Shown piece after piece: positions 1 through 64,000 of a stretch of 64,000 nucleotides of DNA (its first letter is position 1; each line of letters begins with the position of its first letter). The notes under the pieces were generated by a model. It was not told the DNA's origin. It made no database searches and worked only from the letters and a program-made list of their open reading frames with translations. The DNA is from Bacteroidetes bacterium GWF2_41_31 (lineage in GTDB: Bacteria > Bacteroidota > Bacteroidia > Bacteroidales > F082). The stretch spans positions 4,219 through 68,218 of the forward strand of contig MEOL01000044.1 in the NCBI GenBank assembly GCA_001769215.1. Reading direction: 5' to 3'. A program made the translations under genes and the position numbers.

Positions 1-35
1 GTGATTTCTTCATCTTTTGGTTTTACGCGCGTGGC

Positions 36-1664
36 CTATTTTTTCTTGCTTTTTTTTGTGGTTGGTTCTTTCGTTTTCTCAATGTAATAACCTTCGCGTG
101 AAAGGAGGTGATCCAAATTGGCAATTCCATATACCAGCACCGCTGTGGCGATGGAAGCATGTTCTTGGTATTCGGGGATGCTTTTGTTGTATAAATCTCT
201 TTCGGTATGCCAAATTTCACCATAACTAAAATTGTAGCCTTTGGGATCGCCTGTCTGAAATCCGGTGGTGGGAACACCTTCCACCGCGAAAGGGCCACTG
301 TCGGTACCCCATGCTTTTTCGGGTTTTTCACCCGGCTCAGATTTTTCGAGTTTAAATGGAAACTCAGGGTTAATATCGTTTATGGGGGAACAAATGAGTG
401 CCATATCTTCCCACATGGCTTCCGAAACGCTCATTCCTGTTGGAACAGTTGGACCGCCATCCCGGTTTATCATGTTTGATATTTTGTCCAGCTTATCCTC
501 GTTTCGCTCAATCCAACTATGCGATCCATACAGTCCAAACTCTTCACCAGCCCACAACACAACAAGGATGGTGCGTTTAGGTTTTCCACCAGCTTCCATG
601 ATCAGTCGGGCGGCTTCCATGGTCACTGAAACACCGGAGCCATCATCGATGCCACCGGTTCCAACATCGTAGGCATCCAGGTGTCCGCTAACAATCACGT
701 ATTCATCCGGGAATTCCGTTCCCCGCATTATCCCGATGACATTGTGGTAGGGTACAGGCCCCATCTTAAAATGGTTCCTAATATCAAACTCAAGTTGAAA
801 ATAACGGCGTTCTTCTGCCATTTGGTAGATGATTTTGTATTGATGTTCATCGAGTTTGATGTCGGGAACAGTGGGTAAGGTTTCAAAAGCCATGGATTCC
901 AGGTTCTTACGATCGTATAATACCCGGATAGGTGTTTTGGCCGACTGGATAATGCCCAGGATACCGGCATCGCGCATTTCGTGATAAAAAAGGGCAGGCT
1001 CTTCAATCAAAGGGATTAATTCCTTTTTAGGGATCTTGCTGTTTTGCTGATCTCTGTTCTCCTTTTTTATCACCTTGTTTTTCTCCCTGATTTTTTCGTT
1101 TTCCATTTTGATGGAATCCCTTCTGATCCTGGCTTTTTCCGAATAGTTGACGGGCCATCCTTCACTTTCGCCTGAGATGAGCACCCATGCCCCTTTTAAA
1201 GCGCCTTTCATCTGGTCGAATTCGGCCTGTGTTTTAGGCTCGATGAGCACATGCCCGCGTTGCATCCCCTTTGTTCCCGAGGTATACGAAGGGGTGGCGA
1301 AATGTAGCGTCATGCCATTGTCGGAAAGCATTCGGCCAAACCAGGGACCGCGGTTAAAACCTACCGGGAGTTCTCCCGCCTGATCCATTTCTACTTCCAT
1401 GCCCCATTCCTTAAACTGGCTGGCTGCCCAATAAGCCGCGTTTTCAAAAGCATCGGAACCGATGAGGCGGCCCCCGAACCGGTTGCACAACACATCCAGG
1501 TGATGCATGGTTTCGTTATCTGTTTTAGCGATTTCAATCATTCTCAAAACAATGGAATCAGGAGCGTTTGCGACTGTTTTGTTGTGATTTGTATCGATAT
1601 TTTGAGCCATACCGGTCATGGAGCAGGCGAAGAAGAATACAAGACAAGAGTGAAAAAATTTCAT
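36..1664 (-). CDS. M28-family metallopeptidase (aminopeptidase with PA-like insert), secreted
   Basis: N-terminal signal-like MKFFHSCLVFFFACSMTGMAQ. Zn-ligand contexts HLDAYDVGTGGIDDGSG and WAGEEFGLYGS are typical of M28 peptidases. Confidence 0.8.
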   Translation of the reverse strand: MKFFHSCLVFFFACSMTGMAQNIDTNHNKTVANAPDSIVLRMIEIAKTDNETMHHLDVLCNRFGGRLIGSDAFENAAYWAASQFKEWGMEVEMDQAGELPVGFNRGPWFGRMLSDNGMTLHFATPSYTSGTKGMQRGHVLIEPKTQAEFDQMKGALKGAWVLISGESEGWPVNYSEKARIRRDSIKMENEKIREKNKVIKKENRDQQNSKIPKKELIPLIEEPALFYHEMRDAGILGIIQSAKTPIRVLYDRKNLESMAFETLPTVPDIKLDEHQYKIIYQMAEERRYFQLEFDIRNHFKMGPVPYHNVIGIMRGTEFPDEYVIVSGHLDAYDVGTGGIDDGSGVSVTMEAARLIMEAGGKPKRTILVVLWAGEEFGLYGSHSWIERNEDKLDKISNMINRDGGPTVPTGMSVSEAMWEDMALICSPINDINPEFPFKLEKSEPGEKPEKAWGTDSGPFAVEGVPTTGFQTGDPKGYNFSYGEIWHTERDLYNKSIPEYQEHASIATAVLVYGIANLDHLLSREGYYIEKTKEPTTKKSKKK

Positions 1665-1686
1665 AAGGTGATTTTATTGTAATGAT

Positions 1687-2382
1687 TTATTCTGATAATG
1701 CCCATTCCACGGCCTTTTCGGCATGAATGGCTGTGGTATCGAAGACTGGGATGGAAGCATCTTTGGCTGAGATAAGTAACGGAATTTCGGTGCAACCCAG
1801 GATAACGCCTTCAGCACCTGCGGTGATGAGTTGGTGAATAATCTTTTTGAAAATTGTCCGGCTTTTCGCTTTAATTTGTCCCTGAACCAACTCATCGAAG
1901 ATAATCCGGTGGATCAGATCCCGCTCTGCGAGCGGTGGGACAATGACCTCAATGTCAAAGTTATCGGACAGGTACTCTTTGTAAAAGTCTTTTTCCATGG
2001 TCCATTTCGTGCCCAGTAAAGCCACCTTCTTTATATTTTGTTCAGAAACAACCAGCCCGGTAGCCTCGGCAATGTGCAGGAAGGGAATGGAAATGGCTTC
2101 GGTAATGGCCGGGCTACTCAGATGCATGGTGTTGGTGCACAGGATCACCATATCTGCTCCAGCTGCTTCGAGTTGAAGGGCTGAATCCACCATCATTTTA
2201 TCGAGTTCATCCCAATGCTCCTGGTGTTGTAATGCTTCAATTTCCGCAAAATCAACGGTTACCATAATGCTCTTACACGAATGAAAACCGCCCAGTTTTT
2301 CTTTTACTTTTTTATTGATGAGTTGGTAATACACGGTAGATGATTCCCAACTCATCCCACCAATTAATCCTATGGTTTTCAT
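1687..2382 (-). CDS. aspartate/glutamate racemase family protein (aspartate racemase-like)
   Basis: MKTIGLIGGMSWESS start. The two catalytic Cys contexts ILCTNTMH and ILGCTEIP are present. Length of 231 aa fits the family. Confidence 0.85.
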   Translation of the reverse strand: MKTIGLIGGMSWESSTVYYQLINKKVKEKLGGFHSCKSIMVTVDFAEIEALQHQEHWDELDKMMVDSALQLEAAGADMVILCTNTMHLSSPAITEAISIPFLHIAEATGLVVSEQNIKKVALLGTKWTMEKDFYKEYLSDNFDIEVIVPPLAERDLIHRIIFDELVQGQIKAKSRTIFKKIIHQLITAGAEGVILGCTEIPLLISAKDASIPVFDTTAIHAEKAVEWALSE

Positions 2383-2537
2383 AGATACTTTGTAATGATA
2401 CTATTTTAGTAAGGGAAACAACAAGTCGCTTTCCCAATCTTTTACCTAAAGAGGAAAGGTCACAAAAGTAGGGATATTTTAACATGAATAACAGCATGAC
2501 CGGAACATCCCGTAAAATGGATTCAGACCCGATCGCG

Positions 2538-2963
2538 TTAGTAAATTGATGGTTCTTTACGATTCCGCTTTATCACATCGCTTACCAATAAGATATTGAA
2601 GAGTATCAGGTAAATCACCAATTGCGAGAAGGTATTGATTATCAATATAATTAAATACCCCATCCCAAAAAAAGTCAAGGCTGCAACCACCATCAGGACG
2701 GTATTTAGGAAGACTGACCAGATGAGTGCATTTACACGCATCTTCATGTAATGGTCTTTTTCGATCTTTTGTTTTGAAACAGCGAGCAGCGCCAATCCTA
2801 AAAGCAAAAGAATGATGGCCATTTCATCGGCGAAATTGGTTTGGGTGATACCAAAAATAACTTTGTTCAGGTATGATGAGTAGATGGCGAACACGGGAAC
2901 ATCAAGAAAATCGGGTTTAAAATTCCTACTGATCACCAAATACGCCATGATGCAGCCGGCCAT
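2538..2963 (-). CDS. small integral membrane protein, function unknown
   Basis: Several hydrophobic helices. The long ORF start at 3167 overlaps the upstream lipoprotein gene, so an internal ATG at 2963 (or GTG at 3017) is more likely. Confidence 0.45.
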   Translation of the reverse strand: MAGCIMAYLVISRNFKPDFLDVPVFAIYSSYLNKVIFGITQTNFADEMAIILLLLGLALLAVSKQKIEKDHYMKMRVNALIWSVFLNTVLMVVAALTFFGMGYLIILIINTFSQLVIYLILFNILLVSDVIKRNRKEPSIY

Positions 2964-3024
2964 TAAACTTCCAAAGCCCGGATACTTAAATTGGTATGAT
3001 AAAAGATGAAATTTCACCGGGGTT

Positions 3025-3684
3025 CTAATTCTCAGCGGTGCTATAAAGGTAAGAGCTGATTTCGGAACCATTTTGTAAAACGACCGTGGTGTACACGAGC
3101 CCAAAACGGTGATTGACCCGGTATTTGACATTCTTAATGGCCGGGTTGAACCGGCCTGCTCCTTCAATTGTCATCGTTTTAATGTTGTAGAATCCATAAG
3201 GAAAATCATCTACATCAGATTTTGCGGTAACTGTTCGGGTGAAGGTGCCGCCGGTGGAATTTTCGCAGGTATAGGTGTCGCCTACCTTGCCATCGAATTT
3301 GGCAAGAGTGAACGATTTGCCGTCAGCATCCAACTGGTCTGCAATTCCCTCCTTGGTGAACTTCATTTTCAGGTCGCCTGTGAAATTACCGGTAGTTTCA
3401 TCGTAGGTGCCAAAGACAACATTCGACATGGTAGCCGCCAATACCTTGATGTTTGGATCGGTAATGGTTCCGGCCACATGGATCGTTGAAATGCCATTTT
3501 CGAGTTTAGTCACGGTGGCACTTACGTTTGTAATTCCGGATAAGGATGAAATCGAAAAATTATTTCCAACTTCCCCAATGGAAGATTGATCTCCCCCAAT
3601 GTCAGAACTGGATTCTTTTTTACAGCCAATAAACACCAGAGAAGTGATGATGGCAAACAAGGTAATGAAAGCAAGGTTTTTCAT
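3025..3684 (-). CDS. hypothetical lipoprotein
   Basis: Internal start MKNLAFITLFAIITSLVFIGC gives a lipobox-like signal peptide. I recognised no family. Confidence 0.55.
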   Translation of the reverse strand: MKNLAFITLFAIITSLVFIGCKKESSSDIGGDQSSIGEVGNNFSISSLSGITNVSATVTKLENGISTIHVAGTITDPNIKVLAATMSNVVFGTYDETTGNFTGDLKMKFTKEGIADQLDADGKSFTLAKFDGKVGDTYTCENSTGGTFTRTVTAKSDVDDFPYGFYNIKTMTIEGAGRFNPAIKNVKYRVNHRFGLVYTTVVLQNGSEISSYLYSTAEN

Positions 3685-4103
3685 GGGATTTATTTTTATC
3701 CAAAAGTACCATTTTGAAGGCAAAAGTCAATAGGAAAAGTGCTATTTAAAGTGTTTCTATATTATGATATAAAACTGATATCGTGTAGTTTGAAGAATCC
3801 TTTAAGGACCTGTTGTTTGATGGGTAAACGGGTATCAACTGGCCCTCCCGGAATGATTCATTTGGACGTGATTGAAAGGTGAAATTCATGAATGGTTGGC
3901 TGGTAAAGCAACTGTGTTGCACTTGATGTCAGTTAAATGGGACACAATTCATTTTATTTCTGATGGGGTTTTACGATCGCATACAATTCAACGGGATTCG
4001 ATGGGCCGGACTTTTCAAGGGCACTTATTTTTTGAACCCCCATGTAAAAACGAAGGGATAATTCCCTAGATTTACCATCTCAACATCCGATGATCTGTTT
4101 GCA

Positions 4104-5006
4104 ATGAAAATACATTATCGAAATATTTACAATATCCTGATAAAAGCGCTTTCAAAATGGTGGATAAAAGATCCGTTTCGCGAAAGTGCGATAATTGCCT
4201 ATTACGCGATTTTTGCGTTGCCCGGGTTGCTGGTGGTAATTATAACATCTGCCGGGTATTTTTTTGGAAACGATGCTGTAAATAATCACATAACAATCCA
4301 GTTTACATCTACTATGGGCGTTGATACTGCCGAGCAGATTCAAAATATTATTTTGCAGGCCAGCGAAGCAAAAAATTCAGTCCTGGCAACCGTTATCGGA
4401 ATTATTGTCATGATTGTGGGCGCTACCACCGTTTTTGCTCAGTTTCAAAAATCATTAAATACCATATGGGACGTAAAGGTTGATGAATCGAAATATGGTA
4501 TCTGGAGTTTTATCAGGATTCGGTTGTTCTCATTCGGGCTAATCGTTACAATCGCGTTTTTACTTATTGTTTCACTTGTTATTTCCGCTTTGCTTTCGGC
4601 TTTTGGCGATTGGTTATCGGGTCATTTTTCCGAAACATTTTTTATAACACTCCAGGTAGTTAATGTCGTTTTATCTTTTGTAATTATTACAGTTTTGTTT
4701 GCATTGATGTTCAAATTCTTGCCCGATGCAAAAATTAAATGGAATCATGTTTGGATTGGTTCCATTGTTACTGCATTTCTGTTTGATATAGGAAAATTCG
4801 GTTTGGGATTATATTTTGGAAAATTAAACCCCGGCGATGGATATGGCGCTGCAGGTTCGATTATTTTAATCATGCTTTGGGTTTCATATTCTTCAATGAT
4901 TGTTTTTTTCGGCGCCGAATTTACCCGCGCCTATGCCGATTTTATTTCGGGCAGGGTGGTTCCGACAGAAATCGCAAAATCAGATGTTCATTCTGACTCC
5001 GAGTAG
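4104..5006 (+). CDS. YihY/BrkB family inner membrane protein
   Basis: N-terminal IIAYYAIFALPGLLVV motif region, about 6 TM helices and 300 aa, typical of the YihY/virulence factor BrkB family. Confidence 0.8.
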   Translation: MKIHYRNIYNILIKALSKWWIKDPFRESAIIAYYAIFALPGLLVVIITSAGYFFGNDAVNNHITIQFTSTMGVDTAEQIQNIILQASEAKNSVLATVIGIIVMIVGATTVFAQFQKSLNTIWDVKVDESKYGIWSFIRIRLFSFGLIVTIAFLLIVSLVISALLSAFGDWLSGHFSETFFITLQVVNVVLSFVIITVLFALMFKFLPDAKIKWNHVWIGSIVTAFLFDIGKFGLGLYFGKLNPGDGYGAAGSIILIMLWVSYSSMIVFFGAEFTRAYADFISGRVVPTEIAKSDVHSDSE

Positions 5007-5218
5007 TTGTGCCCTTTTCAAAAGTCCGGTCCTTCAAATTTTCTTTCGAAAAATGGCAACTTCTTATTCTGTTAATGCCGTAATAGTGATTACTAACTTA
5101 TTAAATGGTTGCATCCCGCAAAAGTGGGAATGATGTAATATATTCTAAAAATCATTTAAGGTTCACTTACTAAAACTCATTACCTTTGGTTAAGAGATTA
5201 ATCTTTAAACATGGTAAC

Positions 5219-6331
5219 ATGAATGTATCGTTTCAAAAGCTCTTTTACGCCATAGCTACCGCATTTTTGCTGTTTGCAATACTGGTTTTTGCGAAAGCAA
5301 TTCTCATTCCTTTAAGTATTGCTTTGCTTATTTCATTCATACTGCTTCCGTTGGCAAAAAAGTTTGAGAAATGGAAAATTGGTAAAACACTTGCTGCTTT
5401 TCTCTCCATTTTCGTTATGGTTTTATTAATTGGAGGTGTCACTTACTTTTTTTCAACTCAAATTATTAATGTAGCGCAAGAATTCACAAATTTTCAAGAT
5501 AAAATTATTCGTGCTTTTACCGATGTTACGCTATTTATCAATAACCATGTGAGTATTGTGGAAAATCTGGGAAAGGATGAACTCTTTAACCGGATGAAAG
5601 ACTGGATAACAGATTCAACAGGTTTCCTAGTGAGTAAAACAGTTAGCAATTCAGCTACTTTTATGGCCGGACTGATGGCGACCATTGTTTTTACTTTTCT
5701 ATTCCTCTTATACAGAGATGGATTGACAAAAGCATTTCTGGCTTTTTCGTCCGGGGATAATCATGAAAGGGTATTTAAAATGTTTAAATCGGTTCAACAG
5801 GTTGGACAAAAATACCTGTTCGGGATGGTAATTCTTACGGTTATAATAGGATTAGCCAACAGCATTGGGTTGTTGATTATCGGCATCGATAATCCTTTCC
5901 TTTTCGGATTTTTAGGTGCTGCATTGGCCATCATACCATACATTGGGACTACATTGGGAGCTGTAATTCCTGTAATTTATGCTTTTGTTTCTTACGATTC
6001 AATTTGGCCTGCCATTGCAGTTGCCATATTATTTTGGGCTGTTCAATTGGTTTCCGATAATTTTCTCACTCCACGAATTGTGGGAGGCAGTTTAAAAATT
6101 AATGCTTTAACAGCCATACTTAGTTTGTTTGTTGGCGCTGCAGTATGGGGCCTGGCAGGAATGATTTTGTTTTTGCCTTTTGCTGCCATGTTAAAAGTGG
6201 TTTGCGAAGAGTTTGAAGAGCTTAAACCAATTGCACTAATCATTGGCGAGAAAAATAAAAAAGAAGGCACCGGCAGCGAACTATTTTTGGTTGGTTGGTG
6301 GGGGAAAATTAAATCCAGGTTACACGGATAA
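5219..6331 (+). CDS. AI-2E family transporter (PerM/UPF0118)
   Basis: Multi-TM protein with LTPRIVGGSLKINALTAILSLFVGAAVWGLAGM, characteristic of the AI-2E family. The ATG at 5219 is preferred over the TTG at 5186. Confidence 0.85.
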   Translation: MNVSFQKLFYAIATAFLLFAILVFAKAILIPLSIALLISFILLPLAKKFEKWKIGKTLAAFLSIFVMVLLIGGVTYFFSTQIINVAQEFTNFQDKIIRAFTDVTLFINNHVSIVENLGKDELFNRMKDWITDSTGFLVSKTVSNSATFMAGLMATIVFTFLFLLYRDGLTKAFLAFSSGDNHERVFKMFKSVQQVGQKYLFGMVILTVIIGLANSIGLLIIGIDNPFLFGFLGAALAIIPYIGTTLGAVIPVIYAFVSYDSIWPAIAVAILFWAVQLVSDNFLTPRIVGGSLKINALTAILSLFVGAAVWGLAGMILFLPFAAMLKVVCEEFEELKPIALIIGEKNKKEGTGSELFLVGWWGKIKSRLHG

Positions 6332-6535
6332 TCTTGCCATTTGGTTTACCTGCGATGACAATTGCATACCCAAATTTTTAATCCACCTGTTTGCGGCATG
6401 CCCATTAAAAAACACTCTGATATTGGTTCACGGGCTTCGGTTTTTATACCCTCCCTCCGGAATGACACGCGTGGGTAGTTTTATTTTCCCAATCATGAAT
6501 CCATATTCCTTAAAGTCGCCTTTGTTCAGCATCCA

Positions 6536-6825
6536 GGTATCGGTTAGAGGTGAAATCAATCTCCATAATCCCCCCACATCAGCCCAAAAATAAATCACCA
6601 AAATAATGACTCTAAAAATCAAACCAATAAAATTAATTCTTAGATTTACACGACCAAACACCCGATGATCTATTTACAATGAAGAAGAAGGAAATCGTTT
6701 TAACTAATTATAAATGGTTATAATTGAAGCATATAGTGATAATGAAATTAAATGAAAACTAAAAGGAATTTTACCAACAAATCCTGTATAACAGGCATAG
6801 CGGCAATTGGCGGTATGCAGATTTT
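6536..6825 (+). repeat. conserved non-coding element, copy 1 (5' variant I), upstream of the metallophosphoesterase gene
   Basis: By eye it aligns with copies at 47943, 58921, 8860, 10876 and 61114. The shared core is AAACCAATAAAATTAATTCYTAGATTTAC..CCAAACACCCGATGATC.ATTT.CAATGAAGAAGAA...TAGTGATAATGAAATTAAATGAA...GCATAGCGRCAATTGKCGG. Confidence 0.85.
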
Positions 6826-6987
6826 AATCTATATAGTAACAGGTCTCGATTGAAAACAGGGATAATCCCATGAGTTGATAAATAGGGCTATGATGAATCA
6901 AAAAAAATGAAGACCAGAAATTAATGATAAAACCGAGCGGATTCCGAAAAGCTTTATGAGTAGGAAAAATTAAATAATAAGTGTCCT

Positions 6988-8310
6988 ATGAAAACCATTC
7001 TGCGATTGTTAAGTGCATTTTTTGTGATGATATTCTTAAATGTATTCGCATCATGCGATAAGACAGATCCGACAGATCCTGAAATAAACCCCTTTAGCAA
7101 TGGGGGTAATGAGAGGAATATGATAGTTATTATCAGCGATTTGCATCTCGGCGCCGACCTTGATTATGCCGAATGCAAGGTTAACCTTCCCGCTCTTGAA
7201 AAATTGCTTAAACAGATAAAAGCAGCTCCTGATGTTAAAGAGCTTGTTATCGCGGGAGACCTGGTCGATGAATGGTTTGTACCGGCTACAACAGATACGT
7301 ATCAGGGTAAAGACCAGGCTGATTTTGTACAGCGACTTGCGACAGCCAATAAAGGCGTATTTGATGCAATAAACAGCATCATTCTGGAAGGGAATATTCT
7401 GGTTACCTATGTCCCCGGAAATCATGATTTAACCATTACGGCGGCAAATATTGAAAGTGTCCTTCCCGGGATAAACCAGGTACGCGATGAAGTGCTGGGT
7501 TTGGGTACGTATTCCCCGGCCGACTATCCTAAAATAGCCATTGAGCATGGCCACCGCTACAATTTTTTCTGTGCACCCGATCCTTTTTCAAATCAGGATA
7601 TTGCTCCGGGTACCATCCTGCCTCCCGGTTATTTTTTTACAAGAATTGCCGCTCTTTACGTTCAACAAGGAATGCCGTTACCGGGTGATACCACGCCCGT
7701 TGTAACCCCAAATGTTTCTGGCGGGGAGTCCCAGGATTTATTGTATCGATATTGGAAGATGTGGTATATGACGATTAATACGTTCCCGATAGAAAACAGA
7801 TTTGATGAGAAAATAATACATACAAACGTAAATGGATTCACGGGAAATTATTCAGTTGATGATCTTGTTCCTTCTCAATTATCTCCGGGCGGAATGATTA
7901 ATGTGAATCTCTATAATGGAATTCAGGACAATTGGGAGGCGCGGCAAACCCACAACAATGTGCCTGTACACATTACCACTGCCCATGCAATCGATTCTGT
8001 AGATTCAAGTACCGAGACCGATCACCATGCTAATCTGCAATACTTTATGAATCCCGAATCAGATAAAAGAATTGTCGTATTTGGTCATACGCATGTACCC
8101 AGAATGGATTCGACTGAAAATGATATCAATCAGAAATGTATTTATGTCAATTCAGGAACATGGATTGATCATAACCCGGGTAGAACCACGATGAATTTTG
8201 TAGTCATCACGCCACAGGGCGTTGATGCTTCTTCTCAAACTCTGGTAAAACTTTATAACTTTGAAAATGAAGTTGTAACAAAAATGAAGGAAAACTCATT
8301 GCGCTATTAG
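6988..8310 (+). CDS. calcineurin-like metallophosphoesterase, lipoprotein
   Basis: Signal peptide plus Cys (FASCDK). Metallophosphoesterase motifs ISDLHLG, GDLVDEW, GNHD and GHTHVP are present. Confidence 0.8.
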   Translation: MKTILRLLSAFFVMIFLNVFASCDKTDPTDPEINPFSNGGNERNMIVIISDLHLGADLDYAECKVNLPALEKLLKQIKAAPDVKELVIAGDLVDEWFVPATTDTYQGKDQADFVQRLATANKGVFDAINSIILEGNILVTYVPGNHDLTITAANIESVLPGINQVRDEVLGLGTYSPADYPKIAIEHGHRYNFFCAPDPFSNQDIAPGTILPPGYFFTRIAALYVQQGMPLPGDTTPVVTPNVSGGESQDLLYRYWKMWYMTINTFPIENRFDEKIIHTNVNGFTGNYSVDDLVPSQLSPGGMINVNLYNGIQDNWEARQTHNNVPVHITTAHAIDSVDSSTETDHHANLQYFMNPESDKRIVVFGHTHVPRMDSTENDINQKCIYVNSGTWIDHNPGRTTMNFVVITPQGVDASSQTLVKLYNFENEVVTKMKENSLRY

Positions 8311-8326
8311 AGGTAAACGCATGTAA

Positions 8327-8500
8327 ATTTATACTGGCTTAGATAAAGGAATAATTCGGTTCAAGTATGTTAAAGGCGGTATTTCGCAAACCGATACAGA
8401 AGATGTACATTTTGCTCAGGCTATAAACTATTTGGAAGCATATAATCTTGAAATTGGGTTACTTATTAACTTTGGCGAAATAAGTTCAAAATCCAGCAGC
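8327..8500 (+). pseudogene. C-terminal fragment of a GxxExxY (PDDEXK_3) family protein
   Basis: The translated frame reads ..DTEDVHFAQAINYLEAYNLEIGLLINFGE.., which matches the conserved C-terminus of GxxExxY proteins. There is no N-terminal half and no start codon. Confidence 0.5.
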
Positions 8501-8525
8501 CTGAATAATAAAAAATACAGTTCAA

Positions 8526-8760
8526 ATGAATCAAAAAAATCATCTTTCAGACATCATAATATATCAAACTGAAGACGGAAATACAAAAATTGAAACTCGG
8601 TTAGAAGATGAAACTGTTTGGCTTACAATTGACCAAATGGCAGAACTTTTTCAAAAATCCCGCTCAACAATTAATGAACACATTCTGAATATTTACGAAG
8701 AGAAAGAACTTGACACAGAACAATCTATGAGAAAAATCGGAATTTCCGATTTTTCCGGAA
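8526..8760 (+). pseudogene. N-terminal fragment of a RhuM-family protein
   Basis: IIIYQTEDGNTKIETRLEDETVWLTIDQMAELFQKSRSTINEHILNIYEEKEL is the typical RhuM N-terminus. Similarity stops after about 75 aa, and the ORF then reads through REP hairpins and repeat sequence to 8930. Confidence 0.6.
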
Positions 8761-8820
8761 GTAAGTTGTCCTATTTTGGGGGACAAGCTCCTCTCAGCAA
8801 AGTTTCATGCTACCATGCCT

Positions 8821-8845
8821 CCTGCCTTCGGCAGGTAAACCTGCC
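8821..8845. repeat. REP-like nested hairpin (CCTGCC-TTCG-GCAGG / GGCAGG-TAAA-CCTGCC)
   Basis: Overlapping perfect palindromes read directly. It belongs to the same family as 10814, 14874, 44548 and 59844. Confidence 0.8.
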
Positions 8846-8859
8846 GACTAGTGCCACTA

Positions 8860-9198
8860 CCCTGTCATATTATTCCAAAGCAACTCTTTCTAAATTGTGC
8901 GCAGTTAGTGAATCGGAATGTGATACCTAAAGCATCCCGATAAACTTATTACCAAAACCTGACAAACAACTCCATAAATTCTTAACCCCCAATGTAAAAC
9001 CAAAAGTATTAATTCTTAGATTTACCCCACCAAACACCCGATGATCCATTTACAAGAATAGTAGAAACCGGATTAACAAATTATAAACGACTATGATTGG
9101 ACAATTTAGTGATAATGAGATTAAATGAATACTGAAAGATTATTTTACAACAAAGTTTATATAATAGACGTAGCGACAATTGGCGATATACGGATGTT
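8860..9198 (+). repeat. conserved non-coding element, copy 2 (5' variant II)
   Basis: It shares CTTATTACCAAAACCTGACAAACAACTCCATAAATTCTTAACCCCCAATGTAAAACC plus the common core. It ends at GATGTT, 96 nt before ATG 9295. Confidence 0.85.
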
Positions 9199-9294
9199 GT
9201 GTGGCATTAACCAGGGGTTCGCAACATTAGGAGTTATCTAAAATAACAAAATTAAACAGGACTTTTATTAAATTTTTAACCAAAAACATAAAAA

Positions 9295-10755
9295 ATGCTC
9301 AAGACTCTTATTTACGCAACTATTTTTTTATTTGTAAGCCAGGCTTACTCTCAGGGTCAAATAAAACAAATTGATTATGGAAAACTTCTTTTTAATTCAT
9401 ATCCAACATATGATATGGTTGTTGATCTTGGAGAAGGTAAATTTGTAATGCCAATTGTAACACTAAAAAAACAAGCTTTACTTGATTGCTATAGTTATGA
9501 TTTACAGAAGATTTATAGTACACCTTTTAGGCAGTCCATCAATTCAAAAAAAGACAAATTTGCTTTAATTACATCATTTCATGAAAATTCAAAGACGCTA
9601 TATGCATTAAGGCAGGATAATTCAAATAATAAGTATTTCATTGAATATCTAAAAATTGATCCGAAATCAGGTAAAACAATTGATCAGGAAATACTTTTAA
9701 AGGACCAGCAGTTCCCAAATGCGTATTATTTCTCCGATAATAAAGAATATTTTGTTGTTATACCTCTAATTAGTTTAAATGGTCTATACGAATATGAGCT
9801 ATTCAATTATAAAGGAGAAAAATTGTACACCTCAATAATAGAGAACAAAGAAGCTCAAAGTTTTTCTGGCTTATTAAATGTAATGACAGTTTCTGATCAT
9901 GGTGACGTTTATGTTGAACGCAGACTTGATGAAGGACACTATTCATTCGATGCTTTTGATGTTTCCGGGAAGGAGATTGTAAGACTCCCATTAAAAATTG
10001 AAAGTAAAAATGGAGAAGTTGTCGATCTTATTATGACTAAATCCGGCGATAGAGAGATCATAGTTACAGCATTACTCGGAGATAAAAAGAACTTTGAACT
10101 TAAAAATTGGGTTATTGATTTCAAAAAACAAGAATTGCAGTTGATTAGTTCTTTTGACATCAATGAAGAAATAATTGGCAAATATATGGCCAGTCTTGAT
10201 AAGGCTCAGATAGTGAGTGTTAAAACACCAAAACCAACCAATAATTTCAAGGACTTAAGTATAGTAAAGATACATTACGTGGAAGGCCAGATAATTGCTG
10301 TGCTTGAATCATATGAATACACAAGGGGAATGCTTGGAACAACTAGTGCGTGGGGTACAAGTAACGATACATATATTATTTCAACAAAATTGAATGGTGA
10401 TTTGAACTGGGTATTTGCGTTACCGAGAAAAGTTGCTCAAAGTCTGTCAAAATATAAATTATTTGGGCCAATGGGAGAAACGGTTAAAGTAAAAACTGAT
10501 GTAATTGATGGTGTTTTAAAAGTTATTACAACGGAAAATTACTCAAATGGAAATTACGGCTATGAAGTACTTAGGGAGATTGATTTATCAACGGGTGAAG
10601 TATCATTTCCAAAAAGATTGCAAAATAAAGAAAATGCAGTATTTGATTTTTCATTTTATGACTACTACAAATGGATAAGTACTGATGAAATAATAATGAT
10701 GACAGCAAAAGGATTTGGCTTTAAACTAGTCAAGATTAATACAAAAAATAAATAG
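9295..10755 (+). CDS. hypothetical secreted protein
   Basis: Signal peptide MLKTLIYATIFLFVSQAYSQ. The gene is AT-rich, and I recognised no family. Confidence 0.6.
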   Translation: MLKTLIYATIFLFVSQAYSQGQIKQIDYGKLLFNSYPTYDMVVDLGEGKFVMPIVTLKKQALLDCYSYDLQKIYSTPFRQSINSKKDKFALITSFHENSKTLYALRQDNSNNKYFIEYLKIDPKSGKTIDQEILLKDQQFPNAYYFSDNKEYFVVIPLISLNGLYEYELFNYKGEKLYTSIIENKEAQSFSGLLNVMTVSDHGDVYVERRLDEGHYSFDAFDVSGKEIVRLPLKIESKNGEVVDLIMTKSGDREIIVTALLGDKKNFELKNWVIDFKKQELQLISSFDINEEIIGKYMASLDKAQIVSVKTPKPTNNFKDLSIVKIHYVEGQIIAVLESYEYTRGMLGTTSAWGTSNDTYIISTKLNGDLNWVFALPRKVAQSLSKYKLFGPMGETVKVKTDVIDGVLKVITTENYSNGNYGYEVLREIDLSTGEVSFPKRLQNKENAVFDFSFYDYYKWISTDEIIMMTAKGFGFKLVKINTKNK

Positions 10756-10813
10756 CGCCACACCGCAATGCATTTACTTCATGGAAGTATACAGTCTGAA
10801 CCTTTCTGACTAC

Positions 10814-10848
10814 GGCAGGTTCACCTGCCTACGGCAGGTAAACCTGCC
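10814..10848. repeat. REP-like tandem hairpins GGCAGG-TTCA-CCTGCC-TAC-GGCAGG-TAAA-CCTGCC
   Basis: Two perfect 6-bp stems read directly, with a third pairing possible between them. Confidence 0.8.
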
Positions 10849-10875
10849 GTGGGTAGATAAACCGACATACAAGTT

Positions 10876-11243
10876 CCCCTGCGCTGTCATATTATTCCCA
10901 CGCAATTCTTCCTAAATTGTGCGCATTTATTCAATCGGATGGTGATACCAAAAGCATCCCGACAAACTTGTTACCAAAACCTGACAATCGAATCCGTAAT
11001 TTCTTAACCACCAATGTAAAACCAATAAAATTAATTCCTAGATTTACACCACCAAACACCCGATGATCTATTTACAATGAAGAAGAATGAAACCGATTAA
11101 ACAAATTATAAACGACTGAAATTGAATAATGTATTGAGAATGAAATTAAATAACTACCAAAAGGAACTACATCAACTGTACCCTTATTATATATATAGCG
11201 GAAATAAACACAATAGTAAGGTAGTTAGCACGTAGTTAGCTGC
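10876..11243 (+). repeat. conserved non-coding element, copy 3 (5' variant II, divergent 3' end)
   Basis: It aligns with copy 2 from CCCTG..GTCATATTATTCC through the core. It ends in GTAGTTAGCACGTAGTTAGCTGC, 20 nt before ATG 11264. Confidence 0.8.
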
Positions 11244-11263
11244 AACTTTAACAAAGTACATAT

Positions 11264-12307
11264 ATGAATAATAGTTCGAGTTCAAGTGTCTTAACAGTAT
11301 TTTATTCGTGGCAATCAGATCTTCCTCCGGAAAATAATAAAAAAGCAATAAAAGGAGTATTAAGAGATGTATTTACGAATATTGAAGAGGAAATTAATGA
11401 ATTGGAAATATTTCTTGATGAAGCCACAAGAAATACTGCTGGTAGTCCAGATATACCATCAACTATTTTTGATAAAATTGAAGCATCTGATATTTTCATT
11501 TGTGATCTTACGACAATAAACAGTGACTCACCAATAGGAACAAGAAAAGTTCCAAACCCAAATGTTTTAATCGAATTAGGTTATGCAATAGCTTTATTAG
11601 GTTGGAATCGAATTATCATGCTATTTAATAAAGCACACGGTATTTTTCCAGATGATTTACCATTTGATATTGCAAAAAGACGCATTACAAATTTCAAAAT
11701 GGAAAATGGAAATGATAAAAATTCAAAAGGAAACATACAAGCAATTTTAAAAAAAGCGATAATAACCATCATCGAACAAAAACCAGTTAAACCATTTGAA
11801 AACAAAGGTTTAAAACCTCTTGAAAAAAAAACTAGAAGAGATATTACAAATATCGTTTGGGCTCTAAAAACTATTAACATACCTATCTTGGACGAATTCA
11901 TTTCGGAGTTGCCTTTTAAAATCAACAGTAAGATATTTCATTTTTGGGAAGGATTTAACGGAGTAATAAATAGCAGTCTATTTCATGTATATGATAATAC
12001 AGTTATGTTATTATTTAAAGAAATACATACTCATTGGGAAAACACCTTATCATTTGGACATAAATATAACGCAATAGACAAATTTGGCAATGCTATATTT
12101 GGAAGTCCAGATGATCCACGAACTGACCAAAGAACACAAGATGATTATAAATTTATTGGCGAAGAAAGAATAAAATTAAAAAATGATTTTCGGACAATAT
12201 TGGATTATATAAGAATTAATTATATAGATATTGACTTGGAAGAAACGAGTCAATATGCTCTCGATGAGTATAATAATTTTTATAAAGGATTCCATTCAAA
12301 TTACTAA
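11264..12307 (+). CDS. TIR-like / nucleoside 2-deoxyribosyltransferase-like N-terminal domain protein with an unknown C-terminal domain
   Basis: N-terminus VFYSWQSDLP .. SDIFICDLT .. NPNVLIELGYAIALLGWNRIIMLFN resembles the Rossmann-like TIR/NDT/SLOG superfamily pattern. I did not recognise the C-terminal ~170 aa. Confidence 0.5.
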   Translation: MNNSSSSSVLTVFYSWQSDLPPENNKKAIKGVLRDVFTNIEEEINELEIFLDEATRNTAGSPDIPSTIFDKIEASDIFICDLTTINSDSPIGTRKVPNPNVLIELGYAIALLGWNRIIMLFNKAHGIFPDDLPFDIAKRRITNFKMENGNDKNSKGNIQAILKKAIITIIEQKPVKPFENKGLKPLEKKTRRDITNIVWALKTINIPILDEFISELPFKINSKIFHFWEGFNGVINSSLFHVYDNTVMLLFKEIHTHWENTLSFGHKYNAIDKFGNAIFGSPDDPRTDQRTQDDYKFIGEERIKLKNDFRTILDYIRINYIDIDLEETSQYALDEYNNFYKGFHSNY

Positions 12308-12314
12308 AAAAGCA

Positions 12315-12438
12315 GCAGCTAACAAAGATGCATATACTTTATGGCGGGTTACGTTATGAAAATGAGTATTTTAGTTCCAAATATAAATCATGGTAGACAG
12401 AAAGATTTGTCTTTCAAAGTCCGACACAAAGCATATGC
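12315..12438 (+). repeat. direct repeat S1 (upstream flank of the R-M unit)
   Basis: GCAGCTAACAAAGATGCATATACTTTATGGCGGGTTACGTTATGAAAATGAGTATTTTAGTTCCA...GACAGAAAGATTTGTCTTTCAAAGTCCGACACAAAGCATATGC recurs at 14812-15018. Confidence 0.85.
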
Positions 12439-12533
12439 ACGCCCGCTAGAGTCAATTTAAAGTGCGTCAGCGTAATGAAATACTTGATTTAAAAACACTA
12501 TTTTTGAAAAATTGCATTACTTAAAAAACTCTC

Positions 12534-13283
12534 ATGAAGAAATTAGATTTATCGAAAGTAAAGAAATATGTTGAGGATAATGTAGGTGAGTTCCACCAAA
12601 AAAGGATTGATAAGCTTGGACTATTGAAACTAAAAGATGTTTTAAGAAGAAAAAACCCTTATTTATTTAAGGCGAAAAATATTATGACAGCTCAAGAATT
12701 GATACAAGGAGTTGTTGATGCATATATTTCTTCTAGTGAAGAAGGGATTTTTGGGAATTGGCTTGAAGGATTAGCCGTATTCGTTAACAGACAAGTTTAT
12801 GGTGGTAGAAAATCTGGAATTCCGGGCGTTGACCTTGAATTTGACAAGGATAATATTAGATATATTGTTTCGATTAAATCAGGCCCAGACTGGGGAAATG
12901 ATGACCAAATTAAAAAGATGGTTGATAATTTTAACTCTGCACGAAAGGTCTTAAAAACATCAGGAGCCCAAATTAATGTTACTGCCATTAATGGTTGTTG
13001 TTATGGAAGGACAACACAAAGAAACAACTATAAGCCTAAAGGTGATTATTATAAATATTGCGGTCAAGTATTTTGGAGTTTTATCTCAGGAAATAATGAA
13101 TTATATAAAGAAATAGTTGAACCTCTTGGATATCTTGCAAAAGAAAAGAATGATGATTATTTGAAAGCATATGCACAAAAAATAAATCTTTTTACAAAAG
13201 AACTGGCCAATGATTTTTTTAAAGATTCTGGAGAAATTGATTGGGATAAGCTGCTCGAATTTAATTCAAAAGGAAATATTTAA
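12534..13283 (+). CDS. putative type II restriction endonuclease
   Basis: It lies immediately upstream of, and co-oriented with, a C5 DNA methyltransferase. A PD-(D/E)xK-like segment GVDLEF..IVSIKSG is present. I could not determine the family (Eco47II/TdeIII/PmeII-like) by eye. Confidence 0.55.
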   Translation: MKKLDLSKVKKYVEDNVGEFHQKRIDKLGLLKLKDVLRRKNPYLFKAKNIMTAQELIQGVVDAYISSSEEGIFGNWLEGLAVFVNRQVYGGRKSGIPGVDLEFDKDNIRYIVSIKSGPDWGNDDQIKKMVDNFNSARKVLKTSGAQINVTAINGCCYGRTTQRNNYKPKGDYYKYCGQVFWSFISGNNELYKEIVEPLGYLAKEKNDDYLKAYAQKINLFTKELANDFFKDSGEIDWDKLLEFNSKGNI

Positions 13284-13344
13284 TAATTTGCCAAAATTTT
13301 TGATAAAATCTAGCAAAAAGTATCTAATTTTGGTACTTTAATAT

Positions 13345-13360
13345 ATTTCGTTAACGAAAT
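13345..13360. promoter_or_regulatory. perfect 16-bp palindrome ATTTCGTTAACGAAAT, candidate operator
   Basis: The palindrome was read directly. It ends 15 nt upstream of the methyltransferase ATG, and that protein carries an N-terminal HTH. Confidence 0.4.
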
Positions 13361-13374
13361 TAAATAAGGTACCT

Positions 13375-14793
13375 ATGATAAGTGTTGAAGATGCATCAAA
13401 GAAATTAAATATTTCTCCACAGCAAGTGAGAAATCTGTGTAGGTCTGGAAAACTAAAAAGCGAGAAAGTTGGTAATACTTGGGTAATTGAGGATTCAATT
13501 CTTGAATACTATTTTGATACAACCTGTTCAGGGGTTGCAGAAGACCAAGTGAAATATGAAAAAACACCAGCCTCTAAAGAATCTCCTATAGCTTTGAGTT
13601 TTTTTAGTGGAGCTATGGGATTGGATATAGGCATTGAAAAAGCTGGTTTTAGAACAATATTTGCGAGCGAAATCAATAATGCTTGTAGAAAAACGATATT
13701 AAAAAATAAGCCAGAAATAAATCTAATTGGTGATATTAGAGATTATACGTCACATGAAATTCGTAATATATCGGGCTTATCTGAAAATGATGATATTGAT
13801 TTAATTATTGGAGGACCTCCTTGTCAATCTTTTAGTACCGCTGGAAAAAGGAAAGGTTTTGAAGATGAAAGAGGAAATGTTTTTCTCACATATATAGACA
13901 TAATAATTGCTCTTAGACCTAAATATGCTGTTATTGAAAATGTTAGGGGATTATTATCAGCGCCTTTAAAACATAGACCTCATAATTATAGAGGAGAAGG
14001 TTTTGAGGAATTAACAGAAGATGAATTACCTGGAGGAGCTTTAAATCATATCATTAAGAAATTAAAAGACAGTGGATATGCTACTTCATTTAATTTATAT
14101 AATTCAGCCAATTTTGGAACGCCACAAAAAAGAGAAAGAGTTATTTTAATATGTTCAAGAGATGGTAAAAAAGCTCCTTATTTAGAACCAACGCATTCTG
14201 AAAATGGAAATTTTAATTTGCCTAAATGGAAAACTTTTAGAGAGACAGTTAGTCATTTAGAAAATTGTCAACATGATTATATCAATTTCCCTGACAAGAG
14301 GTTACAATATTATAAACTTATAACACAAGGAAATAATTGGCGAAGTTTACCGATCGACCTACAAAAGAAAGCGATGGGAGCATCATTCTTTTCAGGAGGT
14401 GGCAAAACTGGTTTTCTAAGGAGGTTGGCTTGGGATGAACCAAGCCCAACACTATTAACTCATCCAGCTATGCCAGCAACGGATCTTTGCCATCCAGAAG
14501 AAAACAGACCACTAAGTATCCAAGAATATAAAGCAATTCAAGAATTTCCAGATGGTTGGAAAATAGAAGGAAGCATTCTTGAGCAATATAAACAAATTGG
14601 AAATGCTGTACCAGTAGGTTTGGGTTTTGCAGTAGGCAGTTTATTAATGAAATTAATCAAGGGGGTAAAAATTAAGAACTATATTGGCTTCAGATTTTCA
14701 AGATATTTAAATACTGATGAATTAAATTGGAAAAGAGACTTTGATAAGCAGAGAAAGATCGAAATTCAAGCTCAATTAGAGTTGCAAACATAA
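13375..14793 (+). CDS. DNA (cytosine-5)-methyltransferase with an N-terminal helix-turn-helix extension
   Basis: C5-MTase motifs I FFSGAMGLDIG, IV GGPPCQSFSTAG, VI ENVRGL, VIII QKRERV and X GNAVPV are present. The first ~50 aa (ISVEDASKKLNISPQQVRNLCRSGKLKSEKVGNTWVI) look like an excisionase/MerR-type HTH. Confidence 0.92.
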   Translation: MISVEDASKKLNISPQQVRNLCRSGKLKSEKVGNTWVIEDSILEYYFDTTCSGVAEDQVKYEKTPASKESPIALSFFSGAMGLDIGIEKAGFRTIFASEINNACRKTILKNKPEINLIGDIRDYTSHEIRNISGLSENDDIDLIIGGPPCQSFSTAGKRKGFEDERGNVFLTYIDIIIALRPKYAVIENVRGLLSAPLKHRPHNYRGEGFEELTEDELPGGALNHIIKKLKDSGYATSFNLYNSANFGTPQKRERVILICSRDGKKAPYLEPTHSENGNFNLPKWKTFRETVSHLENCQHDYINFPDKRLQYYKLITQGNNWRSLPIDLQKKAMGASFFSGGGKTGFLRRLAWDEPSPTLLTHPAMPATDLCHPEENRPLSIQEYKAIQEFPDGWKIEGSILEQYKQIGNAVPVGLGFAVGSLLMKLIKGVKIKNYIGFRFSRYLNTDELNWKRDFDKQRKIEIQAQLELQT

Positions 14794-14811
14794 TAGAATA
14801 AAAGGGAAACT

Positions 14812-15018
14812 GCCGCTAATAATGCATATACTTTATGGCGGGTTAAGTTGTGAATATAAGTATTTTAGTTCCACTTATCTGCCGGTTTACCTACCTTCAT
14901 GCCTTCGGTAGATAAATCGGTAGGTGAACCTACCGTAGGAACGGAGGCAGGAGGCATGAAATATAAATTATCTTGGACAGAAAGATTTGTCTTTTGAAGT
15001 CCGCCACAAAGTGTATGC
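14812..15018 (+). repeat. direct repeat S2 (downstream flank of the R-M unit), interrupted by a REP-like insertion
   Basis: It is collinear with S1 except for about 86 nt at 14874-14959, which carry REP hairpins bounded by TTCATGCC...GGCATGAA. Confidence 0.85.
14874..14959. repeat. REP-like hairpin cluster inserted in S2
   Basis: Contains GGTAGG-TGAA-CCTACC (14919-14934) and an 8-bp terminal inverted repeat TTCATGCC/GGCATGAA. This segment is absent from S1. Confidence 0.75.
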
Positions 15019-15159
15019 TTCCCATTAAATAAGGAATTTGAGATGAACCTACCGAAAATGAATGGAATTTTGTGCTTTCAGTCATTTCTGCAATACCTGT
15101 AAATCCCGCTTTTGAGGCGTAATAAGTGATTCGTTGATTAACAACAACTGGCCGTAACG

Positions 15160-15540
15160 CTATCTGAATACCACCAATAACCCACCTGTAATAAAGGCCA
15201 GTACCCACCAAATGTAGGCGTATCTTGAATAAAGATGCAGTTTTTTGGGTACTTCTGAGTTCATGCCTGATCGGGCAATGAGTTTCCACATGAAAATGGC
15301 GTCCATCATCATGCCCAGCAAGGAGGAATAACCAATAAAACCATGCAGGGTAAAACCGCCTTTATTCGATCCAATGATCATGAAAATGGTAGCCGTAATA
15401 TCCAAAAGAACCCCCAGCGTTAGAAATGTAATCACCCGTTGGCCAATATGTCTGGTCCGCTGTTCGGTTATAATTCCAATGGAGTAGGCTATCAAAGCGA
15501 AAAATACAACGCTGCTGCCAATTTGTAGATAGGTATTCAT
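15160..15540 (-). CDS. small integral membrane protein (4 TM), function unknown
   Basis: 126 aa with hydrophobic helices. I am not confident of any family assignment. Confidence 0.6.
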   Translation of the reverse strand: MNTYLQIGSSVVFFALIAYSIGIITEQRTRHIGQRVITFLTLGVLLDITATIFMIIGSNKGGFTLHGFIGYSSLLGMMMDAIFMWKLIARSGMNSEVPKKLHLYSRYAYIWWVLAFITGGLLVVFR

Positions 15541-15652
15541 TTATTCAATTATTCAGTACGACCGGCAAATATATCAAATATCGTGAAGTGTTTCATCCAT
15601 GTGAATCATTCCTCGAAACCGACTCAATATAAACCTGCGGGTGAGATTGGCT

Positions 15653-17656
15653 TTACCTGCCAATAAACACAACTCTTTTACCTATGGAACTTAATCCGGT
15701 CAACGCGTCTTCGGTAGCGAAGATCCTGGTCAGTTCTTTCAACTCCGATTCACAACCTGAGGCTTCGTTAATCAGCTTTTCAGCTGTTTGCAAGGCAAGA
15801 GGAGCTTTTTGACCTATCTTTTTTGAGAGTTGCTGAGCTTCCTCAACAGGTAAAAAATCATTTTCTGATATTCCTGAAAGTATTTCATTTACAGAATATT
15901 GATCAAAAAATGAACTCAATGCATTAAAATGACCGCTTAAATTGGATTTCCTTTTTTCGGGTATCGCTTTGTAGCCATGCAGAACATCAAACAGGTCGGC
16001 GGGGTCGATGATGGCATCGATCAGTCCCATTTCTAAAGCAATCGTGGAATTAATAAATTGCCCTGTATAGATTAAATATTTTGTTAAGCCTTTGCCAATT
16101 TTCTGCGCTGTTCGTTGTGTGCCGCCGAGTCCGGGATAGATGCCTATGCCCGTTTCAGGAAACGCCATAACAGCCTGTGGCAGGGCGAGGACCGTATCAG
16201 CGCAAAGGGCCAATTCGAGTCCGCCTCCCAGGGCAAGACCGTTAAGAACCGCGACTACATTTTTTGCCGAGTGATCAATTCTATCATACACCTGTTGACC
16301 GAATTTTGAAAACAATTCGATATCTTTAAGCTTTCCTGCTTTCATATTTTTAACGAAAAACCGGATGTCGGCACCCGCTACAAATGCTTTTCCGGTCCCG
16401 GTAATAAAAATGGTGCTGACCGCAGGGTCGGCCTCTGCATCGCTGAATTTTTGGTCCAACTGTGCCATCACCGTTTCGTTGAGTGCGTTCATATCCTCCG
16501 GCCTCGACATGGTGATGGTCGCTAGCGCGCCGTCTTTTTCAAGGCTCACATAATCCAGGTGCCATTTTTGCACTTGAATGCCGCGGGGTAGTTCCATTTT
16601 ATATAACCTGGCTATTTTTTTTACTAACCTGTTCACTTCTTCAACACCGAATTTCAGCATTAAATCAATGGGGCCCAATCGCCAACGCAAGCCTATCCGG
16701 GCACCTCTGTTCAAATCAGAAGCCGAACATACATTTTCGGCCAGTATCTGAGAACAAACGAAGAAAACAACTCCTGCCATTCGTTCGGTAATCAGTTTTT
16801 CAAGTTCGCTGCTGACGGCAGCATTTTCTATGTCTCCCAAATCCCATGGATTACCTGATTCAGCCTGTTTTTGTAATAATGGGCACGTATGGTATAAATT
16901 CCCAAACACTTCCAGGGTTTTTTGAGCGTGATAAGCAATGGGAACGCCTGTGGCATTCATCAATGCAAATGGCCCCATTCCAATTCCAAAGAGTTTCATG
17001 CAGACCTTTTCAACCTGAGGAATGGTAACTGTTTTTTCTTCGTATAACCTGACGGCCTCGTTTAACCAGGGTACAAAAAACCTGTTAACGGCAAAGCCGT
17101 ATGTGTCGGCAGTTGTGATGGCGTCTTTACCTGCCAGAACAGAAAATACCTGCATGGTTTTATATGTTTCAGCAGAAGTCTCTTTACCCGGGATGATCTC
17201 AACCAACCTGTTTTTGGCTGCATGGTAAAAATAGTGCAAACCTATAAAACGGGCAGGATTTGAAATGGATTTGGAGAGTTCTGTAACAGAGAACGATGAG
17301 GTATTGGTGGCGATGATGGTATCCTGACCGACGATCGAATCCAGTGTTTTAAAAAGTTCGCATTTAGCGTCAAAGTTTTCGAAAATAGCCTCCACGATCA
17401 AATCACAGGCTTTTAATCGTTCAAGCTGATGCGTTCCCGAGATGTTCGAAACAATCGATTCAACTTGTTTTGCTGAGAATAGTCCGCGCTCAACACCTTG
17501 ATTTAAAATGTCTTTTATTCCGTTGATTCCTTTATCAACATATTTCATTTCCCTGTCGGCAAGAATCACCTTAAAACCTTGTTGAGCAAATTTTTGTGCA
17601 ATTGCCGAGCCCATGGTTCCTGCGCCAACAACACCTACCGTGTTAATTTTTTTCAT
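15653..17656 (-). CDS. bifunctional 3-hydroxyacyl-CoA dehydrogenase / enoyl-CoA hydratase
   Basis: N-terminal NAD fold VGVVGAGTMGSAIAQ (3HCDH). The C-terminal crotonase domain shows ITGTGKAFVAGADI .. LALGGGLELAL. Confidence 0.85.
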   Translation of the reverse strand: MKKINTVGVVGAGTMGSAIAQKFAQQGFKVILADREMKYVDKGINGIKDILNQGVERGLFSAKQVESIVSNISGTHQLERLKACDLIVEAIFENFDAKCELFKTLDSIVGQDTIIATNTSSFSVTELSKSISNPARFIGLHYFYHAAKNRLVEIIPGKETSAETYKTMQVFSVLAGKDAITTADTYGFAVNRFFVPWLNEAVRLYEEKTVTIPQVEKVCMKLFGIGMGPFALMNATGVPIAYHAQKTLEVFGNLYHTCPLLQKQAESGNPWDLGDIENAAVSSELEKLITERMAGVVFFVCSQILAENVCSASDLNRGARIGLRWRLGPIDLMLKFGVEEVNRLVKKIARLYKMELPRGIQVQKWHLDYVSLEKDGALATITMSRPEDMNALNETVMAQLDQKFSDAEADPAVSTIFITGTGKAFVAGADIRFFVKNMKAGKLKDIELFSKFGQQVYDRIDHSAKNVVAVLNGLALGGGLELALCADTVLALPQAVMAFPETGIGIYPGLGGTQRTAQKIGKGLTKYLIYTGQFINSTIALEMGLIDAIIDPADLFDVLHGYKAIPEKRKSNLSGHFNALSSFFDQYSVNEILSGISENDFLPVEEAQQLSKKIGQKAPLALQTAEKLINEASGCESELKELTRIFATEDALTGLSSIGKRVVFIGR

Positions 17657-17712
17657 TTTATCGTGTGTATGAATAATTGAATTAATTCAAAGGGTTTCAT
17701 GCTTAAAAGTGG

Positions 17713-18486
17713 CTATGAATTTTTCCATTCGGGTTTTCTTTTTTCCATGAATGAAAGGATGCCTTCATTGGCATCATGCGTTTCCATCAGCTCTTTGATG
17801 AAAACCTTCTCCAGCTTCCTGAGGTTTTTTCTGAACAGTTTATTTAAAATAATCCGGCCCGAACGGACTGAATACCTCAAAGAACTGGCACTTTTGGGAA
17901 GTATGTGTTTTTGAATCCAACCATCAGTTTCCAGAATCAGGGTTTCCTTGTCCTCATAAACATGGTTTAGAAGCCCGATTTTTTCAGCCTCACCGGCATC
18001 AATTGTTTTTCCGGTAATTAACAATTCCTCGGCCCTGGCGCTACCAATTTTTAGTGGCAACAAAATGGAAGCAGGCGGCGGGAACACGCCCAGCATAATC
18101 TCAGGCTGACCGAGTTTTGCAGTGCTATCGGCAAACATGAAATTGCAGATTAAGGCAAGTTCGTGGCCACCACCAAGACATTGGCCCGAAATTTTTGCTA
18201 AAGTCGGAATCGACAAATTGACCAGATTGTAAAACATCCCGTGAAAGCTGTGAAGCATTTCCGCAACCTGGTCTTTGGTATGTTCTTCAACCGATGCCCC
18301 GAAGGAAAAGTGTTTTCCGGCACCTTCAAAAGTAATGATTTTAAGATCCGGCTTTTTCTTAAATTCTTTGAACAGTTGGTTTAATTCCCGCATCATGATG
18401 CTGTCCAAAACATTTCCTTTGCCATCGTTCAGGATGATTTCTGCCACCTGACCATCGTATTTATAATTGAGTTCTACCTTTTGCAT
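17713..18486 (-). CDS. dch: enoyl-CoA hydratase family; candidate cyclohexa-1,5-diene-1-carbonyl-CoA hydratase
   Basis: Crotonase fold of 257 aa with GAGKHFSFGASVEEH. It sits next to oah and had in a bcr cluster. The specific function is inferred from context. Confidence 0.55.
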   Translation of the reverse strand: MQKVELNYKYDGQVAEIILNDGKGNVLDSIMMRELNQLFKEFKKKPDLKIITFEGAGKHFSFGASVEEHTKDQVAEMLHSFHGMFYNLVNLSIPTLAKISGQCLGGGHELALICNFMFADSTAKLGQPEIMLGVFPPPASILLPLKIGSARAEELLITGKTIDAGEAEKIGLLNHVYEDKETLILETDGWIQKHILPKSASSLRYSVRSGRIILNKLFRKNLRKLEKVFIKELMETHDANEGILSFMEKRKPEWKNS

Positions 18487-18551
18487 TTATTTGATATTTA
18501 GTGTATTGAATTGACGGGTAACGAATATTCAATAGTTAATCATTAACTCAT

Positions 18552-19634
18552 TCACCCTTTTACGGGAGAAATTGCCTTTTGCATATCCTCGTCCCAGCCC
18601 ATACCTTTTGCAAGCATTTGCCTTAGTTTAATAAAGTCCACTTCCCGGTTTTCGCGCGGACCATCGTTAAAGGCTTTAAATCCGGCACGGCCTTCAGTCA
18701 TCATGTTTAAGGCCAGCCAATCCCTGTTCGATTCTTTGTTTTTGTCCCAATGTTCGAGTTTTTTCTTTCTGATGGAGTTGATGGTTTTACTCAGGCAATT
18801 GGGCATTAAATACAGGAGTTTTGTGCACATCCTTTCAACGGCAGCGTCCAACAATGATAAATCAATAACTCCTGCTTTAAGCAGTTCTTTTGCATTGGAC
18901 AGTTCTGCTCCTTGTTTTGGTGTTCCGTAAATAATTTCGCCCTGTTGATTAACCCATTGGGTAGTATAGACCATTGGGTTTTGAATAAATTCGCCGTTCA
19001 CCTTTAATGCAGGAACGATTTCCGATAACAGGCCGTATCTTTTTGCTTCATGCGCCGACCAGGGATCGCATACGGTGCAGGAATACATGGCCAACTCAAC
19101 ACCTACAAACAGGTTTAGGAAATCCGTTGAGCCACCATCCGGGGCACTTCCGTGTTTGGGGCCGGCCTGGCCAAAACGCGCTAAATCCTGTGCTATCGAA
19201 AAATCACAGGCCATGCCAATTTCCTGTCCGCCGCCTATCCTCATGCCATTCACCCGGTTTATAACGGGTTTGTCGCTCATTAATATGCCAGAAACCATGT
19301 CGTTAAACAACCTCATATACTGTTTGTACTCTTGTGGGTTTCCGGCGTAATATTCGGCATATTCCTTTGTGTTTCCACCCGTACAAAAGGCTTTGTCGCC
19401 CACGGCAGTAAATACAATGGCTACCACGCTCCGGTCGTTTGACGCTTCCCTGAAAGCAAGGATGACTTCTTTTACGGCCTGTGTAGTATACGAATTGAAT
19501 TGTGCAGGATTGTTTAAAATAATCCAGGCATTAAATAACCCCTCAACCGGCTTGCCTTCTTTATCAAGGCAGGCTCTTTTTTCGAATAGAATTTCCTTGT
19601 ATTCTACTTCAGTTAAATTGTGGTTTACAAGCAT
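18552..19634 (-). CDS. oah: 6-oxocyclohex-1-ene-1-carbonyl-CoA hydrolase (ring-cleaving, BamA/Oah)
   Basis: It contains QFNSYTT and GGGQEIGMACDF, the regions targeted by the widely used bamA marker primers, plus FCTGGNTKEYAEYYAGNPQEY. Confidence 0.85.
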   Translation of the reverse strand: MLVNHNLTEVEYKEILFEKRACLDKEGKPVEGLFNAWIILNNPAQFNSYTTQAVKEVILAFREASNDRSVVAIVFTAVGDKAFCTGGNTKEYAEYYAGNPQEYKQYMRLFNDMVSGILMSDKPVINRVNGMRIGGGQEIGMACDFSIAQDLARFGQAGPKHGSAPDGGSTDFLNLFVGVELAMYSCTVCDPWSAHEAKRYGLLSEIVPALKVNGEFIQNPMVYTTQWVNQQGEIIYGTPKQGAELSNAKELLKAGVIDLSLLDAAVERMCTKLLYLMPNCLSKTINSIRKKKLEHWDKNKESNRDWLALNMMTEGRAGFKAFNDGPRENREVDFIKLRQMLAKGMGWDEDMQKAISPVKG

Positions 19635-19667
19635 CTTTTTATTTTTTATTGATTAATATTCAATTAT

Positions 19668-20729
19668 TTAAAAATCAGGAAATAACACTGACCTGCGGGT
19701 GTATTTATGATCCAACGTATTCATGAAAACCTCGTTTATTTTCGACATGGGGAAAGTCTCGATAAAGGGCCCGATCTTTAGTTTCCCCTGATCGATGAAC
19801 TCCAGCACATCTCCATAGAGTTCAGGTTTGCAGCCCCATGTTCCAATCAATTTAGCGTCAAAAGCCATCAGGTTGCTTAACCTCACCTGTGTTTTGTCCA
19901 TTGTAAAACCAACAATCGACATGGTTGAGGCATAGGTAATTAAGTTAAAACCAAGTTCCTGGCCTTGCGGGGTTCCTGACATTTCAAATATCTTCCACCC
20001 ATATTTTGAAGCACCCAGTTCTTTCGCGATCTCCCTTACTTTTTGTTTTACCTCTCTAACATCCAATCCTTTAACGTTTAATATGGCATCAACACCATGT
20101 TTTTTTGCTAAATCGAGTTTTTCATCGCTGATATCCAACGCGAGTACCCTGGCACCAAGAATTTTAGCTAACAACGATCCATAAATACCAACCCCGCCAA
20201 CGCCTATAACAATCGCGAAGTCACCTATTTGTAATTCCGATTTTTTTAACACCTGATACGGCGTCGTAATGGCATCGGCAACCACAGCCAGTTCAGCGAG
20301 TTTGTATTTGTCGAGGACACTCTCAGGCACATGACATAAGCTCCTGTGGGGCACTTTGATATGTGAAGCAAAGCCTCCATCAAAGTCATTGCCGGGCATC
20401 AGCTGATTTTGACAAATATTTCCCCTGTCGTTTTTGCATAATTCACATTTGCCGCATGGCAGCACGGCTGGGATAATCACTTTTTTATTTATCAGGTGCC
20501 CGGGGCCTGAAAAGATCGTGCCACTAATTTCATGTCCGAGTGTAAGTGGAAGTGAATGTTTTGTTTGAACTCCATAATGCCAAAAACTCAGGTCGGTATG
20601 ACATACCCCGCAGCCAGCGATTTTTACAATTACTTCGTCCTCATTTATCTCAGGAAAATCACTTTCTGTGAGTATAAAATCAGATTTTAACTCTGTCATT
20701 TTCCATGACTTAATCTTATTAGGTTCCAT
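19668..20729 (-). CDS. had: Zn-dependent alcohol dehydrogenase family; candidate 6-hydroxycyclohex-1-ene-1-carbonyl-CoA dehydrogenase
   Basis: GCGVCHTDLSFWHYG zinc-ADH signature and GVGGVG NAD fold. It is adjacent to oah. Confidence 0.7.
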   Translation of the reverse strand: MEPNKIKSWKMTELKSDFILTESDFPEINEDEVIVKIAGCGVCHTDLSFWHYGVQTKHSLPLTLGHEISGTIFSGPGHLINKKVIIPAVLPCGKCELCKNDRGNICQNQLMPGNDFDGGFASHIKVPHRSLCHVPESVLDKYKLAELAVVADAITTPYQVLKKSELQIGDFAIVIGVGGVGIYGSLLAKILGARVLALDISDEKLDLAKKHGVDAILNVKGLDVREVKQKVREIAKELGASKYGWKIFEMSGTPQGQELGFNLITYASTMSIVGFTMDKTQVRLSNLMAFDAKLIGTWGCKPELYGDVLEFIDQGKLKIGPFIETFPMSKINEVFMNTLDHKYTRRSVLFPDF

Positions 20730-20757
20730 ACTTTGTTAATGATTAAATGAGGGATGA

Positions 20758-22020
20758 TTAAATATTTACATTTTCAAACAATACAGCAGTACCTTGTCCG
20801 CCGCCAATACATGCAGAAGCAATTCCATATTTTACTTTGCGGATGTTCATCTCACGCGAAATAGTGAGTGAAAGCCTAAGTCCGGTGGCTCCCAAAGGAT
20901 GGCCCAGGGCGATGGCACCACCATTTACGTTGGCAATGGCCCTGTCGAATCCCAGTTCTTTTTCACAGCCAATAAATTGAGCCGCAAACGCCTCATTGAT
21001 TTCAATAAGGCCGATTTCATCCATCGATAAACCTGTTATTTCGAGCAATAACCTGATAGCGGGAACCGGTCCCAATCCCATTAATTTCGGATCGATGGCG
21101 CTGGTGGCCGAAGCAACTACTTTGGTCAGTACTTTCCTGTTGAGGGAGTTGGCTACCTCTTTGTTCCCAATAACCACCGAGGCAGCGCCATCGACAATGC
21201 CACTGGAATTTCCGGCGGTTTGAACTCCATCTTTGCCAAATACCGGTGGTAATTTGGCGAGTTTTTCCAAATCTGTAGGGCGTATGTTTTCGTCCGTAAT
21301 AAAATGTTCTACTCCCCGGGGTAATCTCACTTTTCGGGGAACCAAACCTTCTGCTTCAAATACCGTTGAGTTGACGGCCATTATTTCATCATCGAAAAAT
21401 CCATTTTCCCTGGCGGCGATAGCGGTATCGAAAGATCTCTTTGCGAAGACATCTACTTCTTCGCGGGTTATATTGTATTTTTTCGCTACATTTTCAGCCG
21501 TAACCCCCATGGGATAACCGGCTGCCGTGTCGTTTAACGATTCCCATAGCATATCTTTAAAGTTCGGTTGCCCAAAGGCATATCCCATCCTGTTTCCAAA
21601 ACTTACCGTAGGGGATTGGCTCATGCTTTCGGTACCTGCGCACAGCACGGTAGCTGCTTTTCCTAAAATAATTTGTTCAGCGCCCGTGACGATGGTTTCA
21701 AAGCCGGAACCACAAATCCTTTGCACCATGAGTGAAGGAATGGTTTGTGGAATGCCCGAGAACAACGAAATATGGCGGGGTAAAAAGTAAGTGTCAGCCG
21801 AACTTTGTCCAATGTTGGCGATGATGACCTGATCGATATTTTGCGGGTTTACAGATGATTTTTCAAGAGCCGATTTCGCGGCAAATATCCCTAAGTCGGT
21901 GGGAGATACAGAACCCAACGTTCCACTAAGTTTGCCAAAGGGAGTCCTGGCTCCGCCGATTAAAAAAATATCATCATAGATGATAGCTATTCCTTTTACT
22001 TTGTCATGGATTGATTTCAT
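20758..22020 (-). CDS. acetyl-CoA C-acyltransferase (thiolase)
   Basis: Thiolase active-site contexts QRICGSGFE and GIASACIGGGQG. The ATG at 22020 overlaps the upstream stop (ATGA). Confidence 0.85.
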   Translation of the reverse strand: MKSIHDKVKGIAIIYDDIFLIGGARTPFGKLSGTLGSVSPTDLGIFAAKSALEKSSVNPQNIDQVIIANIGQSSADTYFLPRHISLFSGIPQTIPSLMVQRICGSGFETIVTGAEQIILGKAATVLCAGTESMSQSPTVSFGNRMGYAFGQPNFKDMLWESLNDTAAGYPMGVTAENVAKKYNITREEVDVFAKRSFDTAIAARENGFFDDEIMAVNSTVFEAEGLVPRKVRLPRGVEHFITDENIRPTDLEKLAKLPPVFGKDGVQTAGNSSGIVDGAASVVIGNKEVANSLNRKVLTKVVASATSAIDPKLMGLGPVPAIRLLLEITGLSMDEIGLIEINEAFAAQFIGCEKELGFDRAIANVNGGAIALGHPLGATGLRLSLTISREMNIRKVKYGIASACIGGGQGTAVLFENVNI

Positions 22021-22799
22021 GGTTCTGGATTTAAATGATTGACAAATGACTTTTGGGCTATACATGCTGCACCAAAAGCGTTGATTAATTGCGGGTTTTC
22101 AGGAATGGTTACCCGAACATTGAATTTCTCCCCGATGATGTTTTGTAGGTAAGGGTGATATTGAGCAACTCCCCCGATCAGATAAACAGGTAGTGAATTG
22201 TCTGTCGGGATTTTTTGTATTCTGTTGGCAATTGAAATATAGATTCCCTTGGCCAGGTCTTCATCTGATGTATCGTCGAAAATCCATTTCATGATTTCGG
22301 TTTTTGCAAACACCGTACAAAAACTGTTTAACTCTTTGTCGGAAGTTGATTTGGCAGCAAGCCGGCTCATATCAAGAACATCCAATTCGGCCCTTTCGGC
22401 CACTTCGGTTATAAACGCTCCCGTGCCCGCGGCACATTTGCTGTTCATGTAAAAGTCAATGACTTTACCGTTTTTATCGCTTTTTAAAAGTTTAATATCC
22501 TCTCCACCAATATCAATAATGGTTTTATCAATTGGATTGAGTTGTGTGACCCCGGCAGAAGCGCAGTACAGTTCAGTTTTAATTAAATCAGCAGATTTCA
22601 GTAGTTTTCTCCCATAACCGGTTGAACAAGTGTATTCAACTTTAAATTGATTTATCACCTGGTCGATCACATCATCCCTTTTGTTGTTTCGGGCCATGGT
22701 TTTGAAAATATCGCTGTGTACAATACCACAATTGGAATTGATCACAACCAATTTTGTGTAAAGTGACCCGATATCAACACCTAAGAAAAACTTCTGCAT
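22017..22799 (-). CDS. BcrA/BcrD/HgdC-type ATPase (acyl-CoA dehydratase/reductase activase)
   Basis: GVDIGSLYTKLVVI and CAAGTGAFI (ASKHA fold with a cluster-bridging Cys). 260 aa. Confidence 0.8.
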   Translation of the reverse strand: MQKFFLGVDIGSLYTKLVVINSNCGIVHSDIFKTMARNNKRDDVIDQVINQFKVEYTCSTGYGRKLLKSADLIKTELYCASAGVTQLNPIDKTIIDIGGEDIKLLKSDKNGKVIDFYMNSKCAAGTGAFITEVAERAELDVLDMSRLAAKSTSDKELNSFCTVFAKTEIMKWIFDDTSDEDLAKGIYISIANRIQKIPTDNSLPVYLIGGVAQYHPYLQNIIGEKFNVRVTIPENPQLINAFGAACIAQKSFVNHLNPEP

Positions 22800-22807
22800 G
22801 GTTTTTA

Positions 22808-23791
22808 TTAATCTAAAAAAGCATCTTTTGCATGGCTTTCAATATAATTCTTCTGAGTAATGGCCTTTACCAAGTTAGTGAAAACTAAGTTTATAGGAGT
22901 TTTAATGTAGTGTTTCCTACCATAATCAACAAATTTTCCGTTCATGTAATCTATTTCTGTTTCTCTTTTGTTGATGAGGTCGACGGCCAGTGAAGGGAAG
23001 TGGTTTCCGGCTTTTTTCAGGTAACGAATACAGAGTTTAATAAAATTTTGTTCGAATACAATATCCTCTGCTTTAGCCACCTCCATAGCCTCGGCTATTA
23101 TTTGTTCAACTATTTCAAGAGTATCCGGATTCGCCATGGCTTCCTTCATCGTATGAGCCGAAATGGCACACAAAGGGCTTAGGGCCGCGTTTAAAATAGT
23201 TTTAATCCACGCTTGTTCTACCACTTTGAATGAGTTGACACTGGTGGTTTGCAAATCCTGCGAAGTCAGGATATCGGCTATTAAATTCGCGAGTTCACTC
23301 TGACTGTCGTCGATGGAGCCCACATAGTTTGGCGGATTAAAAAATGTTACATTAACCACATTTGGGGCATTCAGGTTTCCGGCAAAATTTACGATCATTC
23401 TAAAAATCCGGGAATCGTCAAAATGACTTTGATATTTTATTCTGATGTCAATCCCGTTTTGTGCAATCAATAATTTAAGTCCGTTGTGATTTGATGCATC
23501 AATTTGATTTAAAACGGAATCTACATGATATGCTTTTACCGAACTAATCAACAGGTCAAATTTGTGCTCCATCAGTTCGGGAATTGATGAATAGATGTGT
23601 TTTAAGTAGGCAGTCTTGGTGATGGCCCCGACCAGTTCTATCCCTTCTTCTTTAATTAAATTGAGTTTTCTTTTGTCGACATCGCAAACGGCCACTTCAC
23701 AGCCTGCCTGTTTAAAGTGAACGGCCAAAATCAAGCCTACAGGTCCCAGGCCAATAATTCCTACTTTAAAGTCTTCTGGTTTCATATTCAA
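22808..23791 (-). CDS. ketopantoate reductase (ApbA/PanE) family NAD(P)-dependent oxidoreductase
   Basis: GIIGLGPVGL Rossmann start. C-terminal PSLAVDLINKRETEIDYMNG is typical of the KPR family. Confidence 0.75.
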   Translation of the reverse strand: MNMKPEDFKVGIIGLGPVGLILAVHFKQAGCEVAVCDVDKRKLNLIKEEGIELVGAITKTAYLKHIYSSIPELMEHKFDLLISSVKAYHVDSVLNQIDASNHNGLKLLIAQNGIDIRIKYQSHFDDSRIFRMIVNFAGNLNAPNVVNVTFFNPPNYVGSIDDSQSELANLIADILTSQDLQTTSVNSFKVVEQAWIKTILNAALSPLCAISAHTMKEAMANPDTLEIVEQIIAEAMEVAKAEDIVFEQNFIKLCIRYLKKAGNHFPSLAVDLINKRETEIDYMNGKFVDYGRKHYIKTPINLVFTNLVKAITQKNYIESHAKDAFLD

Positions 23792-23802
23792 GTCTATTTA
23801 AA

Positions 23803-25005
23803 TTACGAAGATATTTGTTCGAGTAACGTTTCGATTTTAATGGTGGATTGCTCTTCGGAGAAAAACCTTAAATCACACAAGTCTCCCTCTATAATCAATG
23901 TTTCAACACCTGTTTCTTCTTTCAATTTGGCAGGCATCCCAAATCTTGAATTTGAATTATTGAAGCATGTTTTAGCTTCATGAAAAATAACCCCGGTAAT
24001 CCTAAAATCATTTATCAGATCTTTAAGTATTGCCAATTTGGCCCGTTCGCTTCGGTTGATAAAAATTTTGGTATAGGCAAGTGCCGAGGATTCAAAAGGC
24101 GTTCGTTCGTCGAAATCGTCAAAAATCCAGCTGTTGCAATAGGTAGATGCCACCACTGCCGAATGGTGATGCGTGAAAAGATCTGATAAAAACCGGAGCC
24201 TGCCCCAAATAGGCATTCCTTCCCAATATATCCTGCTTGTTTCTTTGGGTAAAAAGCCCACTTTATTCTTAACGTTCACTTCAAGTTCATCCGACAGCAC
24301 TTTATAATAAGCTTTCGCGGTTTCTGTTCCTCTTAAAACAACTATGGGGCCCATGTGAATGGTAGCATCAAAAAAACTAATGGGTGCCGGGGTATGGATG
24401 GAGGTTTCGAGTGTTTTTTTCCATAAAAGGGTGGCCTCTTTACTGAGCCGAAGTGTTTCACGAAACTGGTCGATATCAAATTTATTACCGCTAACACGTT
24501 CACATTCGGGTATTAAAGATTTAAACTGACTCGATACATTGTCAATATCGGCTTGTTTTACCTCATCCATGTGCCTGGGAGGTACAATTCCCAGGATTGG
24601 ACATTTGTACTGATCGGCAAAGTAACTAAACCAGTCCTGGACTTCTCGGCACTGATTGGTGTTGTATACTATTAAATCAGGAATGGGTTGGGCATCCAAA
24701 CCATAATGTTTTGTTAATGGAGTTGATTTTTGAATGTGCGATCCGATGTCGGAAGTGAGGTATGAACAAATGTCGGAAGGATAACCGATTTTTGACGCAA
24801 CCGGGATATAGTCCATTGCTTTTCGGGTAGCTCCCAGCAGGGCCCCGTGGTTTTCAGGAAAATAAACTTCAAACCCAAAAGAACGTAACAACTCCGCCGG
24901 CCCAACGCTGGTGCACCAGACAAGGGGTTTGGATCTGGATTTCAAATCCCGGAAATAATTGTTCATTACCTCTTTAAGTAAGGCGGATGCTGCTATTTCA
25001 TACAT
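23803..25005 (-). CDS. single-subunit benzoyl-CoA reductase / 2-hydroxyacyl-CoA dehydratase family protein (double-cubane-cluster-protein-like)
   Basis: Family-typical N-terminus (PLVWCTSVGPAELLRSFGFEVYFPENH) and many conserved-looking Cys. 400 aa, with no partner subunit gene adjacent. Confidence 0.65.
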   Translation of the reverse strand: MYEIAASALLKEVMNNYFRDLKSRSKPLVWCTSVGPAELLRSFGFEVYFPENHGALLGATRKAMDYIPVASKIGYPSDICSYLTSDIGSHIQKSTPLTKHYGLDAQPIPDLIVYNTNQCREVQDWFSYFADQYKCPILGIVPPRHMDEVKQADIDNVSSQFKSLIPECERVSGNKFDIDQFRETLRLSKEATLLWKKTLETSIHTPAPISFFDATIHMGPIVVLRGTETAKAYYKVLSDELEVNVKNKVGFLPKETSRIYWEGMPIWGRLRFLSDLFTHHHSAVVASTYCNSWIFDDFDERTPFESSALAYTKIFINRSERAKLAILKDLINDFRITGVIFHEAKTCFNNSNSRFGMPAKLKEETGVETLIIEGDLCDLRFFSEEQSTIKIETLLEQISS

Positions 25006-25009
25006 TTAT

Positions 25010-26740
25010 TTAGTATTGGTCAACCAATGGTATCATATAATATTCTTCTTCTATTTCTTTATCTTCTCCATAAATCCTCTGTATATGAGCTTTAAAAACC
25101 TCTTTTACACTGTTGGGCATCATTTTCATGGAGGCGGTAAGGGTCTTATCTTCTACACTTAAATCTCCGTTGATCAGCATGGCGCTGTTGATACGGGCAA
25201 ATTTTTCAACAATTTCGCCATTGACTTTTAATAAACATTTATTTAGGCAAAATGCAAGATCCTGCATGTTATGGGGGCATGCGCAGTTTTCAATAGAAAT
25301 GTTGTTGCCGTTACCCGAGGAATTTAAGAGTGTTTTATTTGGAAATAATAAGGCTACAGGAAATTGCCGGCCACTGCCTTCAACCAAAACATAAGATAGA
25401 AATGAGCATCTGCCAAGTATGAGTTTCTCGAGATCGGATGGGATTACTTTCTCGGCGTTTAACAGCTTAAAAATCCTGTCTTTTCTGGCGATAAGTTTTA
25501 ATCCTGTTTCGGTAAACTCGCCAACGTCGCCCGTGCAAAACCATCCGTCGGCAGAAAAAGCTTTGGCGTTGGCTTCGTCATTTTTATAATAGCCTTTCAT
25601 TACGTTGGGGCCGAGTATGTGTATTTCATTGTCTTCTGCCAGCCTTATTTTCACTCCGGGAATCGGCTTGCCGACAACACCGGAGACCCTTTTTACAGTT
25701 GGATCGGTAAGTGTACAACAGGGGGTTGTTTCGGTGAGTCCCCATCCTTCTATAACCCGCACTCCTCTTTTTTCAAATTCATCAGAAATATTTTTTGGCA
25801 ATGGTGCGGCTGCAGTGAAAACAAATTTTAAGTCAGAATGGAAAAATAATTCTTCCGCTTCTTTACTCTCTTTAGCCAGGGTGTAGAGTGATTGATAAAC
25901 CATGGGGACACTAAAAAAGATCGTAGGTTTGACCAATTTCCAGTTTTCCAAAATTTCCAGTGCATCAATACCGTAGCTCGATTCAAGATACATTTCGGCT
26001 CCATTGTGAATGGCTGTTATTTTCTCGAAGATTCCGCCAAAACTGTGGTGCCAGGGTAAATAGCTGAGAAATCTGTCGTGCTCGTTCACATCCCACAGAG
26101 TATCCAGGGCGGCTTGCTGCGACAAGATATTCTTGTGCGTAAGTTGCACGCATTTTTGTTCGCCCATAGTGCCTGAGGTGTACATATTTAAGCAAACCTC
26201 TTCGGGATCTGCTTCAAAATCCAAGCTAAAGCTGCCAAAATCAACGGGGGCAATAAGTTCTTTAAATGGAATAATTTCGGGGAAACTGTCGTGTTTAATC
26301 TCGTCAAACGAAAAAATCTTTGTAAAGTTTAAATTGGGGTTAATTCTTTCGATTTGAACATCCCCACCTACAAAAATATATTTTGAATCGGAATGTTGAA
26401 AGAGTTTGGTAACTACTTCTTCTTTTAAGTTGTGAAAAATGGGAACAATGATGCCTCCCGAGGCCTGGATTGCAAATTCAGTTTGGAGCATTTCGACCCG
26501 GTTTTTCGAAAAGATGAGAACCTTTTCACCTTTTAAGAATCCTGATTTTTGCAGGTTAAAAGCGATTCGCTTAATATTTGTATAAAATTCCGGCCATTTA
26601 ATTCCTTCATAAACATGGTTGTGCTTTTGTTTGAAAACATATCTTGTACTGAATTTTTTTACATTCGTCCTCAGCATTTGCGCCATATTTGGAGTCATTG
26701 TGCCTAATTCATGTTCCGATTCAAGAATGGTTTTACGCAT
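25010..26740 (-). CDS. AMP-dependent acyl-CoA synthetase/ligase
   Basis: AMP-binding motif YTSGTMGEQKCV, later GWFCTGD. 576 aa, so more like long-chain acyl-CoA ligases than canonical benzoate-CoA ligase. Substrate unknown. Confidence 0.8.
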   Translation of the reverse strand: MRKTILESEHELGTMTPNMAQMLRTNVKKFSTRYVFKQKHNHVYEGIKWPEFYTNIKRIAFNLQKSGFLKGEKVLIFSKNRVEMLQTEFAIQASGGIIVPIFHNLKEEVVTKLFQHSDSKYIFVGGDVQIERINPNLNFTKIFSFDEIKHDSFPEIIPFKELIAPVDFGSFSLDFEADPEEVCLNMYTSGTMGEQKCVQLTHKNILSQQAALDTLWDVNEHDRFLSYLPWHHSFGGIFEKITAIHNGAEMYLESSYGIDALEILENWKLVKPTIFFSVPMVYQSLYTLAKESKEAEELFFHSDLKFVFTAAAPLPKNISDEFEKRGVRVIEGWGLTETTPCCTLTDPTVKRVSGVVGKPIPGVKIRLAEDNEIHILGPNVMKGYYKNDEANAKAFSADGWFCTGDVGEFTETGLKLIARKDRIFKLLNAEKVIPSDLEKLILGRCSFLSYVLVEGSGRQFPVALLFPNKTLLNSSGNGNNISIENCACPHNMQDLAFCLNKCLLKVNGEIVEKFARINSAMLINGDLSVEDKTLTASMKMMPNSVKEVFKAHIQRIYGEDKEIEEEYYMIPLVDQY

Positions 26741-26772
26741 AATTCAAAGTAATTATATGAGGACAAACAGTT

Positions 26773-27618
26773 TCACTTTTCCGCCATCGCTTTTAATTTG
26801 AGTTTATTGTGCCTGAACCCGCCCCAAATGGCAGCTCCAATGGCACCTGCAAAAATGGAGTCGTCGAAAGCCACAATGTTTTCGGGATTCATGTTTGCTT
26901 TTTCGGCCAATTCTTTAACGGTTTGAACCATCCCGGTGTTAGAGGCCATACCTCCTGTTAATACGATGGTTCCGTTGGCATTTAAAGAATTAAGCAGCTT
27001 GATCACCCTGTTCGAGATGGAGATATGGATCCCTTTCACTATATCAGGTGTTGAGATTCCCCTTGAAACCATATTGATTACATCCGTTTCGGCCAGTACG
27101 GCACATATTCCTGATGGCGTTTCGGGATGGGTCGATTTTAACGACATATCGCCTACTTCGCTAATTGCCAGCCCTAAGTACCTGGAAATATTTTCGATAA
27201 ATTGTCCCGAACCGCTGGCACACTGACCTGTCATTTTGTAGTCCATGACTTTGCCTTGGTGGTCAATCTTTATCGCTTTAACATATAAAGCGCCCATGTC
27301 GACTACGTAGTCTGCTGTCGGGTATAAGTACAGTGCGCCCCGGGCATGGGTGGTCATGCTGTAAAAGTGGCCTTTTTTTCGGGCAACCATTTCCCCTTCG
27401 CCGGTAGAGGCCAGGTAAGCAATGTGCTCGTGCGTTAATTTATTTTTTTCCAGCAGGTAGTTTATCGATTCTTCTGCAACGGTGGCCGGATTTCGTTTTC
27501 TGATTTTTTCAATGTGTTTATCCAGAATTTGGATCGCAGTATCAGAATAATTCATGAGTACGGTTTTAATGTAGCTACTTCCTACATCAATTCCCATCGT
27601 ATAAATACTTTCGTTCAT
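26773..27618 (-). CDS. bcrD: benzoyl-CoA reductase ATPase subunit delta (BcrD/BadG-like)
   Basis: MGIDVGSSYIK and CASGSGQFIE. At 281 aa it is the last gene of a C-B-A-D ordered set. Confidence 0.75.
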   Translation of the reverse strand: MNESIYTMGIDVGSSYIKTVLMNYSDTAIQILDKHIEKIRKRNPATVAEESINYLLEKNKLTHEHIAYLASTGEGEMVARKKGHFYSMTTHARGALYLYPTADYVVDMGALYVKAIKIDHQGKVMDYKMTGQCASGSGQFIENISRYLGLAISEVGDMSLKSTHPETPSGICAVLAETDVINMVSRGISTPDIVKGIHISISNRVIKLLNSLNANGTIVLTGGMASNTGMVQTVKELAEKANMNPENIVAFDDSIFAGAIGAAIWGGFRHNKLKLKAMAEK

Positions 27619-27633
27619 ATTAAAGAAATTTAT

Positions 27634-29022
27634 TTAGTTCTTTTTTAACGATGCCCTTCTGGCGAACATGGCACCTCCCAGTGCTCCCATGAAAATCGAA
27701 TCGGCATGAATATTTATTTTAATATCTTTTCCGTAATTGTCATTCACCATTTGACTTACATATTTTATTACGGCTTGGTTTCGGGCCACACCGCCAGTAA
27801 AAGTGAATTCATTCTTAACTCCTCCTGAACGCGCTATCAGCGACATGGCCCTCATCACGATTGATTTATGAAGGCCCGCGAGGATATTGGATCGTTCTTC
27901 ACCTACATTGAGTAATTCTCTTACTTCTGCTCCTGCGAAAACCGTGCAGGTAGAACAAATGGTTACTTCTTTAGTGGCTTCCAATGCTTCAGGTCCCAAT
28001 TCGTTTAGCGATATGCTGAATTCATCGGCTATGTATCCTAAATATCTGCCACAGCCCGCCGCGCACCGGTCGTTCATGTTAAAACTGGTAACCAGTCCGT
28101 AGCTGTCAACCTGAATGGCTTTGGTGTCTTGTCCGCCGATATCCAATACAGTGCGGGTAAATGGAAAAATGGCATGTGCACCAAACGCGTGGCATAAAAT
28201 TTCTGATTTGATCGAGTCTGCCGGAAAAGGAAGCAGGGCACGGCCATAACCTGTTCCCACCATATTGGCTATATTAAACTCGAAATCGGCAATAAAATCG
28301 ATGTGTTTTTTTAAAGAGTCAGACACATTTTCGTAATTTCCTGTCAGGATATTCAGTTCTGCATCAAAATGCCCACTTATTTCTCCTGTGTGTTTGTTTG
28401 ATCGGTCCTTATATTTTTCCTTCAATAACTCCACCGAATTGGTCAGGAGGTCTTTAAAATTGAAGTCGACCATTTCGTTTTCAACCGGGGTGATACTTTT
28501 ATCATAAACAAGCATCATGGGCTCGAAAAGTTCTTTATCAAGTTTTGCAATCTCTTCATTGTACTTTTCACTAATGATATCCCTGAAAAACTGATTGGAA
28601 TTGGCCAGATTACCATCAACAAATTCCAACTTTAACATCGGGTTTATTTTAGTGAAGATATTTTCAATATGTTGAATTATCTTGTCTTTCAGTCCATCAT
28701 TAAACGATTGGTTTGCAGTTTCCAATAACGCTGCATGAAATATGTCGCTCCTTCTTTTAAATTGCAGGTACTGGAATAGGGATTCAATATCATCGATGTA
28801 TTTTTTAAATTCAGGATGTTGTTTTATTTCATCTTCCAATTGTTTTTTCAACAAATAAAACCTTGCATTAAATATGGCTTCCAGTTTAGCAATTTCGACA
28901 GCGACCCGGTAATTGGCCCTTGTGTTGGTAATCCCCCTGCCAACGATTTCGTCTTTTTCGTTAATAATAATGGCTTTTGAGGTAGTTGAACCTAAATCGA
29001 CGCCTAAATAGAATCTTTTCAC
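27634..29022 (-). CDS. bcrA: benzoyl-CoA reductase ATPase subunit alpha (BcrA/BadF-like)
   Basis: GVDLGSTTSKAIII and CAAGCGRYLGY. A long insertion between the ASKHA halves gives 462 aa, as in the Thauera-type alpha subunit. Confidence 0.75.
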   Translation of the reverse strand: MKRFYLGVDLGSTTSKAIIINEKDEIVGRGITNTRANYRVAVEIAKLEAIFNARFYLLKKQLEDEIKQHPEFKKYIDDIESLFQYLQFKRRSDIFHAALLETANQSFNDGLKDKIIQHIENIFTKINPMLKLEFVDGNLANSNQFFRDIISEKYNEEIAKLDKELFEPMMLVYDKSITPVENEMVDFNFKDLLTNSVELLKEKYKDRSNKHTGEISGHFDAELNILTGNYENVSDSLKKHIDFIADFEFNIANMVGTGYGRALLPFPADSIKSEILCHAFGAHAIFPFTRTVLDIGGQDTKAIQVDSYGLVTSFNMNDRCAAGCGRYLGYIADEFSISLNELGPEALEATKEVTICSTCTVFAGAEVRELLNVGEERSNILAGLHKSIVMRAMSLIARSGGVKNEFTFTGGVARNQAVIKYVSQMVNDNYGKDIKINIHADSIFMGALGGAMFARRASLKKN

Positions 29023-29068
29023 TGGATTTTTTTTAATGATTACAACTGGATTTCAATAATGATAAAGC

Positions 29069-30346
29069 TTAAACATTAATTAGTTTTCTCTGTTCGAGCA
29101 TTTGGAAAAATGATTCGAGCCGGTTTTTAATATTGGAATACGAGAAATATCGCGGGTCAACCAGGTCTGATTCGATAAACCCGACCGGTATTCCCATTCT
29201 GTCTTCTAAAGTCCTCATAATTAATAATTGTCCGGCAGAGAACGAATTGCAGCTTTTAATAGAATTAACTAAAAAGCCATCCGCCTTATAGTCTTTAATT
29301 TCCTTTGCAAGCATTTCCACTCTTTGTGGAAGGTTCATGTTGGTGTAGCATCCCATACAGTATTCGGATAGACTTTCGAGCAACCTGTCGGGATCGTGTC
29401 TGAATCCATTTTTATATACTCCGCCAACCCGCGTATAGGATGATGCAACAATGACCGCCCCCATATCATAAAAAAGTTTCCAAAATTCCCTAAAACTGGT
29501 CCAGTTGGGCGGGCCTTCCACAACAAGCCGGTATCTTTCCTCTTCCATTTCGCCTTCAGGGGTTACCGGTCCCAAACCCAGACGGACGCGTTCCAGAATC
29601 TCGCTGTATAGTTCTTTGTAATATTCGGTGGCCTCGGGGGTTCCTCTGAAACCAATATTAATGGGTCCTATATAATAAACGCCTGCAAAATAGGCATCAA
29701 TAGGGGAGGGAACATTCTTGGTGGTATCGAAAATTTTAACGATTAAATCTTCTATGTCAGCTGAATGCTGAAGAATGGTCTTCAGCTTTTCGGGGTCGAA
29801 CTTTTGCCCCGAAACCTGCTCCATTTTCGGGATCACATCATTTTTAAGTTGCTTAACCATGTATTCGGTCATTTCGGCGGTTATTTCACCATTCTCCTGA
29901 TAAGGAGTGTGGATTAAAGCCACAGGAACGCCGGGATACAGTTTCTCCAGGTTTTCAAACCATTTCAAGAAGGTAAAACAACCTGTATAACTTAATAGCA
30001 ACAAATCGGGATCGGGAACTTTTTCGCCGGTAGGTCCAATATTTCCTTTCAGCATCATACCAATATCGCACTTTACATAAGTACAAACATCTTCTGAGTG
30101 TCCCCATTTTTCGGCCTCCCGGATGTAAGCATCCGATTTTTTTCTCATGCCCGATTGCAAGGCATTAATTTCGGGATAAACAGGAAGCATATCGAACGAA
30201 CGGATGAGCTCTGATAAATTTCCCGGAACAAAGGTGTACACCACTTTTTTCCCGGTTTGTTTCACGTTGCCAAGTTCTTTAAACAAATTTCCGATCATCT
30301 CCTTTTGGAGAATCATACTTCTTTCCTTTTTTACGTTTTCCGGCAT
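29069..30346 (-). CDS. bcrB: benzoyl-CoA reductase subunit beta (BcrB/BadE-like)
   Basis: BCR/HAD-family D-component fold. 425 aa, positioned between bcrC and bcrA. Confidence 0.72.
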   Translation of the reverse strand: MPENVKKERSMILQKEMIGNLFKELGNVKQTGKKVVYTFVPGNLSELIRSFDMLPVYPEINALQSGMRKKSDAYIREAEKWGHSEDVCTYVKCDIGMMLKGNIGPTGEKVPDPDLLLLSYTGCFTFLKWFENLEKLYPGVPVALIHTPYQENGEITAEMTEYMVKQLKNDVIPKMEQVSGQKFDPEKLKTILQHSADIEDLIVKIFDTTKNVPSPIDAYFAGVYYIGPINIGFRGTPEATEYYKELYSEILERVRLGLGPVTPEGEMEEERYRLVVEGPPNWTSFREFWKLFYDMGAVIVASSYTRVGGVYKNGFRHDPDRLLESLSEYCMGCYTNMNLPQRVEMLAKEIKDYKADGFLVNSIKSCNSFSAGQLLIMRTLEDRMGIPVGFIESDLVDPRYFSYSNIKNRLESFFQMLEQRKLINV

Positions 30347-30415
30347 ATTATTTTTCTTTCAAATTTCTTTTAAGAATTTCCTTTAACAATGAACGATCGC
30401 AAATAAACAGGTGTT

Positions 30416-31624
30416 CTAGGCCCAAAGTTTTATTGAGTCTGAAAAGGCGCCCACTTGTTCTTTTATAACTTTAAATTGCCCTATGTTTTCATGGTATTGA
30501 AAATTGATGTACCTGATTCCTGCTTTGTCGCACTCCTTGTTATAGGTAGGATTGTCGAGCAAGGCGGGATCGCAAAAACTTGGGGCGGCAAAAATAACGC
30601 CATCGGCCTCTCTTCTTTTAATCAGGTTGATGAGTCTTTTGCTTTTTGGGTTTCCAATGTCATACACGGAGGAAGAAAAGGTGCTAAAATTTAAATAAGC
30701 TTCAGAAAGGGCCTTTAACGGATTGTCGGTGGTGTTGTCCACATCACCTTGAATCCAACGCGATCCAAGCATAAAGTCATCATCCACGATATAGCAGCCG
30801 GCCAGTTCAATGGTTTTTATCAGCGAAACAGGGGGTTGTTCACAAAAAGCGCCTGTAATAACCACTTTGATCTTATCCAGTGGTTCGCCGATGTCCTGCC
30901 TTATTTCATACAGAACTTCTTCCAGAATCCGGTTGTGTTCTTCAACAGGAATCACCATGCCGGCCCTGACAATATGATAAGTTTCAACGGCTGTTAATCT
31001 CCAGGGGAAAGCTTGTTTAATGTCATATATTTCCTCAATCAACTGCCTGTTTTTATTGTACAAGCCAATTGAATGATTTAACCTTTCGGTTGTTAGTTCA
31101 ACTTCGTTAATTTCTTTTATTTTAGAAAGCACGGAGTTCATTTCCTGTATATAAAATTCACCGCCGATATCGGAATTAAAGTCTTGTGGGAAGTCGATGT
31201 ATTTTGCGAATTTCCCGATGTTGGACATTTGAAACATACCTGAGAGGTTCCTGATTACGTCGCAAATTGCCGGAAAAACAAAGCCATCGAAATTGGTAAA
31301 ATGCCCGGAAAGGGCCATCTCGATAATTCCTCTGGGAATATGACATATATACGATTGATAATAAGCATCTCCAATAACAATTTGCTTTCGATCGCCCCCG
31401 CCCATGATTCCAACCGGAAGGCCATCAACCGCGTGAATTATTTCTCTCGGGAAATAAATCGGCATATAGCCAACCAAAACCCTGTTTTCCTTCTCAGCTT
31501 TCCATTTTTTTGCTGCATTAAAATTCAAATCAAATGCAAGATGCTCGCATTTATCCGTAAGTTCTTTTAATTTTGACATCTTAAAACCAGGTTGTGAATT
31601 CCTAACATTGTTATTCATTAACAT
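30416..31624 (-). CDS. bcrC: benzoyl-CoA reductase subunit gamma (BcrC/BadD-like)
   Basis: BCR/HAD-family fold. 402 aa, or 387 aa from MSKLKEL at 31579. It is the first gene of the set. Confidence 0.72.
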   Translation of the reverse strand: MLMNNNVRNSQPGFKMSKLKELTDKCEHLAFDLNFNAAKKWKAEKENRVLVGYMPIYFPREIIHAVDGLPVGIMGGGDRKQIVIGDAYYQSYICHIPRGIIEMALSGHFTNFDGFVFPAICDVIRNLSGMFQMSNIGKFAKYIDFPQDFNSDIGGEFYIQEMNSVLSKIKEINEVELTTERLNHSIGLYNKNRQLIEEIYDIKQAFPWRLTAVETYHIVRAGMVIPVEEHNRILEEVLYEIRQDIGEPLDKIKVVITGAFCEQPPVSLIKTIELAGCYIVDDDFMLGSRWIQGDVDNTTDNPLKALSEAYLNFSTFSSSVYDIGNPKSKRLINLIKRREADGVIFAAPSFCDPALLDNPTYNKECDKAGIRYINFQYHENIGQFKVIKEQVGAFSDSIKLWA

Positions 31625-31753
31625 TGTGAAATATTAACATTAAAAAATTGAGGCTAATGTAAAGCTTTATTTTATGTTTAACCTAAGAGATACTTAAATT
31701 ATTATATGACATATTATAACTTTTGAGGACTTAACACTTAATTAGAAAGTAAG

Positions 31754-32503
31754 ATGATGATAGGTAAAAAAATTTCAATTGTTACCGGTGCCGCCAATGG
31801 GATCGGGAAAAGTATTGCAAAAAAACTGATTGAAGACCATTTTTTTGTCGTGGTTGTTGATTTGGATCATACCAATCCGGATTCGATGACGGATTATTTT
31901 GGAAAAGAAAATTTTGAATTTGTGAAATGCGATATTAAAAATCAGAAGGACATCCAATCAATGTTTAAGGAATTAATGAATAAGTACGGACAAGTTGATG
32001 TGCTGGTCAATAATGCCGGAGTTATCAGGGACAATATGATTTGGAAAATGCCAAAGGAAGATTTTGATTTTGTGATCGATGTAAATTTAAAAGGAACCTG
32101 GATGATGTGCCGGGAAGCGGCCATCATCATGAAAGAGCAAAAATCGGGCAAAATAGTCAACATTTCGTCGCGTGCCTGGTTAGGTAACAACATGGGGCAG
32201 TCGAACTATACGGCATCAAAAGCCGGGATAGTTGGACTTACCAGGGTACTGGCACTTGAACTGGGTTATTACAACGTAAATGTAAATGCGGTAGCTCCCG
32301 GACTTATTGACACACCTTTAACGCAGGCCCTTTCGGAAGAAGTCATGCAAAAACTCATCAGTGCCCAACCCACGAAAAAAATGGGCAAACCAGATGACAT
32401 CGCCAACGCGGTTTCATTCTTAGTATCTGAGAAAAGTAATTTTATAACCGGACAAATCATTCATGTGGATGGGGGCAGGAGTATAGGGAGTACTATATTT
32501 TAG
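31754..32503 (+). CDS. SDR-family oxidoreductase (FabG-like 3-oxoacyl/3-hydroxyacyl reductase)
   Basis: TGAANGIGKS cofactor motif, NNAG, and catalytic YTASKAG. Confidence 0.85.
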   Translation: MMIGKKISIVTGAANGIGKSIAKKLIEDHFFVVVVDLDHTNPDSMTDYFGKENFEFVKCDIKNQKDIQSMFKELMNKYGQVDVLVNNAGVIRDNMIWKMPKEDFDFVIDVNLKGTWMMCREAAIIMKEQKSGKIVNISSRAWLGNNMGQSNYTASKAGIVGLTRVLALELGYYNVNVNAVAPGLIDTPLTQALSEEVMQKLISAQPTKKMGKPDDIANAVSFLVSEKSNFITGQIIHVDGGRSIGSTIF

Positions 32504-32592
32504 TGAGTTGGTTAAATGTTTGGAAATCGGCAATGGAGTAATTGAGATAATGAAATGAGTTAATTCCATTAAATCCTGATCCATTTCCCCAC

Positions 32593-33795
32593 TTATACTT
32601 TTTCAAAAATCACAGCAGCACCCTGACCTACACCGATGCAAAGTGTGGCCAGGCCATAGCGAACGTCATCACGGCGGCACATTTCATGAACCAGGGTAGT
32701 AATTATCCTGGCGCCTGAGCAACCCAATGGATGTCCCAGGGCTATGGCTCCACCGTTTACGTTGATGAGTCTCTCGTCCAGGCCCAATTCCCTGATGCAC
32801 GCTATGGATTGCGCCGAAAAAGCCTCGTTAAGTTCTGTTAAATCTATTTGGCTTATGTCAAGCCCTGCTCTTTTCAACGCTTTGCGAGTTGCCGGAACAG
32901 GACCAATTCCCATATAAGCAGGATCAACACCTGCCACGGCAGAAGATAAAATTTTAACTTTTGGTTTTAGGCCGTATTGCTTTACAATATCTTCGGATAC
33001 GATGATTAAGGCGGCGGCGCCGTCATTAATGCCGGATGAGTTGCCAGCGGTAACCGTTCCATCAGCAGAAAAAGCGGGTTTAAGTTTTGAAAGTTGTTCC
33101 GGCGTTACGTCCGGCCTGGGATGTTCATCAAGTGTAACAATCAATGGATCTTTTTTACCTTGTGGAATTGAAACCGGAATAATTTCGTCATTAAATTTAC
33201 CCTGGTCAATCGCATTTTTATACTTTAATTGTGATGAGTAAGCAAACTCATCCTGTTCTTGCCGGCTAATTCCATATTTTTGGGCCACATTTTCTGCCGT
33301 CTCACCCATTGAATAGGGGAAGTACATTTCTGTCAGTTTTTTATTGGGGAACCGCCAACCTATGGTCGAATCAGCTATTTGTGGTTCACGACCAAAAGGA
33401 GTTTCACTTTTGGCGACAATCCATGGTGCCCTCGACATGCTTTCGGTACCTCCTGCGATAAAGATATCCCCTTCATCCAGTTTTATAGCCCTGGAGGCAT
33501 CTATCACGGCCTGCATTCCGGAAGCACATAGTCTGTTGATGGTAACTCCCGCAGTTTCTACAGGAAGTCCCGCCAGCAAAGCCGCCATTCGGGCAACATT
33601 TCGGTTGTCTTCACCAGCTTGGTTGGTACAACCCAGGATCACATCTTCGATTTCGTTTTTTGGAATTCTGGGATTTCTTGCCAACAATGATTTTATCACC
33701 AGAGCAGCCAGGTCGTCGGGCCGGATTTTGCTTAACACTCCTCCGTATTTCCCAATGGGTGTTCTAACGGCATCAATTATATAGGCAGTTTTCAT
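32593..33795 (-). CDS. acetyl-CoA C-acyltransferase (thiolase II-like)
   Basis: NRLCASGMQA, NVNGGAIALGHPLG and CIGVGQG thiolase signatures. Confidence 0.9.
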   Translation of the reverse strand: MKTAYIIDAVRTPIGKYGGVLSKIRPDDLAALVIKSLLARNPRIPKNEIEDVILGCTNQAGEDNRNVARMAALLAGLPVETAGVTINRLCASGMQAVIDASRAIKLDEGDIFIAGGTESMSRAPWIVAKSETPFGREPQIADSTIGWRFPNKKLTEMYFPYSMGETAENVAQKYGISRQEQDEFAYSSQLKYKNAIDQGKFNDEIIPVSIPQGKKDPLIVTLDEHPRPDVTPEQLSKLKPAFSADGTVTAGNSSGINDGAAALIIVSEDIVKQYGLKPKVKILSSAVAGVDPAYMGIGPVPATRKALKRAGLDISQIDLTELNEAFSAQSIACIRELGLDERLINVNGGAIALGHPLGCSGARIITTLVHEMCRRDDVRYGLATLCIGVGQGAAVIFEKV

Positions 33796-33925
33796 GGTTG
33801 ACTCTTTATTTTAAACTTTTTTTACCATTGAAGGTGATGTTAAGTCAGAGGTCGGGAGTCAGAAGACCGAAGTCTGTGAATCGGAGAATTAATCTCCCAC
33901 TTCCCACTTCCGGCTTCCAGCTTCC

Positions 33926-35104
33926 CTACAAAAAGGCATTAATTCCGGTAATATCCATTCCGGTGATCAACAAATGAATATCATGTGTTCCTTCGTACGT
34001 AATTACAGATTCCAGGTTCATCATGTGACGCATCATGGGGAAATCACCTGTAATTCCCATCGCACCCAGAATTTGTCTGGAATCCCTGGCAATCTTCAGG
34101 GCAATCTCCACATTGTTTCTTTTGGTCATCGATATTTGGCCGGGTGTGGCCCTGTCCTCATTTCTCAACGTGCCCAAACGCCATGCAAGAAGCTGGGCCT
34201 TGGTAATTTCGGTAATCATCTCGGCTAATTTTTTCTGGGTAAGTTGAAAGCCGGCGATTGGTTTGTCGAATTGTTTTCTTTCGAGGGCATAACGCAATGC
34301 TGTATCGTAGCAATCGCAAGCCGCACCAATAACTCCCCAGGCAATGCCATACCTGGCTGAATTAAGGCACATTAACGGCCCTTTCAATCCATGTACATTC
34401 GGCAATATATTTTCTTTTGGAACCTTGACATTGTCAAAAACCAGTTCGCCGGTAATGGATGCCCTCAACGACCATTTGTTTAAAGTCTCAGGAGCTGAAA
34501 AGCCCGGCATCCCTTTTTCGACAATCAGACCCCGCACGACTTTGTGCTCATCTTTTGCCCAAACAACACAAACGTCTGCAATCGCGGCATTTGTAATCCA
34601 CATTTTAGCTCCGTTTAGCAGAAAATGATCTCCTTTATCTTCGAACCTGGTTTTCATGCTTCCAGGATCGGAGCCATGATCGGGTTCGGTTAAACCAAAG
34701 GCTCCGACCAATTCCCCTTTTGCCAGGGCAGGTAAGTACTTTACCCTTTGTTCCTCCGTTCCGAATTGATAAATCGGGTACATGACCAGCGACGATTGAA
34801 CCGATGCTGCCGAACGCAAGGCCGAATCACCTCTTTCGAGTTCCTGCATGATCAGACCATAAGAAATCTGGTCCAAACCTGCACCACCATATTTTTCTGG
34901 AATATAGGAGCCAAACGCGCCAATTTCGCCCAGTTCTTTCATCAGATGTCCCGGGAATTCATGCTTTTGACAAGCCTCGTCGATGATTGGTTTTACACGC
35001 CTGTTTACCCACTCTCTTACGGAGTTTCTAATCAGTTTATGTTCTTCGGTAAGGAGTTCATCCACACAAAAGTAGTCGGGATGGTGATATTGAGCAGTTG
35101 CCAT
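33926..35104 (-). CDS. gcdH: glutaryl-CoA dehydrogenase (acyl-CoA dehydrogenase family)
   Basis: N-terminal and middle regions (AFGLTEPDHGSDPGSMKT, YGIAWG) look like glutaryl-CoA dehydrogenases, and the context fits the benzoyl-CoA lower pathway. Confidence 0.8.
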   Translation of the reverse strand: MATAQYHHPDYFCVDELLTEEHKLIRNSVREWVNRRVKPIIDEACQKHEFPGHLMKELGEIGAFGSYIPEKYGGAGLDQISYGLIMQELERGDSALRSAASVQSSLVMYPIYQFGTEEQRVKYLPALAKGELVGAFGLTEPDHGSDPGSMKTRFEDKGDHFLLNGAKMWITNAAIADVCVVWAKDEHKVVRGLIVEKGMPGFSAPETLNKWSLRASITGELVFDNVKVPKENILPNVHGLKGPLMCLNSARYGIAWGVIGAACDCYDTALRYALERKQFDKPIAGFQLTQKKLAEMITEITKAQLLAWRLGTLRNEDRATPGQISMTKRNNVEIALKIARDSRQILGAMGITGDFPMMRHMMNLESVITYEGTHDIHLLITGMDITGINAFL

Positions 35105-35121
35105 ATTCCTGAGTTTATTAT

Positions 35122-36069
35122 TTAAAGAGAATTTAGTTCGGTTAAGGATTCAACTAAGTATGTTGTTAGCATTGTTTTTCTGTATTGGCGATCAAAAAAA
35201 TCGTTGTTAATAATTTTTGCTTTTCTATTAATTTCTTCATAAATGGCGTCGAAAGGGACCCCTTTTTTTGTGTTGACAACAACTGGATTTGGTGCAATCC
35301 CGGAAATGGCCATCTTAATGCGATGGTTAATATGAAGAGTTGAGGCTATCGTGAGCGAAGTAAATTCCAGGGTTTTTCTTTGTCTAAGCTTCTTGAAAGT
35401 GGATTTGATATGCTGGTTTAGAGGTAAAAGTATGAATTTTAAGATACTTTTCCTGTCAATCATTTTTGATTTTATTCCGTCCCCCGAATACAGGTCCTCC
35501 AAAGGAATTACGCTTTCAGAATCCTTATCCACCATCACCACTTTGGCATTTAAACTAATTAACGCGGGTGCCATATCTGACACAAATTTTGATAAACATG
35601 ATTTTTTTCCTCCGGTGGCAATACAAATGTCGCCTCCGCATTTCAGGCAATAACCGGCGGCTTCTCTCCATAGTGCGCTCTGGTTGTAGAAAATGCACCT
35701 GTTTTCACATAAGAGATTTCCTCCAATGGTTGCCTGATTTCTTATTAAAGGTGTGGCTACTGATTTTGCCGCCTCTATGATCACCTGAAAATATTCGTTG
35801 ATATATGGATTGGCGATTATTTCAGACAATTTTACTGCGGCACCTATTTTATACTCATCGCCATCCGGACTTGAAGTTGTTAGTTCAATTATATTGGTCA
35901 AATCGACCAGCCCATCAGATTCAAAGTTGCCCTGTTGCCGATTAACCATTATATCAGTGGCGCCTGAGATAAACGATAGGTTGCTTTTATTATTTATTAA
36001 TTCCAGCGCTTCCGAAATGGTTTCGGGGGTAAAATATGGTACTGAATCCGGTGGAGTTGTCATCTTCAT
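35122..36069 (-). CDS. hcrB: FAD-binding subunit of a xanthine-oxidase-family enzyme with a Cys-rich insertion; 4-hydroxybenzoyl-CoA reductase beta-like
   Basis: CoxM-type FAD domain (ISGATDIMV, ATIGGNL). A 35-40-aa insert follows with Cys at residues 121, 125, 141, 144, 149 and 158. Confidence 0.65.
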   Translation of the reverse strand: MKMTTPPDSVPYFTPETISEALELINNKSNLSFISGATDIMVNRQQGNFESDGLVDLTNIIELTTSSPDGDEYKIGAAVKLSEIIANPYINEYFQVIIEAAKSVATPLIRNQATIGGNLLCENRCIFYNQSALWREAAGYCLKCGGDICIATGGKKSCLSKFVSDMAPALISLNAKVVMVDKDSESVIPLEDLYSGDGIKSKMIDRKSILKFILLPLNQHIKSTFKKLRQRKTLEFTSLTIASTLHINHRIKMAISGIAPNPVVVNTKKGVPFDAIYEEINRKAKIINNDFFDRQYRKTMLTTYLVESLTELNSL

Positions 36070-36082
36070 GTTGTATAAAAAA

Positions 36083-38851
36083 TTAGGTTTCCAACAAGGC
36101 TTTCAGCACTTTGTCTGGTGTAATGGGCAACGACATCATTCTTTTTCCGATGGCATCGAAAATGGCATTTCCTATGGCAGGTATTACAGGATGAAGAGCG
36201 CCTTCGCCACATTCTTTTGCACCAAAGGGGCCTTCAGGGTCACCGCTTTCGACGATCGAGGCATGAATATTCGGGGTATCCAGGCTGGTAGGGATTTTAT
36301 AGTCAAGAAAATTACTGTTCAACAGCAACCCTTTGTGGTATTTCATTTCTTCACTAATGGCCTGTCCCAAACCCATGTGCCATGAACCTTCCAGTTGCCC
36401 TTCCACTGCCAAAGGATTGATGGCCAATCCGCAATCGTGCGAACCCCAGATATCCAGGATTTCGACCTCGCCTGTTTGCAGGTTCACCTTTACTTCTGCA
36501 ATTACACTTCCGAAAGAATAGGAAGGACTCAGACCTGCTCCCGCACCTTTAAAGGTGCCTCCCAGTTTTGGGGAATTGTAATAACCACTAACGGTTAAGG
36601 CACCAATATTCCGGGTGGCCATATCAATGGCTTCAACCCAGGATAAATCTACTTTCCTGTCGTTGGAGAAAACCCGGCTATTTTCAAAATTCAATTCATC
36701 GGCTGAGATGTCAAATTTTTTGGTGACAGAATCAACAATGAGATTTTTAAGATTCTCCGCGGCATGTTTGGCAGCATTGCCGGCCATAAAAGTTACCCTG
36801 CTCGAATAGCTGCCCAAATCTACCGGGGTAAGCACGGTGTCGGCGGCAAGAACAAAAATGTTTTCAAAACCCAGGCCCAATACCTCGGCCACAACAATGG
36901 CCAACATGGTATCGCTGCCTTGTCCCATATCGCTTGCCCCCGAAGAAATGACAACCCTTCCATCGAAATCCACTTTTAAATGAACAACCGACTGGGGATA
37001 CTCATTCCAATGAATGGGTAAAGCACTTCCGCTAATGAAAAATCCTGAGGCCACTCCAATACCATGGCCATAGGGGAGTTTTCCGTATTTGCTTTTCCAT
37101 CCCGATTGCTCCATCACAACTTTCAATGCGTCGATGCTCCCATTTGAGGTAATCCGGTATTCACCCACTGTTAAAGTATTTGACTCCAAAAAATTTGTAA
37201 GTCGGATTTCACATGGATCCTGACCGGCTTTTCGTGCGAGTATATCGATCGATGTTTCCATGGCATATCGCGGATTAACGGCTCCATGACCTCTCATGGC
37301 ACCGCATTGTGGTTTGTTGGTGTACACCCTTCTGGTCCTAAACCCAAAATTATTCACTTTGTAAGGGCCTTGTAAGAGTACCCCGTTATAATAACTTGTT
37401 ACCACACCAAAACTGCCATAAGCACCGCCATCAATCACGATATCGGTATCGATCACTTCCAGTTTTAAATCCCGGTTCATCCCTAGTTTGAAATTCATTT
37501 TTGTTGGATGTCGTCCGTGATTGGTCAGAAACACTTCCTCTCTTGAAAGAACAGTTCTTACAGGAATACCAAGTTGTTTGGCCATAAAGGCAATAATGAT
37601 TTCATGAGGAAAGGGATCGCTTTTTCCGCCGAACCCACTGCCTAAAGTTGGTTTAATGACCCTGACTTTATTGAGTGGAAGTTCCAACACTTTTGCCAGT
37701 GTTTTGTGTAAATAGTGAGGAACCTGCGTGGCGGTAATAATAGTTAATCCGTTTTCGTCCCAGAAAGCAGTGGCCGCATGTGGTTCAATAAAACCATGGT
37801 TGATGCCTTGAAAAGTAAAATCGTTGTCGGTTTTGTAATATGAATCCTCAAACCCTTGTTTTTGGTCGCCAAAGCGCAACTCGGACTTTTTATGTATGTT
37901 GTTATTGAATTTGCCATCGCGATGGCTATCGGGATGAATCTTTTCATTCTCACCTAAGTCCGCCAGGGATTCATCAGGATCGAAATATTCTTTTAACGGT
38001 TGATAGTGAACTTTTATTTTTTCAACCGCTTGTCGGGCTATCTCAGCAGTATCGGCAGCCACGGCAGCAACAATCTCACCAATGTACCTTGTTTTTTCAA
38101 CCGCCAGGGCTGTTTCATCTTCTGAGATAGGAAGTACACCGAATTTATTTTCTAACTGCTTACCTGTGACGATGAGGCGAACCCCTTCCATTTTTTCTGC
38201 TTCACTTATGTCGATGGATATGATGTTTGCATGAGCAAAAGTGCTTCGGAGGAACCGGCAATGTAGAGCGTTCTTCGTGTAAATATCATCGGCATAATCA
38301 GCGGTGCCTTTTGCCTTTTTTACAGCATCCAGATAGGGTTTTGGCTTGCCGACCACCTGATATTTTCCATGATGATTTTCCGGTTGGTCCTCTTTTTCCT
38401 TTGAACATGCTGAAACGGCTTCGATGATTTTTTTGTAACCGGTACATCTGCATAAATTACCTGAGAGCGCTTCTTTTATTTCTTCTTTGGCAGGATCAGG
38501 ATTTGCTTTTAAAAGCGCGTACGAAGTAAGGATCATTCCTGGTGTACAGAACCCGCATTGTATGGCACCTTTCTCTATGAATTTTTTTTGAATTTGATCT
38601 AATTCGTTTTTGTCGGAAAGACCTTCGATTGTGATAATGCTTTTGTTGTGGCATTTTACAACGGGTAATATACAACTCAAAACAGGTTTATCGTCTAATA
38701 ATACGGTACATGCTCCACAGGTTCCTTGTTCGCAACCAATTTTTGTACCTGTTAAATCAAGTTGCTCCCTCAGTACTTTTGCAAGTGTAATATCTTCCTT
38801 TACCAGTATCCTGTATAGCCGACCATTGACGGTTAAATTGATTTCCCTCAT
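36083..38851 (-). CDS. fused [2Fe-2S] small subunit plus molybdopterin large subunit of a xanthine-oxidase-family enzyme; 4-hydroxybenzoyl-CoA reductase gamma-alpha-like
   Basis: The N-terminal ~160 aa carry CEQGTCGACTV, QCGFCTPGM and CRCTGY. They continue without a stop into a ~760-aa Mo-binding aldehyde oxidase/xanthine dehydrogenase domain. Confidence 0.7.
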   Translation of the reverse strand: MREINLTVNGRLYRILVKEDITLAKVLREQLDLTGTKIGCEQGTCGACTVLLDDKPVLSCILPVVKCHNKSIITIEGLSDKNELDQIQKKFIEKGAIQCGFCTPGMILTSYALLKANPDPAKEEIKEALSGNLCRCTGYKKIIEAVSACSKEKEDQPENHHGKYQVVGKPKPYLDAVKKAKGTADYADDIYTKNALHCRFLRSTFAHANIISIDISEAEKMEGVRLIVTGKQLENKFGVLPISEDETALAVEKTRYIGEIVAAVAADTAEIARQAVEKIKVHYQPLKEYFDPDESLADLGENEKIHPDSHRDGKFNNNIHKKSELRFGDQKQGFEDSYYKTDNDFTFQGINHGFIEPHAATAFWDENGLTIITATQVPHYLHKTLAKVLELPLNKVRVIKPTLGSGFGGKSDPFPHEIIIAFMAKQLGIPVRTVLSREEVFLTNHGRHPTKMNFKLGMNRDLKLEVIDTDIVIDGGAYGSFGVVTSYYNGVLLQGPYKVNNFGFRTRRVYTNKPQCGAMRGHGAVNPRYAMETSIDILARKAGQDPCEIRLTNFLESNTLTVGEYRITSNGSIDALKVVMEQSGWKSKYGKLPYGHGIGVASGFFISGSALPIHWNEYPQSVVHLKVDFDGRVVISSGASDMGQGSDTMLAIVVAEVLGLGFENIFVLAADTVLTPVDLGSYSSRVTFMAGNAAKHAAENLKNLIVDSVTKKFDISADELNFENSRVFSNDRKVDLSWVEAIDMATRNIGALTVSGYYNSPKLGGTFKGAGAGLSPSYSFGSVIAEVKVNLQTGEVEILDIWGSHDCGLAINPLAVEGQLEGSWHMGLGQAISEEMKYHKGLLLNSNFLDYKIPTSLDTPNIHASIVESGDPEGPFGAKECGEGALHPVIPAIGNAIFDAIGKRMMSLPITPDKVLKALLET

Positions 38852-38909
38852 TTAAGATCAAATTATTCCGCTCGAAAATATTAAAAATATCCCGAATAAA
38901 GCCTATTAA

Positions 38910-39443
38910 TCAAAAAAGACTTAGTTGAGGTTCGTTTAAAGCTGTTTCCAGAGTGAGTAATCTCCTCTTTGTGAGCAGTCCTCCGGCATATCCAACCAGG
39001 TGGCCATTGCTGCCAACAATCCGGTGACAGGGCACGATAATCGAAATGGCATTGGCTCCGTTGGCTGCTGCCACCGCCCGAATGGCTTTCTCGTCGCCTA
39101 CTATTTTCGATAATCCCAAATAGGTTTCTGTTTTCCCATAAGGAATTTCCAGAAGGGCATTCCAAACCCTTTTCTGGAAATCGGATCCTGCCAGTAACAA
39201 CGGAAGTTCAAATTGGGTTCTTTCTTGTTTGAAATATTGATCAAGTTGGAGTTTCGTCTCCCGGATAATGGAAGAGTTTTCTTCTGTGAAAGAGGCATTT
39301 AACAATGTCTGGATTCGCTTGTCAATGGAAATGCGCATCTTGCGATAGCGCCAGTCGCAAAGGCACAATTGTTCATTGTACGAACCAACAATCAACTCTC
39401 CCAAAGGCGTCCTGGCATATTGTATAAAAATGGTATTTTGCAT
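38910..39443 (-). CDS. ogt: methylated-DNA--protein-cysteine methyltransferase
   Basis: Active-site IIVPCHRIVGSNG. 177 aa. Confidence 0.85.
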   Translation of the reverse strand: MQNTIFIQYARTPLGELIVGSYNEQLCLCDWRYRKMRISIDKRIQTLLNASFTEENSSIIRETKLQLDQYFKQERTQFELPLLLAGSDFQKRVWNALLEIPYGKTETYLGLSKIVGDEKAIRAVAAANGANAISIIVPCHRIVGSNGHLVGYAGGLLTKRRLLTLETALNEPQLSLF

Positions 39444-39486
39444 GAAGATTCCTTTGAGGTGTTAATTGTGAAGATCGAATTTGGTT

Positions 39487-41100
39487 TTATCGTCTGTAAA
39501 ACTCAATCAGGGCATTGGTGGAACTATCGTGGTGCAAGGGTTTTTTGTTATCCTGTATCTCGGGAATAATATTTTGCGCCAGGACTTTCCCCAGTTCAAC
39601 ACCCATTTGGTCGAAGGGATTGATATCCCAGATCACACCCTGAACAAAAACACAATGCTCGTACATGGCTACCAGTTTACCCAGGTTTTCAGGGCTCAGC
39701 TTATCCAAAAAGAAAGTGGAGGAGGGCCTGTTGCCTTCAAAAACCTTGTGGGGCACCATTTCTTCTGCAACGCCTTCGGCCCGGACTTCATCGGCCGTTT
39801 TGCCAAAAGCCAGCGCCTCGCCTTGTGCAATCATGTTGGCTATCAGGTAATCCTGATGCGGTGGCAACAGGTTGAGCGATTCTTTAAATCCGATAAAATC
39901 AACCGGAATCAATTTGGTTCCCTGATGAATCAACTGATAAAACGAATGTTGCCCGTTGGTACCGGGTTCACCCCAGTAAATGGCACCTGTTTGATAGTCA
40001 GTCGCCTGTCTGCCGAGTGTAACATGCTTTCCCATGCTTTCCATGGTTAATTGTTGTAAATAAGCAGGAAAGCGGTGGAGGTATTTATCATAGGGAAAAA
40101 CAGCCTGAGTTTCTGCCCCAAAGAAATTGTTGTACCAAACGCCGAGCAGCGCCATGATGACCGGGATGTTTTTTTCAACGGGAGCCGTCCTGAAATGTTC
40201 ATCCATTTTGTGTAATCCGGCCAGCATTTCGTGGTAATTTTCAGGGCCGATGGCGATCATGGTCGAAAGTCCGATGGCTGCGCTCATGGAGTAACGGCCG
40301 CCCACCCAATCCCAGAATCCAAACATGTTCTGCGGGTTGATGCCGAATCGGGTTACTTCCTTTTCGTTGGTCGAAACAGCCACAAAATGTTTGGCTATTG
40401 CCGATTCATCGCCCAGATTTTTCAATGCCCATTCCCGTGCTGTTTGTGCATTGGCCATGGTTTCGAGGGTGGTAAATGTTTTTGATGAGATGATAAAGAG
40501 GGTTTCGTCGGCCCGCAATCCTTCTACCGCTTCTGCGAAATCGCTTCCATCCACGTTGGACACAAACCTGAAATCCAGGCTTCTCATGCTAAAATACTTC
40601 AGGGCTTCGTAAGCCATTACCGGACCTAAATCCGATCCGCCAATTCCAATGTTGATGATGGTTTTGATGGGTTTTCCCGAATGTCCTTTCCACTCGCCGC
40701 TTCTGATTTTGTTGGCAAAACCGGACATTTTATCCAGTACGGCATGTACATCAGGCACTACGTTGTGGCCATCCACCAGAATGGTCGATCCTTTGGGAGC
40801 CCGCAAAGCCGTATGCAGCACAGCACGGTTTTCGGTGATATTGATTTTTTCACCACCAAACATGGCCTGGCGCTTTTTGGCAAAGTCTCTGTTTTCCAAC
40901 AACTGAGAAAGCAATTTTAGGGTTACTCCGGTGATTCTGTGTTTTGAAAAATCAAAGTAGATACCTTCATCCTTCACTACCAATTGCTGACCACGGTTTT
41001 TGTCGTTTTCAAACAGGGTTTTTATCGACACCTGCTTGATTTCGTTAAAATGTTTCTCAAGCGATTTCCAGCTTTCTGTATTCGTTAACGTCGTTTTCAT
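39487..41100 (-). CDS. pgi: glucose-6-phosphate isomerase
   Basis: Full-length PGI-like sequence ([32 protein letters not shown]). Confidence 0.95.
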
Positions 41101-41101
41101 G

Positions 41102-41863
41102 TTAGTTCAATTGATCAGTATTATGTAAATTTTGTGCTGCTTTTTTATCAAGAAGCCAGTAAAGAAGCTCGTTTTCCGGATGAACCAGCGACGCCGGAAG
41201 GTGTTCCCAACCTGGTTTTTTCTCCAGAATGCGGGCCACCATTTCGGCCTTGGCTTCTCCGGTGACAATAAACGAAACCATCCTTGCCTGGTTGATTACG
41301 CTGCCTGTGACCGAAATACGTTTTTGTCCGGATTGTGGATGGGTAGCAACATCATAAAGCCGGTTACTTTGAAAAAGCCGAATTTGATCAGGAAAAATGG
41401 ACGCCGTATGTCCATCTTCGCCAAGTCCGAGCAGGATGTAATCGAACTGCGGTATTCCGTGAAGTGACGGGAGGTGCTTTTTTACGGTTTCCGCATAGCG
41501 AATGGCCTCTTCAGCAGGATCGTTTTCACCCATAATCCGGAAGATATTTTCCTTTGGAACGGGAACCAGATCAAGTAAATTCTCACGGGCCATTCTGTAA
41601 TTGCTCTCGTCACTTTCGGGTGCCACGCAGCGTTCATCTCCCCAAAACACCAGCAATTTCTTCCAGTCGATTTGTTCCAAATAGTTGAGCGCCAAATACC
41701 GGAATAAGGATTTTGGTGTCGATCCACCGGATAAAGCAACAGAAAAAAATTGACCTTCATACAAATCCGCCATCTGTTTAATTAGTTGTTGTGCAACAAA
41801 TTGCGATAAGTCATCCGTCGTTTCAAATATGTTAATGATCCTCTTCATATTTACAGTTCGCAA
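41102..41863 (-). CDS. pgl: 6-phosphogluconolactonase
   Basis: [10 protein letters not shown] and [15 protein letters not shown] motifs. The start may be the ATG at 41848. Confidence 0.85.
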
Positions 41864-43371
41864 TAAATGCCATCGTTCGACAGGTTTTTACAAGGATAAC
41901 GCCAGGTTATTTTTTTGTCTCCAATCAAATCGTCGGCGTTTTCGGGCCCCCAGGTTCCTGCCGGATATCCATATAAAGGTGCTTCATGTTCGTTTTTCCA
42001 ACAATCGATCACGGGTGATAGAAATTTCCAGGCTTCCAGTACTTCTTCTGTACGGGCAAACAAAGTGGAATCCCCTTTGATGGAATCGTAAATCAGTCGC
42101 TCGTAGGCTGAAGGGATGCGTTGATGTGCAAGATCAGAGTAGTGAAAATCCATGTTCACCGTCTGCACTTCAAACCCTGCACCTGGTGTTTTCATGCCAA
42201 ATTTCAACAAGATTCCTTCGTCGGGTTGAATTCTGATAACCAACTGGTTACTTGAATTATTTTGAGTGCCGCGAGAGAAAAGAAAATGGGGGGTAGCCTT
42301 AAAATGAATAACCACCTCCATAACACGTGTAGGCAATCGTTTACCTGTGCGTATATAAAATGGTACGCCTCCCCAACGCCAATTATCGATGTAGAATTTC
42401 AATGCGGCATAAGTTTCCGTAACTGAATTGGGGTTCACTCCTTCTTCTTCGCGATAACCGGGAATGGGTTCGTTCTTGATGTGTGAAGCCACGTACTGCC
42501 CCCTGATTGCATTGGTTTTAACATCCTCTTTTCGAATAGGACGCAGCGACTGAAACACCTTTAATATTTCATTCCGTATGGCGCCGGGTTCGAGCGAGGA
42601 GGGCGATTCCATGGCTGCGATGGCAGCTACCTGGAGCAAATGGTTTTGAACCATGTCGCGCAAAGCGCCTGAGGTTTCATAATAACCACCCCGCTGCTCA
42701 ACACCGATGCTTTCGGCGGAGGTAATTTCAACATGATGGATGTAGTTTCGGTTCCACAAAGGTTCAAATATTCCATTGGAAAATCGGGTAACAAGCAGGT
42801 TTTGAACGGTTTCCTTACCCAGATAATGGTCTATCCTGAATAATTGTTCCTCAGCCCAGTCGCACAACAGCTGGTCTTTAAGTTGGATAGCCGATTCCAG
42901 GTCGTATCCGAATGGCTTTTCGATGATGATGCGTTTCCATCCATCGGTCTGATTATTTAATCCAATGGAAGCCAGTTGTTGGGGAATAATTCCGTATAAA
43001 CTGGGCGGGGTTGATAAATAAAAGATGGTGTTTCCATTGATATTTTTTTGTTCGCGCAATTTCTCAATCCGTTCTTTTAACGGAACATAGGTGACACCAT
43101 CATCAAATTTAAGGGAGGTGTAATGGAGGTGTTGAACGAATGCTTCAATTTCGGAGGTGTCGTCAATTTCTTTAAATTCGAGGATGGCCGATTTCATGGC
43201 TGTTCTGAATTCATCATCAGTGAATTGCGAACGTGATGCACCCAACAGGGCAAATTTTTCCGGCAGCAGTTTCTGGACAAACAGCGAATACAACGCCGGG
43301 ACCAGTTTTCTCTTCGTGAGGTCGCCAGAAGCGCCAAAAATTACGTAGATAAGGCTGTCGTTTTCGTTCAT
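41851..43371 (-). CDS. zwf: glucose-6-phosphate 1-dehydrogenase
   Basis: IFGASGDLTKRKL and RIDHYLGKE signatures. Confidence 0.95.
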   Translation of the reverse strand: MNENDSLIYVIFGASGDLTKRKLVPALYSLFVQKLLPEKFALLGASRSQFTDDEFRTAMKSAILEFKEIDDTSEIEAFVQHLHYTSLKFDDGVTYVPLKERIEKLREQKNINGNTIFYLSTPPSLYGIIPQQLASIGLNNQTDGWKRIIIEKPFGYDLESAIQLKDQLLCDWAEEQLFRIDHYLGKETVQNLLVTRFSNGIFEPLWNRNYIHHVEITSAESIGVEQRGGYYETSGALRDMVQNHLLQVAAIAAMESPSSLEPGAIRNEILKVFQSLRPIRKEDVKTNAIRGQYVASHIKNEPIPGYREEEGVNPNSVTETYAALKFYIDNWRWGGVPFYIRTGKRLPTRVMEVVIHFKATPHFLFSRGTQNNSSNQLVIRIQPDEGILLKFGMKTPGAGFEVQTVNMDFHYSDLAHQRIPSAYERLIYDSIKGDSTLFARTEEVLEAWKFLSPVIDCWKNEHEAPLYGYPAGTWGPENADDLIGDKKITWRYPCKNLSNDGIYCEL

Positions 43372-44279
43372 TTTGCCTCCTGGTCTTTGGTTTTAATGGC
43401 ATGTCCGCCAAACTGGTTTCTCAGGGCGGCCAGCATCTTCATGGCAAAGGATTCCTTTTGCCGTGATTGGAACCGGGTAAACAATGAAGCGGTGATCACA
43501 TGCGCGGGAACATCAAAGTCCATGGCTGTTTGTACGGTCCATCTTCCTTCGCCACTGTCAGAAACATAATCCTGGAGTTGGTCCAGTTTAGGATCTTCCT
43601 TTAAAGCGCTAACGGCCAATTCGAGCAACCATGAACGAACCACACTTCCATATTGCCATGCATCGGCCACCTTGGTCAGGTCGATGTCGTAGGGTGATTT
43701 TTCAAGAATTTCGAAGCCCTCAGCATAGGATTGCATCATCCCATATTCAATGCCGTTGTGAACCATTTTGACCATGTGACCGGTTCCTGAGGGGCCGCAG
43801 TAAACAGCCCCTTTTTCGGGAGCCAGCGATTTAAATACAGGATCGACATAGTCTGCCGCTTCTTTCAATCCGCCGTACATCAGGCAATAACCGTTTTGCA
43901 ATCCCCATACGCCACCGCTGGTTCCGCAGTCCAGGTAGATCACACCTTTTTCGGCTGCTTTTTCGGCGCGTTGTTGGGTTTCTCTCCAGTATGAATTGCC
44001 GCCATCTATCACAATATCATTTTTATTGAGAAGTTCGAGCAATGCATTTAAGGTGTCATCAACTGGTTTCCCGGCGGGTACCATCATCCATACTACCCTG
44101 CGGCCTGGTAGTTTATCAACCAAATCGGCGATTGATTTTGCCCCGATGGCTCCCAATTTTTCAATTTCATGGATGCTCTCTACCGATCTGTTCCATGCCA
44201 CTATTTCATGGTGGTGATCCAATAACCGATGGGCCATGTTAAAGCCCATTTTTCCGAGTCCTACAAAGCCAATTTTCAT
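43368..44279 (-). CDS. gnd: 6-phosphogluconate dehydrogenase, short (about 300 aa) decarboxylating type
   Basis: IGFVGLGKMGFNMA Rossmann start and a 6PGDH C-terminal region. It overlaps the zwf start. Confidence 0.85.
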   Translation of the reverse strand: MKIGFVGLGKMGFNMAHRLLDHHHEIVAWNRSVESIHEIEKLGAIGAKSIADLVDKLPGRRVVWMMVPAGKPVDDTLNALLELLNKNDIVIDGGNSYWRETQQRAEKAAEKGVIYLDCGTSGGVWGLQNGYCLMYGGLKEAADYVDPVFKSLAPEKGAVYCGPSGTGHMVKMVHNGIEYGMMQSYAEGFEILEKSPYDIDLTKVADAWQYGSVVRSWLLELAVSALKEDPKLDQLQDYVSDSGEGRWTVQTAMDFDVPAHVITASLFTRFQSRQKESFAMKMLAALRNQFGGHAIKTKDQEAK

Positions 44280-44547
44280 TTTAAGTGTGTTTTAAGATAA
44301 TATGAGTTTAATGGTGGTGATTTACATTTGAGTTTAAAGAACGATTCCCGGACGGGATTGTTGTGGCATCGGAACCTTCCAAAATAAGAAAATCGAAGGT
44401 GAAAACCGATGGTTGAGCAACAGGCGTCAAAATTAGGTAAATAATTGCCCATGGATGTTTTAAATATTGTTTATGTTGTGAAAAAACAGCATACGGTACA
44501 TTATTACAGCGGTTTATGATGGTGAAGAGATTGTTTGGGATGAAATG

Positions 44548-44570
44548 TCTACCTACCGTAGGCAGGTAGA
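44548..44570. repeat. REP-like hairpin TCTACCT-ACCGTAGGC-AGGTAGA
   Basis: A 7-bp perfect stem, related to the GGTAGG/CCTACC variants at 14919. Confidence 0.7.
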
Positions 44571-44725
44571 CGAGAATTTAATGATGAGAATTTGTAAATA
44601 TTTGGAACATGTTATGCGTTAGGTAACAATTACATACTCCATATATTAAACTATCCGTTTTCAAGACAAATCAACAGGGACGGAGTACCGCCAATATTTA
44701 TAGAAAACAAGAATAAATTTGTTAA

Positions 44726-44914
44726 GGTGCAGAGCACCGTCCTATTTTCACCTTTATATAACCGTATAAGAATCAAAATAGTACCCAATGGAATTTTTCT
44801 TTAAGCTAAGGCTAAATATAAAAATAGAATGTTTTTTAAATCAATATTACGGTGCTCCGCACCTTGAATCCATTGATATTTGATTGGCTATAAATATTTT
44901 CGGTGCGCTGCACC
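44726..44914. promoter_or_regulatory. three copies of the palindrome GGTGC-N3-GCACC in the long ORF-free region upstream of gnd
   Basis: The copies are at 44726-44738, 44851-44863 and 44902-44914. The first two sit in a 17-nt inverted repeat, AAGGTGCAGAGCACCGT / ACGGTGCTCCGCACCTT. Confidence 0.3.
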
Positions 44915-45051
44915 TCAGAATTGAGCCTCAAAACCAAAACAAAATATTTTTGTATTTTGATTATAGCAATAACATTTCACCTTTTACAACCTGACTTATA
45001 TACACAAAAAGGCGATGTATTCATTTATCCAATTAAGTTGAAAAACTTTGT

Positions 45052-45504
45052 TTAATCCCAGACAAACCTCCACCTGCCATCAGGTTGTTTACGCCAAACC
45101 GTGTGAAAAATACCGGTGTAAATATGTTCGTTTCCAATTGAGTCGGTTGAGGTGTAGGTGTATTTGCCATAGGTATATCCCAGATCGCCCGAAGCAGCTA
45201 CTTCTACAAAATCCGGTTTCCAGACCAGGCTGGCTTTATTAGAAACAGTTTTTTTCAGGTTGAAATAATTGGCAACCGCGCTTTTTCCAACGATTACACT
45301 GTCGTTTCGCATCAGAACGGCATCGTCAGCAGCAAAGGCCAGAAATGCCTTTGGAATGCCTTCTTTTTGGGCATAGTCGTTAAATTCCTGCTCGGTATTT
45401 AAGATTTCACTTTTCCATTTGTCGATAGATTTTTTCTGTGAATCCAAGTTACACGAAACGAAAACAAGGGGTATGAAAAGGGTTAGCAGCTGATTTTTTT
45501 TCAT
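45052..45504 (-). CDS. SnoaL-like / DUF4440 family lipoprotein
   Basis: Lipobox LVFVSC. C-terminal WRKQPDGRWRFVWD is typical of NTF2-like DUF4440 proteins. Confidence 0.7.
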   Translation of the reverse strand: MKKNQLLTLFIPLVFVSCNLDSQKKSIDKWKSEILNTEQEFNDYAQKEGIPKAFLAFAADDAVLMRNDSVIVGKSAVANYFNLKKTVSNKASLVWKPDFVEVAASGDLGYTYGKYTYTSTDSIGNEHIYTGIFHTVWRKQPDGRWRFVWD

Positions 45505-45557
45505 CTTTTTTTCTAGCCAAGATAAGTACTTTAACTGAATGATTTAGCGAGGATAGG

Positions 45558-47657
45558 TCATTCTTTCAATTCGTTCATGATAAACCCAAAAATTTCTGCT
45601 TTGTCCTTAATTCGTGAACTCAGTGTAAATGATCCATAATGCCCCACATCTTTCATGACTTTAAGCAGTACGGGATTGGTTTGAACGGCTCTGTTTTGCA
45701 GTCGTGCCACGAATTTATACGAATGAAAGGGGGGTACACGATCGTCATTTTCGGATGTAACTACCAACATCACAGGATAGTTGATTTCCTCCTTAATATT
45801 TTGATAAGGTGAATAGGTCAAAAGGTTAACAAAACTGGCGCTGTCTGTCGTTGTGCCAAATTCGGGTGTGTTAAAATGTCCAACCGTAAATTGTTCACTT
45901 CTGATCATATCCATTGGGGCTACAACGGGAACCACCACTTTAAACAAATCAGGCCGTTGTATGGCTGCTGCGGCCACTACCAGACCTCCGTTGGAGATTC
46001 CCGTGATGGCCAGCCTATCGGGATTTGTATATTTTTTTTCGATGAGAAATTCGGCTGCCGAAATAAAGTCATCAAAGGAGGTTTGTTTGTGTTTACCTCT
46101 TCCCTGTTTTGCCCAAACGATGCCTTTTTCGCCGCCGCCGCGGATGCTTGCAAAGGCATAAATTCCACCCTCATGAATAAAATGAACGATGGCCGGATCG
46201 AAGGATGGCTTTTCAACAACCCCAAATCCACCATAAGCTTCCAGAATCATCGGATTATTTCCATCCGGTATTAACCCTTTCTCATACACCAGGATTATGG
46301 GGATGGTTACACTATCGGAAGTGAGACATTCCAGCTCTTTATATTCGATGTTCTGGTAATCGAAAGTTACTCTTGTTGTTTTGGTAGGTTTATCTTTAAA
46401 TGTCTTGATATTAAAACGATAAACGACAGGGGGGATGGTATATGTCGACACACTGTACAGTACTTCTTCATCGTTGGGATTGCCGTTAAAACCGCGCACA
46501 GTGGTGGCAAGTTGAAAATCCATCCGGTGTAATAACTTTCCGTCATAATCAGCTATTGTGATGAGCTGATGCTGACCCTCCTTATAAATCAGTATCATGC
46601 GATCGGCGAAAGGAATCGCTTTTATAAGCAGTGCCTGTTTATATTCAGGTACAATTTCGCGCCAGTTATATAGGTTTGACGGATCAATTTCCACAATATT
46701 TCCATTGTTGTTTAAATAGGTATTGAAGCCAATAAATTTGCCGTTATGGTATTCGATGAGGTTCAGGTTGAACGATATATTGGACAGTAAAGGTCGCAGC
46801 TGAGTTGTTTCGGATTCGTAATCAATAAAGTAAAAGTTGATTTTATTGATTTCTTTGTTGTATTCCTTCAGAATAAAAAACCGCTCTTCGTCCAGTGTCT
46901 GAAAACTGAATTCCCTGTCGGGATGCTCACTTCTTTCAAAAATGAGTACGTCGTCACCTTGTTCGGTTTCTAATGAATGGTAAAACACCTTCTGTCCATA
47001 AGTTTTTCCAAAAGTCCCCTGTTGTTCGTAGGTTGAATAAAAGAAACCGTTGTCCCGCCATACGATATCAGAAAATTTGAGGCCGGTCAAATGATCATTC
47101 AAGTATCGCCGGGTAATGAGTGAAACGATCTTTAATTCGACAAAATCGCTGCCATCCCGGTTATAAGTAAACGCCATGTATTTTGAACCTTTCGATACAG
47201 TGTAATCTTTAATATCGATATAGTTGGCACTCGAAATATCCATGGGGTTCACGATAATCATGGGATCGGCATTCACCGATTTTTGATAAAATAGTGCCGG
47301 TACATTGTTGTCGTTGTAGTAGGCATAGGTAAAATAGTAGTCGCCTACTTTATGAGGAAACTCGAAATCAGCGTGCCTGTATTTATCAATACTTGGATAC
47401 GACTGGGTTTTGTTGGATGATATTGCAAGATATCTTTTTGCCAGTTTTTCCTCGCTTTTGAGCCAGTCCTGGGTTTCCGGGCTTGTTACGTTTTCCATCC
47501 GCCGGTATTTATCTTCCACAATGTAGTGATGATAAAATGTGTCTGTTACAGTAGATTCCGGGGCAACAATGCGTTCGTAGGTTTGTGCCCGGGTGTTTAA
47601 ACTTACTATCAGAATGGCTATACACAGGATAGTTCTATTCATTTTTCTATTGATCAT
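45558..47657 (-). CDS. S9-family prolyl oligopeptidase
   Basis: N-terminal beta-propeller region plus a C-terminal alpha/beta hydrolase with the nucleophile context GISNGGLVV. Confidence 0.9.
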   Translation of the reverse strand: MINRKMNRTILCIAILIVSLNTRAQTYERIVAPESTVTDTFYHHYIVEDKYRRMENVTSPETQDWLKSEEKLAKRYLAISSNKTQSYPSIDKYRHADFEFPHKVGDYYFTYAYYNDNNVPALFYQKSVNADPMIIVNPMDISSANYIDIKDYTVSKGSKYMAFTYNRDGSDFVELKIVSLITRRYLNDHLTGLKFSDIVWRDNGFFYSTYEQQGTFGKTYGQKVFYHSLETEQGDDVLIFERSEHPDREFSFQTLDEERFFILKEYNKEINKINFYFIDYESETTQLRPLLSNISFNLNLIEYHNGKFIGFNTYLNNNGNIVEIDPSNLYNWREIVPEYKQALLIKAIPFADRMILIYKEGQHQLITIADYDGKLLHRMDFQLATTVRGFNGNPNDEEVLYSVSTYTIPPVVYRFNIKTFKDKPTKTTRVTFDYQNIEYKELECLTSDSVTIPIILVYEKGLIPDGNNPMILEAYGGFGVVEKPSFDPAIVHFIHEGGIYAFASIRGGGEKGIVWAKQGRGKHKQTSFDDFISAAEFLIEKKYTNPDRLAITGISNGGLVVAAAAIQRPDLFKVVVPVVAPMDMIRSEQFTVGHFNTPEFGTTTDSASFVNLLTYSPYQNIKEEINYPVMLVVTSENDDRVPPFHSYKFVARLQNRAVQTNPVLLKVMKDVGHYGSFTLSSRIKDKAEIFGFIMNELKE

Positions 47658-47942
47658 TTATGATTAGTGATGTTGGTTTCTGCTTGTTTCGTGACAATCA
47701 TGCCTTGCTCATGTTCATTTATTTTTAATCATTTGGTTGGCTAAAATACAAAATTTGCCTGAATGCTTGTGCGAAAAATAATTGGTAGATAGATAGATTC
47801 ATGGGATTGTGAATTATAACTTGTAAGGCCTTTAATTCAACAATTCACAAATCGATAAACGAATGCTGGTTAAATTCTGGCAACCAGGCTATGTTTTGTT
47901 TGAAGTTTAAGAAAACGGTAGTTGATACCGGTTAGGGTTGTT

Positions 47943-48228
47943 GGTATAGGGTTTTAGACGTGAGATCAATCTCAATACCCCACATCGCCCAAAAGTAATT
48001 CACCAAAATAATGACTCTAAAAATCAAACCATTAAAATAAATCCCTAGATTTACCCCGCCAAACACCCGATGATCCATTTGCAATGAAAACAAAGAACCG
48101 ATTTAACTAATTATAAACGGTTATGATTGGATAATATAGTGACGATGAAATTAAATGAATACTAAAAGGAATTTTAACAACAAAGGCTTTATAATAGGCA
48201 AAGCGACAATTGTCGGTTCACAGATGTT
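47943..48228 (+). repeat. conserved non-coding element, copy 4 (5' variant I)
   Basis: It aligns with copies 1 and 5 along the full length. It contains the perfect palindrome CGACAATTGTCG (48204-48215) and ends at GATGTT, 35 nt before ATG 48264. Confidence 0.85.
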
Positions 48229-48263
48229 GGGTACAATTTTACGAAAGACAACAAAACAAACCA

Positions 48264-49271
48264 ATGACACATTTTCCAGTAACAAATTCTAATCTTTCAG
48301 CAACACATATAGGACTGTTTTTACAGGAAAAATATTCCTTGAGCAAAGACACCAAATGCCAATTAATAAAAGCTGGTATCAATGACACATACCTGGTAAC
48401 CGACAACATAGACAAATTTGTATTTAGAGTTTATAGTTTAAATTGGCGTTCAAAAACGGAGATTGATGAAGAAATTAAATTGCTGAATCAACTAAAAGCA
48501 AATGCCCTTTCAATTTCCTATCCACTTTCAGACAAAGAAAGCAACTACATACAAACACTAAACGCCCCGGAAGGTGACAGATTTGCAGTGCTTTTTACAT
48601 TTGCATCTGGTGAAAAACAACACGTAATTTCAGAACAAACTCATTTTCAAATTGGTCAACTTATGGCTCGACTTCATAAGATAACCAATAATCAGAAATT
48701 AAATCGCATAGACTATACACCCGAAGTAATTCTTATTGACTCATTAAAAAAAGTATCAGTCTTTTTGAAGAGTGATACAGAAGAAATGAACTTTATGAGA
48801 TCGGCTCAAACATACTTGTTAAAGGAGTTTGAAAATGCTGACATTTCGCAAATTAGACAAGGAATTGTTCATCTTGATATTTGGTTTGACAATCTAAACA
48901 TCACCACCGACAACCAGGTAACTATTTTCGACTTCGATTTCTGCGGAAACGGTTGGCTTTGCTTAGATATTGCTTACTATATTTTACAGCTTCACAACCT
49001 TGAGAAATATGAAGCTAAAGATTATCAACCTAAAGTTGACAGTTTTATTAAAGGGTATGAATCTGTAACATCAATAAAAGCAGAAGAAAAACGACTTACT
49101 CCAATGCTTGGTGTAAGTTTATACTTTTTCTATTTAGGTGTTCAATGTCAGCGTTACGACAATTGGTCGAACTCCTTTTTGAGTGAGAACTATTTGAAAA
49201 GATTTATCAATGGACTTGTTAAAAGGTACTATGATATTTATAAACTTGGGGACAATAAAAACTGTGCCTAA
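48264..49271 (+). CDS. phosphotransferase enzyme family protein (APH / homoserine-kinase-II-like)
   Basis: Catalytic loop HLDIWFDN and IFDFDF (DFG-like). The TTG at 48210 lies inside the repeat, so the ATG at 48264 is preferred. Confidence 0.75.
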   Translation: MTHFPVTNSNLSATHIGLFLQEKYSLSKDTKCQLIKAGINDTYLVTDNIDKFVFRVYSLNWRSKTEIDEEIKLLNQLKANALSISYPLSDKESNYIQTLNAPEGDRFAVLFTFASGEKQHVISEQTHFQIGQLMARLHKITNNQKLNRIDYTPEVILIDSLKKVSVFLKSDTEEMNFMRSAQTYLLKEFENADISQIRQGIVHLDIWFDNLNITTDNQVTIFDFDFCGNGWLCLDIAYYILQLHNLEKYEAKDYQPKVDSFIKGYESVTSIKAEEKRLTPMLGVSLYFFYLGVQCQRYDNWSNSFLSENYLKRFINGLVKRYYDIYKLGDNKNCA

Positions 49272-49466
49272 CAGCAGCTTCCCAAAAGTGGCAGTTCAAT
49301 GGTTAAATCATCCCGAAGCTTGCGGGATTGTGCTTCTATCAAGGTTTGCGGTATATTTGCAGTGAAGTGCTTCGAAATCGCCACCTTCGTATGCAAAACA
49401 TTATACACATGGTTGAGTACCCAAAATCCAACCCATGGATGAATAGAAATTAAAAAAGTAAGTCCT

Positions 49467-49757
49467 ATGAAAAGATTATTTATTCTTGTTATAGCCATGA
49501 CAACAGGTATTTGTATTTCTATTGCACAGAATCCTGTTTGGATGAATTACACCAATGGTGAGACCATTTCAGCAATAGCAGAAGATAACAAAAGTGTTTG
49601 GATAAGAACAATGGCCGGTTTAGTAAAATTTGACAAAACGTCGGAAATGTTAACCTATTTTACAGCTGCAAATTCGCCATTACCTCACAACATGATTTCT
49701 TCAATTGCCATCGACGGGTCTTTTATTCCCGGCAGATCTCATATCCAAATAGAGTAG
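49467..49757 (+). pseudogene. N-terminal fragment of a two-component-regulator-propeller (Reg_prop) sensor protein
   Basis: A signal peptide is followed by WMNYTNGETISAIAEDNKSVWIRTMAGLVKFDKTSE..NMISSIAIDG, typical of Reg_prop repeats. It ends after 96 aa at a G9 tract. Confidence 0.55.
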
Positions 49758-49812
49758 GGGGGGGGATTGTCCCATTTGTTGGAGGGTGGAGTTAAAGCAA
49801 TCACCTGAGACT

Positions 49813-49852
49813 GGCAAGCCTTAGAATTTTTTTAAGAGCTCTAAGGCTTGCC
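49813..49852. terminator. 13-bp perfect hairpin between convergent genes
   Basis: GGCAAGCCTTAGA-N14-TCTAAGGCTTGCC. The loop is T-rich and there is no trailing U-tract, so it is not a canonical intrinsic terminator. Confidence 0.4.
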
Positions 49853-49944
49853 CTAGATCAGGAACATTATTAATGGTATTGCCACAATTTTACAAGAAAA
49901 GGTTTCTTGCTTTTAAACCTTGTTGCGTTCTATAACTCTGATAG

Positions 49945-52467
49945 TTACTGAATCACCACCTTCCTTACTTCTGTGAAGTCATTTATTTGGATCTTTACGA
50001 AATAAAACCCTTTCGAAAGGTTGGTCAGGTTCAGAGTGGTTTTTTCGCCATACCAGTCAAATTGATTGATCGTGTTGCCCGTAAGGCTGGTGATGCGAAC
50101 ATCCGCTTTCTCAAAGGTAGTTTCTCCGTGAAATTCAAGCTGCATCAAACCATTGGAAGGGTTTGGAAAAAGAGAAATATAGGAGCCGAGGTTGTAATAG
50201 TTTTCGTCAATTGAAACGATCTCACCACCATCAATCGGCATGTCAGCAAAGGTAACCAGATTACAGGCTACATTCAACTCAGGGTTAAAGCCGGCACTGC
50301 AATCATCACAAGTAACTCCGGTTTCGCAATTGGGGTTGTTCGGATGGCATAAATCAACATAATTTTCATAAAAAACATAGCGCAACCCCAGTGTTTCGCC
50401 GGCAATATAGGGCGTTAAATTGTAATCGAACCAGGGGGCGATCGATCCCGGGCACCATCCGGCGCGGTCGTAGTACCATGTTCCGTTCTGTGGTTGACAG
50501 GCATCAGGATTGGGGTTGCAATCGACCCAGTTATGCTGTTCGAAAGTTTCTACCCCGTTTATCCATACGTGGTGCGTCGCTTCATAAAATTCGGCAGCAT
50601 TTGAGGTGTTGAGGTCGCCCCATCCATGGCCTGTAGAAACAAGTTTCAATTTTGCAGCTGCTGCGTTTTCTGCAAAGGTATGGCTCTTAACTTCCACGGG
50701 TTGTAAATCGGCATAGTCGCCAAATGGATAGACATCCCACCAAATATTGTCAATCAGGCTGTAATTGTGTTGTGGACTTCCTTCGTTGAAATTAAATTTT
50801 AGGTCGTATAAGTATCCATTGTCCAGCGTACCGCAATTTAACCTGAAAGAAACCTTACCCTGAAGTATCGACATATAATCTGTCAGGTCGATGGTGTGAG
50901 AACAGGCTACGCCATAAGGAGTGATATACCTGATAATTTCAACCCATTTTCCATCGTAACCCCTTGCATCGACACTTGCAACCCGGTCCCATTCACCGCA
51001 ACCGCCATCGGGGCAATTTACCTCCAAAGTGGCCACTATTTGATCAAATGCACCCATATAGCAGGGTAATTCGGCATCCACCACTTCCGAGGTATTGCCC
51101 GGGTTGAGCCATACATCGTCAACAGCCAGTACCTCCACGTCAGAAACAGCACTCACGACATTAATGTTGACATTTTTAGTGGCTGTGTAGCCGTAATTAT
51201 TGGTGGCTGTAATGGTTATCACATAATTGCCATAAGCGGGTACGGGCCACCATCCTGAATAATAACCTTCGCCCCAATCTGTGGGATCCAATTCCTGCCC
51301 ATTAACGCTAAACCGCACACTTGTTACCGAAAACAAATCAGGATATTCGATGTTTACATAAGCAGCCAGTTGAATATATCCAAGTTCAGGAACCATTACA
51401 TTTCCGGTAAGTGGGTTAACTGCCTCAATTTGGGGGACATGAGTAGACGGGTCAATGACCATAAATGAATTTAAAACAGGGGAGGCCGGGTCATAGGTGC
51501 CATTTCCTGGTTGGGTAGCTTCAATAACTACCTGGCCGGGACTTCCGGTCAGGGTTACGGTATTGCCGTCAATGGTTGCCGGACCTGATATCACTTCAAA
51601 AAATACTTCCAGACCAGAGGTTGCAGTGGCTACAAGGTCAAATGGTGCATCAGTTGTCAGGTGATGTGGTATCTGAGGGAAGGAAATAGCCTGATAACCA
51701 GGGTCGAGGGTGCCGTTAAAGTTGGAAGTAGCTCCTATTAGCGCGAAATTCATTAACTCAGCATTCCTTTCACCGGAGCCGGTTTCAGAAATGAGATGGG
51801 TTATGGAAGTGTTATCACCTCCGGGTTCTCCCTGATTAAACTTGTAATACAATTGCAGGTGTTCTTCAGTGCCCGTTAGCTCATTGTTCTTTATATCCTG
51901 TACTTCACTTTGTGACAGTCCTTTATCCCATACGCTAACCTCGTCGATCCTTCCTCCATAAACAAAATTGTATCCTCCAAGCAAACTTTTGCCGATACCA
52001 AAAGGTACATCGGGATTTGAAAACTGGCCAGAAGCAGGAGAACTACCCTTAAGAGCACCATTGACATACAGTAATACTGAGCTACCGTCATAGACCCATG
52101 CAAAATGTTGCCAAACCTGAGGTATGGCCGTATTAGCGGGTGCTACATATTCATGAAGTCCGGTGGTGGTTCTCAATCGACATTCCATTACGCCGTTATT
52201 CAATTGAATCATGTAAAATTCACCATTACCTGAACCCAGTCTGAATCCCATATAACCTTGTCCATAGGCCAGCTCATCGCACCAAAACCATCCGGTAATG
52301 GACAATGCATTTCCGGTTGGAACATACTGACCGGCTCCTTCAAGTATTACATAATCGTCTACCATATCGAAATGGAGGTACTGATTGGATTGGGACATTA
52401 AAAATACAGGCTGCAAAAAAGTTAAGAAGAGCAGCGTAAGTCGGAATACTTTGTAGATTTTTTTCAT
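49945..52467 (-). CDS. secreted LamG-like / PNGase-F-like multidomain protein with a T9SS type A sorting domain
   Basis: Signal peptide and an N-terminal concanavalin/LamG-like region. DRAGWCPG is a motif I associate with PNGase F C-terminal-like domains. The C-terminal FPNPSNG...GFYFVKIQ...VVIQ is the T9SS signal. Confidence 0.65.
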   Translation of the reverse strand: MKKIYKVFRLTLLFLTFLQPVFLMSQSNQYLHFDMVDDYVILEGAGQYVPTGNALSITGWFWCDELAYGQGYMGFRLGSGNGEFYMIQLNNGVMECRLRTTTGLHEYVAPANTAIPQVWQHFAWVYDGSSVLLYVNGALKGSSPASGQFSNPDVPFGIGKSLLGGYNFVYGGRIDEVSVWDKGLSQSEVQDIKNNELTGTEEHLQLYYKFNQGEPGGDNTSITHLISETGSGERNAELMNFALIGATSNFNGTLDPGYQAISFPQIPHHLTTDAPFDLVATATSGLEVFFEVISGPATIDGNTVTLTGSPGQVVIEATQPGNGTYDPASPVLNSFMVIDPSTHVPQIEAVNPLTGNVMVPELGYIQLAAYVNIEYPDLFSVTSVRFSVNGQELDPTDWGEGYYSGWWPVPAYGNYVITITATNNYGYTATKNVNINVVSAVSDVEVLAVDDVWLNPGNTSEVVDAELPCYMGAFDQIVATLEVNCPDGGCGEWDRVASVDARGYDGKWVEIIRYITPYGVACSHTIDLTDYMSILQGKVSFRLNCGTLDNGYLYDLKFNFNEGSPQHNYSLIDNIWWDVYPFGDYADLQPVEVKSHTFAENAAAAKLKLVSTGHGWGDLNTSNAAEFYEATHHVWINGVETFEQHNWVDCNPNPDACQPQNGTWYYDRAGWCPGSIAPWFDYNLTPYIAGETLGLRYVFYENYVDLCHPNNPNCETGVTCDDCSAGFNPELNVACNLVTFADMPIDGGEIVSIDENYYNLGSYISLFPNPSNGLMQLEFHGETTFEKADVRITSLTGNTINQFDWYGEKTTLNLTNLSKGFYFVKIQINDFTEVRKVVIQ

Positions 52468-52554
52468 GATAAAAGGATTTTGTAGTGACTAATTTATATT
52501 AAAGGTACTTCATTTTGAACTTATTATAAGTGGGTTTCTTCTAAATAATATTTT

Positions 52555-54198
52555 TTAAGGTATCCACCAGAGTTTGGTTTCCGGCGTATCGCCCCCTTGA
52601 TTTGCAACAGCATCAGCCCAGTTGGAGGTGTTGTATTCAACTTCGGATGGGGGATATGGCAATCTGTAATGACTAATAGGCTCGCCTTCCCTGGGGGTCA
52701 TCCCTGTACGTCGTGCCAAAGCATAGGCTTCGCCGGGTTGTCTGAAGGCATCCAGCCACCGCTGAGTATAAATAAAAGCCAATTTCTCTTCATCGGTGGT
52801 GACATTCCATAATCCAAACGCGTTTTGTACTGAAAACTGACCTAAGTTAGATGGAATTTGAATTAAAACAGGAAAAGTCATTCCTGAAGAAGGTAACTTG
52901 GACTTATCGGCTACCTCCATCCACCAATCAACAGAAGCGTTGAGCCCGTTCATATATTCATTTTCTCCCTGATCAGGATCCTGAGGAAGGCCAATTCCTC
53001 TGAAATAAGCTTCTGCAAGAATAAAATGAATTTCAGCCCCGGTAATTAACGGAATGGGCATGAAATCTTCATCCCTTACAATAAAATAATTGAAAGGTGA
53101 ATAAATACAGGTTTCACCCTTTATGTCAAAGGCTCCTGTCTGGTCGCGGTGTGAATCGTAAGGTATGCCTCCTGAAGGTGGTGTACTTGCTTCAGGAATT
53201 TGTGGATAAGCCACCCACTTGCTCACATTGTTTGTTTCAAAGAAGACATAGGCACGGGGATCGAAAATCCCACTTCCATCGGTACTGTCGTTGTACGACA
53301 TCTGATGCCAGATATTGGAACCCATACGCAGGTTTTTGTGTTCCCGGAACGACCAGTTCAAACTGGTATTTTTAAACCCCATTTGTAACGGCCATAAACA
53401 GGCACTTTCACCTAAATATTCTGTAAAATGATACCCCACAAATACAGGTCTTGCATTTTCAACAATTCCTTTTATGATCTCTCCTGCAAGGGCGGGTTCT
53501 TTTTCGCTCATGCGCATAGCATATCTCAATCTTAAGGAGTTGGCGAATTTTTGCCATTTTATCATATCACCACTAAATAGCGCATCGAAGCCGGAAAATG
53601 TCGGGAAAGGTTCTTCGGTAACGGCGGTTACATCGATGTTTTCGTCACACCACTTTAGTTCATCCAGCAAGAAGGTATAGATGGATTTCTGGGAATCGAA
53701 TTTTGGCCGAAGATATTCCAAGTCCTGAAAACCGTAGCCGGCATCTGAAAAGGGCATGTCTCCAAACATATCGGTCATCTTAAAGGTTTTGTAGGCAAGT
53801 GCAATCTTCAGCATGGCTCTCATATTGTTCGCCTCTGCTGAGTCAGGCAATAGTTTAAACCGGTTTTCCAATTCGCGAATGGCAGGCAGTGTATGATAAT
53901 AATTGCCCCACATATCTTCTGTACCAATGGTGAAGTTTCCCCATGCCTCTTTGGTTAATGCGGCTAACTGCGTTTGTTTGTACAATATTTCGTTGTTAAT
54001 ATACATCTGTTCATTTCCACTTAATACCAACGACTCAATTACACCATTAAACAGCGATCCATCACTGGCGGTGGTAAAACCATAAGGGTTGGTATTTATT
54101 TTATCAAAATCCTTGGTGCAGGAATCGAAAAATAAAGTGAGAATCAACACGAAGGTGATATAGGACAGTGACGATTTTATATGATTTGTGTTATACAT
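52555..54198 (-). CDS. SusD/RagB-family nutrient-binding outer membrane lipoprotein
   Basis: Lipobox FFDSC. Its position immediately downstream of SusC and its length of 547 aa fit the family. Confidence 0.85.
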   Translation of the reverse strand: MYNTNHIKSSLSYITFVLILTLFFDSCTKDFDKINTNPYGFTTASDGSLFNGVIESLVLSGNEQMYINNEILYKQTQLAALTKEAWGNFTIGTEDMWGNYYHTLPAIRELENRFKLLPDSAEANNMRAMLKIALAYKTFKMTDMFGDMPFSDAGYGFQDLEYLRPKFDSQKSIYTFLLDELKWCDENIDVTAVTEEPFPTFSGFDALFSGDMIKWQKFANSLRLRYAMRMSEKEPALAGEIIKGIVENARPVFVGYHFTEYLGESACLWPLQMGFKNTSLNWSFREHKNLRMGSNIWHQMSYNDSTDGSGIFDPRAYVFFETNNVSKWVAYPQIPEASTPPSGGIPYDSHRDQTGAFDIKGETCIYSPFNYFIVRDEDFMPIPLITGAEIHFILAEAYFRGIGLPQDPDQGENEYMNGLNASVDWWMEVADKSKLPSSGMTFPVLIQIPSNLGQFSVQNAFGLWNVTTDEEKLAFIYTQRWLDAFRQPGEAYALARRTGMTPREGEPISHYRLPYPPSEVEYNTSNWADAVANQGGDTPETKLWWIP

Positions 54199-54239
54199 TG
54201 TACTGTGTTTTTAAATAACTCAGGTGATTAATATTAACG

Positions 54240-57200
54240 TTAGAAAGAGGCATTGATAGCAAAAGTAAATGATCTGGAACTTGGCATCGATGCCCATTCA
54301 AATCCCTGTGCATTTCCCGAACCCATGATTCCTTCCGGATTAATTTTGTCAGGCAGTGTGGTGTAAATGTAAAACAGATCTCTTCCTACAATGGAGAGCT
54401 TCAGGTTTTGAAAAACCTTTGTTTTATTGATAAATTTCTGAGGAAATGAGTAGGACAATGAGATCTCCCGCATTTTTACCCATGTGTTTTCAACAATACC
54501 CGGGGTGGATAGAAATTTTCCCCAACCTCCGGCATTTGGCAAATATTTATAATAATAATGGACCACCTTGTCGTTGGGAGTTCCATCTTCGTGCACCCCA
54601 TCAAGTATGATTCCAATGTTACTCATATTGCCGGCAGGATCGGTATAGGGCAATCCTCCTCCTTCTCTTTCAATCAATGTTTCAGGGCTTTGACCCGATT
54701 GAAGGCCAATAACATAGGATCCCGAATAGATATCTCCCCCCCATTTTGTATCAATCAGAGTACCTAACCGAAATCCCTTGTAATACAGTTCGGTATACCA
54801 GCCGCCGATAAAGTCTGGTGATGCATTTCCAATGGCGACCCTTGTATCGGTAGTCAGATATTTCGTGCCTTCATCGTTTACCACCCGCTGTCCGTTTTCG
54901 TTATAAATATAATCATAACCGTAAATCGTACCATATTCATCTCCCTCGCGCAGAGCCATCGCCGGTCCGTTTAATCCCCATATATCAGCAAGTGGAAATA
55001 CTTCGGCATTTTCACCGAGGCTTATAATATGGTTTCTGTTTCTTGACAGGTTAATTCCTGTTTTAAACAAAATGGTAGGTGTTTGAATAGGAACCGCATT
55101 CAGTACAATTTCAAACCCTTTATTGGAAAGTGTTCCTTCGTTTATGGTAATATATGAGGAACCGGAGGAAGACGGTATTGGTAATCCTGGAAGAATCTGA
55201 GAATAGCTATAAGAATAATAGTAAGTAAAGTCAAAATCGATGCGGTTTTCAAAAAAGCCCAGGTTGAGGCCTCCTTCGTAGGCATCTACCCATTTGGGTG
55301 TTAAATTGAATGGGGGTATTGATCTGGGAAAGTAAGTTGTTTGCTCTCCTCCAAAGTTACCTGTTGAATAATAAAAGTCGGTCATATAAGGCGTATCCGT
55401 ACCTGATGCTGTTTGTGCAACGCCTCCCCGTAGTTTTACAAAATTCAGCCAGGATGCTTTGTCCTGGATATGAAATGCCTCTGAAGCAATGAAACTTACA
55501 GAAACTGAAGGATAAAAGAAGGAATTGCTATATGCAGGCAGGGTAGACGACCAGTCGTTTCTTCCGGTAAACTCTACAAATAGATAGTTATCGTATGATA
55601 AGTTTACAAACGAAAATACCGAATTAGTTCTTTGTCTGTTAATTCCTTCACCTGCTACCATTTCAGAGGCAGTATTTCCTGGCCGATCAACAATGGTATT
55701 ACCGTATTCATCTGTTGTATAGGTGGTTTCAGTAAAATTGCCAAACATATACATGTTCGGATAATACCAGGTTCCTGAATGTCCGCTCATGGTGTAGAAA
55801 TCGTAGTCCCAACGGCTGGCTCCAACCATAACTTTAGTGCTTATTTTGGAGTTGAAGATATTTGATTGTTCTCCGGTAAGAAAGGCTTCGAAAATATCAG
55901 AATAAGTCCGGCTTAAACTTTTTCCATAATAGCCTTCCTTTAAACCGATAACATCAATTGGTTTATCGCGGGTTTCAGATTGCTCCAGTGTAAAATCCCT
56001 TCCTACCCGTCCCGACAAATTTAACCAGGAGGTAATGTCGTAGGTAAGGGTAAGTCCTCCAAGATAATTATCTCGCTTCAACGTAGTATTGTTGTTGTAG
56101 TAATTCCACCATAAATTGGGATTTATATCATTGTACGGGTATCCTTCCTGCGGGTTCCGTGAACCATCAGCGTAAGCATAATGTTCTTTTTCTAAACCCT
56201 TGTAACTTCTTGGCCATGAATACAGATAGCCCTTGCTAAATGAATTGGCATCTTCACCCAATAAAGGACTGTTTAAGCGGTTATAGTTGGTGTAGGTCAA
56301 AGAAAGATCTGCTCTTACCTTATCTGATATTTTTAGATTGGTTCCCAGGTTAATGGTGGTGCGATCGTAATCACTGTTGTCAATAATGGCTTTGTGGTCT
56401 TGCCGTGTAATGGAAACGCGCATGGTTCCTACATCTCCACCACCTGATGCGGCAATATTATGTGTTTTTGTAGTTCCGGTATGAAAGTTCGATTTATAAT
56501 TATCCGGCTGGGGTGAATAGGGCCGCATTTCGCCATCCCACCATTTCACCATCTGCCCTTCCATTTTTGGTCCCCACGAAACCGCAGAACCATAATATCC
56601 AAATTCTGCAGTGGTAGAGGAGGTTCCGCCTTGTTGGTTGATGATTAAATTGCTGTTTCCATAGTTGGGGAGTAGTGCAGTGTCGCCATTCATGGGGAAA
56701 GTTGGAGGTGTAAAGGATACCGGGCCTCCGAACCCATAGGTGTTTTGAACTTCTCGAAAACGATAGGGTTGTATCATTTTTTGGCTAAAGTTGTATGTTA
56801 GGCCAATGCCTTTTCCTTTTTTACCCCTTTTGGTGGTAATTAAAATCACGCCATTGGCTCCCCTTGAACCATATAATGCAGAAGCAGCACCCCCTTTTAG
56901 TACAGTATAGTCTTCAATGTCCAGCGGGTTAATGTCTCCGATCGGGTTGCCCCAATCGGTGCCCCTTCCAATGTTTTCCAGTCCGGATGTGTTTTCCATC
57001 GGAACATTGTCGACTACAATTAAGGGTTGGTTATTACCAGAAAGGTTATTGTTTCCCCGGATGGTAATTCGTGTGGATCCTCCATCCACACCATCGCCTT
57101 GTGAAACCTGCACACCAGCTGATCTGCCGACAATGGCATCAATTACATTGGGAGTGTTGGATTGTACGATCAGGTCGATATCCATTTTCTGGGTTGAATA

Positions 57201-57560
57201 ACCAATCTCACGTTGCTGGCGTTTTACGCCCAAAGCTGTAACCACTACCTCACCTAATTCATTGACAGAAACCTGCATAACAATGTTGATCACTTTATGT
57301 GTTCCAACCAGAATTTCCTGAGGAGCATACCCCAGATAAGTAACCGCCAGCGTATCAGTATCCTCAACACCGGATAGTGAAAAATCACCCTCTATATTGG
57401 TAACGATTCCGGTCAGGGTGCCTTTAATCATGATGGATACTCCGGGCAAACCCAGGTCATCTTCTGCAGAGGTTATCTTACCGGTAACTGTGTGTTCCTG
57501 AGCCTTAACACTCAAAACAACAACGAGTAAAAAAGTTAGAGTAAGTAGAATTTTTTTCAT
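54240..57560 (-). CDS. SusC/RagA-family TonB-dependent outer membrane transporter
   Basis: N-terminal carboxypeptidase-regulatory-like domain (VTGKITSAEDDLGLPGVSIMIKGT), a plug domain, a ~1100-aa barrel and a terminal F. Confidence 0.92.
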   Translation of the reverse strand: MKKILLTLTFLLVVVLSVKAQEHTVTGKITSAEDDLGLPGVSIMIKGTLTGIVTNIEGDFSLSGVEDTDTLAVTYLGYAPQEILVGTHKVINIVMQVSVNELGEVVVTALGVKRQQREIGYSTQKMDIDLIVQSNTPNVIDAIVGRSAGVQVSQGDGVDGGSTRITIRGNNNLSGNNQPLIVVDNVPMENTSGLENIGRGTDWGNPIGDINPLDIEDYTVLKGGAASALYGSRGANGVILITTKRGKKGKGIGLTYNFSQKMIQPYRFREVQNTYGFGGPVSFTPPTFPMNGDTALLPNYGNSNLIINQQGGTSSTTAEFGYYGSAVSWGPKMEGQMVKWWDGEMRPYSPQPDNYKSNFHTGTTKTHNIAASGGGDVGTMRVSITRQDHKAIIDNSDYDRTTINLGTNLKISDKVRADLSLTYTNYNRLNSPLLGEDANSFSKGYLYSWPRSYKGLEKEHYAYADGSRNPQEGYPYNDINPNLWWNYYNNNTTLKRDNYLGGLTLTYDITSWLNLSGRVGRDFTLEQSETRDKPIDVIGLKEGYYGKSLSRTYSDIFEAFLTGEQSNIFNSKISTKVMVGASRWDYDFYTMSGHSGTWYYPNMYMFGNFTETTYTTDEYGNTIVDRPGNTASEMVAGEGINRQRTNSVFSFVNLSYDNYLFVEFTGRNDWSSTLPAYSNSFFYPSVSVSFIASEAFHIQDKASWLNFVKLRGGVAQTASGTDTPYMTDFYYSTGNFGGEQTTYFPRSIPPFNLTPKWVDAYEGGLNLGFFENRIDFDFTYYYSYSYSQILPGLPIPSSSGSSYITINEGTLSNKGFEIVLNAVPIQTPTILFKTGINLSRNRNHIISLGENAEVFPLADIWGLNGPAMALREGDEYGTIYGYDYIYNENGQRVVNDEGTKYLTTDTRVAIGNASPDFIGGWYTELYYKGFRLGTLIDTKWGGDIYSGSYVIGLQSGQSPETLIEREGGGLPYTDPAGNMSNIGIILDGVHEDGTPNDKVVHYYYKYLPNAGGWGKFLSTPGIVENTWVKMREISLSYSFPQKFINKTKVFQNLKLSIVGRDLFYIYTTLPDKINPEGIMGSGNAQGFEWASMPSSRSFTFAINASF

Positions 57561-57601
57561 ATTGTAGATTTATATTGCTTTTTCCACTCAATTATTTCAT
57601 T

Positions 57602-58627
57602 TTATACATCTCTCCCACACGACCGTCGCTTTATTAGTTTCACGGGTAATAGTACCTGTTTTTTATCTTTTGTTAAGCCATTGATTTCATCCAGCAGAAT
57701 ATTAACCGCGAATTCACCTATTTCCTCAATAGGCTGGGCAACAGCAGTTATGGTAGGACAGCTCAATCGAAATAAATCAATATCATCAAAACTCACTATG
57801 GCAACATCCAGGGGTATACTGATATTCATTTCATTCAGATATTCCATACAGGCCACCGTTATGTTATTATTAACCGAGAACAGGGCGTCGATTTTATACG
57901 GAGGTTCCAGTAACTCACTTAATACAGCCCTTACTTGTTGCCGTATGTCAGAACAGTTAATGGTTCGGATTAATTTATTGTTGCATCTCATCCCATTATC
58001 TTTAAGCGCGCTCCGGTATCCGCGTTCCCTGTCTGCAATTGTACTTAAGTATGAAGGTGAAATTTTCAGCAAACCGATTTTCTGGTGTCCGTTTTTTATA
58101 AGTTGTTCCGTGGCTTCATAAGCCCCGGTAAAATTGTCGACACCAGCAAAATTTGTTGATAATTTGGGTAATTTCCGGTCGATTAAAACAAATGGATAGT
58201 TTTCCTTCTTTAGCCACGAAAAAACAGCACCATTTTTCTGAGTGGTAGAAACGATAATCCCGTCAACCTGCCGTTCTTTTAACATGTTGATCAATTCAAT
58301 TTCTTTTTCAGGATTTTCGTCAGAGCTGCAAAAAATCAAATTGTAGTGATGTTGGTTTGCCACCTCTTCGATTTTTTTGGCCATTTTAGCATAAAATGTA
58401 TTTGAGATATCGGCTACAATAAGTCCAAGGGTTTGCGTTTTTCCAAGTCGTAGACCTCTTGCCATGTGATTTGGCTTGTAGTTCATTTCTTTGGCTCTCT
58501 CCAACACGATTTTCTGTGTTTTGGAACTGATGCCATTTTTATCTCCCTGATCATTTAAAACGAAAGAGACCAGCGTTTTAGATACGTTTAGGCTTTTGGC
58601 GATATCGCTGAGAGATTTTTTTTTCAA
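57602..58627 (-). CDS. LacI-family transcriptional regulator
   Basis: N-terminal HTH LSDIAKSLNVSKTLVSFVLN plus a periplasmic-binding-protein-like sugar-binding core. Confidence 0.9.
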   Translation of the reverse strand: MKKKSLSDIAKSLNVSKTLVSFVLNDQGDKNGISSKTQKIVLERAKEMNYKPNHMARGLRLGKTQTLGLIVADISNTFYAKMAKKIEEVANQHHYNLIFCSSDENPEKEIELINMLKERQVDGIIVSTTQKNGAVFSWLKKENYPFVLIDRKLPKLSTNFAGVDNFTGAYEATEQLIKNGHQKIGLLKISPSYLSTIADRERGYRSALKDNGMRCNNKLIRTINCSDIRQQVRAVLSELLEPPYKIDALFSVNNNITVACMEYLNEMNISIPLDVAIVSFDDIDLFRLSCPTITAVAQPIEEIGEFAVNILLDEINGLTKDKKQVLLPVKLIKRRSCGRDV

Positions 58628-58920
58628 AGCATGAAATTTTACTAAATCAATTTAGATTTAACTTTCTTATGCATATTAGCTGATATACAACATCTTAAAA
58701 AAAATAAATGTAACAGTGTGTAAAAATAAAATATTAAATAATACAATCCGTTTTTCTTCCAGTATTTTTTTTCAGGTTCCACAAAATATTTGATTCAGTC
58801 TTGCTAAAAAGATGCAGATTTCTCTCGTAAAAAAAATAAAAAAGAACCGCCGAATTTATCCCTGACATGCATGTCAGCAACTGCCAGACTCAGTAGTGGG
58901 AGGATGATTCTCCTGGCGGA

Positions 58921-59162
58921 CAGGTTTTAAAAGTGAAATCAACCTCCATAACCTCCCATTGCCCCAAAAATAAATCACCAGAATAATGACTCTAAAATTT
59001 AAACCAATAAAATTAATTTCTAGATTTACACCCTCCAAACACCCGGTGATCCATTGCAATGAAGAAGAAAGAAACCGATTTGACTAATTTTAAAAGAAAA
59101 TAATTGATGCATATAGTGATAATGAAATTTTAGCGATCACCTTAATGCTCCCATGCAGACTT
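58921..59162 (+). repeat. conserved non-coding element, copy 5 (5' variant I, internal deletion of about 55 nt)
   Basis: It aligns with copies 1 and 4 to AATGAAATT, then resumes at TAGCGATCACC..ATGCAGAC. It ends 41 nt before ATG 59204. Confidence 0.8.
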
Positions 59163-59203
59163 GAACTGACTATACTAAACTAACAGTAACTAAAAAGCTA
59201 AAA

Positions 59204-59770
59204 ATGAAACGGGGAACATTTATTTTATCGGCACTTGCACTCATTCCATTGGGTATTTTTGCTAAAATCAGAACCAGCATTTTTATGAGAACAGAAAAAG
59301 GGTTCAAAGTAAAAGCTGGCGAAGCCCGATTTGGGGAACACTATAAAATGAAAGGCGTCACACTAAATAACTTAGACATAAAAATCTCCGGGGCTGACAC
59401 CGATCATGATTTAGCTGTGTTTGAGCAAACCGGATTTACACCAAATGGCGGGCCTCCATTGCATATTCATCCATTTCAGGACGAATGGTTTTATGTAATT
59501 GAAGGAGAATATTTATTTCAGGTTGGTGATGACAAATATCAAATGAAATCAGGAGACACCATTTTTCTTCCACGAAATGCGCAACACGCCTTCATGCAGT
59601 TATCGGAAAAAGGAAAAATGATCGTATCTTATTTGCCGGCAGGAAAGATGGAAGCCTTTTTTAAGGTTACGGACAAATGGACCTCTCCACCGACAAAAGA
59701 AGAAATCGTACAAGTTTTTGCTGACCACGACATGGAAGTTGTGGGCGAACCACTTAAAGCTGACAATTAG
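59204..59770 (+). CDS. cupin-domain protein with signal peptide
   Basis: HIHPFQDEWFYVIEGE ... GDTIFLPRNAQHAF form the two cupin motifs. Confidence 0.75.
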   Translation: MKRGTFILSALALIPLGIFAKIRTSIFMRTEKGFKVKAGEARFGEHYKMKGVTLNNLDIKISGADTDHDLAVFEQTGFTPNGGPPLHIHPFQDEWFYVIEGEYLFQVGDDKYQMKSGDTIFLPRNAQHAFMQLSEKGKMIVSYLPAGKMEAFFKVTDKWTSPPTKEEIVQVFADHDMEVVGEPLKADN

Positions 59771-59843
59771 TATAAACCACGAACCGCTAACAACATGTAT
59801 TTGGAACTGAAAGAATTCGGGATGGGTAAATTGGTAAACCTTT

Positions 59844-59912
59844 CTGCCGGCCAGGCAGGTATAAGTCCAATGCATCCCTGTCTCTGCCTTCGGCAGGAAA
59901 TCCGGCAGGCAG
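59844..59912. repeat. REP-like hairpin cluster
   Basis: CTGCC-GGCCA-GGCAG, CTGCCTTCGGCAG and CCGGCAGGCAGG, the same family as 8821 and 10814. Confidence 0.7.
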
Positions 59913-60007
59913 GAAATAAACATTGTGCTAATCAGTAAGGAAGATGAATTTAATCAGCTAATGCACATAGCGATGAAAGTTACTCAACAGTTAAAAACAA
60001 CTTTAAA

Positions 60008-60889
60008 ATGAAATATCTGATTTTTCTACTATTTTTTTACTTTTCCTTGATTTCGAAAGGACAAGAAAGTTTGGGCTTTCGCCAGAAATTGGCGTACGAT
60101 TTCTACAACAATGGTGTCCAGGCATTTAGATTGAACAAATATATCATGGCGGACTCCTTATTTTCCCAATCTCTTAATTATGAAATCAACGGAGATGCCT
60201 TATTCAATCGTGGAATATTAAGGTTCATTTTAAATGATACCTGTTCGGGATGTTCCGATTTATTTTTTGCAGCTAGTGGATTTTCGGATAAAGAAGCATT
60301 AGGTATTTTTTATAAAACTTGCGTTAAATCAGTCGACACGACTTATTATGATAAAAAATTTCAAATTTTAAATAGTAAAACTGATTACAAGTATTACGAT
60401 GAGTTATTAATTCTTAAATGTGATAGCTCTGTACAAGGGTATGTCCATAAAAAGAATCATAATAAAACGCATCAATCGCCAGTCGATTATAGAATCGATA
60501 CTAAAAATGTGGATATCATTGCATCCTATTCTTCACATAATTCGCTTAAATATTATGATTTTATTTATTTTTCAACATTTGAGGAAGACAATAAAAAAGT
60601 AATCGAAAAATTTAAAAGTGAACTTGAAAAATTTTTAAATTCAAAGTATAATTTTGAAGATATCCCATATAAGGATCGATATTGTACAGTTACAATTTAT
60701 ATAAATCCAATAGGTGAGACTATTGATTATGAGTTAAATGAAAATCCATTTGATTTTTTTGACGAATCACTTAAAGAAAATATTAAAAAAGATATTGTCA
60801 TTTACTTCAAAAAAATACCACAGTTGAAACCAGCTTTACATTTCGAAAAACCTGTAAACTTTGAATATACATTTTACTTTGGAATATAA
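60008..60889 (+). CDS. hypothetical secreted protein
   Basis: Signal peptide, very AT-rich, no family recognised. It is followed by ACCTAAC and a 9-bp inverted repeat, CATTTAGAT/ATCTAAATG. Confidence 0.55.
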   Translation: MKYLIFLLFFYFSLISKGQESLGFRQKLAYDFYNNGVQAFRLNKYIMADSLFSQSLNYEINGDALFNRGILRFILNDTCSGCSDLFFAASGFSDKEALGIFYKTCVKSVDTTYYDKKFQILNSKTDYKYYDELLILKCDSSVQGYVHKKNHNKTHQSPVDYRIDTKNVDIIASYSSHNSLKYYDFIYFSTFEEDNKKVIEKFKSELEKFLNSKYNFEDIPYKDRYCTVTIYINPIGETIDYELNENPFDFFDESLKENIKKDIVIYFKKIPQLKPALHFEKPVNFEYTFYFGI

Positions 60890-61113
60890 CATTAACCTAA
60901 CAAATCATTTAGATTATTAAAATGCTCAGTTTCTACTGTTCATCTAAATGTCAATTCCGGGTTTTTTTATCGAACTTATTCAATCGGTATTTAATGGTTA
61001 TCATGGCATATTTGTAGTTATCCCCCCAAGTGAACTCCCCTTTCTATCCCCTGTTTGTTAATGCATAACAGAATTACCTACCTTTATGCGATTAATATCA
61101 AACTAAATGATAA

Positions 61114-61477
61114 CCCCCCGCTGGCGCAAGTTTGCAACTTGTGCCTTTCCTTCACCCAAGCCCTGTTAACCCAACTTGTGCGCATTTCGCCAGGCATAGC
61201 ATGTAACTTAGAGAATCTCAACTACCTTATTACCAAAACCTGACAAACAACTCCATAAATTCTTAGCCCCCAATGTAAAACCAATAACATTAATTCCTAG
61301 ATTTACCATTCCAACTCCCGATGATTGGTTACAATGAAGAAGAAAGAAACCAATTTGACTAATTATAAACGGTAATAATTGGAGCATAAAAGATAATGAG
61401 GTTAAATGAAAACCAAAGGACGTTATAACAATAAAGTCTATAACAGTCATAGCGACAAGTGACGGCATGTGGATGTT
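61114..61477 (+). repeat. conserved non-coding element, copy 6 (5' variant II with P module)
   Basis: The P module (GGCGCAAGTTTGCAACTTGTGCC...AACTTGTGCGC) is followed by CTTATTACCAAAACCTGACAAAC and the common core. It ends at GATGTT, 12 nt before ATG 61490. Confidence 0.85.
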
Positions 61478-61489
61478 ACCAGAAAATTT

Positions 61490-62077
61490 ATGAACGAACA
61501 TAATAATTATCTTGCTGACATTTTTGGAATCAACAAAAATTATTTCGTTGACTTTTTTTCTTTACTGTCAGTTAAAAATGTTAATAAATCAGAATTTATC
61601 TTGCAAGCAGGTGATGTTTGTAACTATATCGGAATTGTAATTGAGGGTTCGTTAAGAACTTATTACATTAACGAAAATGGAGAAGATGTTAGTTTCTTAT
61701 TCCATTTTAATCATAAGTTAGAAAATTTGGTTTTCACAGACTATGAAAGTGTACTACTTGGAAATAAATCAAAATTGAATATCCAGGCTTTGGAAAATTC
61801 TACTGTGTTTTTGCTTTCAAAAAATGATTTAGAGAGTCTTTATCTGAAAGATATATATTGGCAAAATTTTGGCAAAAGAATGACTGAAAGAATTTATTTA
61901 TCTGCTAAAAAGAGGGTTGAAGATTTACTCTACTATTCACCAGAAAAACGCTATCTCAACTTACTTACAGATAATCCATTGATATTTCAAAAAATCCCTC
62001 AAAAGTTTATTGCCAGTTATTTGGGCATTACACCACAATCATTAAGTAGAATCCGAAAGCGCATTACTATTTATTAA
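61490..62077 (+). CDS. Crp/Fnr-family transcriptional regulator
   Basis: cNMP-binding-like N-terminal domain and a C-terminal HTH, IASYLGITPQSLSRIRKR. The GTG at 61469 lies inside the repeat, so the ATG at 61490 is preferred. Confidence 0.85.
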   Translation: MNEHNNYLADIFGINKNYFVDFFSLLSVKNVNKSEFILQAGDVCNYIGIVIEGSLRTYYINENGEDVSFLFHFNHKLENLVFTDYESVLLGNKSKLNIQALENSTVFLLSKNDLESLYLKDIYWQNFGKRMTERIYLSAKKRVEDLLYYSPEKRYLNLLTDNPLIFQKIPQKFIASYLGITPQSLSRIRKRITIY

Positions 62078-62124
62078 CTTAAGTGAACGTTTCTTTCTTG
62101 TCTCTATAATATCTTTGCCTCAAA

Positions 62125-63282
62125 ATGATTAAAATAGATAGCACAATGACAGAAACTGTAACCATAATCGGAGGAGGAATTGGAGGCCTCACTACCGCTT
62201 TAACTCTAAAGCAAAAAGGATTGTTCATAAATATTTTTGAAGCTTCTGCCGAAATTAAAGCTGTTGGTGCCGGAATTATTATTGCAAACAACGCAATGCA
62301 GGTTTTTAAAGAATTAGGAATTCAAGACAAAATTGAAAAGGCCGGAAACAAAATTTCCTATATGAACATTACGGATCCTCAACTCAAGAATATTTTCGCA
62401 GTCGATTTAACTGAATATGAAAAAAAATATAGCGCTCATAATATTGCAATTCACAGGGGCGATTTGCAAAAAATACTTGCCAAAGAAATTGGCTACGACC
62501 ACATAAACCTATCAAAGCGACTTTCTAAAATTGAAAAAGGCAAATTATTTAAACTCACCTTTGAAGACAATTCAACCATAGAAAGTAATCTTGTGATTGG
62601 TGCGGACGGAATAAAATCAGTAGTTAGGAATCAACTTTTTGAAAAAAGTACTTTGAGAAATGCCAAACAAAAATGTTGGAGAGGAATTTGTGAAATTGAT
62701 TTACCAGAAAAATATCACAACGAACTTAACGAAGCATGGGGAAAAGGAAAGAGATTTGGTTTTGTTAAAATTAGCAATAAAAAAGTTTATTGGTATGCTT
62801 TGATAAACTCAAAAAACGCAGTATCTGATGATGTAAATCTACACGAATTGTTTGGCGCGTTTCACAGTGATATCTTAAATATGATTTCTGTGACAAACAA
62901 AGAACAAATAATTGTAAGCAATATTATTGACCTAAAACCAATTGACAAATGGCAAAGCGGAAATGTCTGTTTATTGGGAGATGCGGCTCACGCTACAACG
63001 CCAAATTTGGGTCAAGGTGCTTGCCAGGCTATTGAAGACGCTTATGTTTTAGGTAAACTTCTCGACAATGGAACTGCACTTGAAAATACTTTTAAAGAGT
63101 ATGAAAAATTAAGGCTAAAAAAAGCCCATACAATTGTAAACACAAGTTGGACAGTTGGGAAAATAGCACACATAGAAAACAGTCTTGGGATTTGGGCGAG
63201 GAATACCATTATGCAAAACCTGCTAAAATCAAGCAACAAAAAGCAAATGAATATGATTTTTAACTTAACAAAAATAATATGA
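62125..63282 (+). CDS. FAD-dependent aromatic-ring monooxygenase (UbiH/salicylate hydroxylase-like)
   Basis: IIGGGIGGLTTAL dinucleotide fold and GDAAHATTPNLGQGACQAIEDA. Confidence 0.88.
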   Translation: MIKIDSTMTETVTIIGGGIGGLTTALTLKQKGLFINIFEASAEIKAVGAGIIIANNAMQVFKELGIQDKIEKAGNKISYMNITDPQLKNIFAVDLTEYEKKYSAHNIAIHRGDLQKILAKEIGYDHINLSKRLSKIEKGKLFKLTFEDNSTIESNLVIGADGIKSVVRNQLFEKSTLRNAKQKCWRGICEIDLPEKYHNELNEAWGKGKRFGFVKISNKKVYWYALINSKNAVSDDVNLHELFGAFHSDILNMISVTNKEQIIVSNIIDLKPIDKWQSGNVCLLGDAAHATTPNLGQGACQAIEDAYVLGKLLDNGTALENTFKEYEKLRLKKAHTIVNTSWTVGKIAHIENSLGIWARNTIMQNLLKSSNKKQMNMIFNLTKII

Positions 63283-63677
63283 AAATGTACAAAATAGGAT
63301 CTATCGCATTTATCGCACTTGGCTTACTGCACATTATAGCTCACTTTTTGGGTACTTTAAATCCTGACAAAGCGACTTTTGATCTTCTAAATCAGATGGC
63401 TAATCATAAGATTCAACTGTTAGGAGAGCATAGTCTATTGAAATTTCATACAGGTTTTAGTCTTACGATGGGCTTTTTACTTTCAGTTTTTGGTGTTCAA
63501 AATTTATTGGTTGCTAAAACGGTCAACAAGAAGTATTTAATTTCAACAATAATCATTACAGCAATAACCTTCATATTATCAATAGCTTATTTCCATTTAT
63601 TAGCCACAACATTTATTTTTGTGTCTTTAATCTGTTATATTTTATCTTATTATAAATTATCGCTATCATCCGACTAA
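63279..63677 (+). CDS. small integral membrane protein, function unknown
   Basis: Four hydrophobic helices. An ATGA overlap with the monooxygenase stop suggests co-translation. Confidence 0.55.
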   Translation: MKMYKIGSIAFIALGLLHIIAHFLGTLNPDKATFDLLNQMANHKIQLLGEHSLLKFHTGFSLTMGFLLSVFGVQNLLVAKTVNKKYLISTIIITAITFILSIAYFHLLATTFIFVSLICYILSYYKLSLSSD

Positions 63678-63815
63678 ATTACAAACACAATCAAATACTA
63701 TCGTAACATATTGTTTATTAACGTCCATATTTCTGTTTTCGAAAAGCCCCCCTCTCTCGTCCTCGTTTGAGCGCAGTGGTAACGAGCTTGCAATTTTGCC
63801 AATCATTTTGGAAAG

Positions 63816-63931
63816 CCCCACCTGGCGCAAGTTTGCAACTTGTGCCTTTCTCTTCAGCCAAGCCCTGTTAACCCAACTTGTGCGCATTTAGCCAGGAATA
63901 GAATGTAACATAGAGAATCTCAACATACTTA
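63816..63931 (+). repeat. conserved non-coding element, copy 7 (P module only; diverges before the window end)
   Basis: CCTGGCGCAAGTTTGCAACTTGTGCCTTTC..CAGCCAAGCCCTGTTAACCCAACTTGTGCGCATTTAGCCAGG..GAGAATCTCAAC matches 61120-61230. Confidence 0.8.
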
Positions 63932-64000
63932 GGGTCTGCTGATTTTTCAAAAAATCAATCATTATCAACTGATATTCACATCATTATGTTGATAAGTTCA

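Follow-up and report, generated by a model that had tools for sequence, protein, structure and literature searches.

Copies of the element and the genes behind them

The window, which is the whole stretch of 64,000 nucleotides analysed here, contains a repeated non-coding element of about 300-430 bases with a universal core of about 90 nt, and its copies, as claimed in the first-pass annotation, are co-oriented and lie upstream of unrelated genes. A direct-repeat search and alignment recovered this repeat family near the coordinates given there, which proved about right. In fact, the pattern is stronger than had been claimed: the core motif TAGATTTAC-N9-15-CCGRTGAT has seven matches in the 64-kb window (4067, 6641, 9017, 11039, 48046, 59021 and 61298), 7/7 on the plus strand, and 0 matches in 100 shuffles of the window. 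An nhmmer search with a core profile returned the same seven copies and no others.

All copies and their cargo genes are on the plus strand. The first (c0, 4026-4106), which had been missed, is truncated and consists of a type-C 5' module and the core up to the core ATG (4104), which is also the start codon of a BrkB/YihY-family membrane protein (4104-5006). The second (c1, 6536-6835) comprises a type-A 5' module, the core (6612-6702) with the box TAGATTTAC at 6641, and an X-type 3' module; it is followed by a secreted metallophosphoesterase (6988-8310), and a DUF805 RNA (RF03081, 6902-6970, plus strand) lies in the leader between the two. The next copies had been placed at 8860 and 10876 and begin slightly further upstream. 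One (c2, 8821-9205) has a type-B 5' module which opens with a CTGCC-TTCG-GCAG hairpin at 8822, a core (box at 9017) and an X-type 3' module, and precedes a secreted protein without a Pfam family (9295-10755), while the other (c3, 10810-11243) joins a type-B 5' module and a core (box at 11039) to a Z-type 3' module and precedes a CAP12/Pycsar-type TIR domain protein, recognized by a weak match (11264-12307).

Further along, a singleton (c4, 47943-48235; type-A 5' module, core with the box at 48046, X-type 3' module) and its cargo, an APH-family phosphotransferase (48258-49271), are flanked by two minus-strand core genes. The copy listed at 58921-59162 is present but truncated (c5, 58937-59125): a type-A 5' module and core (box at 59021) are followed by an X module that, by reference to the related locus L155, stops about 103 nt past the box, inside the 3' module, and a cupin gene comes next (59204-59770). 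The last complete core (box at 61298) belongs to c6 (61114-61480), with a type-B 5' module and an X-type 3' module, and its cargo (61469-63677) comprises a Crp-like regulator, an FAD monooxygenase and a small membrane protein. What had been reported as a partial copy at 63816-63931 (c7) is a type-B 5' module alone, without a core, 90% identical to 61150-61229 and diverging at CTTA|GGGTCTGCTG; the window ends at 64000. The alignment confirmed the two alternative 5' modules described earlier for the window, and the earlier gene identities (metallophosphoesterase, secreted unknown, TIR-like protein, APH phosphotransferase, cupin, Crp regulator with FAD monooxygenase) also held, as did the greater AT-richness of the cargo, since the cargo regions have 28-35% GC, and the arrays at 4-15 kb and 59-64 kb 28-38%, versus 40-47% in core genes. 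The arrays in the window are bordered by lipoprotein, LacI and peptidase genes.

Distribution, mosaic anatomy and cargo turnover

Pattern scans located the family in two MAGs and 63 metagenome loci, and nhmmer gave 94 hits, equivalent to about 74 distinct copies at 65 loci, the hosts being environmental Bacteroidota from the subsurface or from bioreactors. Copies within a locus share their orientation in all loci but one and form arrays of up to six copies (locus L158), and at least 13 dispersed copies were found on six long contigs of one population genome in metagenome Ga0209417. The element was not found in the plasmid, phage and IMG/VR collections searched, and the idea that it is plasmid- or phage-borne was not supported. 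A co-oriented ORF begins 170-300 nt past TAGATTTAC in 44/57 copies, a bias to gene 5' ends that agrees with the placement first noticed in the window. The proteins encoded downstream are unrelated, falling into 54 clusters out of 58 (blastp E<1e-5) with no two Pfam families alike; the cargo ranges over SIR2, TIR, AAA_21/AbiEii, RhuM, KilA-N, NTP_transf_2, DUF4160, SMR, LRR and T9SS-tail proteins, together with toxin-antitoxin pairs, DHFR-like proteins, enzymes and secreted proteins, and PADLOC flagged several candidate defence families.

The element is a mosaic in which the universal core is combined with at least five discrete types of 5' module and three discrete types of 3' module (X, Y and Z). 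These assort freely, type A being joined to X, Y and Z in 8, 10 and 4 copies, type B in 3, 5 and 2, and type D in one copy each. The least variable stretch is TAGATTTAC, with an entropy of about 0, and some 60 nt past this box are also conserved. The X, Y and Z modules all end in GTT(A/G), after which similarity falls off; nevertheless, a variable 13-15 nt is followed there by a semi-conserved block, TAAAAAGAAACC, so that the edge of the element is fuzzy. The same holds for both edges, where similarity decays block by block.

Orthologous sites retain the element and carry different cargo, a turnover of the genes behind it. At the aldolase-xylB hotspot, six cassettes occur in L158, at least three in L157 and two in L175. 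The whole c3 element is 89% identical to positions 4765-5194 of L120, with different flanking genes on both sides, and the unit of element plus cupin (845 bp, c5) is 94% identical in two contexts whose left and right neighbours differ. A further site, delimited by two GTTG microhomologies, occurs both with and without a 1040-nt gene. Identity is 89-94% between orthologous copies and 60-87% between paralogous ones, which indicates that the copies are old and under constraint, with no recent burst.

A putative promoter and leader

The way the copies are oriented and spaced from gene starts, the variety of their cargo, the arrays, the mosaic structure and the exchange of cargo at orthologous sites would be accounted for if the element were a reused intergenic expression module, a putative promoter plus a long A-rich leader, placed before horizontally acquired genes. 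To this reading, drawn from sequence comparison, we give slightly better than even credence; gene cassettes would most likely be shuffled around a portable expression signal. Three readings had been offered in the first-pass annotation, and taken together they are partly supported, a mobile promoter/5'-UTR module being the best supported by virtue of the 44/57 copies at gene 5' ends, the 54 unrelated clusters and the half-core copies described below.

Bacteroidota sigma-A promoters, as established in Bacteroides and Flavobacterium, have a -7 box TAnnTTTG and a -33 TTTG about 19 nt upstream. Compared with this -7 consensus, itself derived from those two genera, TAGATTTA agrees at 7/8 positions including the two n, that is, at 5/6 specified bases, the final G being replaced by A; the invariant TAGATTTAC resembles this -7 element. 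No conserved -33 TTTG was found at the usual spacing upstream of the box in the element alignment; on the minus strand of the consensus, TTTG-N19-TAATTTTA is a match whose bases are poorly conserved. For most cargo genes in the window TAGATTTAC is the sole TAnnTTT[GA] box upstream. Moreover, c0 and the L158 copy at 2818 retain the first half of the core only and have the gene ATG at +37 and +48, a distance that matches that of three other genes in the window, whose canonical TAnnTTTG boxes precede the ATG by 33-50 nt. The promoter proposed earlier at 6697-6728 (TTTT-17-TAnnATTG) falls inside the X-type 3' module, and Y-type copies lack it; the invariant -7-like box is TAGATTTAC at 6641 and its equivalents.

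With a predicted transcription start some 5-9 nt past the box, every cargo mRNA would begin with the same block of about 45 nt, (A)CCAAACACCCGATGATCCATTTACAATGAA, followed by one leader module of about 110-140 nt (X, Y or Z), then by a few bases particular to each cargo and by the start codon. The implied leader length is 150-270 nt, and usual Bacteroidota leaders are much shorter. Foreign genes in Bacteroidota need native -7/-33 promoters, and the module would provide low-GC accessory and defence-type genes with native expression signals and possibly with common regulation. Conservation over 60 nt past the box exceeds the needs of a promoter, which implies an added function, such as that of an operator, of a signal acting in the RNA or of a substrate for recombination. 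Many co-oriented copies sit in chromosomal hotspots, where recombination in or beside them may add, delete or swap the intervening genes, by homology within the near-identical core and by microhomology at the edges. Arrays like those of integrons or rAID would result, with no dedicated recombinase next to them.

Another reading is that of a structured cis-regulatory RNA or small RNA, such as a riboswitch-like leader common to the cargo genes, and the element does sit where a long 5' leader would, the DUF805 case showing that a known RNA can occupy the same leader. The X module contains local palindromes (AATTATAA-N4-TTATAATT and CGACAATTGGCG), and folding of its top strand reaches z = -2.5, a slight gain over shuffles that stems from small local hairpins. 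Nevertheless, this second of the earlier readings was not supported and we regard it as very improbable. In 29 Y-type copies RNAalifold found 0 pairs, and in 21 X-type copies five weak ones (-0.96 kcal/mol); helices drawn by hand paired in 82.8% of cells versus 81.9% in shuffles, with 5 versus 4.1 pairs showing compensatory changes, and were no better than the shuffles; conservation lies in the primary sequence, with discrete variants. In agreement with the earlier statement that no RNA family could be matched, the Rfam check of the window and 16 other loci gave none for the element.

Least probable of all is that the core encodes a small protein, either a hydrophobic minus-strand peptide, MDHRVFGGVNLGINFIG..., for example a type I toxin, or a plus-strand leader peptide, MKKKETDLTNYKRL. 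Although most copies have an open minus-strand frame with an ATG through the core, and many have a plus-strand ATG with a short ORF, variability is flat over the codon positions, both among A-type copies (0.50/0.53/0.46) and among B-type ones (0.71/0.70/0.61), and the spacing between the box and CCGATGAT varies by 1 nt (17, 18 or 19 nt). Furthermore, the C-terminal ends of the minus-strand ORF differ widely in length and sequence, while the plus-strand ATG is missing in about 12 copies, its frame is shifted by indels and several copies stop after 2-3 codons. A coding sequence was supported on neither strand.

Recombination, transposition and known systems

The remaining earlier reading, the recombination site of a cassette system, keeps its cassette-like arrays and mosaicism but loses on a nearby recombinase, attC-like hairpins and sharp edges. 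In the form weighed here, the whole element or just its 3' end would serve gene capture of the integron or rAID kind, with a recombinase encoded elsewhere in the genome; we consider this unlikely, though worth weighing. Cassettes would then enter and leave at one set position, where the X, Y and Z modules finish in the conserved ...GTT(R) and similarity falls. Co-oriented arrays of short, unrelated, low-GC genes with a conserved repeat between them are published hallmarks of rAID-1, any 5' module type can be joined through the core to different 3' types, and toxin-antitoxin pairs, SMR and DHFR-like cargo resemble chromosomal integron cassettes. One clean indel has the junctions ...ATGTT|G... 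and ...CCGTT|G..., and an RYYYAAC-like ACCTAAC closes the inserted gene some 55 nt ahead of its GTT. However, this one clean GTT junction is equally explained by the 4-nt GTTG microhomology, other indel junctions lie off GTT (at +19 in the core of the L158 copy at 2818 and at +103 in c5), the bases following GTT do not fit TTRRRY, and the semi-conserved block past GTT leaves the edge fuzzy. Neither consensus folding nor ssDNA folding of X, Y, Z and a candidate 59-nt site revealed attC-like hairpins, z ranging from -0.9 to +1.2 for both strands of Y, Z and the candidate site. The 64-kb window and the 65 loci yielded no tyrosine recombinase, their 369 ORFs containing neither an H-x-LRH catalytic box nor a recurrent recombinase cluster, and an element adjoining a recombinase was not supported.

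A broader form of this reading, to which we assign a similarly low probability, is that the element may be the platform of an undescribed gene-capture system of environmental Bacteroidota, in which each unit would have a portable promoter/leader and a recombination site. Crossover, either within the near-identical core or where the leader modules finish in the conserved ...GTT, would insert, excise and exchange promoter-less foreign genes. A recombinase whose gene lies elsewhere would bring this about, or else the host's own homologous recombination, working on circles that have looped out.

Spread by transposition of a non-autonomous, MITE- or IS-derived element with an outward promoter appears improbable, even with the many dispersed copies in one genome (at least 13 on six long contigs of Ga0209417) and the precedent of promoter-bearing miniature elements such as Correia elements. 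In agreement with the first-pass annotation, no consistent terminal inverted repeats were found and no transposase lies nearby in the window or the 65 loci; target-site duplications were not found either, and a MITE with terminal inverted repeats was not supported. Moreover, both edges decay block-wise, the element keeps one orientation and a set distance relative to the gene behind it, paralogues are old (60-87% identity) and orthologues stable, and the plasmid, phage and IMG/VR collections gave no match. Like Correia elements, ERICs and the IS-borne promoters of Bacteroides resistance genes, the element is repeated DNA supplying expression signals, here putative ones; unlike them, it has no inverted repeats, transposase link or target duplications, and holds a fixed position and orientation to the gene start.

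Returning to the preferred reading of a reused expression module, a close precedent is that of putative mobile promoters (PMPs), defined as homologous non-coding sequences that share at least 80% identity over 50 nt or more and stand upstream of unrelated genes in one genome, occurring mostly in pairs and described there as neither IS nor known RNA, with an unknown means of spread (Matus-Garcia, Nijveen, van Passel 2012; PMC3575422). The element fits this operational definition, its promoter activity being itself putative: 6572-6651 is 83% identical to 47977-48056 and 88% to 58952-59031, 8892-9033 is 87% identical to 10914-11055, and the adjacent genes are non-paralogous (54 clusters out of 58, Pfam families all different). 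In contrast to those pairs, this family has seven copies within 64 kb, and a single population genome has at least 13; unlike PMPs, it forms co-oriented arrays, is built of modules (discrete 5' and 3' types on either side of a universal core) and is tied to low-GC accessory and defence-type cargo.

The rAID-1 arrays of gut Bacteroidales consist of co-oriented, short, GC-skewed genes, recognized by a XerD-like tyrosine recombinase gene at the 5' end and at least two co-directional downstream genes with GC of 41% or less, and have conserved repetitive intergenic motifs 'reminiscent of integrons' and orphan T6SS immunity genes as cargo (Ross et al. 2019, bioRxiv 10.1101/471110; PMC12247911). The present arrays share with them Bacteroidota hosts, co-directional low-GC genes and conserved repetitive intergenic motifs, a likeness of arrangement. 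They differ in having no XerD-like recombinase in the window or the 65 loci, in copies that are also scattered as singletons, in a heterogeneous cargo, which by Pfam and PADLOC takes in enzymes, secreted proteins, toxin-antitoxin pairs and defence candidates, and in subsurface or bioreactor hosts instead of gut Bacteroidales.

Integrons, and CALINs, which are clusters of attC sites without an integrase, likewise hold arrays of unrelated, co-oriented, mostly single-gene units with a repeated element between them, and the toxin-antitoxin, SMR, DHFR-like and unknown cargo is common to both. Nevertheless, there is no intI integrase with attI and Pc in the window or the 65 loci. The attC sites are imperfect palindromes of 57-141 nt with R''/L''/L'/R' boxes, which fold as ssDNA hairpins, while the present repeat measures 300-430 nt and is no imperfect palindrome, and neither that box architecture nor an ssDNA hairpin was found in it. 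With respect to the integron cassette junction, G|TTRRRY, all three 3' module types close with GTT(R) and both junctions of one indel read GTT|G, but the bases that follow do not fit RRRY and other junctions lie elsewhere. Finally, integrons share one Pc promoter, whereas each of the present units appears to carry its own promoter-like box; if the gene-capture reading were true, the system would represent a decentralised, integrase-less counterpart of integrons and rAID-1.

Anatomy and distribution of the repeat family

A genuine repeat family, large and modular, flags acquired genes on their 5' side in a clade of environmental Bacteroidota. In the window, a direct-repeat search returned overlapping families at the coordinates of the first-pass annotation and an eight-way alignment recovered the shared core. 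The motif TAGATTTAC-N9-15-CCGRTGAT occurs seven times (4067, 6641, 9017, 11039, 48046, 59021 and 61298), always on the plus strand, while 100 shuffles of the window yielded none, and a core nhmmer profile found the same seven sites and no extra one. The list of copies drawn up by that annotation had its coordinates recovered, but a truncated copy at ~4026-4106 had been overlooked, in which a BrkB/YihY-family gene starts at the core ATG (4104). Moreover, its "partial" copy at 63816-63931 turned out to be a 5' module alone, with the core absent; the copy at 58921-59162 is present but truncated within its 3' module, and those at ~8821 and ~10810 extend further upstream than had been described. 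At the end of the window (63931-64000), the copy at 63816 stops after CTTA and continues as GGGTCTGCTGATTTTTCAAAAAATC where the core is expected, and the element may have been rearranged or have received an insertion there. The sequence replacing the core had no match in any fetched locus, and a search beyond 64000 through the last protein of the window found only a 709-nt contig.

All copies have in common a core of ~90 nt, AAACCAATAAAATTAATTCC-TAGATTTAC-CCCACCAAACACCCGATGATCCATTTACAATGAA, in which the -7-like box TAGATTTAC is essentially invariant (entropy ~0). On the 5' side of the core at least five discrete module types were found, and on the 3' side, among 74 distinct copies, three: X (24 copies, including a CGACAATTGGCG palindrome), Y (32 copies) and Z (7 copies), together with short or unique leaders in a few copies. 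The modules of both sides assort freely, since A-type 5' modules pair with X, Y and Z in 8, 10 and 4 copies, B-type in 3, 5 and 2, and D-type in one each. In pairwise comparison, similarity around the box usually runs out after 20-100 nt on its upstream side and after 40-200 nt on its downstream side, seldom reaching into genes. Both outer edges are fuzzy: A-type modules fade near an ATCTCC box at about -90, while X, Y and Z end in a conserved ...GTT(R), followed by 13-15 variable bases and a semi-conserved TAAAAAGAAACC block.

Several smaller signals accompany these modules. The ATCTCC box lies ~85-95 nt upstream of TAGATTTAC in all 5' module types, otherwise unrelated (e.g. window 6556-6568), and could bind a protein or terminate transcription of the gene upstream; in A-type modules it falls within the inverted repeat GAGATCAATCTC, preceded by a CCTGGCGGACAGG-TTTT hairpin. 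Small CTGCC-TTCG-GCAG hairpins on the plus strand (8822, 10825, 59844 and 59884; four against 0.09 expected) all lie 3' of cargo genes, that is, those following a copy, or at the 5' edge of type B, and could form the 3' ends or terminators of the cassettes (element plus cargo). The core of all copies also holds GATGATCC (GGTGATCC in the copy at ~58937), 6-7 nt upstream of the core ATG (e.g. window 6663-6686), complementary to GGAUCAC(C), the universal 3' end of 16S rRNA; in the copy at ~4026, the ATG downstream is a genuine start codon.

In a scan of species genomes with a loosely set pattern, chance accounted for 116 of 118 returned stretches, and only the loci L052 and L065 were real. The element is carried by two MAGs, PCUL01000184 ('Bacteroidetes bacterium CG18...') and PHDN01000024 ('HGW-Bacteroidetes-16'), and, under a stricter pattern, by 63 metagenome loci. 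With the window included, the exact motif gives 65 distinct copies and the core profile 94 hits, ~74 of them distinct. On six long contigs of the metagenome Ga0209417 at least 13 copies were counted, which shows the family to be dispersed within one population genome. Copies inside a locus are co-oriented, with the sole exception of L174, and the largest array has six (L158), L129, L172, L135 and L146 having three each. Nothing similar to the element was found in plasmid, phage and IMG/VR collections. Identity is 89-94% between orthologous copies and 60-87% between paralogous ones, which argues for an old and constrained family, not a recently amplified one.

Cargo genes and their turnover

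In 44 of the 57 copies with sufficient flanking sequence, the first co-oriented ORF (at least 70 codons) begins 170-300 nt past the box. The genes downstream of the window copies match their earlier description, including the AT-richness of the cargo (regions of 28-35% GC versus 40-47% in surrounding genes). Overall, 58 downstream proteins fall into 54 unrelated clusters, with Pfam families such as RhuM, SIR2_2, AAA_21 (AbiEii-like), KilA-N, NTP_transf_2, DUF4160, SMR, metallophosphoesterases, LRR, TPR and T9SS-tail proteins, and several match PADLOC defence-candidate families (PDC-S05/S09/S11/S13/S22, mad3, AriA and AbiLi). The L158 array, bounded by an aldolase gene and xylB, comprises six cassettes, each preceded by an element (five complete, one truncated), with DUF4160/DUF2442 pairs, BRO-like and KilA-N genes, unknowns and a Fib_succ_major protein as cargo; one of these cassettes contains two genes (unk286 and unk128) with no element separating them.

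Some neighbouring features deserve mention. Immediately upstream of the copy at ~8821 lies a truncated RhuM-like ORF (8526-8930, plus strand) retaining the N-terminal part only, and in other loci no cargo recurs more often than full-length RhuM genes (8 members). A DUF805 RNA (RF03081; 6902-6970, plus strand; 58.4 bits, gathering score 51.1) sits between the copy at 6536 and the metallophosphoesterase gene, with no DUF805 gene downstream of it, and in L153 the same RNA and gene pair stands behind a different, shorter element variant.

Comparison of loci revealed how cargo changes around the element. The window copy at ~10810 and L120 align over the element at 89% and over the distal core flank at 94%, and all in between is different; in several other pairs, more than 1 kb upstream and the whole element are shared, with divergence just before the cargo gene. 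The aldolase-xylB hotspot carries six, at least three or two cassettes in three relatives. The window, L148, L159, L164, L174 and L119 share an 845-bp element-plus-cupin unit (94% identical) whose neighbours differ on either side, and element and gene thus appear to move as one. A clean indel of a 1040-nt promoter-less gene, between ...ATGTT/G and ...CCGTT/G, fits an integron-like G/TT junction as well as a deletion between GTTG microhomologies. Further breakpoints lie at +19 and +103. Taken together, the turnover and junction data favour host recombination acting on the many co-oriented repeats as the probable source of these dynamics. A site-specific recombinase acting in trans on the element is less probable; the breakpoints at +19 and +103 lie away from the GTT junction. 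Protein clustering of the window and 65 loci found no recombinase recurring near the element, the tyrosine-recombinase catalytic box appeared in no ORF of this set, and ssDNA folding of the 3' modules gave no attC-like hairpins and no better result than shuffles. That the element serves as a decentralised platform for gene capture, with a defined site of recombination, is considered unlikely.

Two further rearrangements were observed. In L146 (3756-3759) the 5' part of xylB is joined directly to the left edge of an element (…GTGATGGAACC/CATCCC…), which would mean either that the hotspot has been rearranged or duplicated or that the assembly is chimeric across repeats; in L158 an intact xylB lies downstream of the array. 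The window stretch 12305-15018 contains an EcoO109I-type restriction endonuclease gene (12534-13283) and a C5 cytosine methylase gene (13375-14793), with their own canonical TAnnTTTG boxes and no element. Direct repeats of ~130 nt bracket the pair (12305-12438 versus 14799-14878 and 14959-15018; 79-85% identity), suggesting its insertion with duplication of the flank.

A promoter/leader and other readings of the element

The truncated copies single out the first half of the core. In the copy at ~4026 the cargo ATG is the core ATG itself, 37 nt past the box start, and at 2818 in L158 the core is cut ~19 nt past the box start and a KilA-N gene begins at +48. This geometry matches that of ordinary window promoters, as canonical TAnnTTTG boxes precede the ATG of the restriction gene, the methylase gene and the gene at 15160-15540 by 33-50 nt; most cargo genes of the window have no TAnnTTTG-type box besides TAGATTTA. 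The promoter-like match on the minus strand varies in its bases among copies, unlike TAGATTTAC. From the truncated copies, their geometry and this poor minus-strand conservation, we infer that TAGATTTAC may be the -7 element of a promoter, in which case every cargo transcript would begin with the invariant block after it. The last base of the box is A where the consensus has G, no -33 TTTG is conserved, and a sigma-70 and terminator consensus scan stayed at shuffle level and was uninformative. On these sequence data, a reused promoter/leader around which cargo is exchanged is the best explanation, and one that we consider somewhat probable.

The first-pass annotation had also offered a structured RNA, an option which consensus folding and pair counting of the X- and Y-type alignments did not sustain. 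With RNAalifold, the alignment of 29 Y-type copies gave 0 pairs and that of 21 X-type copies 5 weak ones (-0.96 kcal/mol), helices drawn by eye pair in 82.8% of cells versus 81.9% in shuffles, and their compensatory changes showed no excess over shuffles. The Rfam scan which that annotation had proposed, applied to the window and 16 loci with gathering as well as E-value cut-offs, returned only DUF805, tRNAs and Flavo-1, none overlapping the element. The tRNA genes lie at L052 4386-4459 (upstream of the element, ~140 nt before the core; identical tRNA sequence in L121), L136 77-150 (~3.5 kb upstream) and L161 2991-3065 (~9.4 kb away), and the Flavo-1 sRNA at L120 1112-1191.

Coding readings were likewise rejected. 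For a plus-strand leader peptide, neither frame, length nor even start codon of the short ORFs is conserved, the ATG is missing in ~12 copies, and early stops are present. On the minus strand an open frame (MDHRVFGGVNLGINFIG...) spans the core in most copies, with equal variability at the three codon positions and no third-position excess. An invertible promoter was not found. A MITE or IS was rejected for lack of terminal inverted repeats, none being found, as had been noted earlier; nor does any transposase recur near the element (protein clustering and catalytic-motif scan), again as first described.

Significance and likeness to known systems

Because the promoters of Bacteroidota are unusual and Shine-Dalgarno sequences are not relied upon, a foreign gene in these bacteria is expressed poorly unless it gains native signals. 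If the promoter/leader reading is true, a reusable signal ahead of dozens of unrelated acquired genes would explain their becoming functional, and the element would define a co-regulated 'accessory regulon' with many defence candidates. It would also serve as a simple sequence tag for gene-gain hotspots in the genomes of these Bacteroidota, and its invariant 90-nt core is a candidate portable expression part for Bacteroidota engineering.

As regards known systems, the definition of putative mobile promoters asks that the upstream regions of non-paralogous genes share at least 80% identity over at least 50 nt and be neither an IS nor a known RNA (PMC3575422); the element falls within this operational definition, its promoter activity itself being putative. 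The biogenesis of rAID-1, the recombinase-associated gene arrays of gut Bacteroidales, is stated as unresolved (PMC12247911), and the present arrays offer a second, recombinase-less case for testing rAID-like array building in Bacteroidota. The defining feature of rAID-1 is an adjacent XerD-like recombinase, which the element lacks, and therefore it is not assigned to that group. Membership of the integron/CALIN group fails on intI and attC structure, and that of MITEs on terminal inverted repeats. The element is a variation on mobile promoters and rAID-like arrays, and not a categorically new entity.

Follow-up and report, generated by a model that had tools for sequence, protein, structure and literature searches.

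Accessory genes in the genome of the uncultured Bacteroidetes bacterium GWF2_41_31 are separated by repeated elements whose similarity stops at a fixed point. This arrangement raises the question of whether gene cassettes are being moved by integron logic in Bacteroidota, a phylum that to our knowledge has almost no integrons. We analyzed a stretch of 64,000 nucleotides (contig MEOL01000044.1), called the window throughout, for which a reading from the sequence alone had proposed such a system with units at separate loci. The units could be delimited as three arrays, at ~6.5-15.0 kb, at 47.95-49.4 kb, and from 58.9 kb to the window end. The system is real and integron-like, and we consider it probable that these are three integrase-less arrays of mobile gene cassettes, belonging to an integron-like site-specific recombination system of uncultured Bacteroidota. 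The arrays resemble CALINs, that is, clusters of attC sites without an integrase, for which IntegronFinder requires two or more attC sites and no neighbouring integrase; the array at 9-15 kb has four sites and no recombinase, counted by our own end rule, described below, rather than by IntegronFinder calls.

Conserved limits and cognate ends

The coordinates on which the sequence-only reading rested were all correct when checked again. GATGTT occurs at 9193, 48223, and 61472, and GATTTT at 6820-6825; GTTAGCTGC at 11235-11243 faces GCAGCTAAC at 12315-12323, and GTTGTGTGGC at 9196-9205 faces GCCACAC at 10757-10763; TAAC-type strings lie at 14812, 49266, 59784, 60895, and 63702. In an alignment of 23 full-length copies of the element, taken from the window and four MAGs, conservation extends up to G|TT, in line with the break noted at GAT|GTT, and two different tails, alpha (..GGTATGCGGATG|TT) and delta (..GTTAGCACGTAG|TT), are both conserved to this point. 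On its 3' side stand seven variable bases, the first a purine, and then a semi-conserved (C)ATTTTAAAA that had been missed. The seven variable bases recur, as their reverse complement, at the 3' end of their own unit. The pairing had been described as a 7-nt core; the paired box is in fact 13 nt long, AAC-N7-AAC with GTT-N7-ATT. A well-formed cassette is shown to consist of TT-N7-ATT, one to three co-oriented low-GC genes, and AAC-N7'-AAC, after which a site body runs to the next G.

When end pairings were shuffled across 15 cassettes (window and four related MAGs), cognate ends matched at 5.73 of 7 variable positions against 2.69 of 7 for non-cognate ends, and the observed sum was not attained in any of 200,000 permutations; the proposed complementarity is not a product of chance. 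Nine of the 13 box positions covary, and a C·A mismatch is fixed in 14 of the 15 cassettes. The inverse core ..AAC and core GTT.. of an integron, with a cognate 5' complement, are both present.

For individual units of the window, we calculated the probability of the given end match within ~35 positions 3' of the stop codon. Ends match at 11/13 positions in the TIR-like unit (chance ~5e-4), 10/13 in the APH unit (~9e-3), 9/13 in the secreted-protein unit (~0.04), 9/13 in the Crp operon unit (~0.08), and 8/13 in the restriction-modification unit (~0.2); this search of the window found no significant end match for the metallophosphoesterase, cupin, and 293-aa units. The weak or absent complementarity in these last four counts against our reading. 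The cupin and 293-aa units may be decayed, since their ends match at only 7/13 positions. At independent loci, the reverse complement of the G|TT 13-mer was sought downstream on the same strand; four loci have it with 12/13 identities, three with 11/13, and one with 10/13, and no match was found in two of the loci searched. Most of these matches adjoin a conserved site arm at its 5' edge. The claim that an RYYYAAC-like string follows every unit stands as an enrichment of TAAC: it occurs no more than 30 nt after the stop codon in 5 of the 8 units, compared with 7 of the 34 core genes (p = 0.03), and "every" was an overstatement.

Organization of the three arrays

All features described here are on the forward strand. 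At the left lies copy A (4040..4103; R1 match 4040-4129), a partial conserved module with the 5' block only, which reaches the ATG (4104) of a resident BrkB-family gene; HGW-Bacteroidetes-16 (HGW-16) has the same arrangement (L013:1408-1501). Type I module B (6540..6823; R1 match 6613-6829, and the 23-copy alignment) comprises core and alpha tail, ends in GAT(T)|TT, and lies upstream of a DUF805 RNA leader and a metallophosphoesterase gene (6988-8310), a unit for which a complementary 3' end was sought and not found. Site C (8798..9196), made up of hairpin repeats, a type II module, core, and an alpha tail whose last base is G9196 of G|TT, lacks a 5' half and cuts short a rhuM-like ORF (8526-8750).

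The secreted-protein cassette that follows (9197..10766; 5' end TTGTGTGGCATT, 3' box AGCGCCACACCGC at 10754-10766) matches at 7/7 variable positions and encodes, at 31% GC, a 486-aa protein with no assigned function. Its 3' box opens giant site D (10754..11235, 482 nt), which continues with an s-type 5' arm, GGCAGG hairpin repeats, a type II module, core, and a delta tail ending in CGTAG|TT. The TIR-like cassette (11236..12323; 5' end TTAGCTGCAACT, 3' box AGCAGCAGCTAAC at 12311-12323) encodes a 347-aa protein that matches the CAP12/Pycsar TIR domain weakly (E 2.7e-5, just under the Pfam cut-off). It is followed by site s1 (12311..12457, 147 nt), in which 5 nt separate the 3' box from a long imperfect stem (TGCATATAC.. 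paired with ..GCATATGCA), and a second 5-nt spacer leads from the stem to G|CTAGAGTCAATT. Pfam matches identify an EcoO109I-type restriction enzyme and a C5 cytosine methyltransferase in the restriction-modification cassette (12446..14820; 3' box AACTGCCGCTAAT at 14808-14820). Site s2 (14808..15024), the last of the array, has an A|TT end at 15024/15025 and amounts to s1 with a hairpin-repeat insert of ~86 nt by coordinates.

The array at 48 kb is headed by type I module E (47951..48226; R1 match), with core, alpha tail, and G|TT at 48226/48227. Over this module and the sequence to its right, the window and L027 share ~98% identity, and on its left side they are unrelated; because the sequences compared are MAG or metagenome assemblies, repeat-induced assembly chimeras could explain some flank differences of this kind. 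Behind the module, the APH cassette and site s4 (48227..49424) comprise an APH-family kinase gene (Pfam match), a 3' box AACTGTGCCTAAC at 49260-49272, and the next G|TT at 49412/49413. A direct repeat was seen solely at the APH unit.

In the third array, type I module F (58930..59131; R1 match 58994-59131, to model position 140) has a truncated tail and joins the cupin unit at ..GAAATT|TTAGCG, a junction at which the end-match search gave nothing significant. The cupin and 293-aa units (59132..60901), with site s3 and its hairpin repeats between them, carry the cupin gene (59204-59770) with CCGCTAAC at 59784, and the 293-aa gene (60008-60889) with ACCTAAC at 60895. Giant site G (60889..61475, 587 nt) runs from the 3' box region through type II modules and core to an alpha tail ending in GATG|TT. 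Three genes, for a Crp-like regulator, an FAD monooxygenase, and a 132-aa membrane protein (Pfam matches), make up the Crp cassette (61476..63707; 3' box ATACTATCGTAAC at 63695-63707), and the type II upstream modules of site H (63695..64000; repeat families D9 and D13) follow, without a core, in a site cut by the window end.

Probable exchange of cassettes at a fixed point

From TT onward (TTAAATAAGGAATTTGA..), the right flank of the 4-15 kb array is common to the window, L009, and L030, in which the left partners all differ. The order of units is not invariant: the orthologous array of HGW-16 has the same flanking genes and other cassettes, with exact junctions, and its last site is of the type found in L031. 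Two loci from different samples, L039 and L040, are identical through a recombinase gene and 171 nt 3' of it, and part right after ..AATTG|TTG into different cassettes. Cassette content thus varies by strain, both between the window and HGW-16 and between L039 and L040, and the comparative, not biochemical, evidence puts the exchange between G and TT. Cassette genes have 28-34% GC, with two exceptions at 40-42%, those of the cupin and metallophosphoesterase units; most flanking core genes in our list are at 41-46%.

Complementary ends of a transcription unit might instead act in RNA, through pairing of the 5' and 3' UTRs of an mRNA for stability or translation, in a manner unrelated to DNA recombination. 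Both boxes do lie within the likely transcript, and the A-rich stretch after the seven variable bases is like a Bacteroidetes leader. Such pairing, however, does not account for genomes that part exactly at G|TT, for the different cassettes at orthologous loci, or for arrays that abut a recombinase gene, and we give it almost no credence. Of the four grounds on which the integron-like reading was to be refuted, three turned out in its favour: end complementarity, cassette turnover with exact junctions, and the folding of reconstituted sites all support it.

Predicted hairpin sites and a probable nested module

Reconstituted sites, to which the cognate 5' end is attached, fold with both ends paired, as a site of this kind had been expected to do. 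In site s1 so reconstituted, a 5x5 internal loop separates an end stem of 9-10 bp from a long inner stem; the body of giant site D with its cognate 5' end (494 nt) has end pairs with a probability of ~0.9, against 0.0 with its native neighbour. The APH site s4 folds poorly, which counts against our reading. A classical attC site has an R box, an unpaired central spacer, an L box, a variable terminal structure, and extrahelical bases, within 57-141 nt. Unlike these, the present sites span 30 to ~590 nt, many of them with a nested promoter-like module, and ~144 nt is typical of the family. Of the "giant attC-like sites with a long conserved body" that had been proposed, the 482- and 587-nt sites exist, but most sites are ~144 nt and the body is a separate nested module: the giant sites are hairpin sites that contain a module of ~220 nt.

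This module occurs at the head of each array, upstream of some resident genes, and in the loop of many cassette sites. Our search found 44 copies in the four MAGs, all upstream of co-oriented genes; many adjoin housekeeping genes, with varying truncation points. About 20 copies consist of the 5' block alone followed directly by a gene, and those at array heads have just the 3' two-thirds of the element in common. As a structured RNA the module was rejected (no conserved secondary structure, -0.3 kcal/mol), as was a peptide-coding role (the small upstream ORF is not conserved). Judged entirely by motif and position, it is probably an outward-facing Bacteroidetes-type promoter with an unstructured A-rich leader (TAGATTTAC..) and an attI-like 3' end; when nested in a site, it would supply the cassette that follows with a promoter of its own. 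The motif TAnnTTTAC is found in the module core and, by eye, also 3' of the recombinase gene in L031, L036, and L039.

The number, orientation, housekeeping neighbours, and varied truncations of the copies would suit a dispersed promoter-bearing repeat, akin to a mobile promoter or MITE, among whose copies homologous recombination shuffles genes while remnants of terminator hairpins supply the end matches. That explanation predicts neither junctions fixed at G|TT across genomes nor cassette-specific complementarity with a fixed mismatch, and the arrays of L031 and L036 obey the same rule entirely without the repeat, which makes it very unlikely. A transposon or MITE with terminal inverted repeats was likewise rejected, the inverted ends being different in every unit; no transposase was found in association, the one DDE gene among 29 flank ORFs being unrelated.

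A giant site could also be two things in succession, an ordinary site of ~150-170 nt and a separate ORF-less promoter cassette comprising the core and a short site of its own. L031 does have ORF-less units, of 387-388 nt, Treponema-type integrons have ORF-less cassettes with promoter activity according to work cited in PMC8618304, and an internal GCGCAG|TTAGTGAATCGG loosely pairs with CCGATTTAAC in the core (11/13 in D). Internal inverted 13-mers are, however, not commoner than in shuffled sequence, the core lacks a conserved hairpin, module boundaries vary among copies (H versus G, for example), and array-head copies share no more than the 3' part noted above. We regard this division as rather doubtful and treat the giant sites as single hairpin sites with a nested module.

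A linked tyrosine recombinase

The window had been said to contain no intI, and indeed no tyrosine recombinase, nor a recombinase of any kind, was found in its 64 kb. None was found either among 29 ORFs, comprising the five of L011 and the ones that precede 11 array-head modules, or in L002-L030. A homologue of the TIR-like cassette, with 78% aa identity and the same 16-18 nt end sequences, is present at 9971-11072 of L031, a locus in which 12 consecutive cassettes with uniform ~144-nt sites begin 172 nt after the gene for a 483-aa tyrosine recombinase. Six more loci (L034, L036/L037, L038, L039, L040, and L041) have the recombinase followed by accessory genes, and in these seven loci its gene stands ~150-175 nt before the first G|TT of the array, co-oriented with it. 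In an eighth (L032/L033), the same site follows the recombinase and housekeeping genes come next, with no cassettes. The delta tail of site D is identical to the recombinase-proximal sites at 24-28 of 40 positions (28 for L032), against a mean of 11.2 (sd 3.0, maximum 19) in a shifted control. The 220-nt module is absent from all recombinase-linked arrays examined, so the link to the window consists of the end rule, one cassette, one site family, and tail homology. The recombinase is tied to the arrays by association in other Bacteroidota contigs, not in the genome of the window; because it is absent from the window, it would act on the window arrays in trans.

The recombinase has the catalytic R-K-H-R-H-Y residues and a unique N-terminal extension of ~200 aa, and appears to lack the IntI-specific insertion (I2 helix region) when compared with IntI1 and XerD reference sequences. 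It scores 172 bits against TIGR02249 (cut-off 265), and among solved structures VchIntIA matches best, in two stretches, followed by XerA and XerD. By sequence it groups with Xer and IntI, as one of a family of related ~483-aa proteins; it was rejected as a canonical IntI because the insertion is absent. An IntI with its additional domain beside attI, a further mark of integrons, was accordingly not found, the window having no recombinase and the linked recombinase no insertion.

The arrays might nonetheless be canonical CALINs served by an ordinary IntI elsewhere in the genome, with the 483-aa recombinase a bystander. AAC/GTT boxes, a G|TT crossover, hairpin geometry, and array organization are all integron features, and integrons at low frequency are on record for Bacteroidota, Chlorobi, and Ignavibacteriae (PMC9024848, PMC8618304). 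A bystander, on the other hand, would not be expected to keep a constant distance (150-175 nt) upstream of the first G|TT in seven loci, nor to lie beside the same site where cassettes are absent, nor where L039 and L040 diverge exactly at the recombinase-proximal G|TT. Among the genes of the 41 loci, none was seen to carry the IntI insertion, and the paired box, 13 nt with a fixed mismatch, is not RYYYAAC/GTTRRRY. We consider canonical CALINs unlikely and prefer an integron-like system with a recombinase of its own type.

In the mechanism that we propose for this system, the two ends of a cassette would pair in the excised circle as a 13-bp stem, in which the conserved C·A mismatch of the top strand would be G·T on the bottom strand. 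The stem would close a hairpin with a loop of 4 nt to ~470 nt, and the tyrosine recombinase would act as IntI does on attC, with strand exchange between G and TT. By this analogy we infer that sites of the window type may recombine as single-strand hairpins. The I2 helix is thought to be necessary for hairpin recombination by IntI (PMC7790495), and its apparent absence from the linked recombinase counts against this mechanism.

Relation to known systems

The arrays are like sedentary chromosomal integrons and CALINs in their co-oriented, low-GC accessory and defence genes; in cassettes bounded by ..AAC and GTT.., with 5' bases complementary to their own 3' box; in a crossover between G and TT; in sites predicted to fold as imperfect hairpins, with an unpaired spacer between end stem and inner stem; in sites that are homogeneous within an array (~144 nt in L031); and in strain-variable content beside the recombinase with integrase-less clusters elsewhere in the genome. 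They are unlike integrons in the recombinase, which lacks the insertion, bears the extension, and is co-oriented with its array, in the 13-nt box with its fixed C·A mismatch, and in the many array heads per genome, set beside housekeeping genes.

With Xer/dif systems and the pdif modules of Acinetobacter plasmids, they share inverted sites that flank gene modules and a recombinase that, by sequence, groups with XerA, XerC, and XerD. The sites dif and pdif, however, are conserved 28-bp double-stranded sites with fixed arms, a XerC arm, a 6-bp spacer, and a XerD arm, whereas here each cassette has arms of its own, which are complementary to one another and enclose a loop of 4-470 nt. Xer/dif modules were rejected on this ground, the arms being cassette-specific seven-base stretches and conserved 28-bp sites being absent.

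In integrons, the Pc promoter upstream of attI drives promoterless cassettes. The array-internal promoter predicted here is like those borne by integron cassettes and by ORF-less promoter cassettes, and differs in being one conserved module that lies inside recombination sites and also heads arrays. Internal promoters ease the reliance of long integron arrays on a single Pc, as PMC8618304 states with its references 15 and 16. The window shows integron logic in Bacteroidota, and its related arrays adjoin a recombinase without the hallmark domain of the integron integrase.

Similarity among element copies ends at a common junction

All strings and coordinates listed by the sequence-only reading are present in the window. 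A sequence model made from the window copies of the conserved 220-nt element, or module, finds 44 copies across the window and 28 stretches of DNA belonging to four MAGs. Three of these MAGs bear the label Bacteroidetes or Bacteroidales, and the fourth is a Melioribacteraceae bin of short contigs. About 23 copies are full-length, each with one of two tails, designated alpha (..AGCGACAATTGGCGGTATGCGGATG|TT) and delta (..GGTAGTTAGCACGTAG|TT, the variant at 11235). The break in similarity that had been proposed is seen in every full-length copy, and it falls at G|TT. In an alignment of the full-length copies, the junction is followed by seven variable bases, the first a purine, and then by a semi-conserved (C)ATTTTAAAA. 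The remaining copies have the 5' block only (..CCTAGATTTAC..CCAAACACCCGATGATCC..), which leads directly into a gene. Copy A (4040) runs up to the ATG start codon of a resident gene of the BrkB family.

The expectation that unit content should vary was borne out by the orthologous 4-15 kb array in HGW-Bacteroidetes-16 (loci L013 and L009). The flanking genes are the same, BrkB and AI-2E on the left and a 126-aa gene and FadB on the right, and the units between them are a 348-aa gene, a metallophosphoesterase (the one shared with the window), a 435-aa gene, and a 730-aa gene. The right flank, TTAAATAAGGAATTTGA.., starts exactly at TT in the window (15025) and in L009, and the same flank starts at TT, give or take one base, in L030, a third example from a metagenome contig; to the left of it, the sequence is unrelated in each of the three. 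Cassette genes have a GC content of 28-34%, with the exception of the cupin and metallophosphoesterase units (40-42%), and the flanking core genes listed are mostly at 41-46%. From these alignments, the G|TT junction is probably the point of recombination.

Two further edges were observed. A rhuM-like ORF at 8526-8750 (+) is cut off at the start of the type II module of site C. The window and Bacteroidales MAG C24_maxbin.026 (L027) are about 98% identical rightwards from the left edge of module E, whereas the sequences to the left of it (window 47658-47950, L027 ~5822-6410) are unrelated; a rearrangement breakpoint at the module edge and an assembly chimera are both possible.

Complementarity of ends, specific to each cassette

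The sequence-only reading held that the bases after GTT in each unit are the reverse complement of bases at its stop codon. The reverse complement of the G|TT 13-mer does recur in the window just past the last stop codon of its own unit, to a degree that is graded among units. It is clear in the TIR-like unit (11/13; probability of such a match within ~35 positions after the stop codon, ~5e-4) and the APH unit (10/13, ~9e-3), and declines through the secreted protein unit (9/13, ~0.04) and the Crp operon unit (9/13, ~0.08) to the restriction-modification unit (8/13, ~0.2). The metallophosphoesterase, cupin, and 293-aa units of the window show no significant end match, and may be decayed or resident genes. 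Across ten other loci, downstream same-strand matches reach 12/13 in four, 11/13 in three, and 10/13 in one, and two loci have no downstream 13-mer match. Most of these matches sit directly against a conserved site arm, N7-(T)AAC|AATGCATATACTTTATGGCGGG, at its 5' boundary, so the position of the 3' box is fixed independently of the match.

The match exceeds chance. When the pairing of ends was shuffled among 15 cassettes, 0 of 200,000 permutations equalled the observed sum, and cognate pairs agree at an average of 5.73 of the seven variable positions, as against 2.69 for non-cognate pairs. Positions 1, 2, and 4-10 of the end box covary in these 15 cassettes. At position 3, 14 of the 15 have C opposite A, which makes a fixed mismatch in the top strand and a G·T pairing in the bottom one. 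The covarying positions and the fixed C/A therefore give the end rule 5'-NNC-N7'-AAC ... G|TT-N7-ANN-3'. Pairing between the ends is genuine, and its sequence is particular to the cassette. A generic scan for GTT..AAC inverted 13-mers (1006 observed, ~700 in shuffles) is too noisy in AT-rich DNA; a signature-filtered scan gave 114 against ~58, and only the 7/7 matches that tile beside recombinases are convincing.

Two units have unusual ends. The 5' end of the APH cassette (GTTGGGTAC, 48225-48233) and the next crossover past its site (GTTGAGTAC, 49412-49420) are near-identical direct repeats, as seen in no other unit. The metallophosphoesterase unit is common to the window and HGW-Bacteroidetes-16, yet unrelated stretches of 13 nt (TTTAATCTATATAG at 6823-6837 of the window, TGATCCAACAGAC at 6272-6285 of L013) separate the alpha tail from the shared leader, and neither version has a matching 3' box.

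Predicted folds and sizes of the sites

The proposed pairing of ends appears in predicted folds of both the TIR-like site and the giant site D when each is rebuilt with its own 5' end. The TIR-like cassette site so rebuilt (147 nt) has an end stem of 9-10 bp, a 5x5 unpaired spacer, and, inward of the spacer, a long imperfect inner stem with a variable loop; the end stem is absent from the fold with the native, non-cognate neighbour. For the reconstituted giant site (D body plus cognate 5' end, 494 nt), the end-stem probability is ~0.9, only with the cognate end. The recombination sites are thus predicted to be hairpins.

Site length varies widely: ~147-229 nt in s1, s4, and s2, and 482-587 nt in the giant sites. 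At 974-1003 of locus L005, two cassettes are separated by a minimal site of 30 nt, AACGGTGGCTAAC-AGCC-GTTTGCCACCATT, in which a loop of 4 nt joins the boxes. The upstream gene has its stop codon inside the 3' box of this site. Site s2 is s1 with an insert of GC-rich hairpin repeats (~86 nt by coordinates), and nested loop insertions are therefore tolerated. The giant sites may alternatively be composite, with an ordinary site and then an ORF-less promoter cassette, rather than single sites. Internal R'/R'' pairs within the giant sites are not above chance. We consider the composite reading less likely than the single site.

Short GC-rich hairpin repeats (CCTGCC-TTCG-GGCAGG-TAAA-CCTGCC) are nested inside recombination sites at 8800-8826, 10805-10848, 14880-14950, and 59850-59915 of the window and 3300-3350 of locus L014, where CGATTTACCTG also recurs as a tandem 11-nt unit. 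The hairpin repeats resemble a small REP-like element with site loops as its target. At 49467-49790 of the window is a truncated ORF with no Pfam match that may be part of a gene for a secreted or sensor protein, and past it a run of about nine G and a strong hairpin (~49810-49855).

A tyrosine recombinase lies beside related arrays

The report of no intI in the window extends to tyrosine recombinases in general, as none is present. No integrase was found beside array heads among 29 ORFs (those upstream of 11 module copies, and all five in locus L011), which are housekeeping genes. A search with the TIR-like cassette protein found a 78%-identical homolog on a 4.45-Mb contig (locus L031). The ends of its cassette (G|TTAGCTGCAACTTTAA ... 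AAAAAAGCAGCAGCTAAC) are those seen in the window, although the site bodies differ, and the cassette is among 12 consecutive cassettes that obey the end rule, with uniform sites of ~144 nt. This array begins 172 nt past a co-oriented gene for a 483-aa tyrosine recombinase. The L031 sites and the last site of the HGW-Bacteroidetes-16 array are of one family.

Homologs of this recombinase, at 43-80% identity over the full length, form at least 120 clusters at 90% identity in metagenomes, and come from MAGs labelled Bacteroidota, Bacteroidetes, or Bacteroidales. All eight loci compared share one order: housekeeping genes, a small divergent gene, the recombinase, a spacer of 150-175 nt, and a site ..TAG|TT(R)N6. 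Co-oriented accessory genes follow the site in seven of the eight (Fic/VbhA, HNH, AbiH, an MmeI-like enzyme, an EcoRI methylase with GmrSD, PLD, and TIR_2); in L032/L033 the housekeeping genes purK and purE follow instead. Loci L039 and L040 encode an identical recombinase and share the following 171 nt except for one base change, but part right after ..AATTG|TTG into different cassettes.

The 483-aa protein has the R-K-H-R-H-Y catalytic set. By comparison with IntI1 and XerD reference sequences, the IntI-specific insertion is missing from it, and its N-terminal extension of ~200 aa is unique. Its score of 172 bits is below the integron-integrase cut-off of 265, and its best matches among solved structures are VchIntIA (two stretches), then XerA and XerD.

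The small divergent gene (119-141 aa, no confident Pfam match) is always just upstream of the recombinase gene, at L031 3406-3783, L032 9504-9872, L034 9513-9872, L036 9480-9857, L038 9433-9858, L039 9375-9740, and L041 9463-9834; it could encode a partner or regulator. A second, short Phage_integrase-family gene (283 aa) lies inside the L039 array at 17148-17999, downstream of the 483-aa recombinase. In L031, two ORF-less units (387 and 388 nt; perfect 7/7 ends) and an RVT_1 reverse-transcriptase gene are found at 14863-15262, 16171-16571, and 19019-20611.

The module as putative promoter and attI-like end

The most conserved part of the module is its 5' block, which contains TAGATTTAC, a fit to the Bacteroidetes -7 promoter motif, TAnnTTTG. 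The module is always oriented towards the downstream gene. In L031, L036, and L039, a similar motif, TGTAnnTTTACA, can be read a short way past the recombinase gene and over 100 nt ahead of the crossover. Anchored at the crossover, the delta tail (11196-11235) is identical to the recombinase-proximal site at 24-28 of 40 positions, against 11.2 (sd 3.0, maximum 19) in a shifted control; alpha tails are more distant. This anchored comparison is the only significant one, as gapped local alignment of whole cores to recombinase-proximal regions was not significant (z mostly <2).

Other roles were considered. A structured RNA was rejected, since Rfam at gathering thresholds gave only an unrelated DUF805 motif and no consensus structure emerged from RNAalifold on 22 cores. 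A search for tRNA genes was negative. A leader peptide was rejected because the upstream ORF (MKKKE..) loses its ATG or frame in many copies. The DUF805 motif (RF03081, 58 bits) is at 6902-6970 (+), between module B and the metallophosphoesterase gene, so that the gene after it does not encode DUF805; at ~4280-4345 of L013, a leader of similar kind stands ahead of the 348-aa gene. The motif, the orientation, the lack of structure or ORF, and the likeness of the delta tail lead us to read the module as a putative promoter plus attI-like end. With both roles so inferred, it would be an integrase-less platform, present at the head of each array and nested within cassette sites as well.

Discussion

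In its workings, the system described here resembles a chromosomal integron accompanied by satellite CALINs. It differs in its recombinase, which is not an IntI by the defining insertion, and in its paired-box rule, range of site sizes, and nested modules. An origin from plasmids or phage was set aside: sites D and s1 have no match in plasmids, and viral contigs gave no exact match to the core. Surveys using IntI and the attC model found integrons to be rare or absent in Bacteroidota (PMC9024848; bioRxiv 10.1101/2024.07.02.601686), and the I2 helix is regarded as the innovation that enables single-strand recombination by IntI (PMC7790495). We found no description of such a system in searches of the literature.

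The boldest reading is tentative, and we put it at somewhat under an even chance. Bacteroidota would possess a widespread integron analog, built on an I2-less, Xer-like recombinase with a new N-terminal domain, so that cassette recombination at hairpin sites would have a second origin or a second means of execution; orphan modules of promoter and attI-like end would seed integrase-less arrays at numerous places in the chromosome, and through the embedded modules each cassette would give the next one downstream a promoter.

If the system is active, Bacteroidota hold a large reservoir of cassettes missed by tools based on IntI and attC. Cargo in the present cassettes includes restriction-modification, TIR-like, Fic/VbhA, AbiH, PLD, and GmrSD genes. 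Because the associated recombinase lacks the I2 helix, it provides a natural test of whether that helix is required. The 13-bp site rule, free of fixed sequence and defined by structure, could serve as a recombination tool. With a promoter-like, attI-like module inside them, the sites give a concrete model for continued expression along long arrays, and may show how new cassettes and array heads originate.

Follow-up and report, generated by a model that had tools for sequence, protein, structure and literature searches.

A predicted benzoyl-CoA degradation locus with an embedded dehydratase-like module in an uncultured Bacteroidota bacterium

Organisation of the locus

The region between positions 15653 and 38851 of the window (the whole 64-kb stretch of DNA analysed) contains 18 ORFs separated by intergenic gaps of no more than 131 nt. 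Seventeen of these ORFs lie on the minus strand, in agreement with an original prediction of mostly co-directional genes; the single plus-strand ORF (31754–32503) encodes a FabG-like short-chain dehydrogenase/reductase (SDR) and is divergent from bcrC. The earlier count of 19 genes can be reached only by counting twice one ORF in which the HcrC and HcrA parts of a 4-hydroxybenzoyl-CoA reductase (Hcr)-like enzyme are fused. In the 13-gene run that extends from bcrC to a gene for a dehydrogenase/crotonase fusion protein, gaps do not exceed 70 nt, which suggests that the run is a single operon.

The genes named in the earlier inventory (a CoA ligase, two thiolases, the fusion of a 3-hydroxyacyl-CoA dehydrogenase (HADH) with a crotonase, an SDR, a glutaryl-CoA dehydrogenase and Hcr-like genes) were all found. 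The same inventory overlooked three genes inside the operon, which encode a HadB-like subunit, a PanE/ApbA-like reductase and an activase.

A predicted benzoyl-CoA reductase of the Thauera type

Protein families were assigned by comparing NCBIfam profile scores with curated equivalog cut-offs. Four genes in the order bcrC-bcrB-bcrA-bcrD occupy the minus strand from 31624 to 26773. BcrC (γ subunit, 30416–31624) scored 444 bits against TIGR02263 (cut-off 421), BcrB (catalytic β subunit, 29069–30346) scored 648 bits against TIGR02260 (cut-off 487) and BcrD (δ ATPase, 26773–27618) scored 317.5 bits against TIGR02261 (cut-off 312.9). The α ATPase BcrA (27634–29022, 462 aa) scored 409 bits against TIGR02259, which is below the cut-off of 578 and is its top score among the models. 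The match covers profile positions 2–432 of 432 and takes in an insertion of ca. 195 residues (approximately residues 55–250), while the ATPase core aligns to MbdQ and HgdC. Gene order, the profile scores of BcrB, BcrC and BcrD and the BcrA insertion bear out the claim that bcrCBAD genes are present here in the Thauera order and with an enlarged α ATPase.

Benzoyl-CoA reductases (BCR) and 2-hydroxyacyl-CoA dehydratases form one superfamily, and the HadB and HadC models do retrieve BcrB and BcrC, with 177 and 178 bits, respectively. That the four genes encode a dehydratase and its activator rather than a ring reductase is nevertheless scarcely credible. The BCR-type models score 2.5–3.7 times higher and their cut-offs are passed; two different ATPase subunits are present, one of them enlarged, which is typical of BCR; dch, had and oah genes adjoin; and, apart from these four, the operon has a dehydratase-like gene that comes with an activase of its own.

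The two ATPase subunits are predicted to share a cofactor. The Cys residues of the NDRCAAG and STCTVFA motifs of BcrA are invariant in 71 relatives, and those aligned with HgdC and MbdQ are C320 or C324 in one motif and C356 or C359 in the other. BcrD has two Cys in all (C133 and C172), one in each HgdC-type motif, and both are invariant in 69 relatives. Judged from these alignments, BcrA and BcrD are two different ASKHA-type ATPases, both of which keep the Cys motifs for a bridging [4Fe-4S] cluster.

Assignment to the BZD type of Aromatoleum was rejected, since the bzd models score between 84 and 141 bits (BzdN 95, cut-off 454; BzdO 84, cut-off 449; BzdQ 141, cut-off 380). Both systems belong to the same superfamily and have in common the ligand triad of the catalytic cluster in the O/B subunit: C88, C123 and C366 of BcrB align with C95, C128 and C380, the [4Fe-4S] ligands of BzdO in BzdNOPQ (PDB 8s02; PMC11971306). 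In contrast, His131 of BzdO aligns with Phe126. The report on BzdNOPQ describes a double cubane [8Fe-9S] cluster held by six Cys in BzdN (PMC11971306), while BcrC has just three Cys in common with BzdN (C94, C121 and C351). The same three-Cys pattern is found in MbdN and HadC. The Cys patterns fit the BCR/MBR (Thauera) type and not the BZD double-cubane type.

The top solved structure for BcrB, BcrC and BcrA (ca. 200 bits each) is the 3-methylbenzoyl-CoA reductase (MBR) of Thauera chlorobenzoica, MbdONQP (PDB 9g87, 9gai), with which the three-Cys pattern of the N/C subunit is shared. One can therefore consider that BcrCBAD reduces a substituted or other aryl-CoA, for example methyl-, hydroxy- or halo-benzoyl-CoA, rather than benzoyl-CoA itself. 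MBR-type class I enzymes exist, MbdO is the nearest structure to BcrB (200 bits) and BcrA stays under its equivalog cut-off. Such a specificity appears quite unlikely, as the scores of BcrB (648) and BcrC (444) against BCR-type models are above cut-offs and far over the 200 bits to MbdO and MbdN, and Dch, Had and Oah of the unsubstituted dienoyl-CoA route are encoded in the same predicted transcript. MbdQ also differs from BcrA in that it lacks the α insertion (269 aa, compared to 462 aa in BcrA).

The closest counterpart is the Thauera aromatica system, with which the locus shares the bcrCBAD order, the enlarged α ATPase, the linkage of dch, had and oah to bcr, equivalog-level scores of BcrB, BcrC and BcrD, and the Cys ligands of bridging and catalytic clusters. 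It differs in its host phylum, in its divergent BcrA (409 against 578 bits), in having no ferredoxin gene after bcrD and no korAB nearby, and in the genes inserted between bcrD and had, which encode a CoA ligase followed by a HadB-like/PanE-like/activase module. In addition, relatives of the present cluster often have a hemerythrin gene upstream of bcrC.

Ring-opening and candidate lower-pathway genes

The genes downstream in the operon include those for the steps expected to follow ring reduction. Had (19668–20729) scored 436 bits against TIGR03201 (cut-off 339), and Oah/BamA, the ring-opening 6-oxocyclohex-1-ene-1-carbonyl-CoA hydrolase (18552–19634), scored 578 bits against TIGR03200 (cut-off 464). 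The Dch-like cyclohexa-1,5-diene-1-carbonyl-CoA hydratase (17713–18486) scored 231 bits against TIGR03189, below the cut-off of 292.5; this is its top model, the next being a generic enoyl-CoA hydratase model at 151 bits. The marker peptides by which Oah had been recognised originally, QFNSYTT and GQEIGM, are present at residues 45 and 136. The earlier identification of all three enzymes stands, with Dch matching its own model best.

The 13-gene run ends with the fusion gene (15653–17656, 667 aa), whose product matches the dehydrogenase part of FadB over residues 2–250, in an N-terminal HADH domain, and enoyl-CoA hydratases over residues 367–557, in a C-terminal crotonase domain. The second of the two thiolase genes, at 20758–22065, scored 393 bits against TIGR01930, with the match beginning at about residue 30–36. 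This ORF shares 49 nt with the activase gene, so that its real start codon probably lies further downstream.

On the other side of bcrC, the SDR, a candidate 3-hydroxyacyl-CoA dehydrogenase, is found upstream of bcrC in 15 of 21 type-1 relatives. It is followed by a minus-strand gene for a thiolase resembling 3-oxoadipyl-CoA thiolase, PcaF (32593–33795; NF006551, 587 bits, cut-off 605; TIGR02430, 583 bits), which is a candidate 3-oxopimelyl-CoA thiolase. The minus-strand gene at 33926–35104 encodes an acyl-CoA dehydrogenase (392 aa) with ca. 420 bits to ten glutaryl-CoA dehydrogenase structures in the PDB (including 3d6b and 1siq), compared to 257 bits to the non-decarboxylating Desulfococcus enzyme (3mpi) and at most 257 bits to other acyl-CoA dehydrogenases. 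By similarity, it is a glutaryl-CoA dehydrogenase of the decarboxylating type.

A 4-hydroxybenzoyl-CoA reductase-like enzyme

Two further minus-strand genes encode the Hcr-like enzyme. The γ part, with two [2Fe-2S] clusters, and the molybdopterin-containing α part are fused in one protein of 922 aa (36083–38851), and the β-like FAD subunit with an extra [4Fe-4S] loop (315 aa) is encoded at 35122–36069. The α part scored 806 bits against TIGR03194 over residues 172–919 (cut-off 995), the γ part 179 bits against TIGR03193 over residues 5–149 (cut-off 258) and the β subunit 190 bits against TIGR03195 (cut-off 405). All parts score best against their own models, though under the equivalog cut-offs. 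The top PDB match of the fused subunit is HcrA of Thauera aromatica (1rm6_A), by far, with 579 bits compared to 337 for the next one.

Among related loci, the gene was found in 16, each time in the fused form; in Thauera aromatica HcrCAB (1rm6) γ and α are not joined in one protein. The β subunit has 118 bits to 1rm6_B and retains all four extra-loop Cys: C125, C141, C149 and C158 align with C122, C138, C146 and C155 of 1rm6_B and are conserved in all six close relatives. 4-Hydroxybenzoyl-CoA reductase belongs to the xanthine oxidase family, and in its structure these four Cys of the FAD subunit are the ligands of the extra [4Fe-4S] cluster.

CoA ligase and electron donor

The AMP-forming acyl-CoA ligase (25010–26740, minus strand, 576 aa) contains the Pfam AMP-binding and AMP-binding_C_3 domains. 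Its top NCBIfam matches are of long-chain/FadD11 types and its top PDB match is a feruloyl-CoA synthetase, weak at 98 bits. Among the 60 PDB matches listed for the ligase, none is named as a benzoate-CoA ligase except two malonyl-CoA synthetase/benzoate-CoA ligase chimeras. The ligase gene is replaced at this position by one for an ADP-forming acyl-CoA synthetase in 25 relatives.

No CxxCxxCxxxC(P) ferredoxin motif was found in any frame of the 64 kb, and the same stretch contains no genes for 2-oxoglutarate:ferredoxin oxidoreductase or electron-transferring flavoprotein (ETF). The original prediction had reported the first two as missing from the cluster, which holds for the whole window. Its description of the pathway as complete is overstated, since the window encodes neither an electron donor nor an ETF, and its ligase is not recognisable as a benzoate-CoA ligase. 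Another part of the genome presumably encodes the donor, as a ferredoxin or flavodoxin.

An embedded HadB-like/PanE-like/activase module

The three minus-strand genes that follow the ligase gene encode a lone HadB-like protein, which resembles the α-type subunit of 2-hydroxyacyl-CoA dehydratases (23803–25005, 400 aa), a PanE/ApbA-family NAD(P)H-dependent 2-oxoacid/ketone reductase (22808–23791, 327 aa) and an acyl-CoA dehydratase activase of the HgdC/HadI type (22017–22799, 260 aa). The HadB-like protein scored 200 bits against the HadB model NF052455 (cut-off 750) and 146 bits against the BcrB model. Its structure model (pLDDT 85.6) has a TM score of 0.90 to the HadB α subunit (3o3m_A), 0.85 to MbdO and 0.77 to the double-cubane cluster protein DCCP (6eno). 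Six Cys are invariant: the three cluster Cys and three extra ones (C31, C290 and C377), of which C290 aligns with a Cys of DCCP and of BzdN. Assignment to DCCP was rejected (49 bits against NF040772, cut-off 350), the TM score of 0.77 to 6eno being below those to HadB, MbdO and BzdO.

The PanE-like reductase scored 152 bits against TIGR00745 (cut-off 141) and contains GxGxxG, WIKxxxN and TEIDYMNG motifs; the activase scored 172 bits against TIGR00241 (cut-off 125), and none of 24 relatives deviates at C122 or C161, the Cys of its two cluster motifs. The three module genes are conserved throughout the clade, in 44–48 of 52 related loci: the HadB-like gene was found in 44 and the PanE-like gene in 48, with the latter fused to the activase in 17 loci. 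The same trio, 73% identical, also occurs beside an ADP-forming CoA synthetase gene with no bcrCBAD within 10 kb.

The HadB-like gene has no β-type dehydratase subunit gene beside it in the window, and tblastn with BcrC as the β-type query detected none beside it in the 44 relatives carrying it. To our knowledge, all characterised 2-hydroxyacyl-CoA dehydratases have a β partner. The HadB-like gene was therefore not assigned to a typical α/β dehydratase: an α-like fold and an activase are found, while the β gene is lacking and the HadB score is 200 bits instead of 750. Compared to the (R)-2-hydroxyisocaproyl-CoA dehydratase of Clostridioides difficile, HadBC, and its activator HadI (PDB 3o3m, 4eht), the module has in common the HadB α fold, the three cluster Cys, an accompanying HgdC/HadI-type activase and an enzyme of a 2-oxoacid-reductase family. 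It differs in lacking a HadC-type β subunit, in having a CoA ligase or synthetase in place of a CoA transferase and a PanE-family dehydrogenase, often fused to the activase, in place of the LdhA type, and in the extra C31, C290 and C377.

We favour the view that the ligase, HadB-like, PanE-like and activase genes form a feeder module that would convert 2-oxo or 2-hydroxy acids to an enoyl-CoA. It is possible, if still doubtful, that the HadB-like protein is a previously undescribed member of the BCR/HAD radical enzymes, a lone α-type subunit with six invariant Cys, its own ATPase and a CoA ligase or synthetase as partner, which would open a new peripheral route by which aromatic 2-oxo or 2-hydroxy acids (or another 2-hydroxy acid) are converted to an enoyl-CoA that feeds benzoyl-CoA.

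A related and equally tentative proposal, compatible with a benzoyl-CoA degradation locus and refining only its input, is that the cluster serves mainly aromatic 2-oxo/2-hydroxy acids (phenylpyruvate and phenyllactate from Phe and their 4-hydroxy forms from Tyr) and not free benzoate. The PanE-like enzyme would form the aryllactate, the ligase its CoA ester, and the HadB-like protein with the activase cinnamoyl- or 4-coumaroyl-CoA. Chain shortening by the HADH/crotonase fusion and the second thiolase would then yield benzoyl- or 4-hydroxybenzoyl-CoA for Hcr and BCR. Consistent with this, all four functions of clostridial 2-hydroxyacid operons (dehydrogenase, CoA activation, activase and dehydratase α subunit) are located inside the bcr operon, and the predicted fold of the HadB-like protein is nearest to HadB α. 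The PanE-like protein is nearer to 2ew2 and 3wfi (69 and 59 bits, respectively) than to E. coli PanE (1ks9, 29 bits), the ligase is not of the benzoate-CoA ligase type and has a feruloyl-CoA synthetase as its top PDB match, and β-oxidation genes and Hcr occur in the same type-1 clusters. However, the proposed substrate is pure inference, the dehydratase β subunit is lacking, the match to feruloyl-CoA synthetase is weak, and the neighbourhoods show no recurring aminotransferase gene. The module is retained in type-2 relatives, yet none of 17 has hcr, and neither the second thiolase nor the fusion gene was seen in type-2 loci, which end ca. 10 kb downstream of bcrB.

The module could also act in the lower pathway or in glutamate metabolism, from 2-oxoglutarate through 2-hydroxyglutaryl-CoA to glutaconyl-CoA or in reverse, and cluster with bcr only through common glutaryl-CoA and crotonyl-CoA steps. 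The GenBank name of the HadB-like protein is 2-hydroxyglutaryl-CoA dehydratase, and the PanE-like gene adjoins gcdH in three related loci (L029, L033 and L060). We consider this unlikely: the name is an automatic family name, the AMP-forming ligase sets the direction from the acid towards its CoA ester, genes for a glutaconyl-CoA decarboxylase are absent, and the glutaryl-CoA dehydrogenase is of the decarboxylating type. Such enzymes do not release glutaconyl-CoA.

Host and distribution of the cluster

OFY48380.1, a protein of Bacteroidetes bacterium GWF2_41_31 (taxid 1797348), matches BcrB with 100% identity. A SusC/SusD pair (52555–57560) and a protein with a Por_Secre_tail (T9SS) domain (49945–52467) are encoded on the same contig, 11–19 kb from the cluster, and these, along with the GenBank source record, agree with the Bacteroidota context proposed originally. 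Relatives were found in 418 species-level genomes. The best 80 of these 418 (75–99% BcrB identity) are all metagenome-assembled genomes (MAGs), so there is no isolate among them, and nearly all are labelled Bacteroidota, including Ignavibacteria. The same gene set is syntenic in ca. 55 of the 80 best related species genomes, with intact ORFs and 59–99% identity.

Since the genome is a MAG, and since the labels among the best 80 relatives also include Gammaproteobacteria (one genome, L031), KSB1, Armatimonadetes and Calditrichaceae, a binning or chimeric-assembly artefact or a recent transfer from Proteobacteria was considered. Either is very improbable given the SusC/SusD and T9SS-sorted proteins on the same contig, the GC content of the cluster (0.419), which equals that of its flanks (0.408 and 0.417), the overwhelming Bacteroidota labelling of the best 80 of 418 relatives, and the occurrence of the same cluster, at 97–99% protein identity, on a 155-kb contig of HGW-Bacteroidetes-16.

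The rarity implied by the original prediction is not what these numbers show. BcrB of this contig already has its name in GenBank, and both NCBI and JGI name BcrB. Genome-inferred class I benzoyl-CoA pathways have likewise been reported in uncultured bacteria outside Proteobacteria: bcrABCD-bearing MAGs of Krumholzibacteriota (FCB group) from metagenomes (PMC10936416) and one Bacteroidota MAG with bcrABCD from mangrove sediment (PMC11704145). Neither the cluster architecture conserved in Bacteroidota nor the embedded module comes up in the accessible parts of these two surveys (PMC10936416, PMC11704145). Deposited genomes of uncultured Bacteroidota commonly contain clusters of this kind, so that the main new point is the embedded module.

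Proposed pathway and implications

We conclude, with a probability of about 0.85, that the region comes from an uncultured Bacteroidota bacterium (MAG GWF2_41_31) and serves in benzoyl-CoA degradation, by the pathway proposed here and with a feeder module. The gene identities, their order, the conserved cofactor ligands and the clade-wide synteny observed above provide the frame within which we infer activities and assign lower-pathway steps. BcrA and BcrD would form a dimer that carries a bridging [4Fe-4S] cluster, activates electrons by hydrolysing ATP and delivers them at low potential to the catalytic BcrB/BcrC dimer, which is predicted to reduce benzoyl-CoA to cyclohexa-1,5-diene-1-carbonyl-CoA. 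Dch would hydrate this dienoyl-CoA, Had would oxidise the product and Oah would open the ring to give 3-hydroxypimelyl-CoA. Either the SDR or the fusion protein through its HADH domain, followed by the PcaF-like thiolase, may then produce glutaryl-CoA, which the decarboxylating glutaryl-CoA dehydrogenase would convert to crotonyl-CoA; the HADH/crotonase fusion and a thiolase may take crotonyl-CoA to acetyl-CoA. In a peripheral step, benzoyl-CoA would also arise from 4-hydroxybenzoyl-CoA, through dehydroxylation by the Hcr-like molybdenum enzyme.

The conserved dehydratase-like module embedded in Bacteroidota bcr clusters is what this analysis chiefly adds. If the module is indeed such a new peripheral route, ATP would drive two low-potential iron-sulfur enzymes of one superfamily encoded in a single operon, and the clade would operate a class I reductase, costly in ATP, with no dedicated ferredoxin, partly in what are likely strict anaerobes.

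Gene Content of the Benzoyl-CoA Cluster

The region 15653–38851 is occupied by 18 ORFs (the original prediction counted 19), with no more than 131 nt between neighbors. Seventeen are encoded on the minus strand; the remaining one, an SDR gene (31754–32503), is transcribed divergently from bcrC on the plus strand. The proteins were scanned with NCBIfam profiles, and each score was compared with the curated equivalog cut-off. The four subunits of the class I benzoyl-CoA reductase are encoded on the minus strand by bcrC (30416–31624; score of 444 versus a cut-off of 421), bcrB (29069–30346; 648 versus 487), bcrA (27634–29022; 409, below the cut-off of 578, with the whole profile covered by the match) and bcrD (26773–27618; 317.5 versus 312.9). 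The next ring-pathway enzymes are encoded on the same strand: Had (19668–20729; 436 versus 339), Oah (18552–19634; 578 versus 464) and Dch (17713–18486; 231, below the cut-off of 292.5, the Dch model still being the top one for this protein). The peptides QFNSYTT and GQEIGM, by which Oah had been recognized earlier, were located at residues 45 and 136, respectively. The other genes listed at that time were likewise found; apart from the SDR, these are minus-strand genes for an AMP-forming ligase (25010–26740), a PcaF-like thiolase (32593–33795), a second thiolase (20758–22065), a fusion of 3-hydroxyacyl-CoA dehydrogenase and crotonase (15653–17656), an acyl-CoA dehydrogenase (33926–35104) and the two-gene Hcr-like enzyme (35122–38851).

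Three minus-strand genes located between the ligase and the second thiolase had been passed over. They encode a 400-aa HadB-like protein (23803–25005; HadB 200 bits, BcrB 146 bits) and, according to NCBIfam, a PanE/ApbA-family reductase (22808–23791) and an HgdC/HadI-type activase (22017–22799). The core of the original prediction, a BCR-type class I benzoyl-CoA pathway, is supported; calling the pathway “complete” was an overstatement. A scan for σ70 promoters and terminators proved uninformative: it returned 56 promoter-like sites versus 46 expected, and the tool contains no Bacteroidota promoter models. A tRNA gene search of the window was negative.

Spread among Bacteroidota MAGs

A BcrB scan over one genome per GTDB species retrieved 418 loci encoding a BcrB relative, and the best 80 of these, with BcrB identities of 75–99% and every one from a MAG, were analyzed further. 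Labels among these best 80 of 418 loci are Bacteroidales, Lentimicrobiaceae, Ignavibacteria/“Chlorobiota”, Saprospiraceae, Chitinophagales, Flavobacteriales, Sphingobacteriaceae and similar, with a handful of others. Architectures were derived by tblastn of window proteins against the same 80 loci. Type 1, to which the window belongs, comprises 30 loci with the order bcrCBAD, AMP-ligase, hadB-like, panE-like, activase, thiolase, had, oah and dch; upstream, there is often a divergent SDR gene, and fused hcr is present in 11 of the 21 loci with enough upstream sequence. Type 2 (25 loci) has the order bcrCBAD, ADP-forming acyl-CoA synthetase, panE-like, had, oah, dch and hadB-like, and tblastn detected hcr in none of 17 such loci. 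The other 25 loci were mostly too short for type assignment. In HGW-Bacteroidetes-16 (locus L001, PHDN01000007.1), gene order is identical to that of the window cluster and protein identity is 97–99%; since this MAG comes from a differently named project, a very close relative is present in a second data set.

The rarity implied by the original prediction was thus overstated, as the cluster is widespread in Bacteroidota MAGs and already public. Window BcrB is 100% identical to GenBank OFY48380.1, BcrA is deposited as OFY48379.1, a “hypothetical protein”, and the HadB-like gene carries the name “2-hydroxyglutaryl-CoA dehydratase”. Our literature search on class I benzoyl-CoA reductases in Bacteroidota, Ignavibacteria and Bacteroidales returned only survey-level mentions and no cultured or biochemical Bacteroidota example. 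One paper describes Krumholzibacteriota MAGs with bcrABCD (PMC10936416), and a mangrove study places one Bacteroidota MAG among aromatic-mineralizing MAGs, the phylum being “rarely reported on this function” (PMC11704145). At the gene level, the finding is real but not new: these proteins are already in public databases, some of them under a name, and MAG surveys list such genes. The data support the view that the window carries a BCR-type class I benzoyl-CoA pathway of an uncultured Bacteroidota lineage, partly annotated already.

Type of the Reductase

The reductase type was judged by HMM equivalog scores and cofactor-ligand patterns. BCR-type (Thauera) NCBIfam models scored far higher than bzd-type (Aromatoleum) models, at 84–141 bits, and HadB/HadC dehydratase models, at 177–178 bits; a dehydratase identity of BcrB and BcrC was rejected on these scores. 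In the solved BzdNO structure, the catalytic [4Fe-4S] cluster of BzdO is ligated by C95, C128 and C380, and BzdN carries a six-Cys double cubane (PMC11971306). In our alignment, the BzdO triad is matched by C88, C123 and C366 of window BcrB, while only three Cys (C94, C121 and C351) are common to window BcrC and BzdN; MbdN and HadC likewise have only three Cys in common with BzdN. Sequence comparison supports a reductase of the BCR/MBR (Thauera/Mbd) rather than the BZD kind, the three-Cys pattern of BcrC being an independent sign of this. The position of BzdO His131 was tried as a marker separating reductases from dehydratases and rejected: it is Phe in BcrB and MbdO, and Val in HadB and the HadB-like protein.

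Compared with MbdQ and HgdC, BcrA contains an insertion at approximately residues 55–250, and both Cys-containing motifs of these ATPases are retained in it. BcrD contains only two Cys residues. These Cys are all invariant across 69–80 related loci. In BcrB, C88, C93, C123, C330, C333 and C366 are invariant in all 80 loci, three more than the catalytic [4Fe-4S] triad, and alignment places C330 and C333 at the CxC/ACP region of BzdN and the double-cubane cluster protein (DCCP). A closer look at the cofactors of BCR-type BcrB may be worthwhile.

Hcr-Like Enzyme and Lower Pathway

The alpha part of the Hcr-like enzyme matched Thauera HcrA at 579 bits, versus 337 for the next PDB match, and is fused to a 2×[2Fe-2S] gamma part. 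The beta subunit retains four loop Cys aligned with C122, C138, C146 and C155 of Thauera HcrB; in 4-HBCR, this loop binds the extra [4Fe-4S] cluster that sets the enzyme apart from its xanthine-oxidase-family relatives. Because the alpha, beta and gamma parts all score below equivalog cut-offs, we name the enzyme only Hcr-like. The alpha gene (36083–38851) is called in GenBank as a 757-aa “hypothetical protein”, OFY48407.1, which omits the N-terminal 2×[2Fe-2S] domain present in the 922-aa window ORF. Clustering of neighboring ORFs in the 80 loci revealed a recurrent MobA/MocA-like transferase (16 loci) and XdhC (12 loci); MoeA genes are recurrent as well. All three are consistent with maturation of the molybdenum-containing Hcr-like enzyme. 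In 14 relatives, bcrC is directly preceded by a hemerythrin-domain gene (for example, at 8271–8810 in locus L047 and 8273–8818 in L069), which is absent from the window.

The top NCBIfam match of the acyl-CoA dehydrogenase was the non-decarboxylating (Desulfococcus-type) glutaryl-CoA dehydrogenase. This assignment was ruled out by PDB comparison, which gave ca. 420 bits to ten GCDH structures versus 257 to the non-decarboxylating enzyme; judged by sequence, the protein is a canonical decarboxylating glutaryl-CoA dehydrogenase. Enzymes of this type hand electrons to ETF and the respiratory chain, which hints at a respiring host.

A Conserved HadB-Like/PanE-Like/Activase Module

Of 52 related loci with at least 7 kb of sequence beyond bcrD, 48 carry the PanE-like gene and 44 carry the HadB-like gene; the CoA-activating enzyme downstream of bcrD is an ADP-forming synthetase in 25 loci and an AMP-forming ligase in 23. 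In 17 of the 22 loci carrying both, the PanE-like and activase genes form one continuous ORF (L013, L037, L043, L047, L048, L049, L054, L061–L065, L069, L072, L074, L077 and L080). The fused ORF is 615–651 aa long in 16 loci; in L062, the frame stays open for longer, giving 956 aa. Both domains were confirmed in L047 (16584–18419), a closed MAG chromosome. The two window genes are separate, with an 8-nt gap.

The structural model of the HadB-like protein (pLDDT 85.6) has HadB alpha as its top fold match (TM 0.90), followed by BzdO (0.87), MbdO (0.85), DCCP (0.77) and beta-type subunits (0.72). No beta-type partner gene adjoins the HadB-like gene in the window or, by tblastn with BcrC as query, in the 44 relatives that carry it. 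Besides the canonical three Cys, C31, C290 and C377 are invariant in the protein. One of these six Cys aligns with a DCCP/BzdN Cys, and the protein was considered as a DCCP-type double-cubane protein. Family score and fold search ruled this out as the main reading, and since BcrB of the clade also has six invariant Cys, their number is not decisive for cluster type. The idea that BcrAD serves the HadB-like protein in those type 2 loci that seemed to lack an activase was also dropped: L038 has an adjacent activase, and the other type 2 loci end just past the gene. The PanE-like protein retains GxGxxG together with the Lys and Glu motifs known from ketopantoate reductases, and it scores better against 2ew2 and 3wfi than against E. 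coli PanE.

Together with the ligase, the module mirrors the clostridial 2-hydroxyacid operon of dehydrogenase, CoA activation, activator and dehydratase. We favor a feeder route in which an enoyl-CoA would be made from a 2-oxo or 2-hydroxy acid. Attractive candidate substrates are aryl-lactates, whose products could be processed to benzoyl-CoA by the fusion protein, the second thiolase and Hcr. We regard 2-hydroxyglutarate metabolism as a less likely role, since GcdH is of the decarboxylating type and the ligase is AMP-forming. A trio 73% identical to the module is found in locus L081 (1–21203 of ENA ERZ27058295 contig k141_541154), downstream of an ADP-forming synthetase and of HdrA/MvhD(FlpD)/NuoE/NuoF/Fer2-like genes resembling BamE–I, with no bcrCBAD within 10 kb. 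It is followed by hydantoinase A/B, a PALP enzyme, RidA, an acyl-CoA dehydrogenase and a B12 mutase.

Electron Donor

The CxxCxxCxxxC(P) ferredoxin motif is absent from every frame of the 64-kb window, and Pfam scans of the flanks revealed no 2-oxoacid:ferredoxin oxidoreductase, flavodoxin or ETF. A small ferredoxin-motif ORF is located near bcr in only three of the 80 loci (L010, L014 and L057), and unbiased clustering of the other neighboring ORFs in these 80 loci found no recurrent ferredoxin, ETF or oxidoreductase. It thus follows that the lack of a cluster-linked donor, pointed out earlier for the window, holds for the whole clade, and we infer that the putative donor is a ferredoxin or flavodoxin whose gene lies elsewhere in the genome.

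The three exceptions are Ignavibacteria loci with a ferredoxin-motif ORF of 118–127 aa (L010, ca. 5500–9000; L014, 231–3172; L057, ca. 12600). L010 and L014 add a large ORF (836–856 aa), which in L014 encodes a Fer2/Fer4/pyridine-nucleotide-oxidoreductase protein, NfnB/GltD-like. These genes may constitute a dedicated donor system with no counterpart in the window. Distant extra Bcr-like genes (23–32% identity) are present in L010 and L057, with a full four-gene set in L057. In L015, a Bacteroidales MAG, the region directly upstream of bcrCBAD (724–8512, minus strand) encodes an aldehyde:ferredoxin-oxidoreductase-family protein (687 aa), a Fer4 protein, an HdrD-like CCG protein, an HdrA-like protein (1040 aa) and an MvhD/FlpD-like protein. 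Here, an arrangement resembling the class II reductase BamBCDEF adjoins a class I cluster.

Genomic Context

The contig that carries the cluster also encodes a SusC/SusD pair (52555–57560) and a type IX secretion sorting-domain protein (49945–52467). The GC content of the cluster (0.419) equals that of its flanks (0.408 and 0.417), so no compositional sign of recent transfer is seen. A low-GC island (8526–14793; 0.32 versus 0.41–0.42 in cluster and flanks) abuts the operon 3′ end and encodes a PDC-S05-like HTH protein, an EcoO109I-type restriction endonuclease, a C5 cytosine methyltransferase and two unknown ORFs of 486 aa and 347 aa, the latter with a weak CAP12/Pycsar TIR match. Directly downstream of the last operon gene is a small membrane protein gene (15160–15540, minus strand; sub-threshold HsmA-family match, 43.5 bits versus a cut-off of 78). 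A DUF805 RNA motif (6902–6970, plus strand; Rfam RF03081, 58.4 bits versus a gathering score of 51.1) immediately precedes a metallophosphoesterase gene (6988–8310).

Immediately upstream of the hcr genes are an Ogt methyltransferase gene (38910–39443) and the oxidative pentose-phosphate genes pgi, pgl, zwf and gnd-like (39487–44279, minus strand). A class A FAD-dependent monooxygenase (62125–63282, plus strand; 320 bits to NF005243), encoded after a Crp-like regulator (61469–62077), is related to urate, 3-hydroxybenzoate and salicylate hydroxylases and weakly hints that the host is also exposed to oxygen.

Implications

To our knowledge, work on class I benzoyl-CoA reductases has been confined almost entirely to denitrifying or phototrophic Proteobacteria. 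The clade raises two biochemical questions, the source of low-potential electrons without a bcr-linked ferredoxin gene and the role of the conserved module, and it is this accessory module and the missing donor that merit experimental follow-up. A large coherent Bacteroidota clade with a full dearomatization set would mean that anaerobic degradation of aromatic rings may extend to abundant Bacteroidota of groundwater, lakes and sediments, which would alter which organisms are counted as degraders of aromatics in surveys of the carbon cycle and bioremediation.
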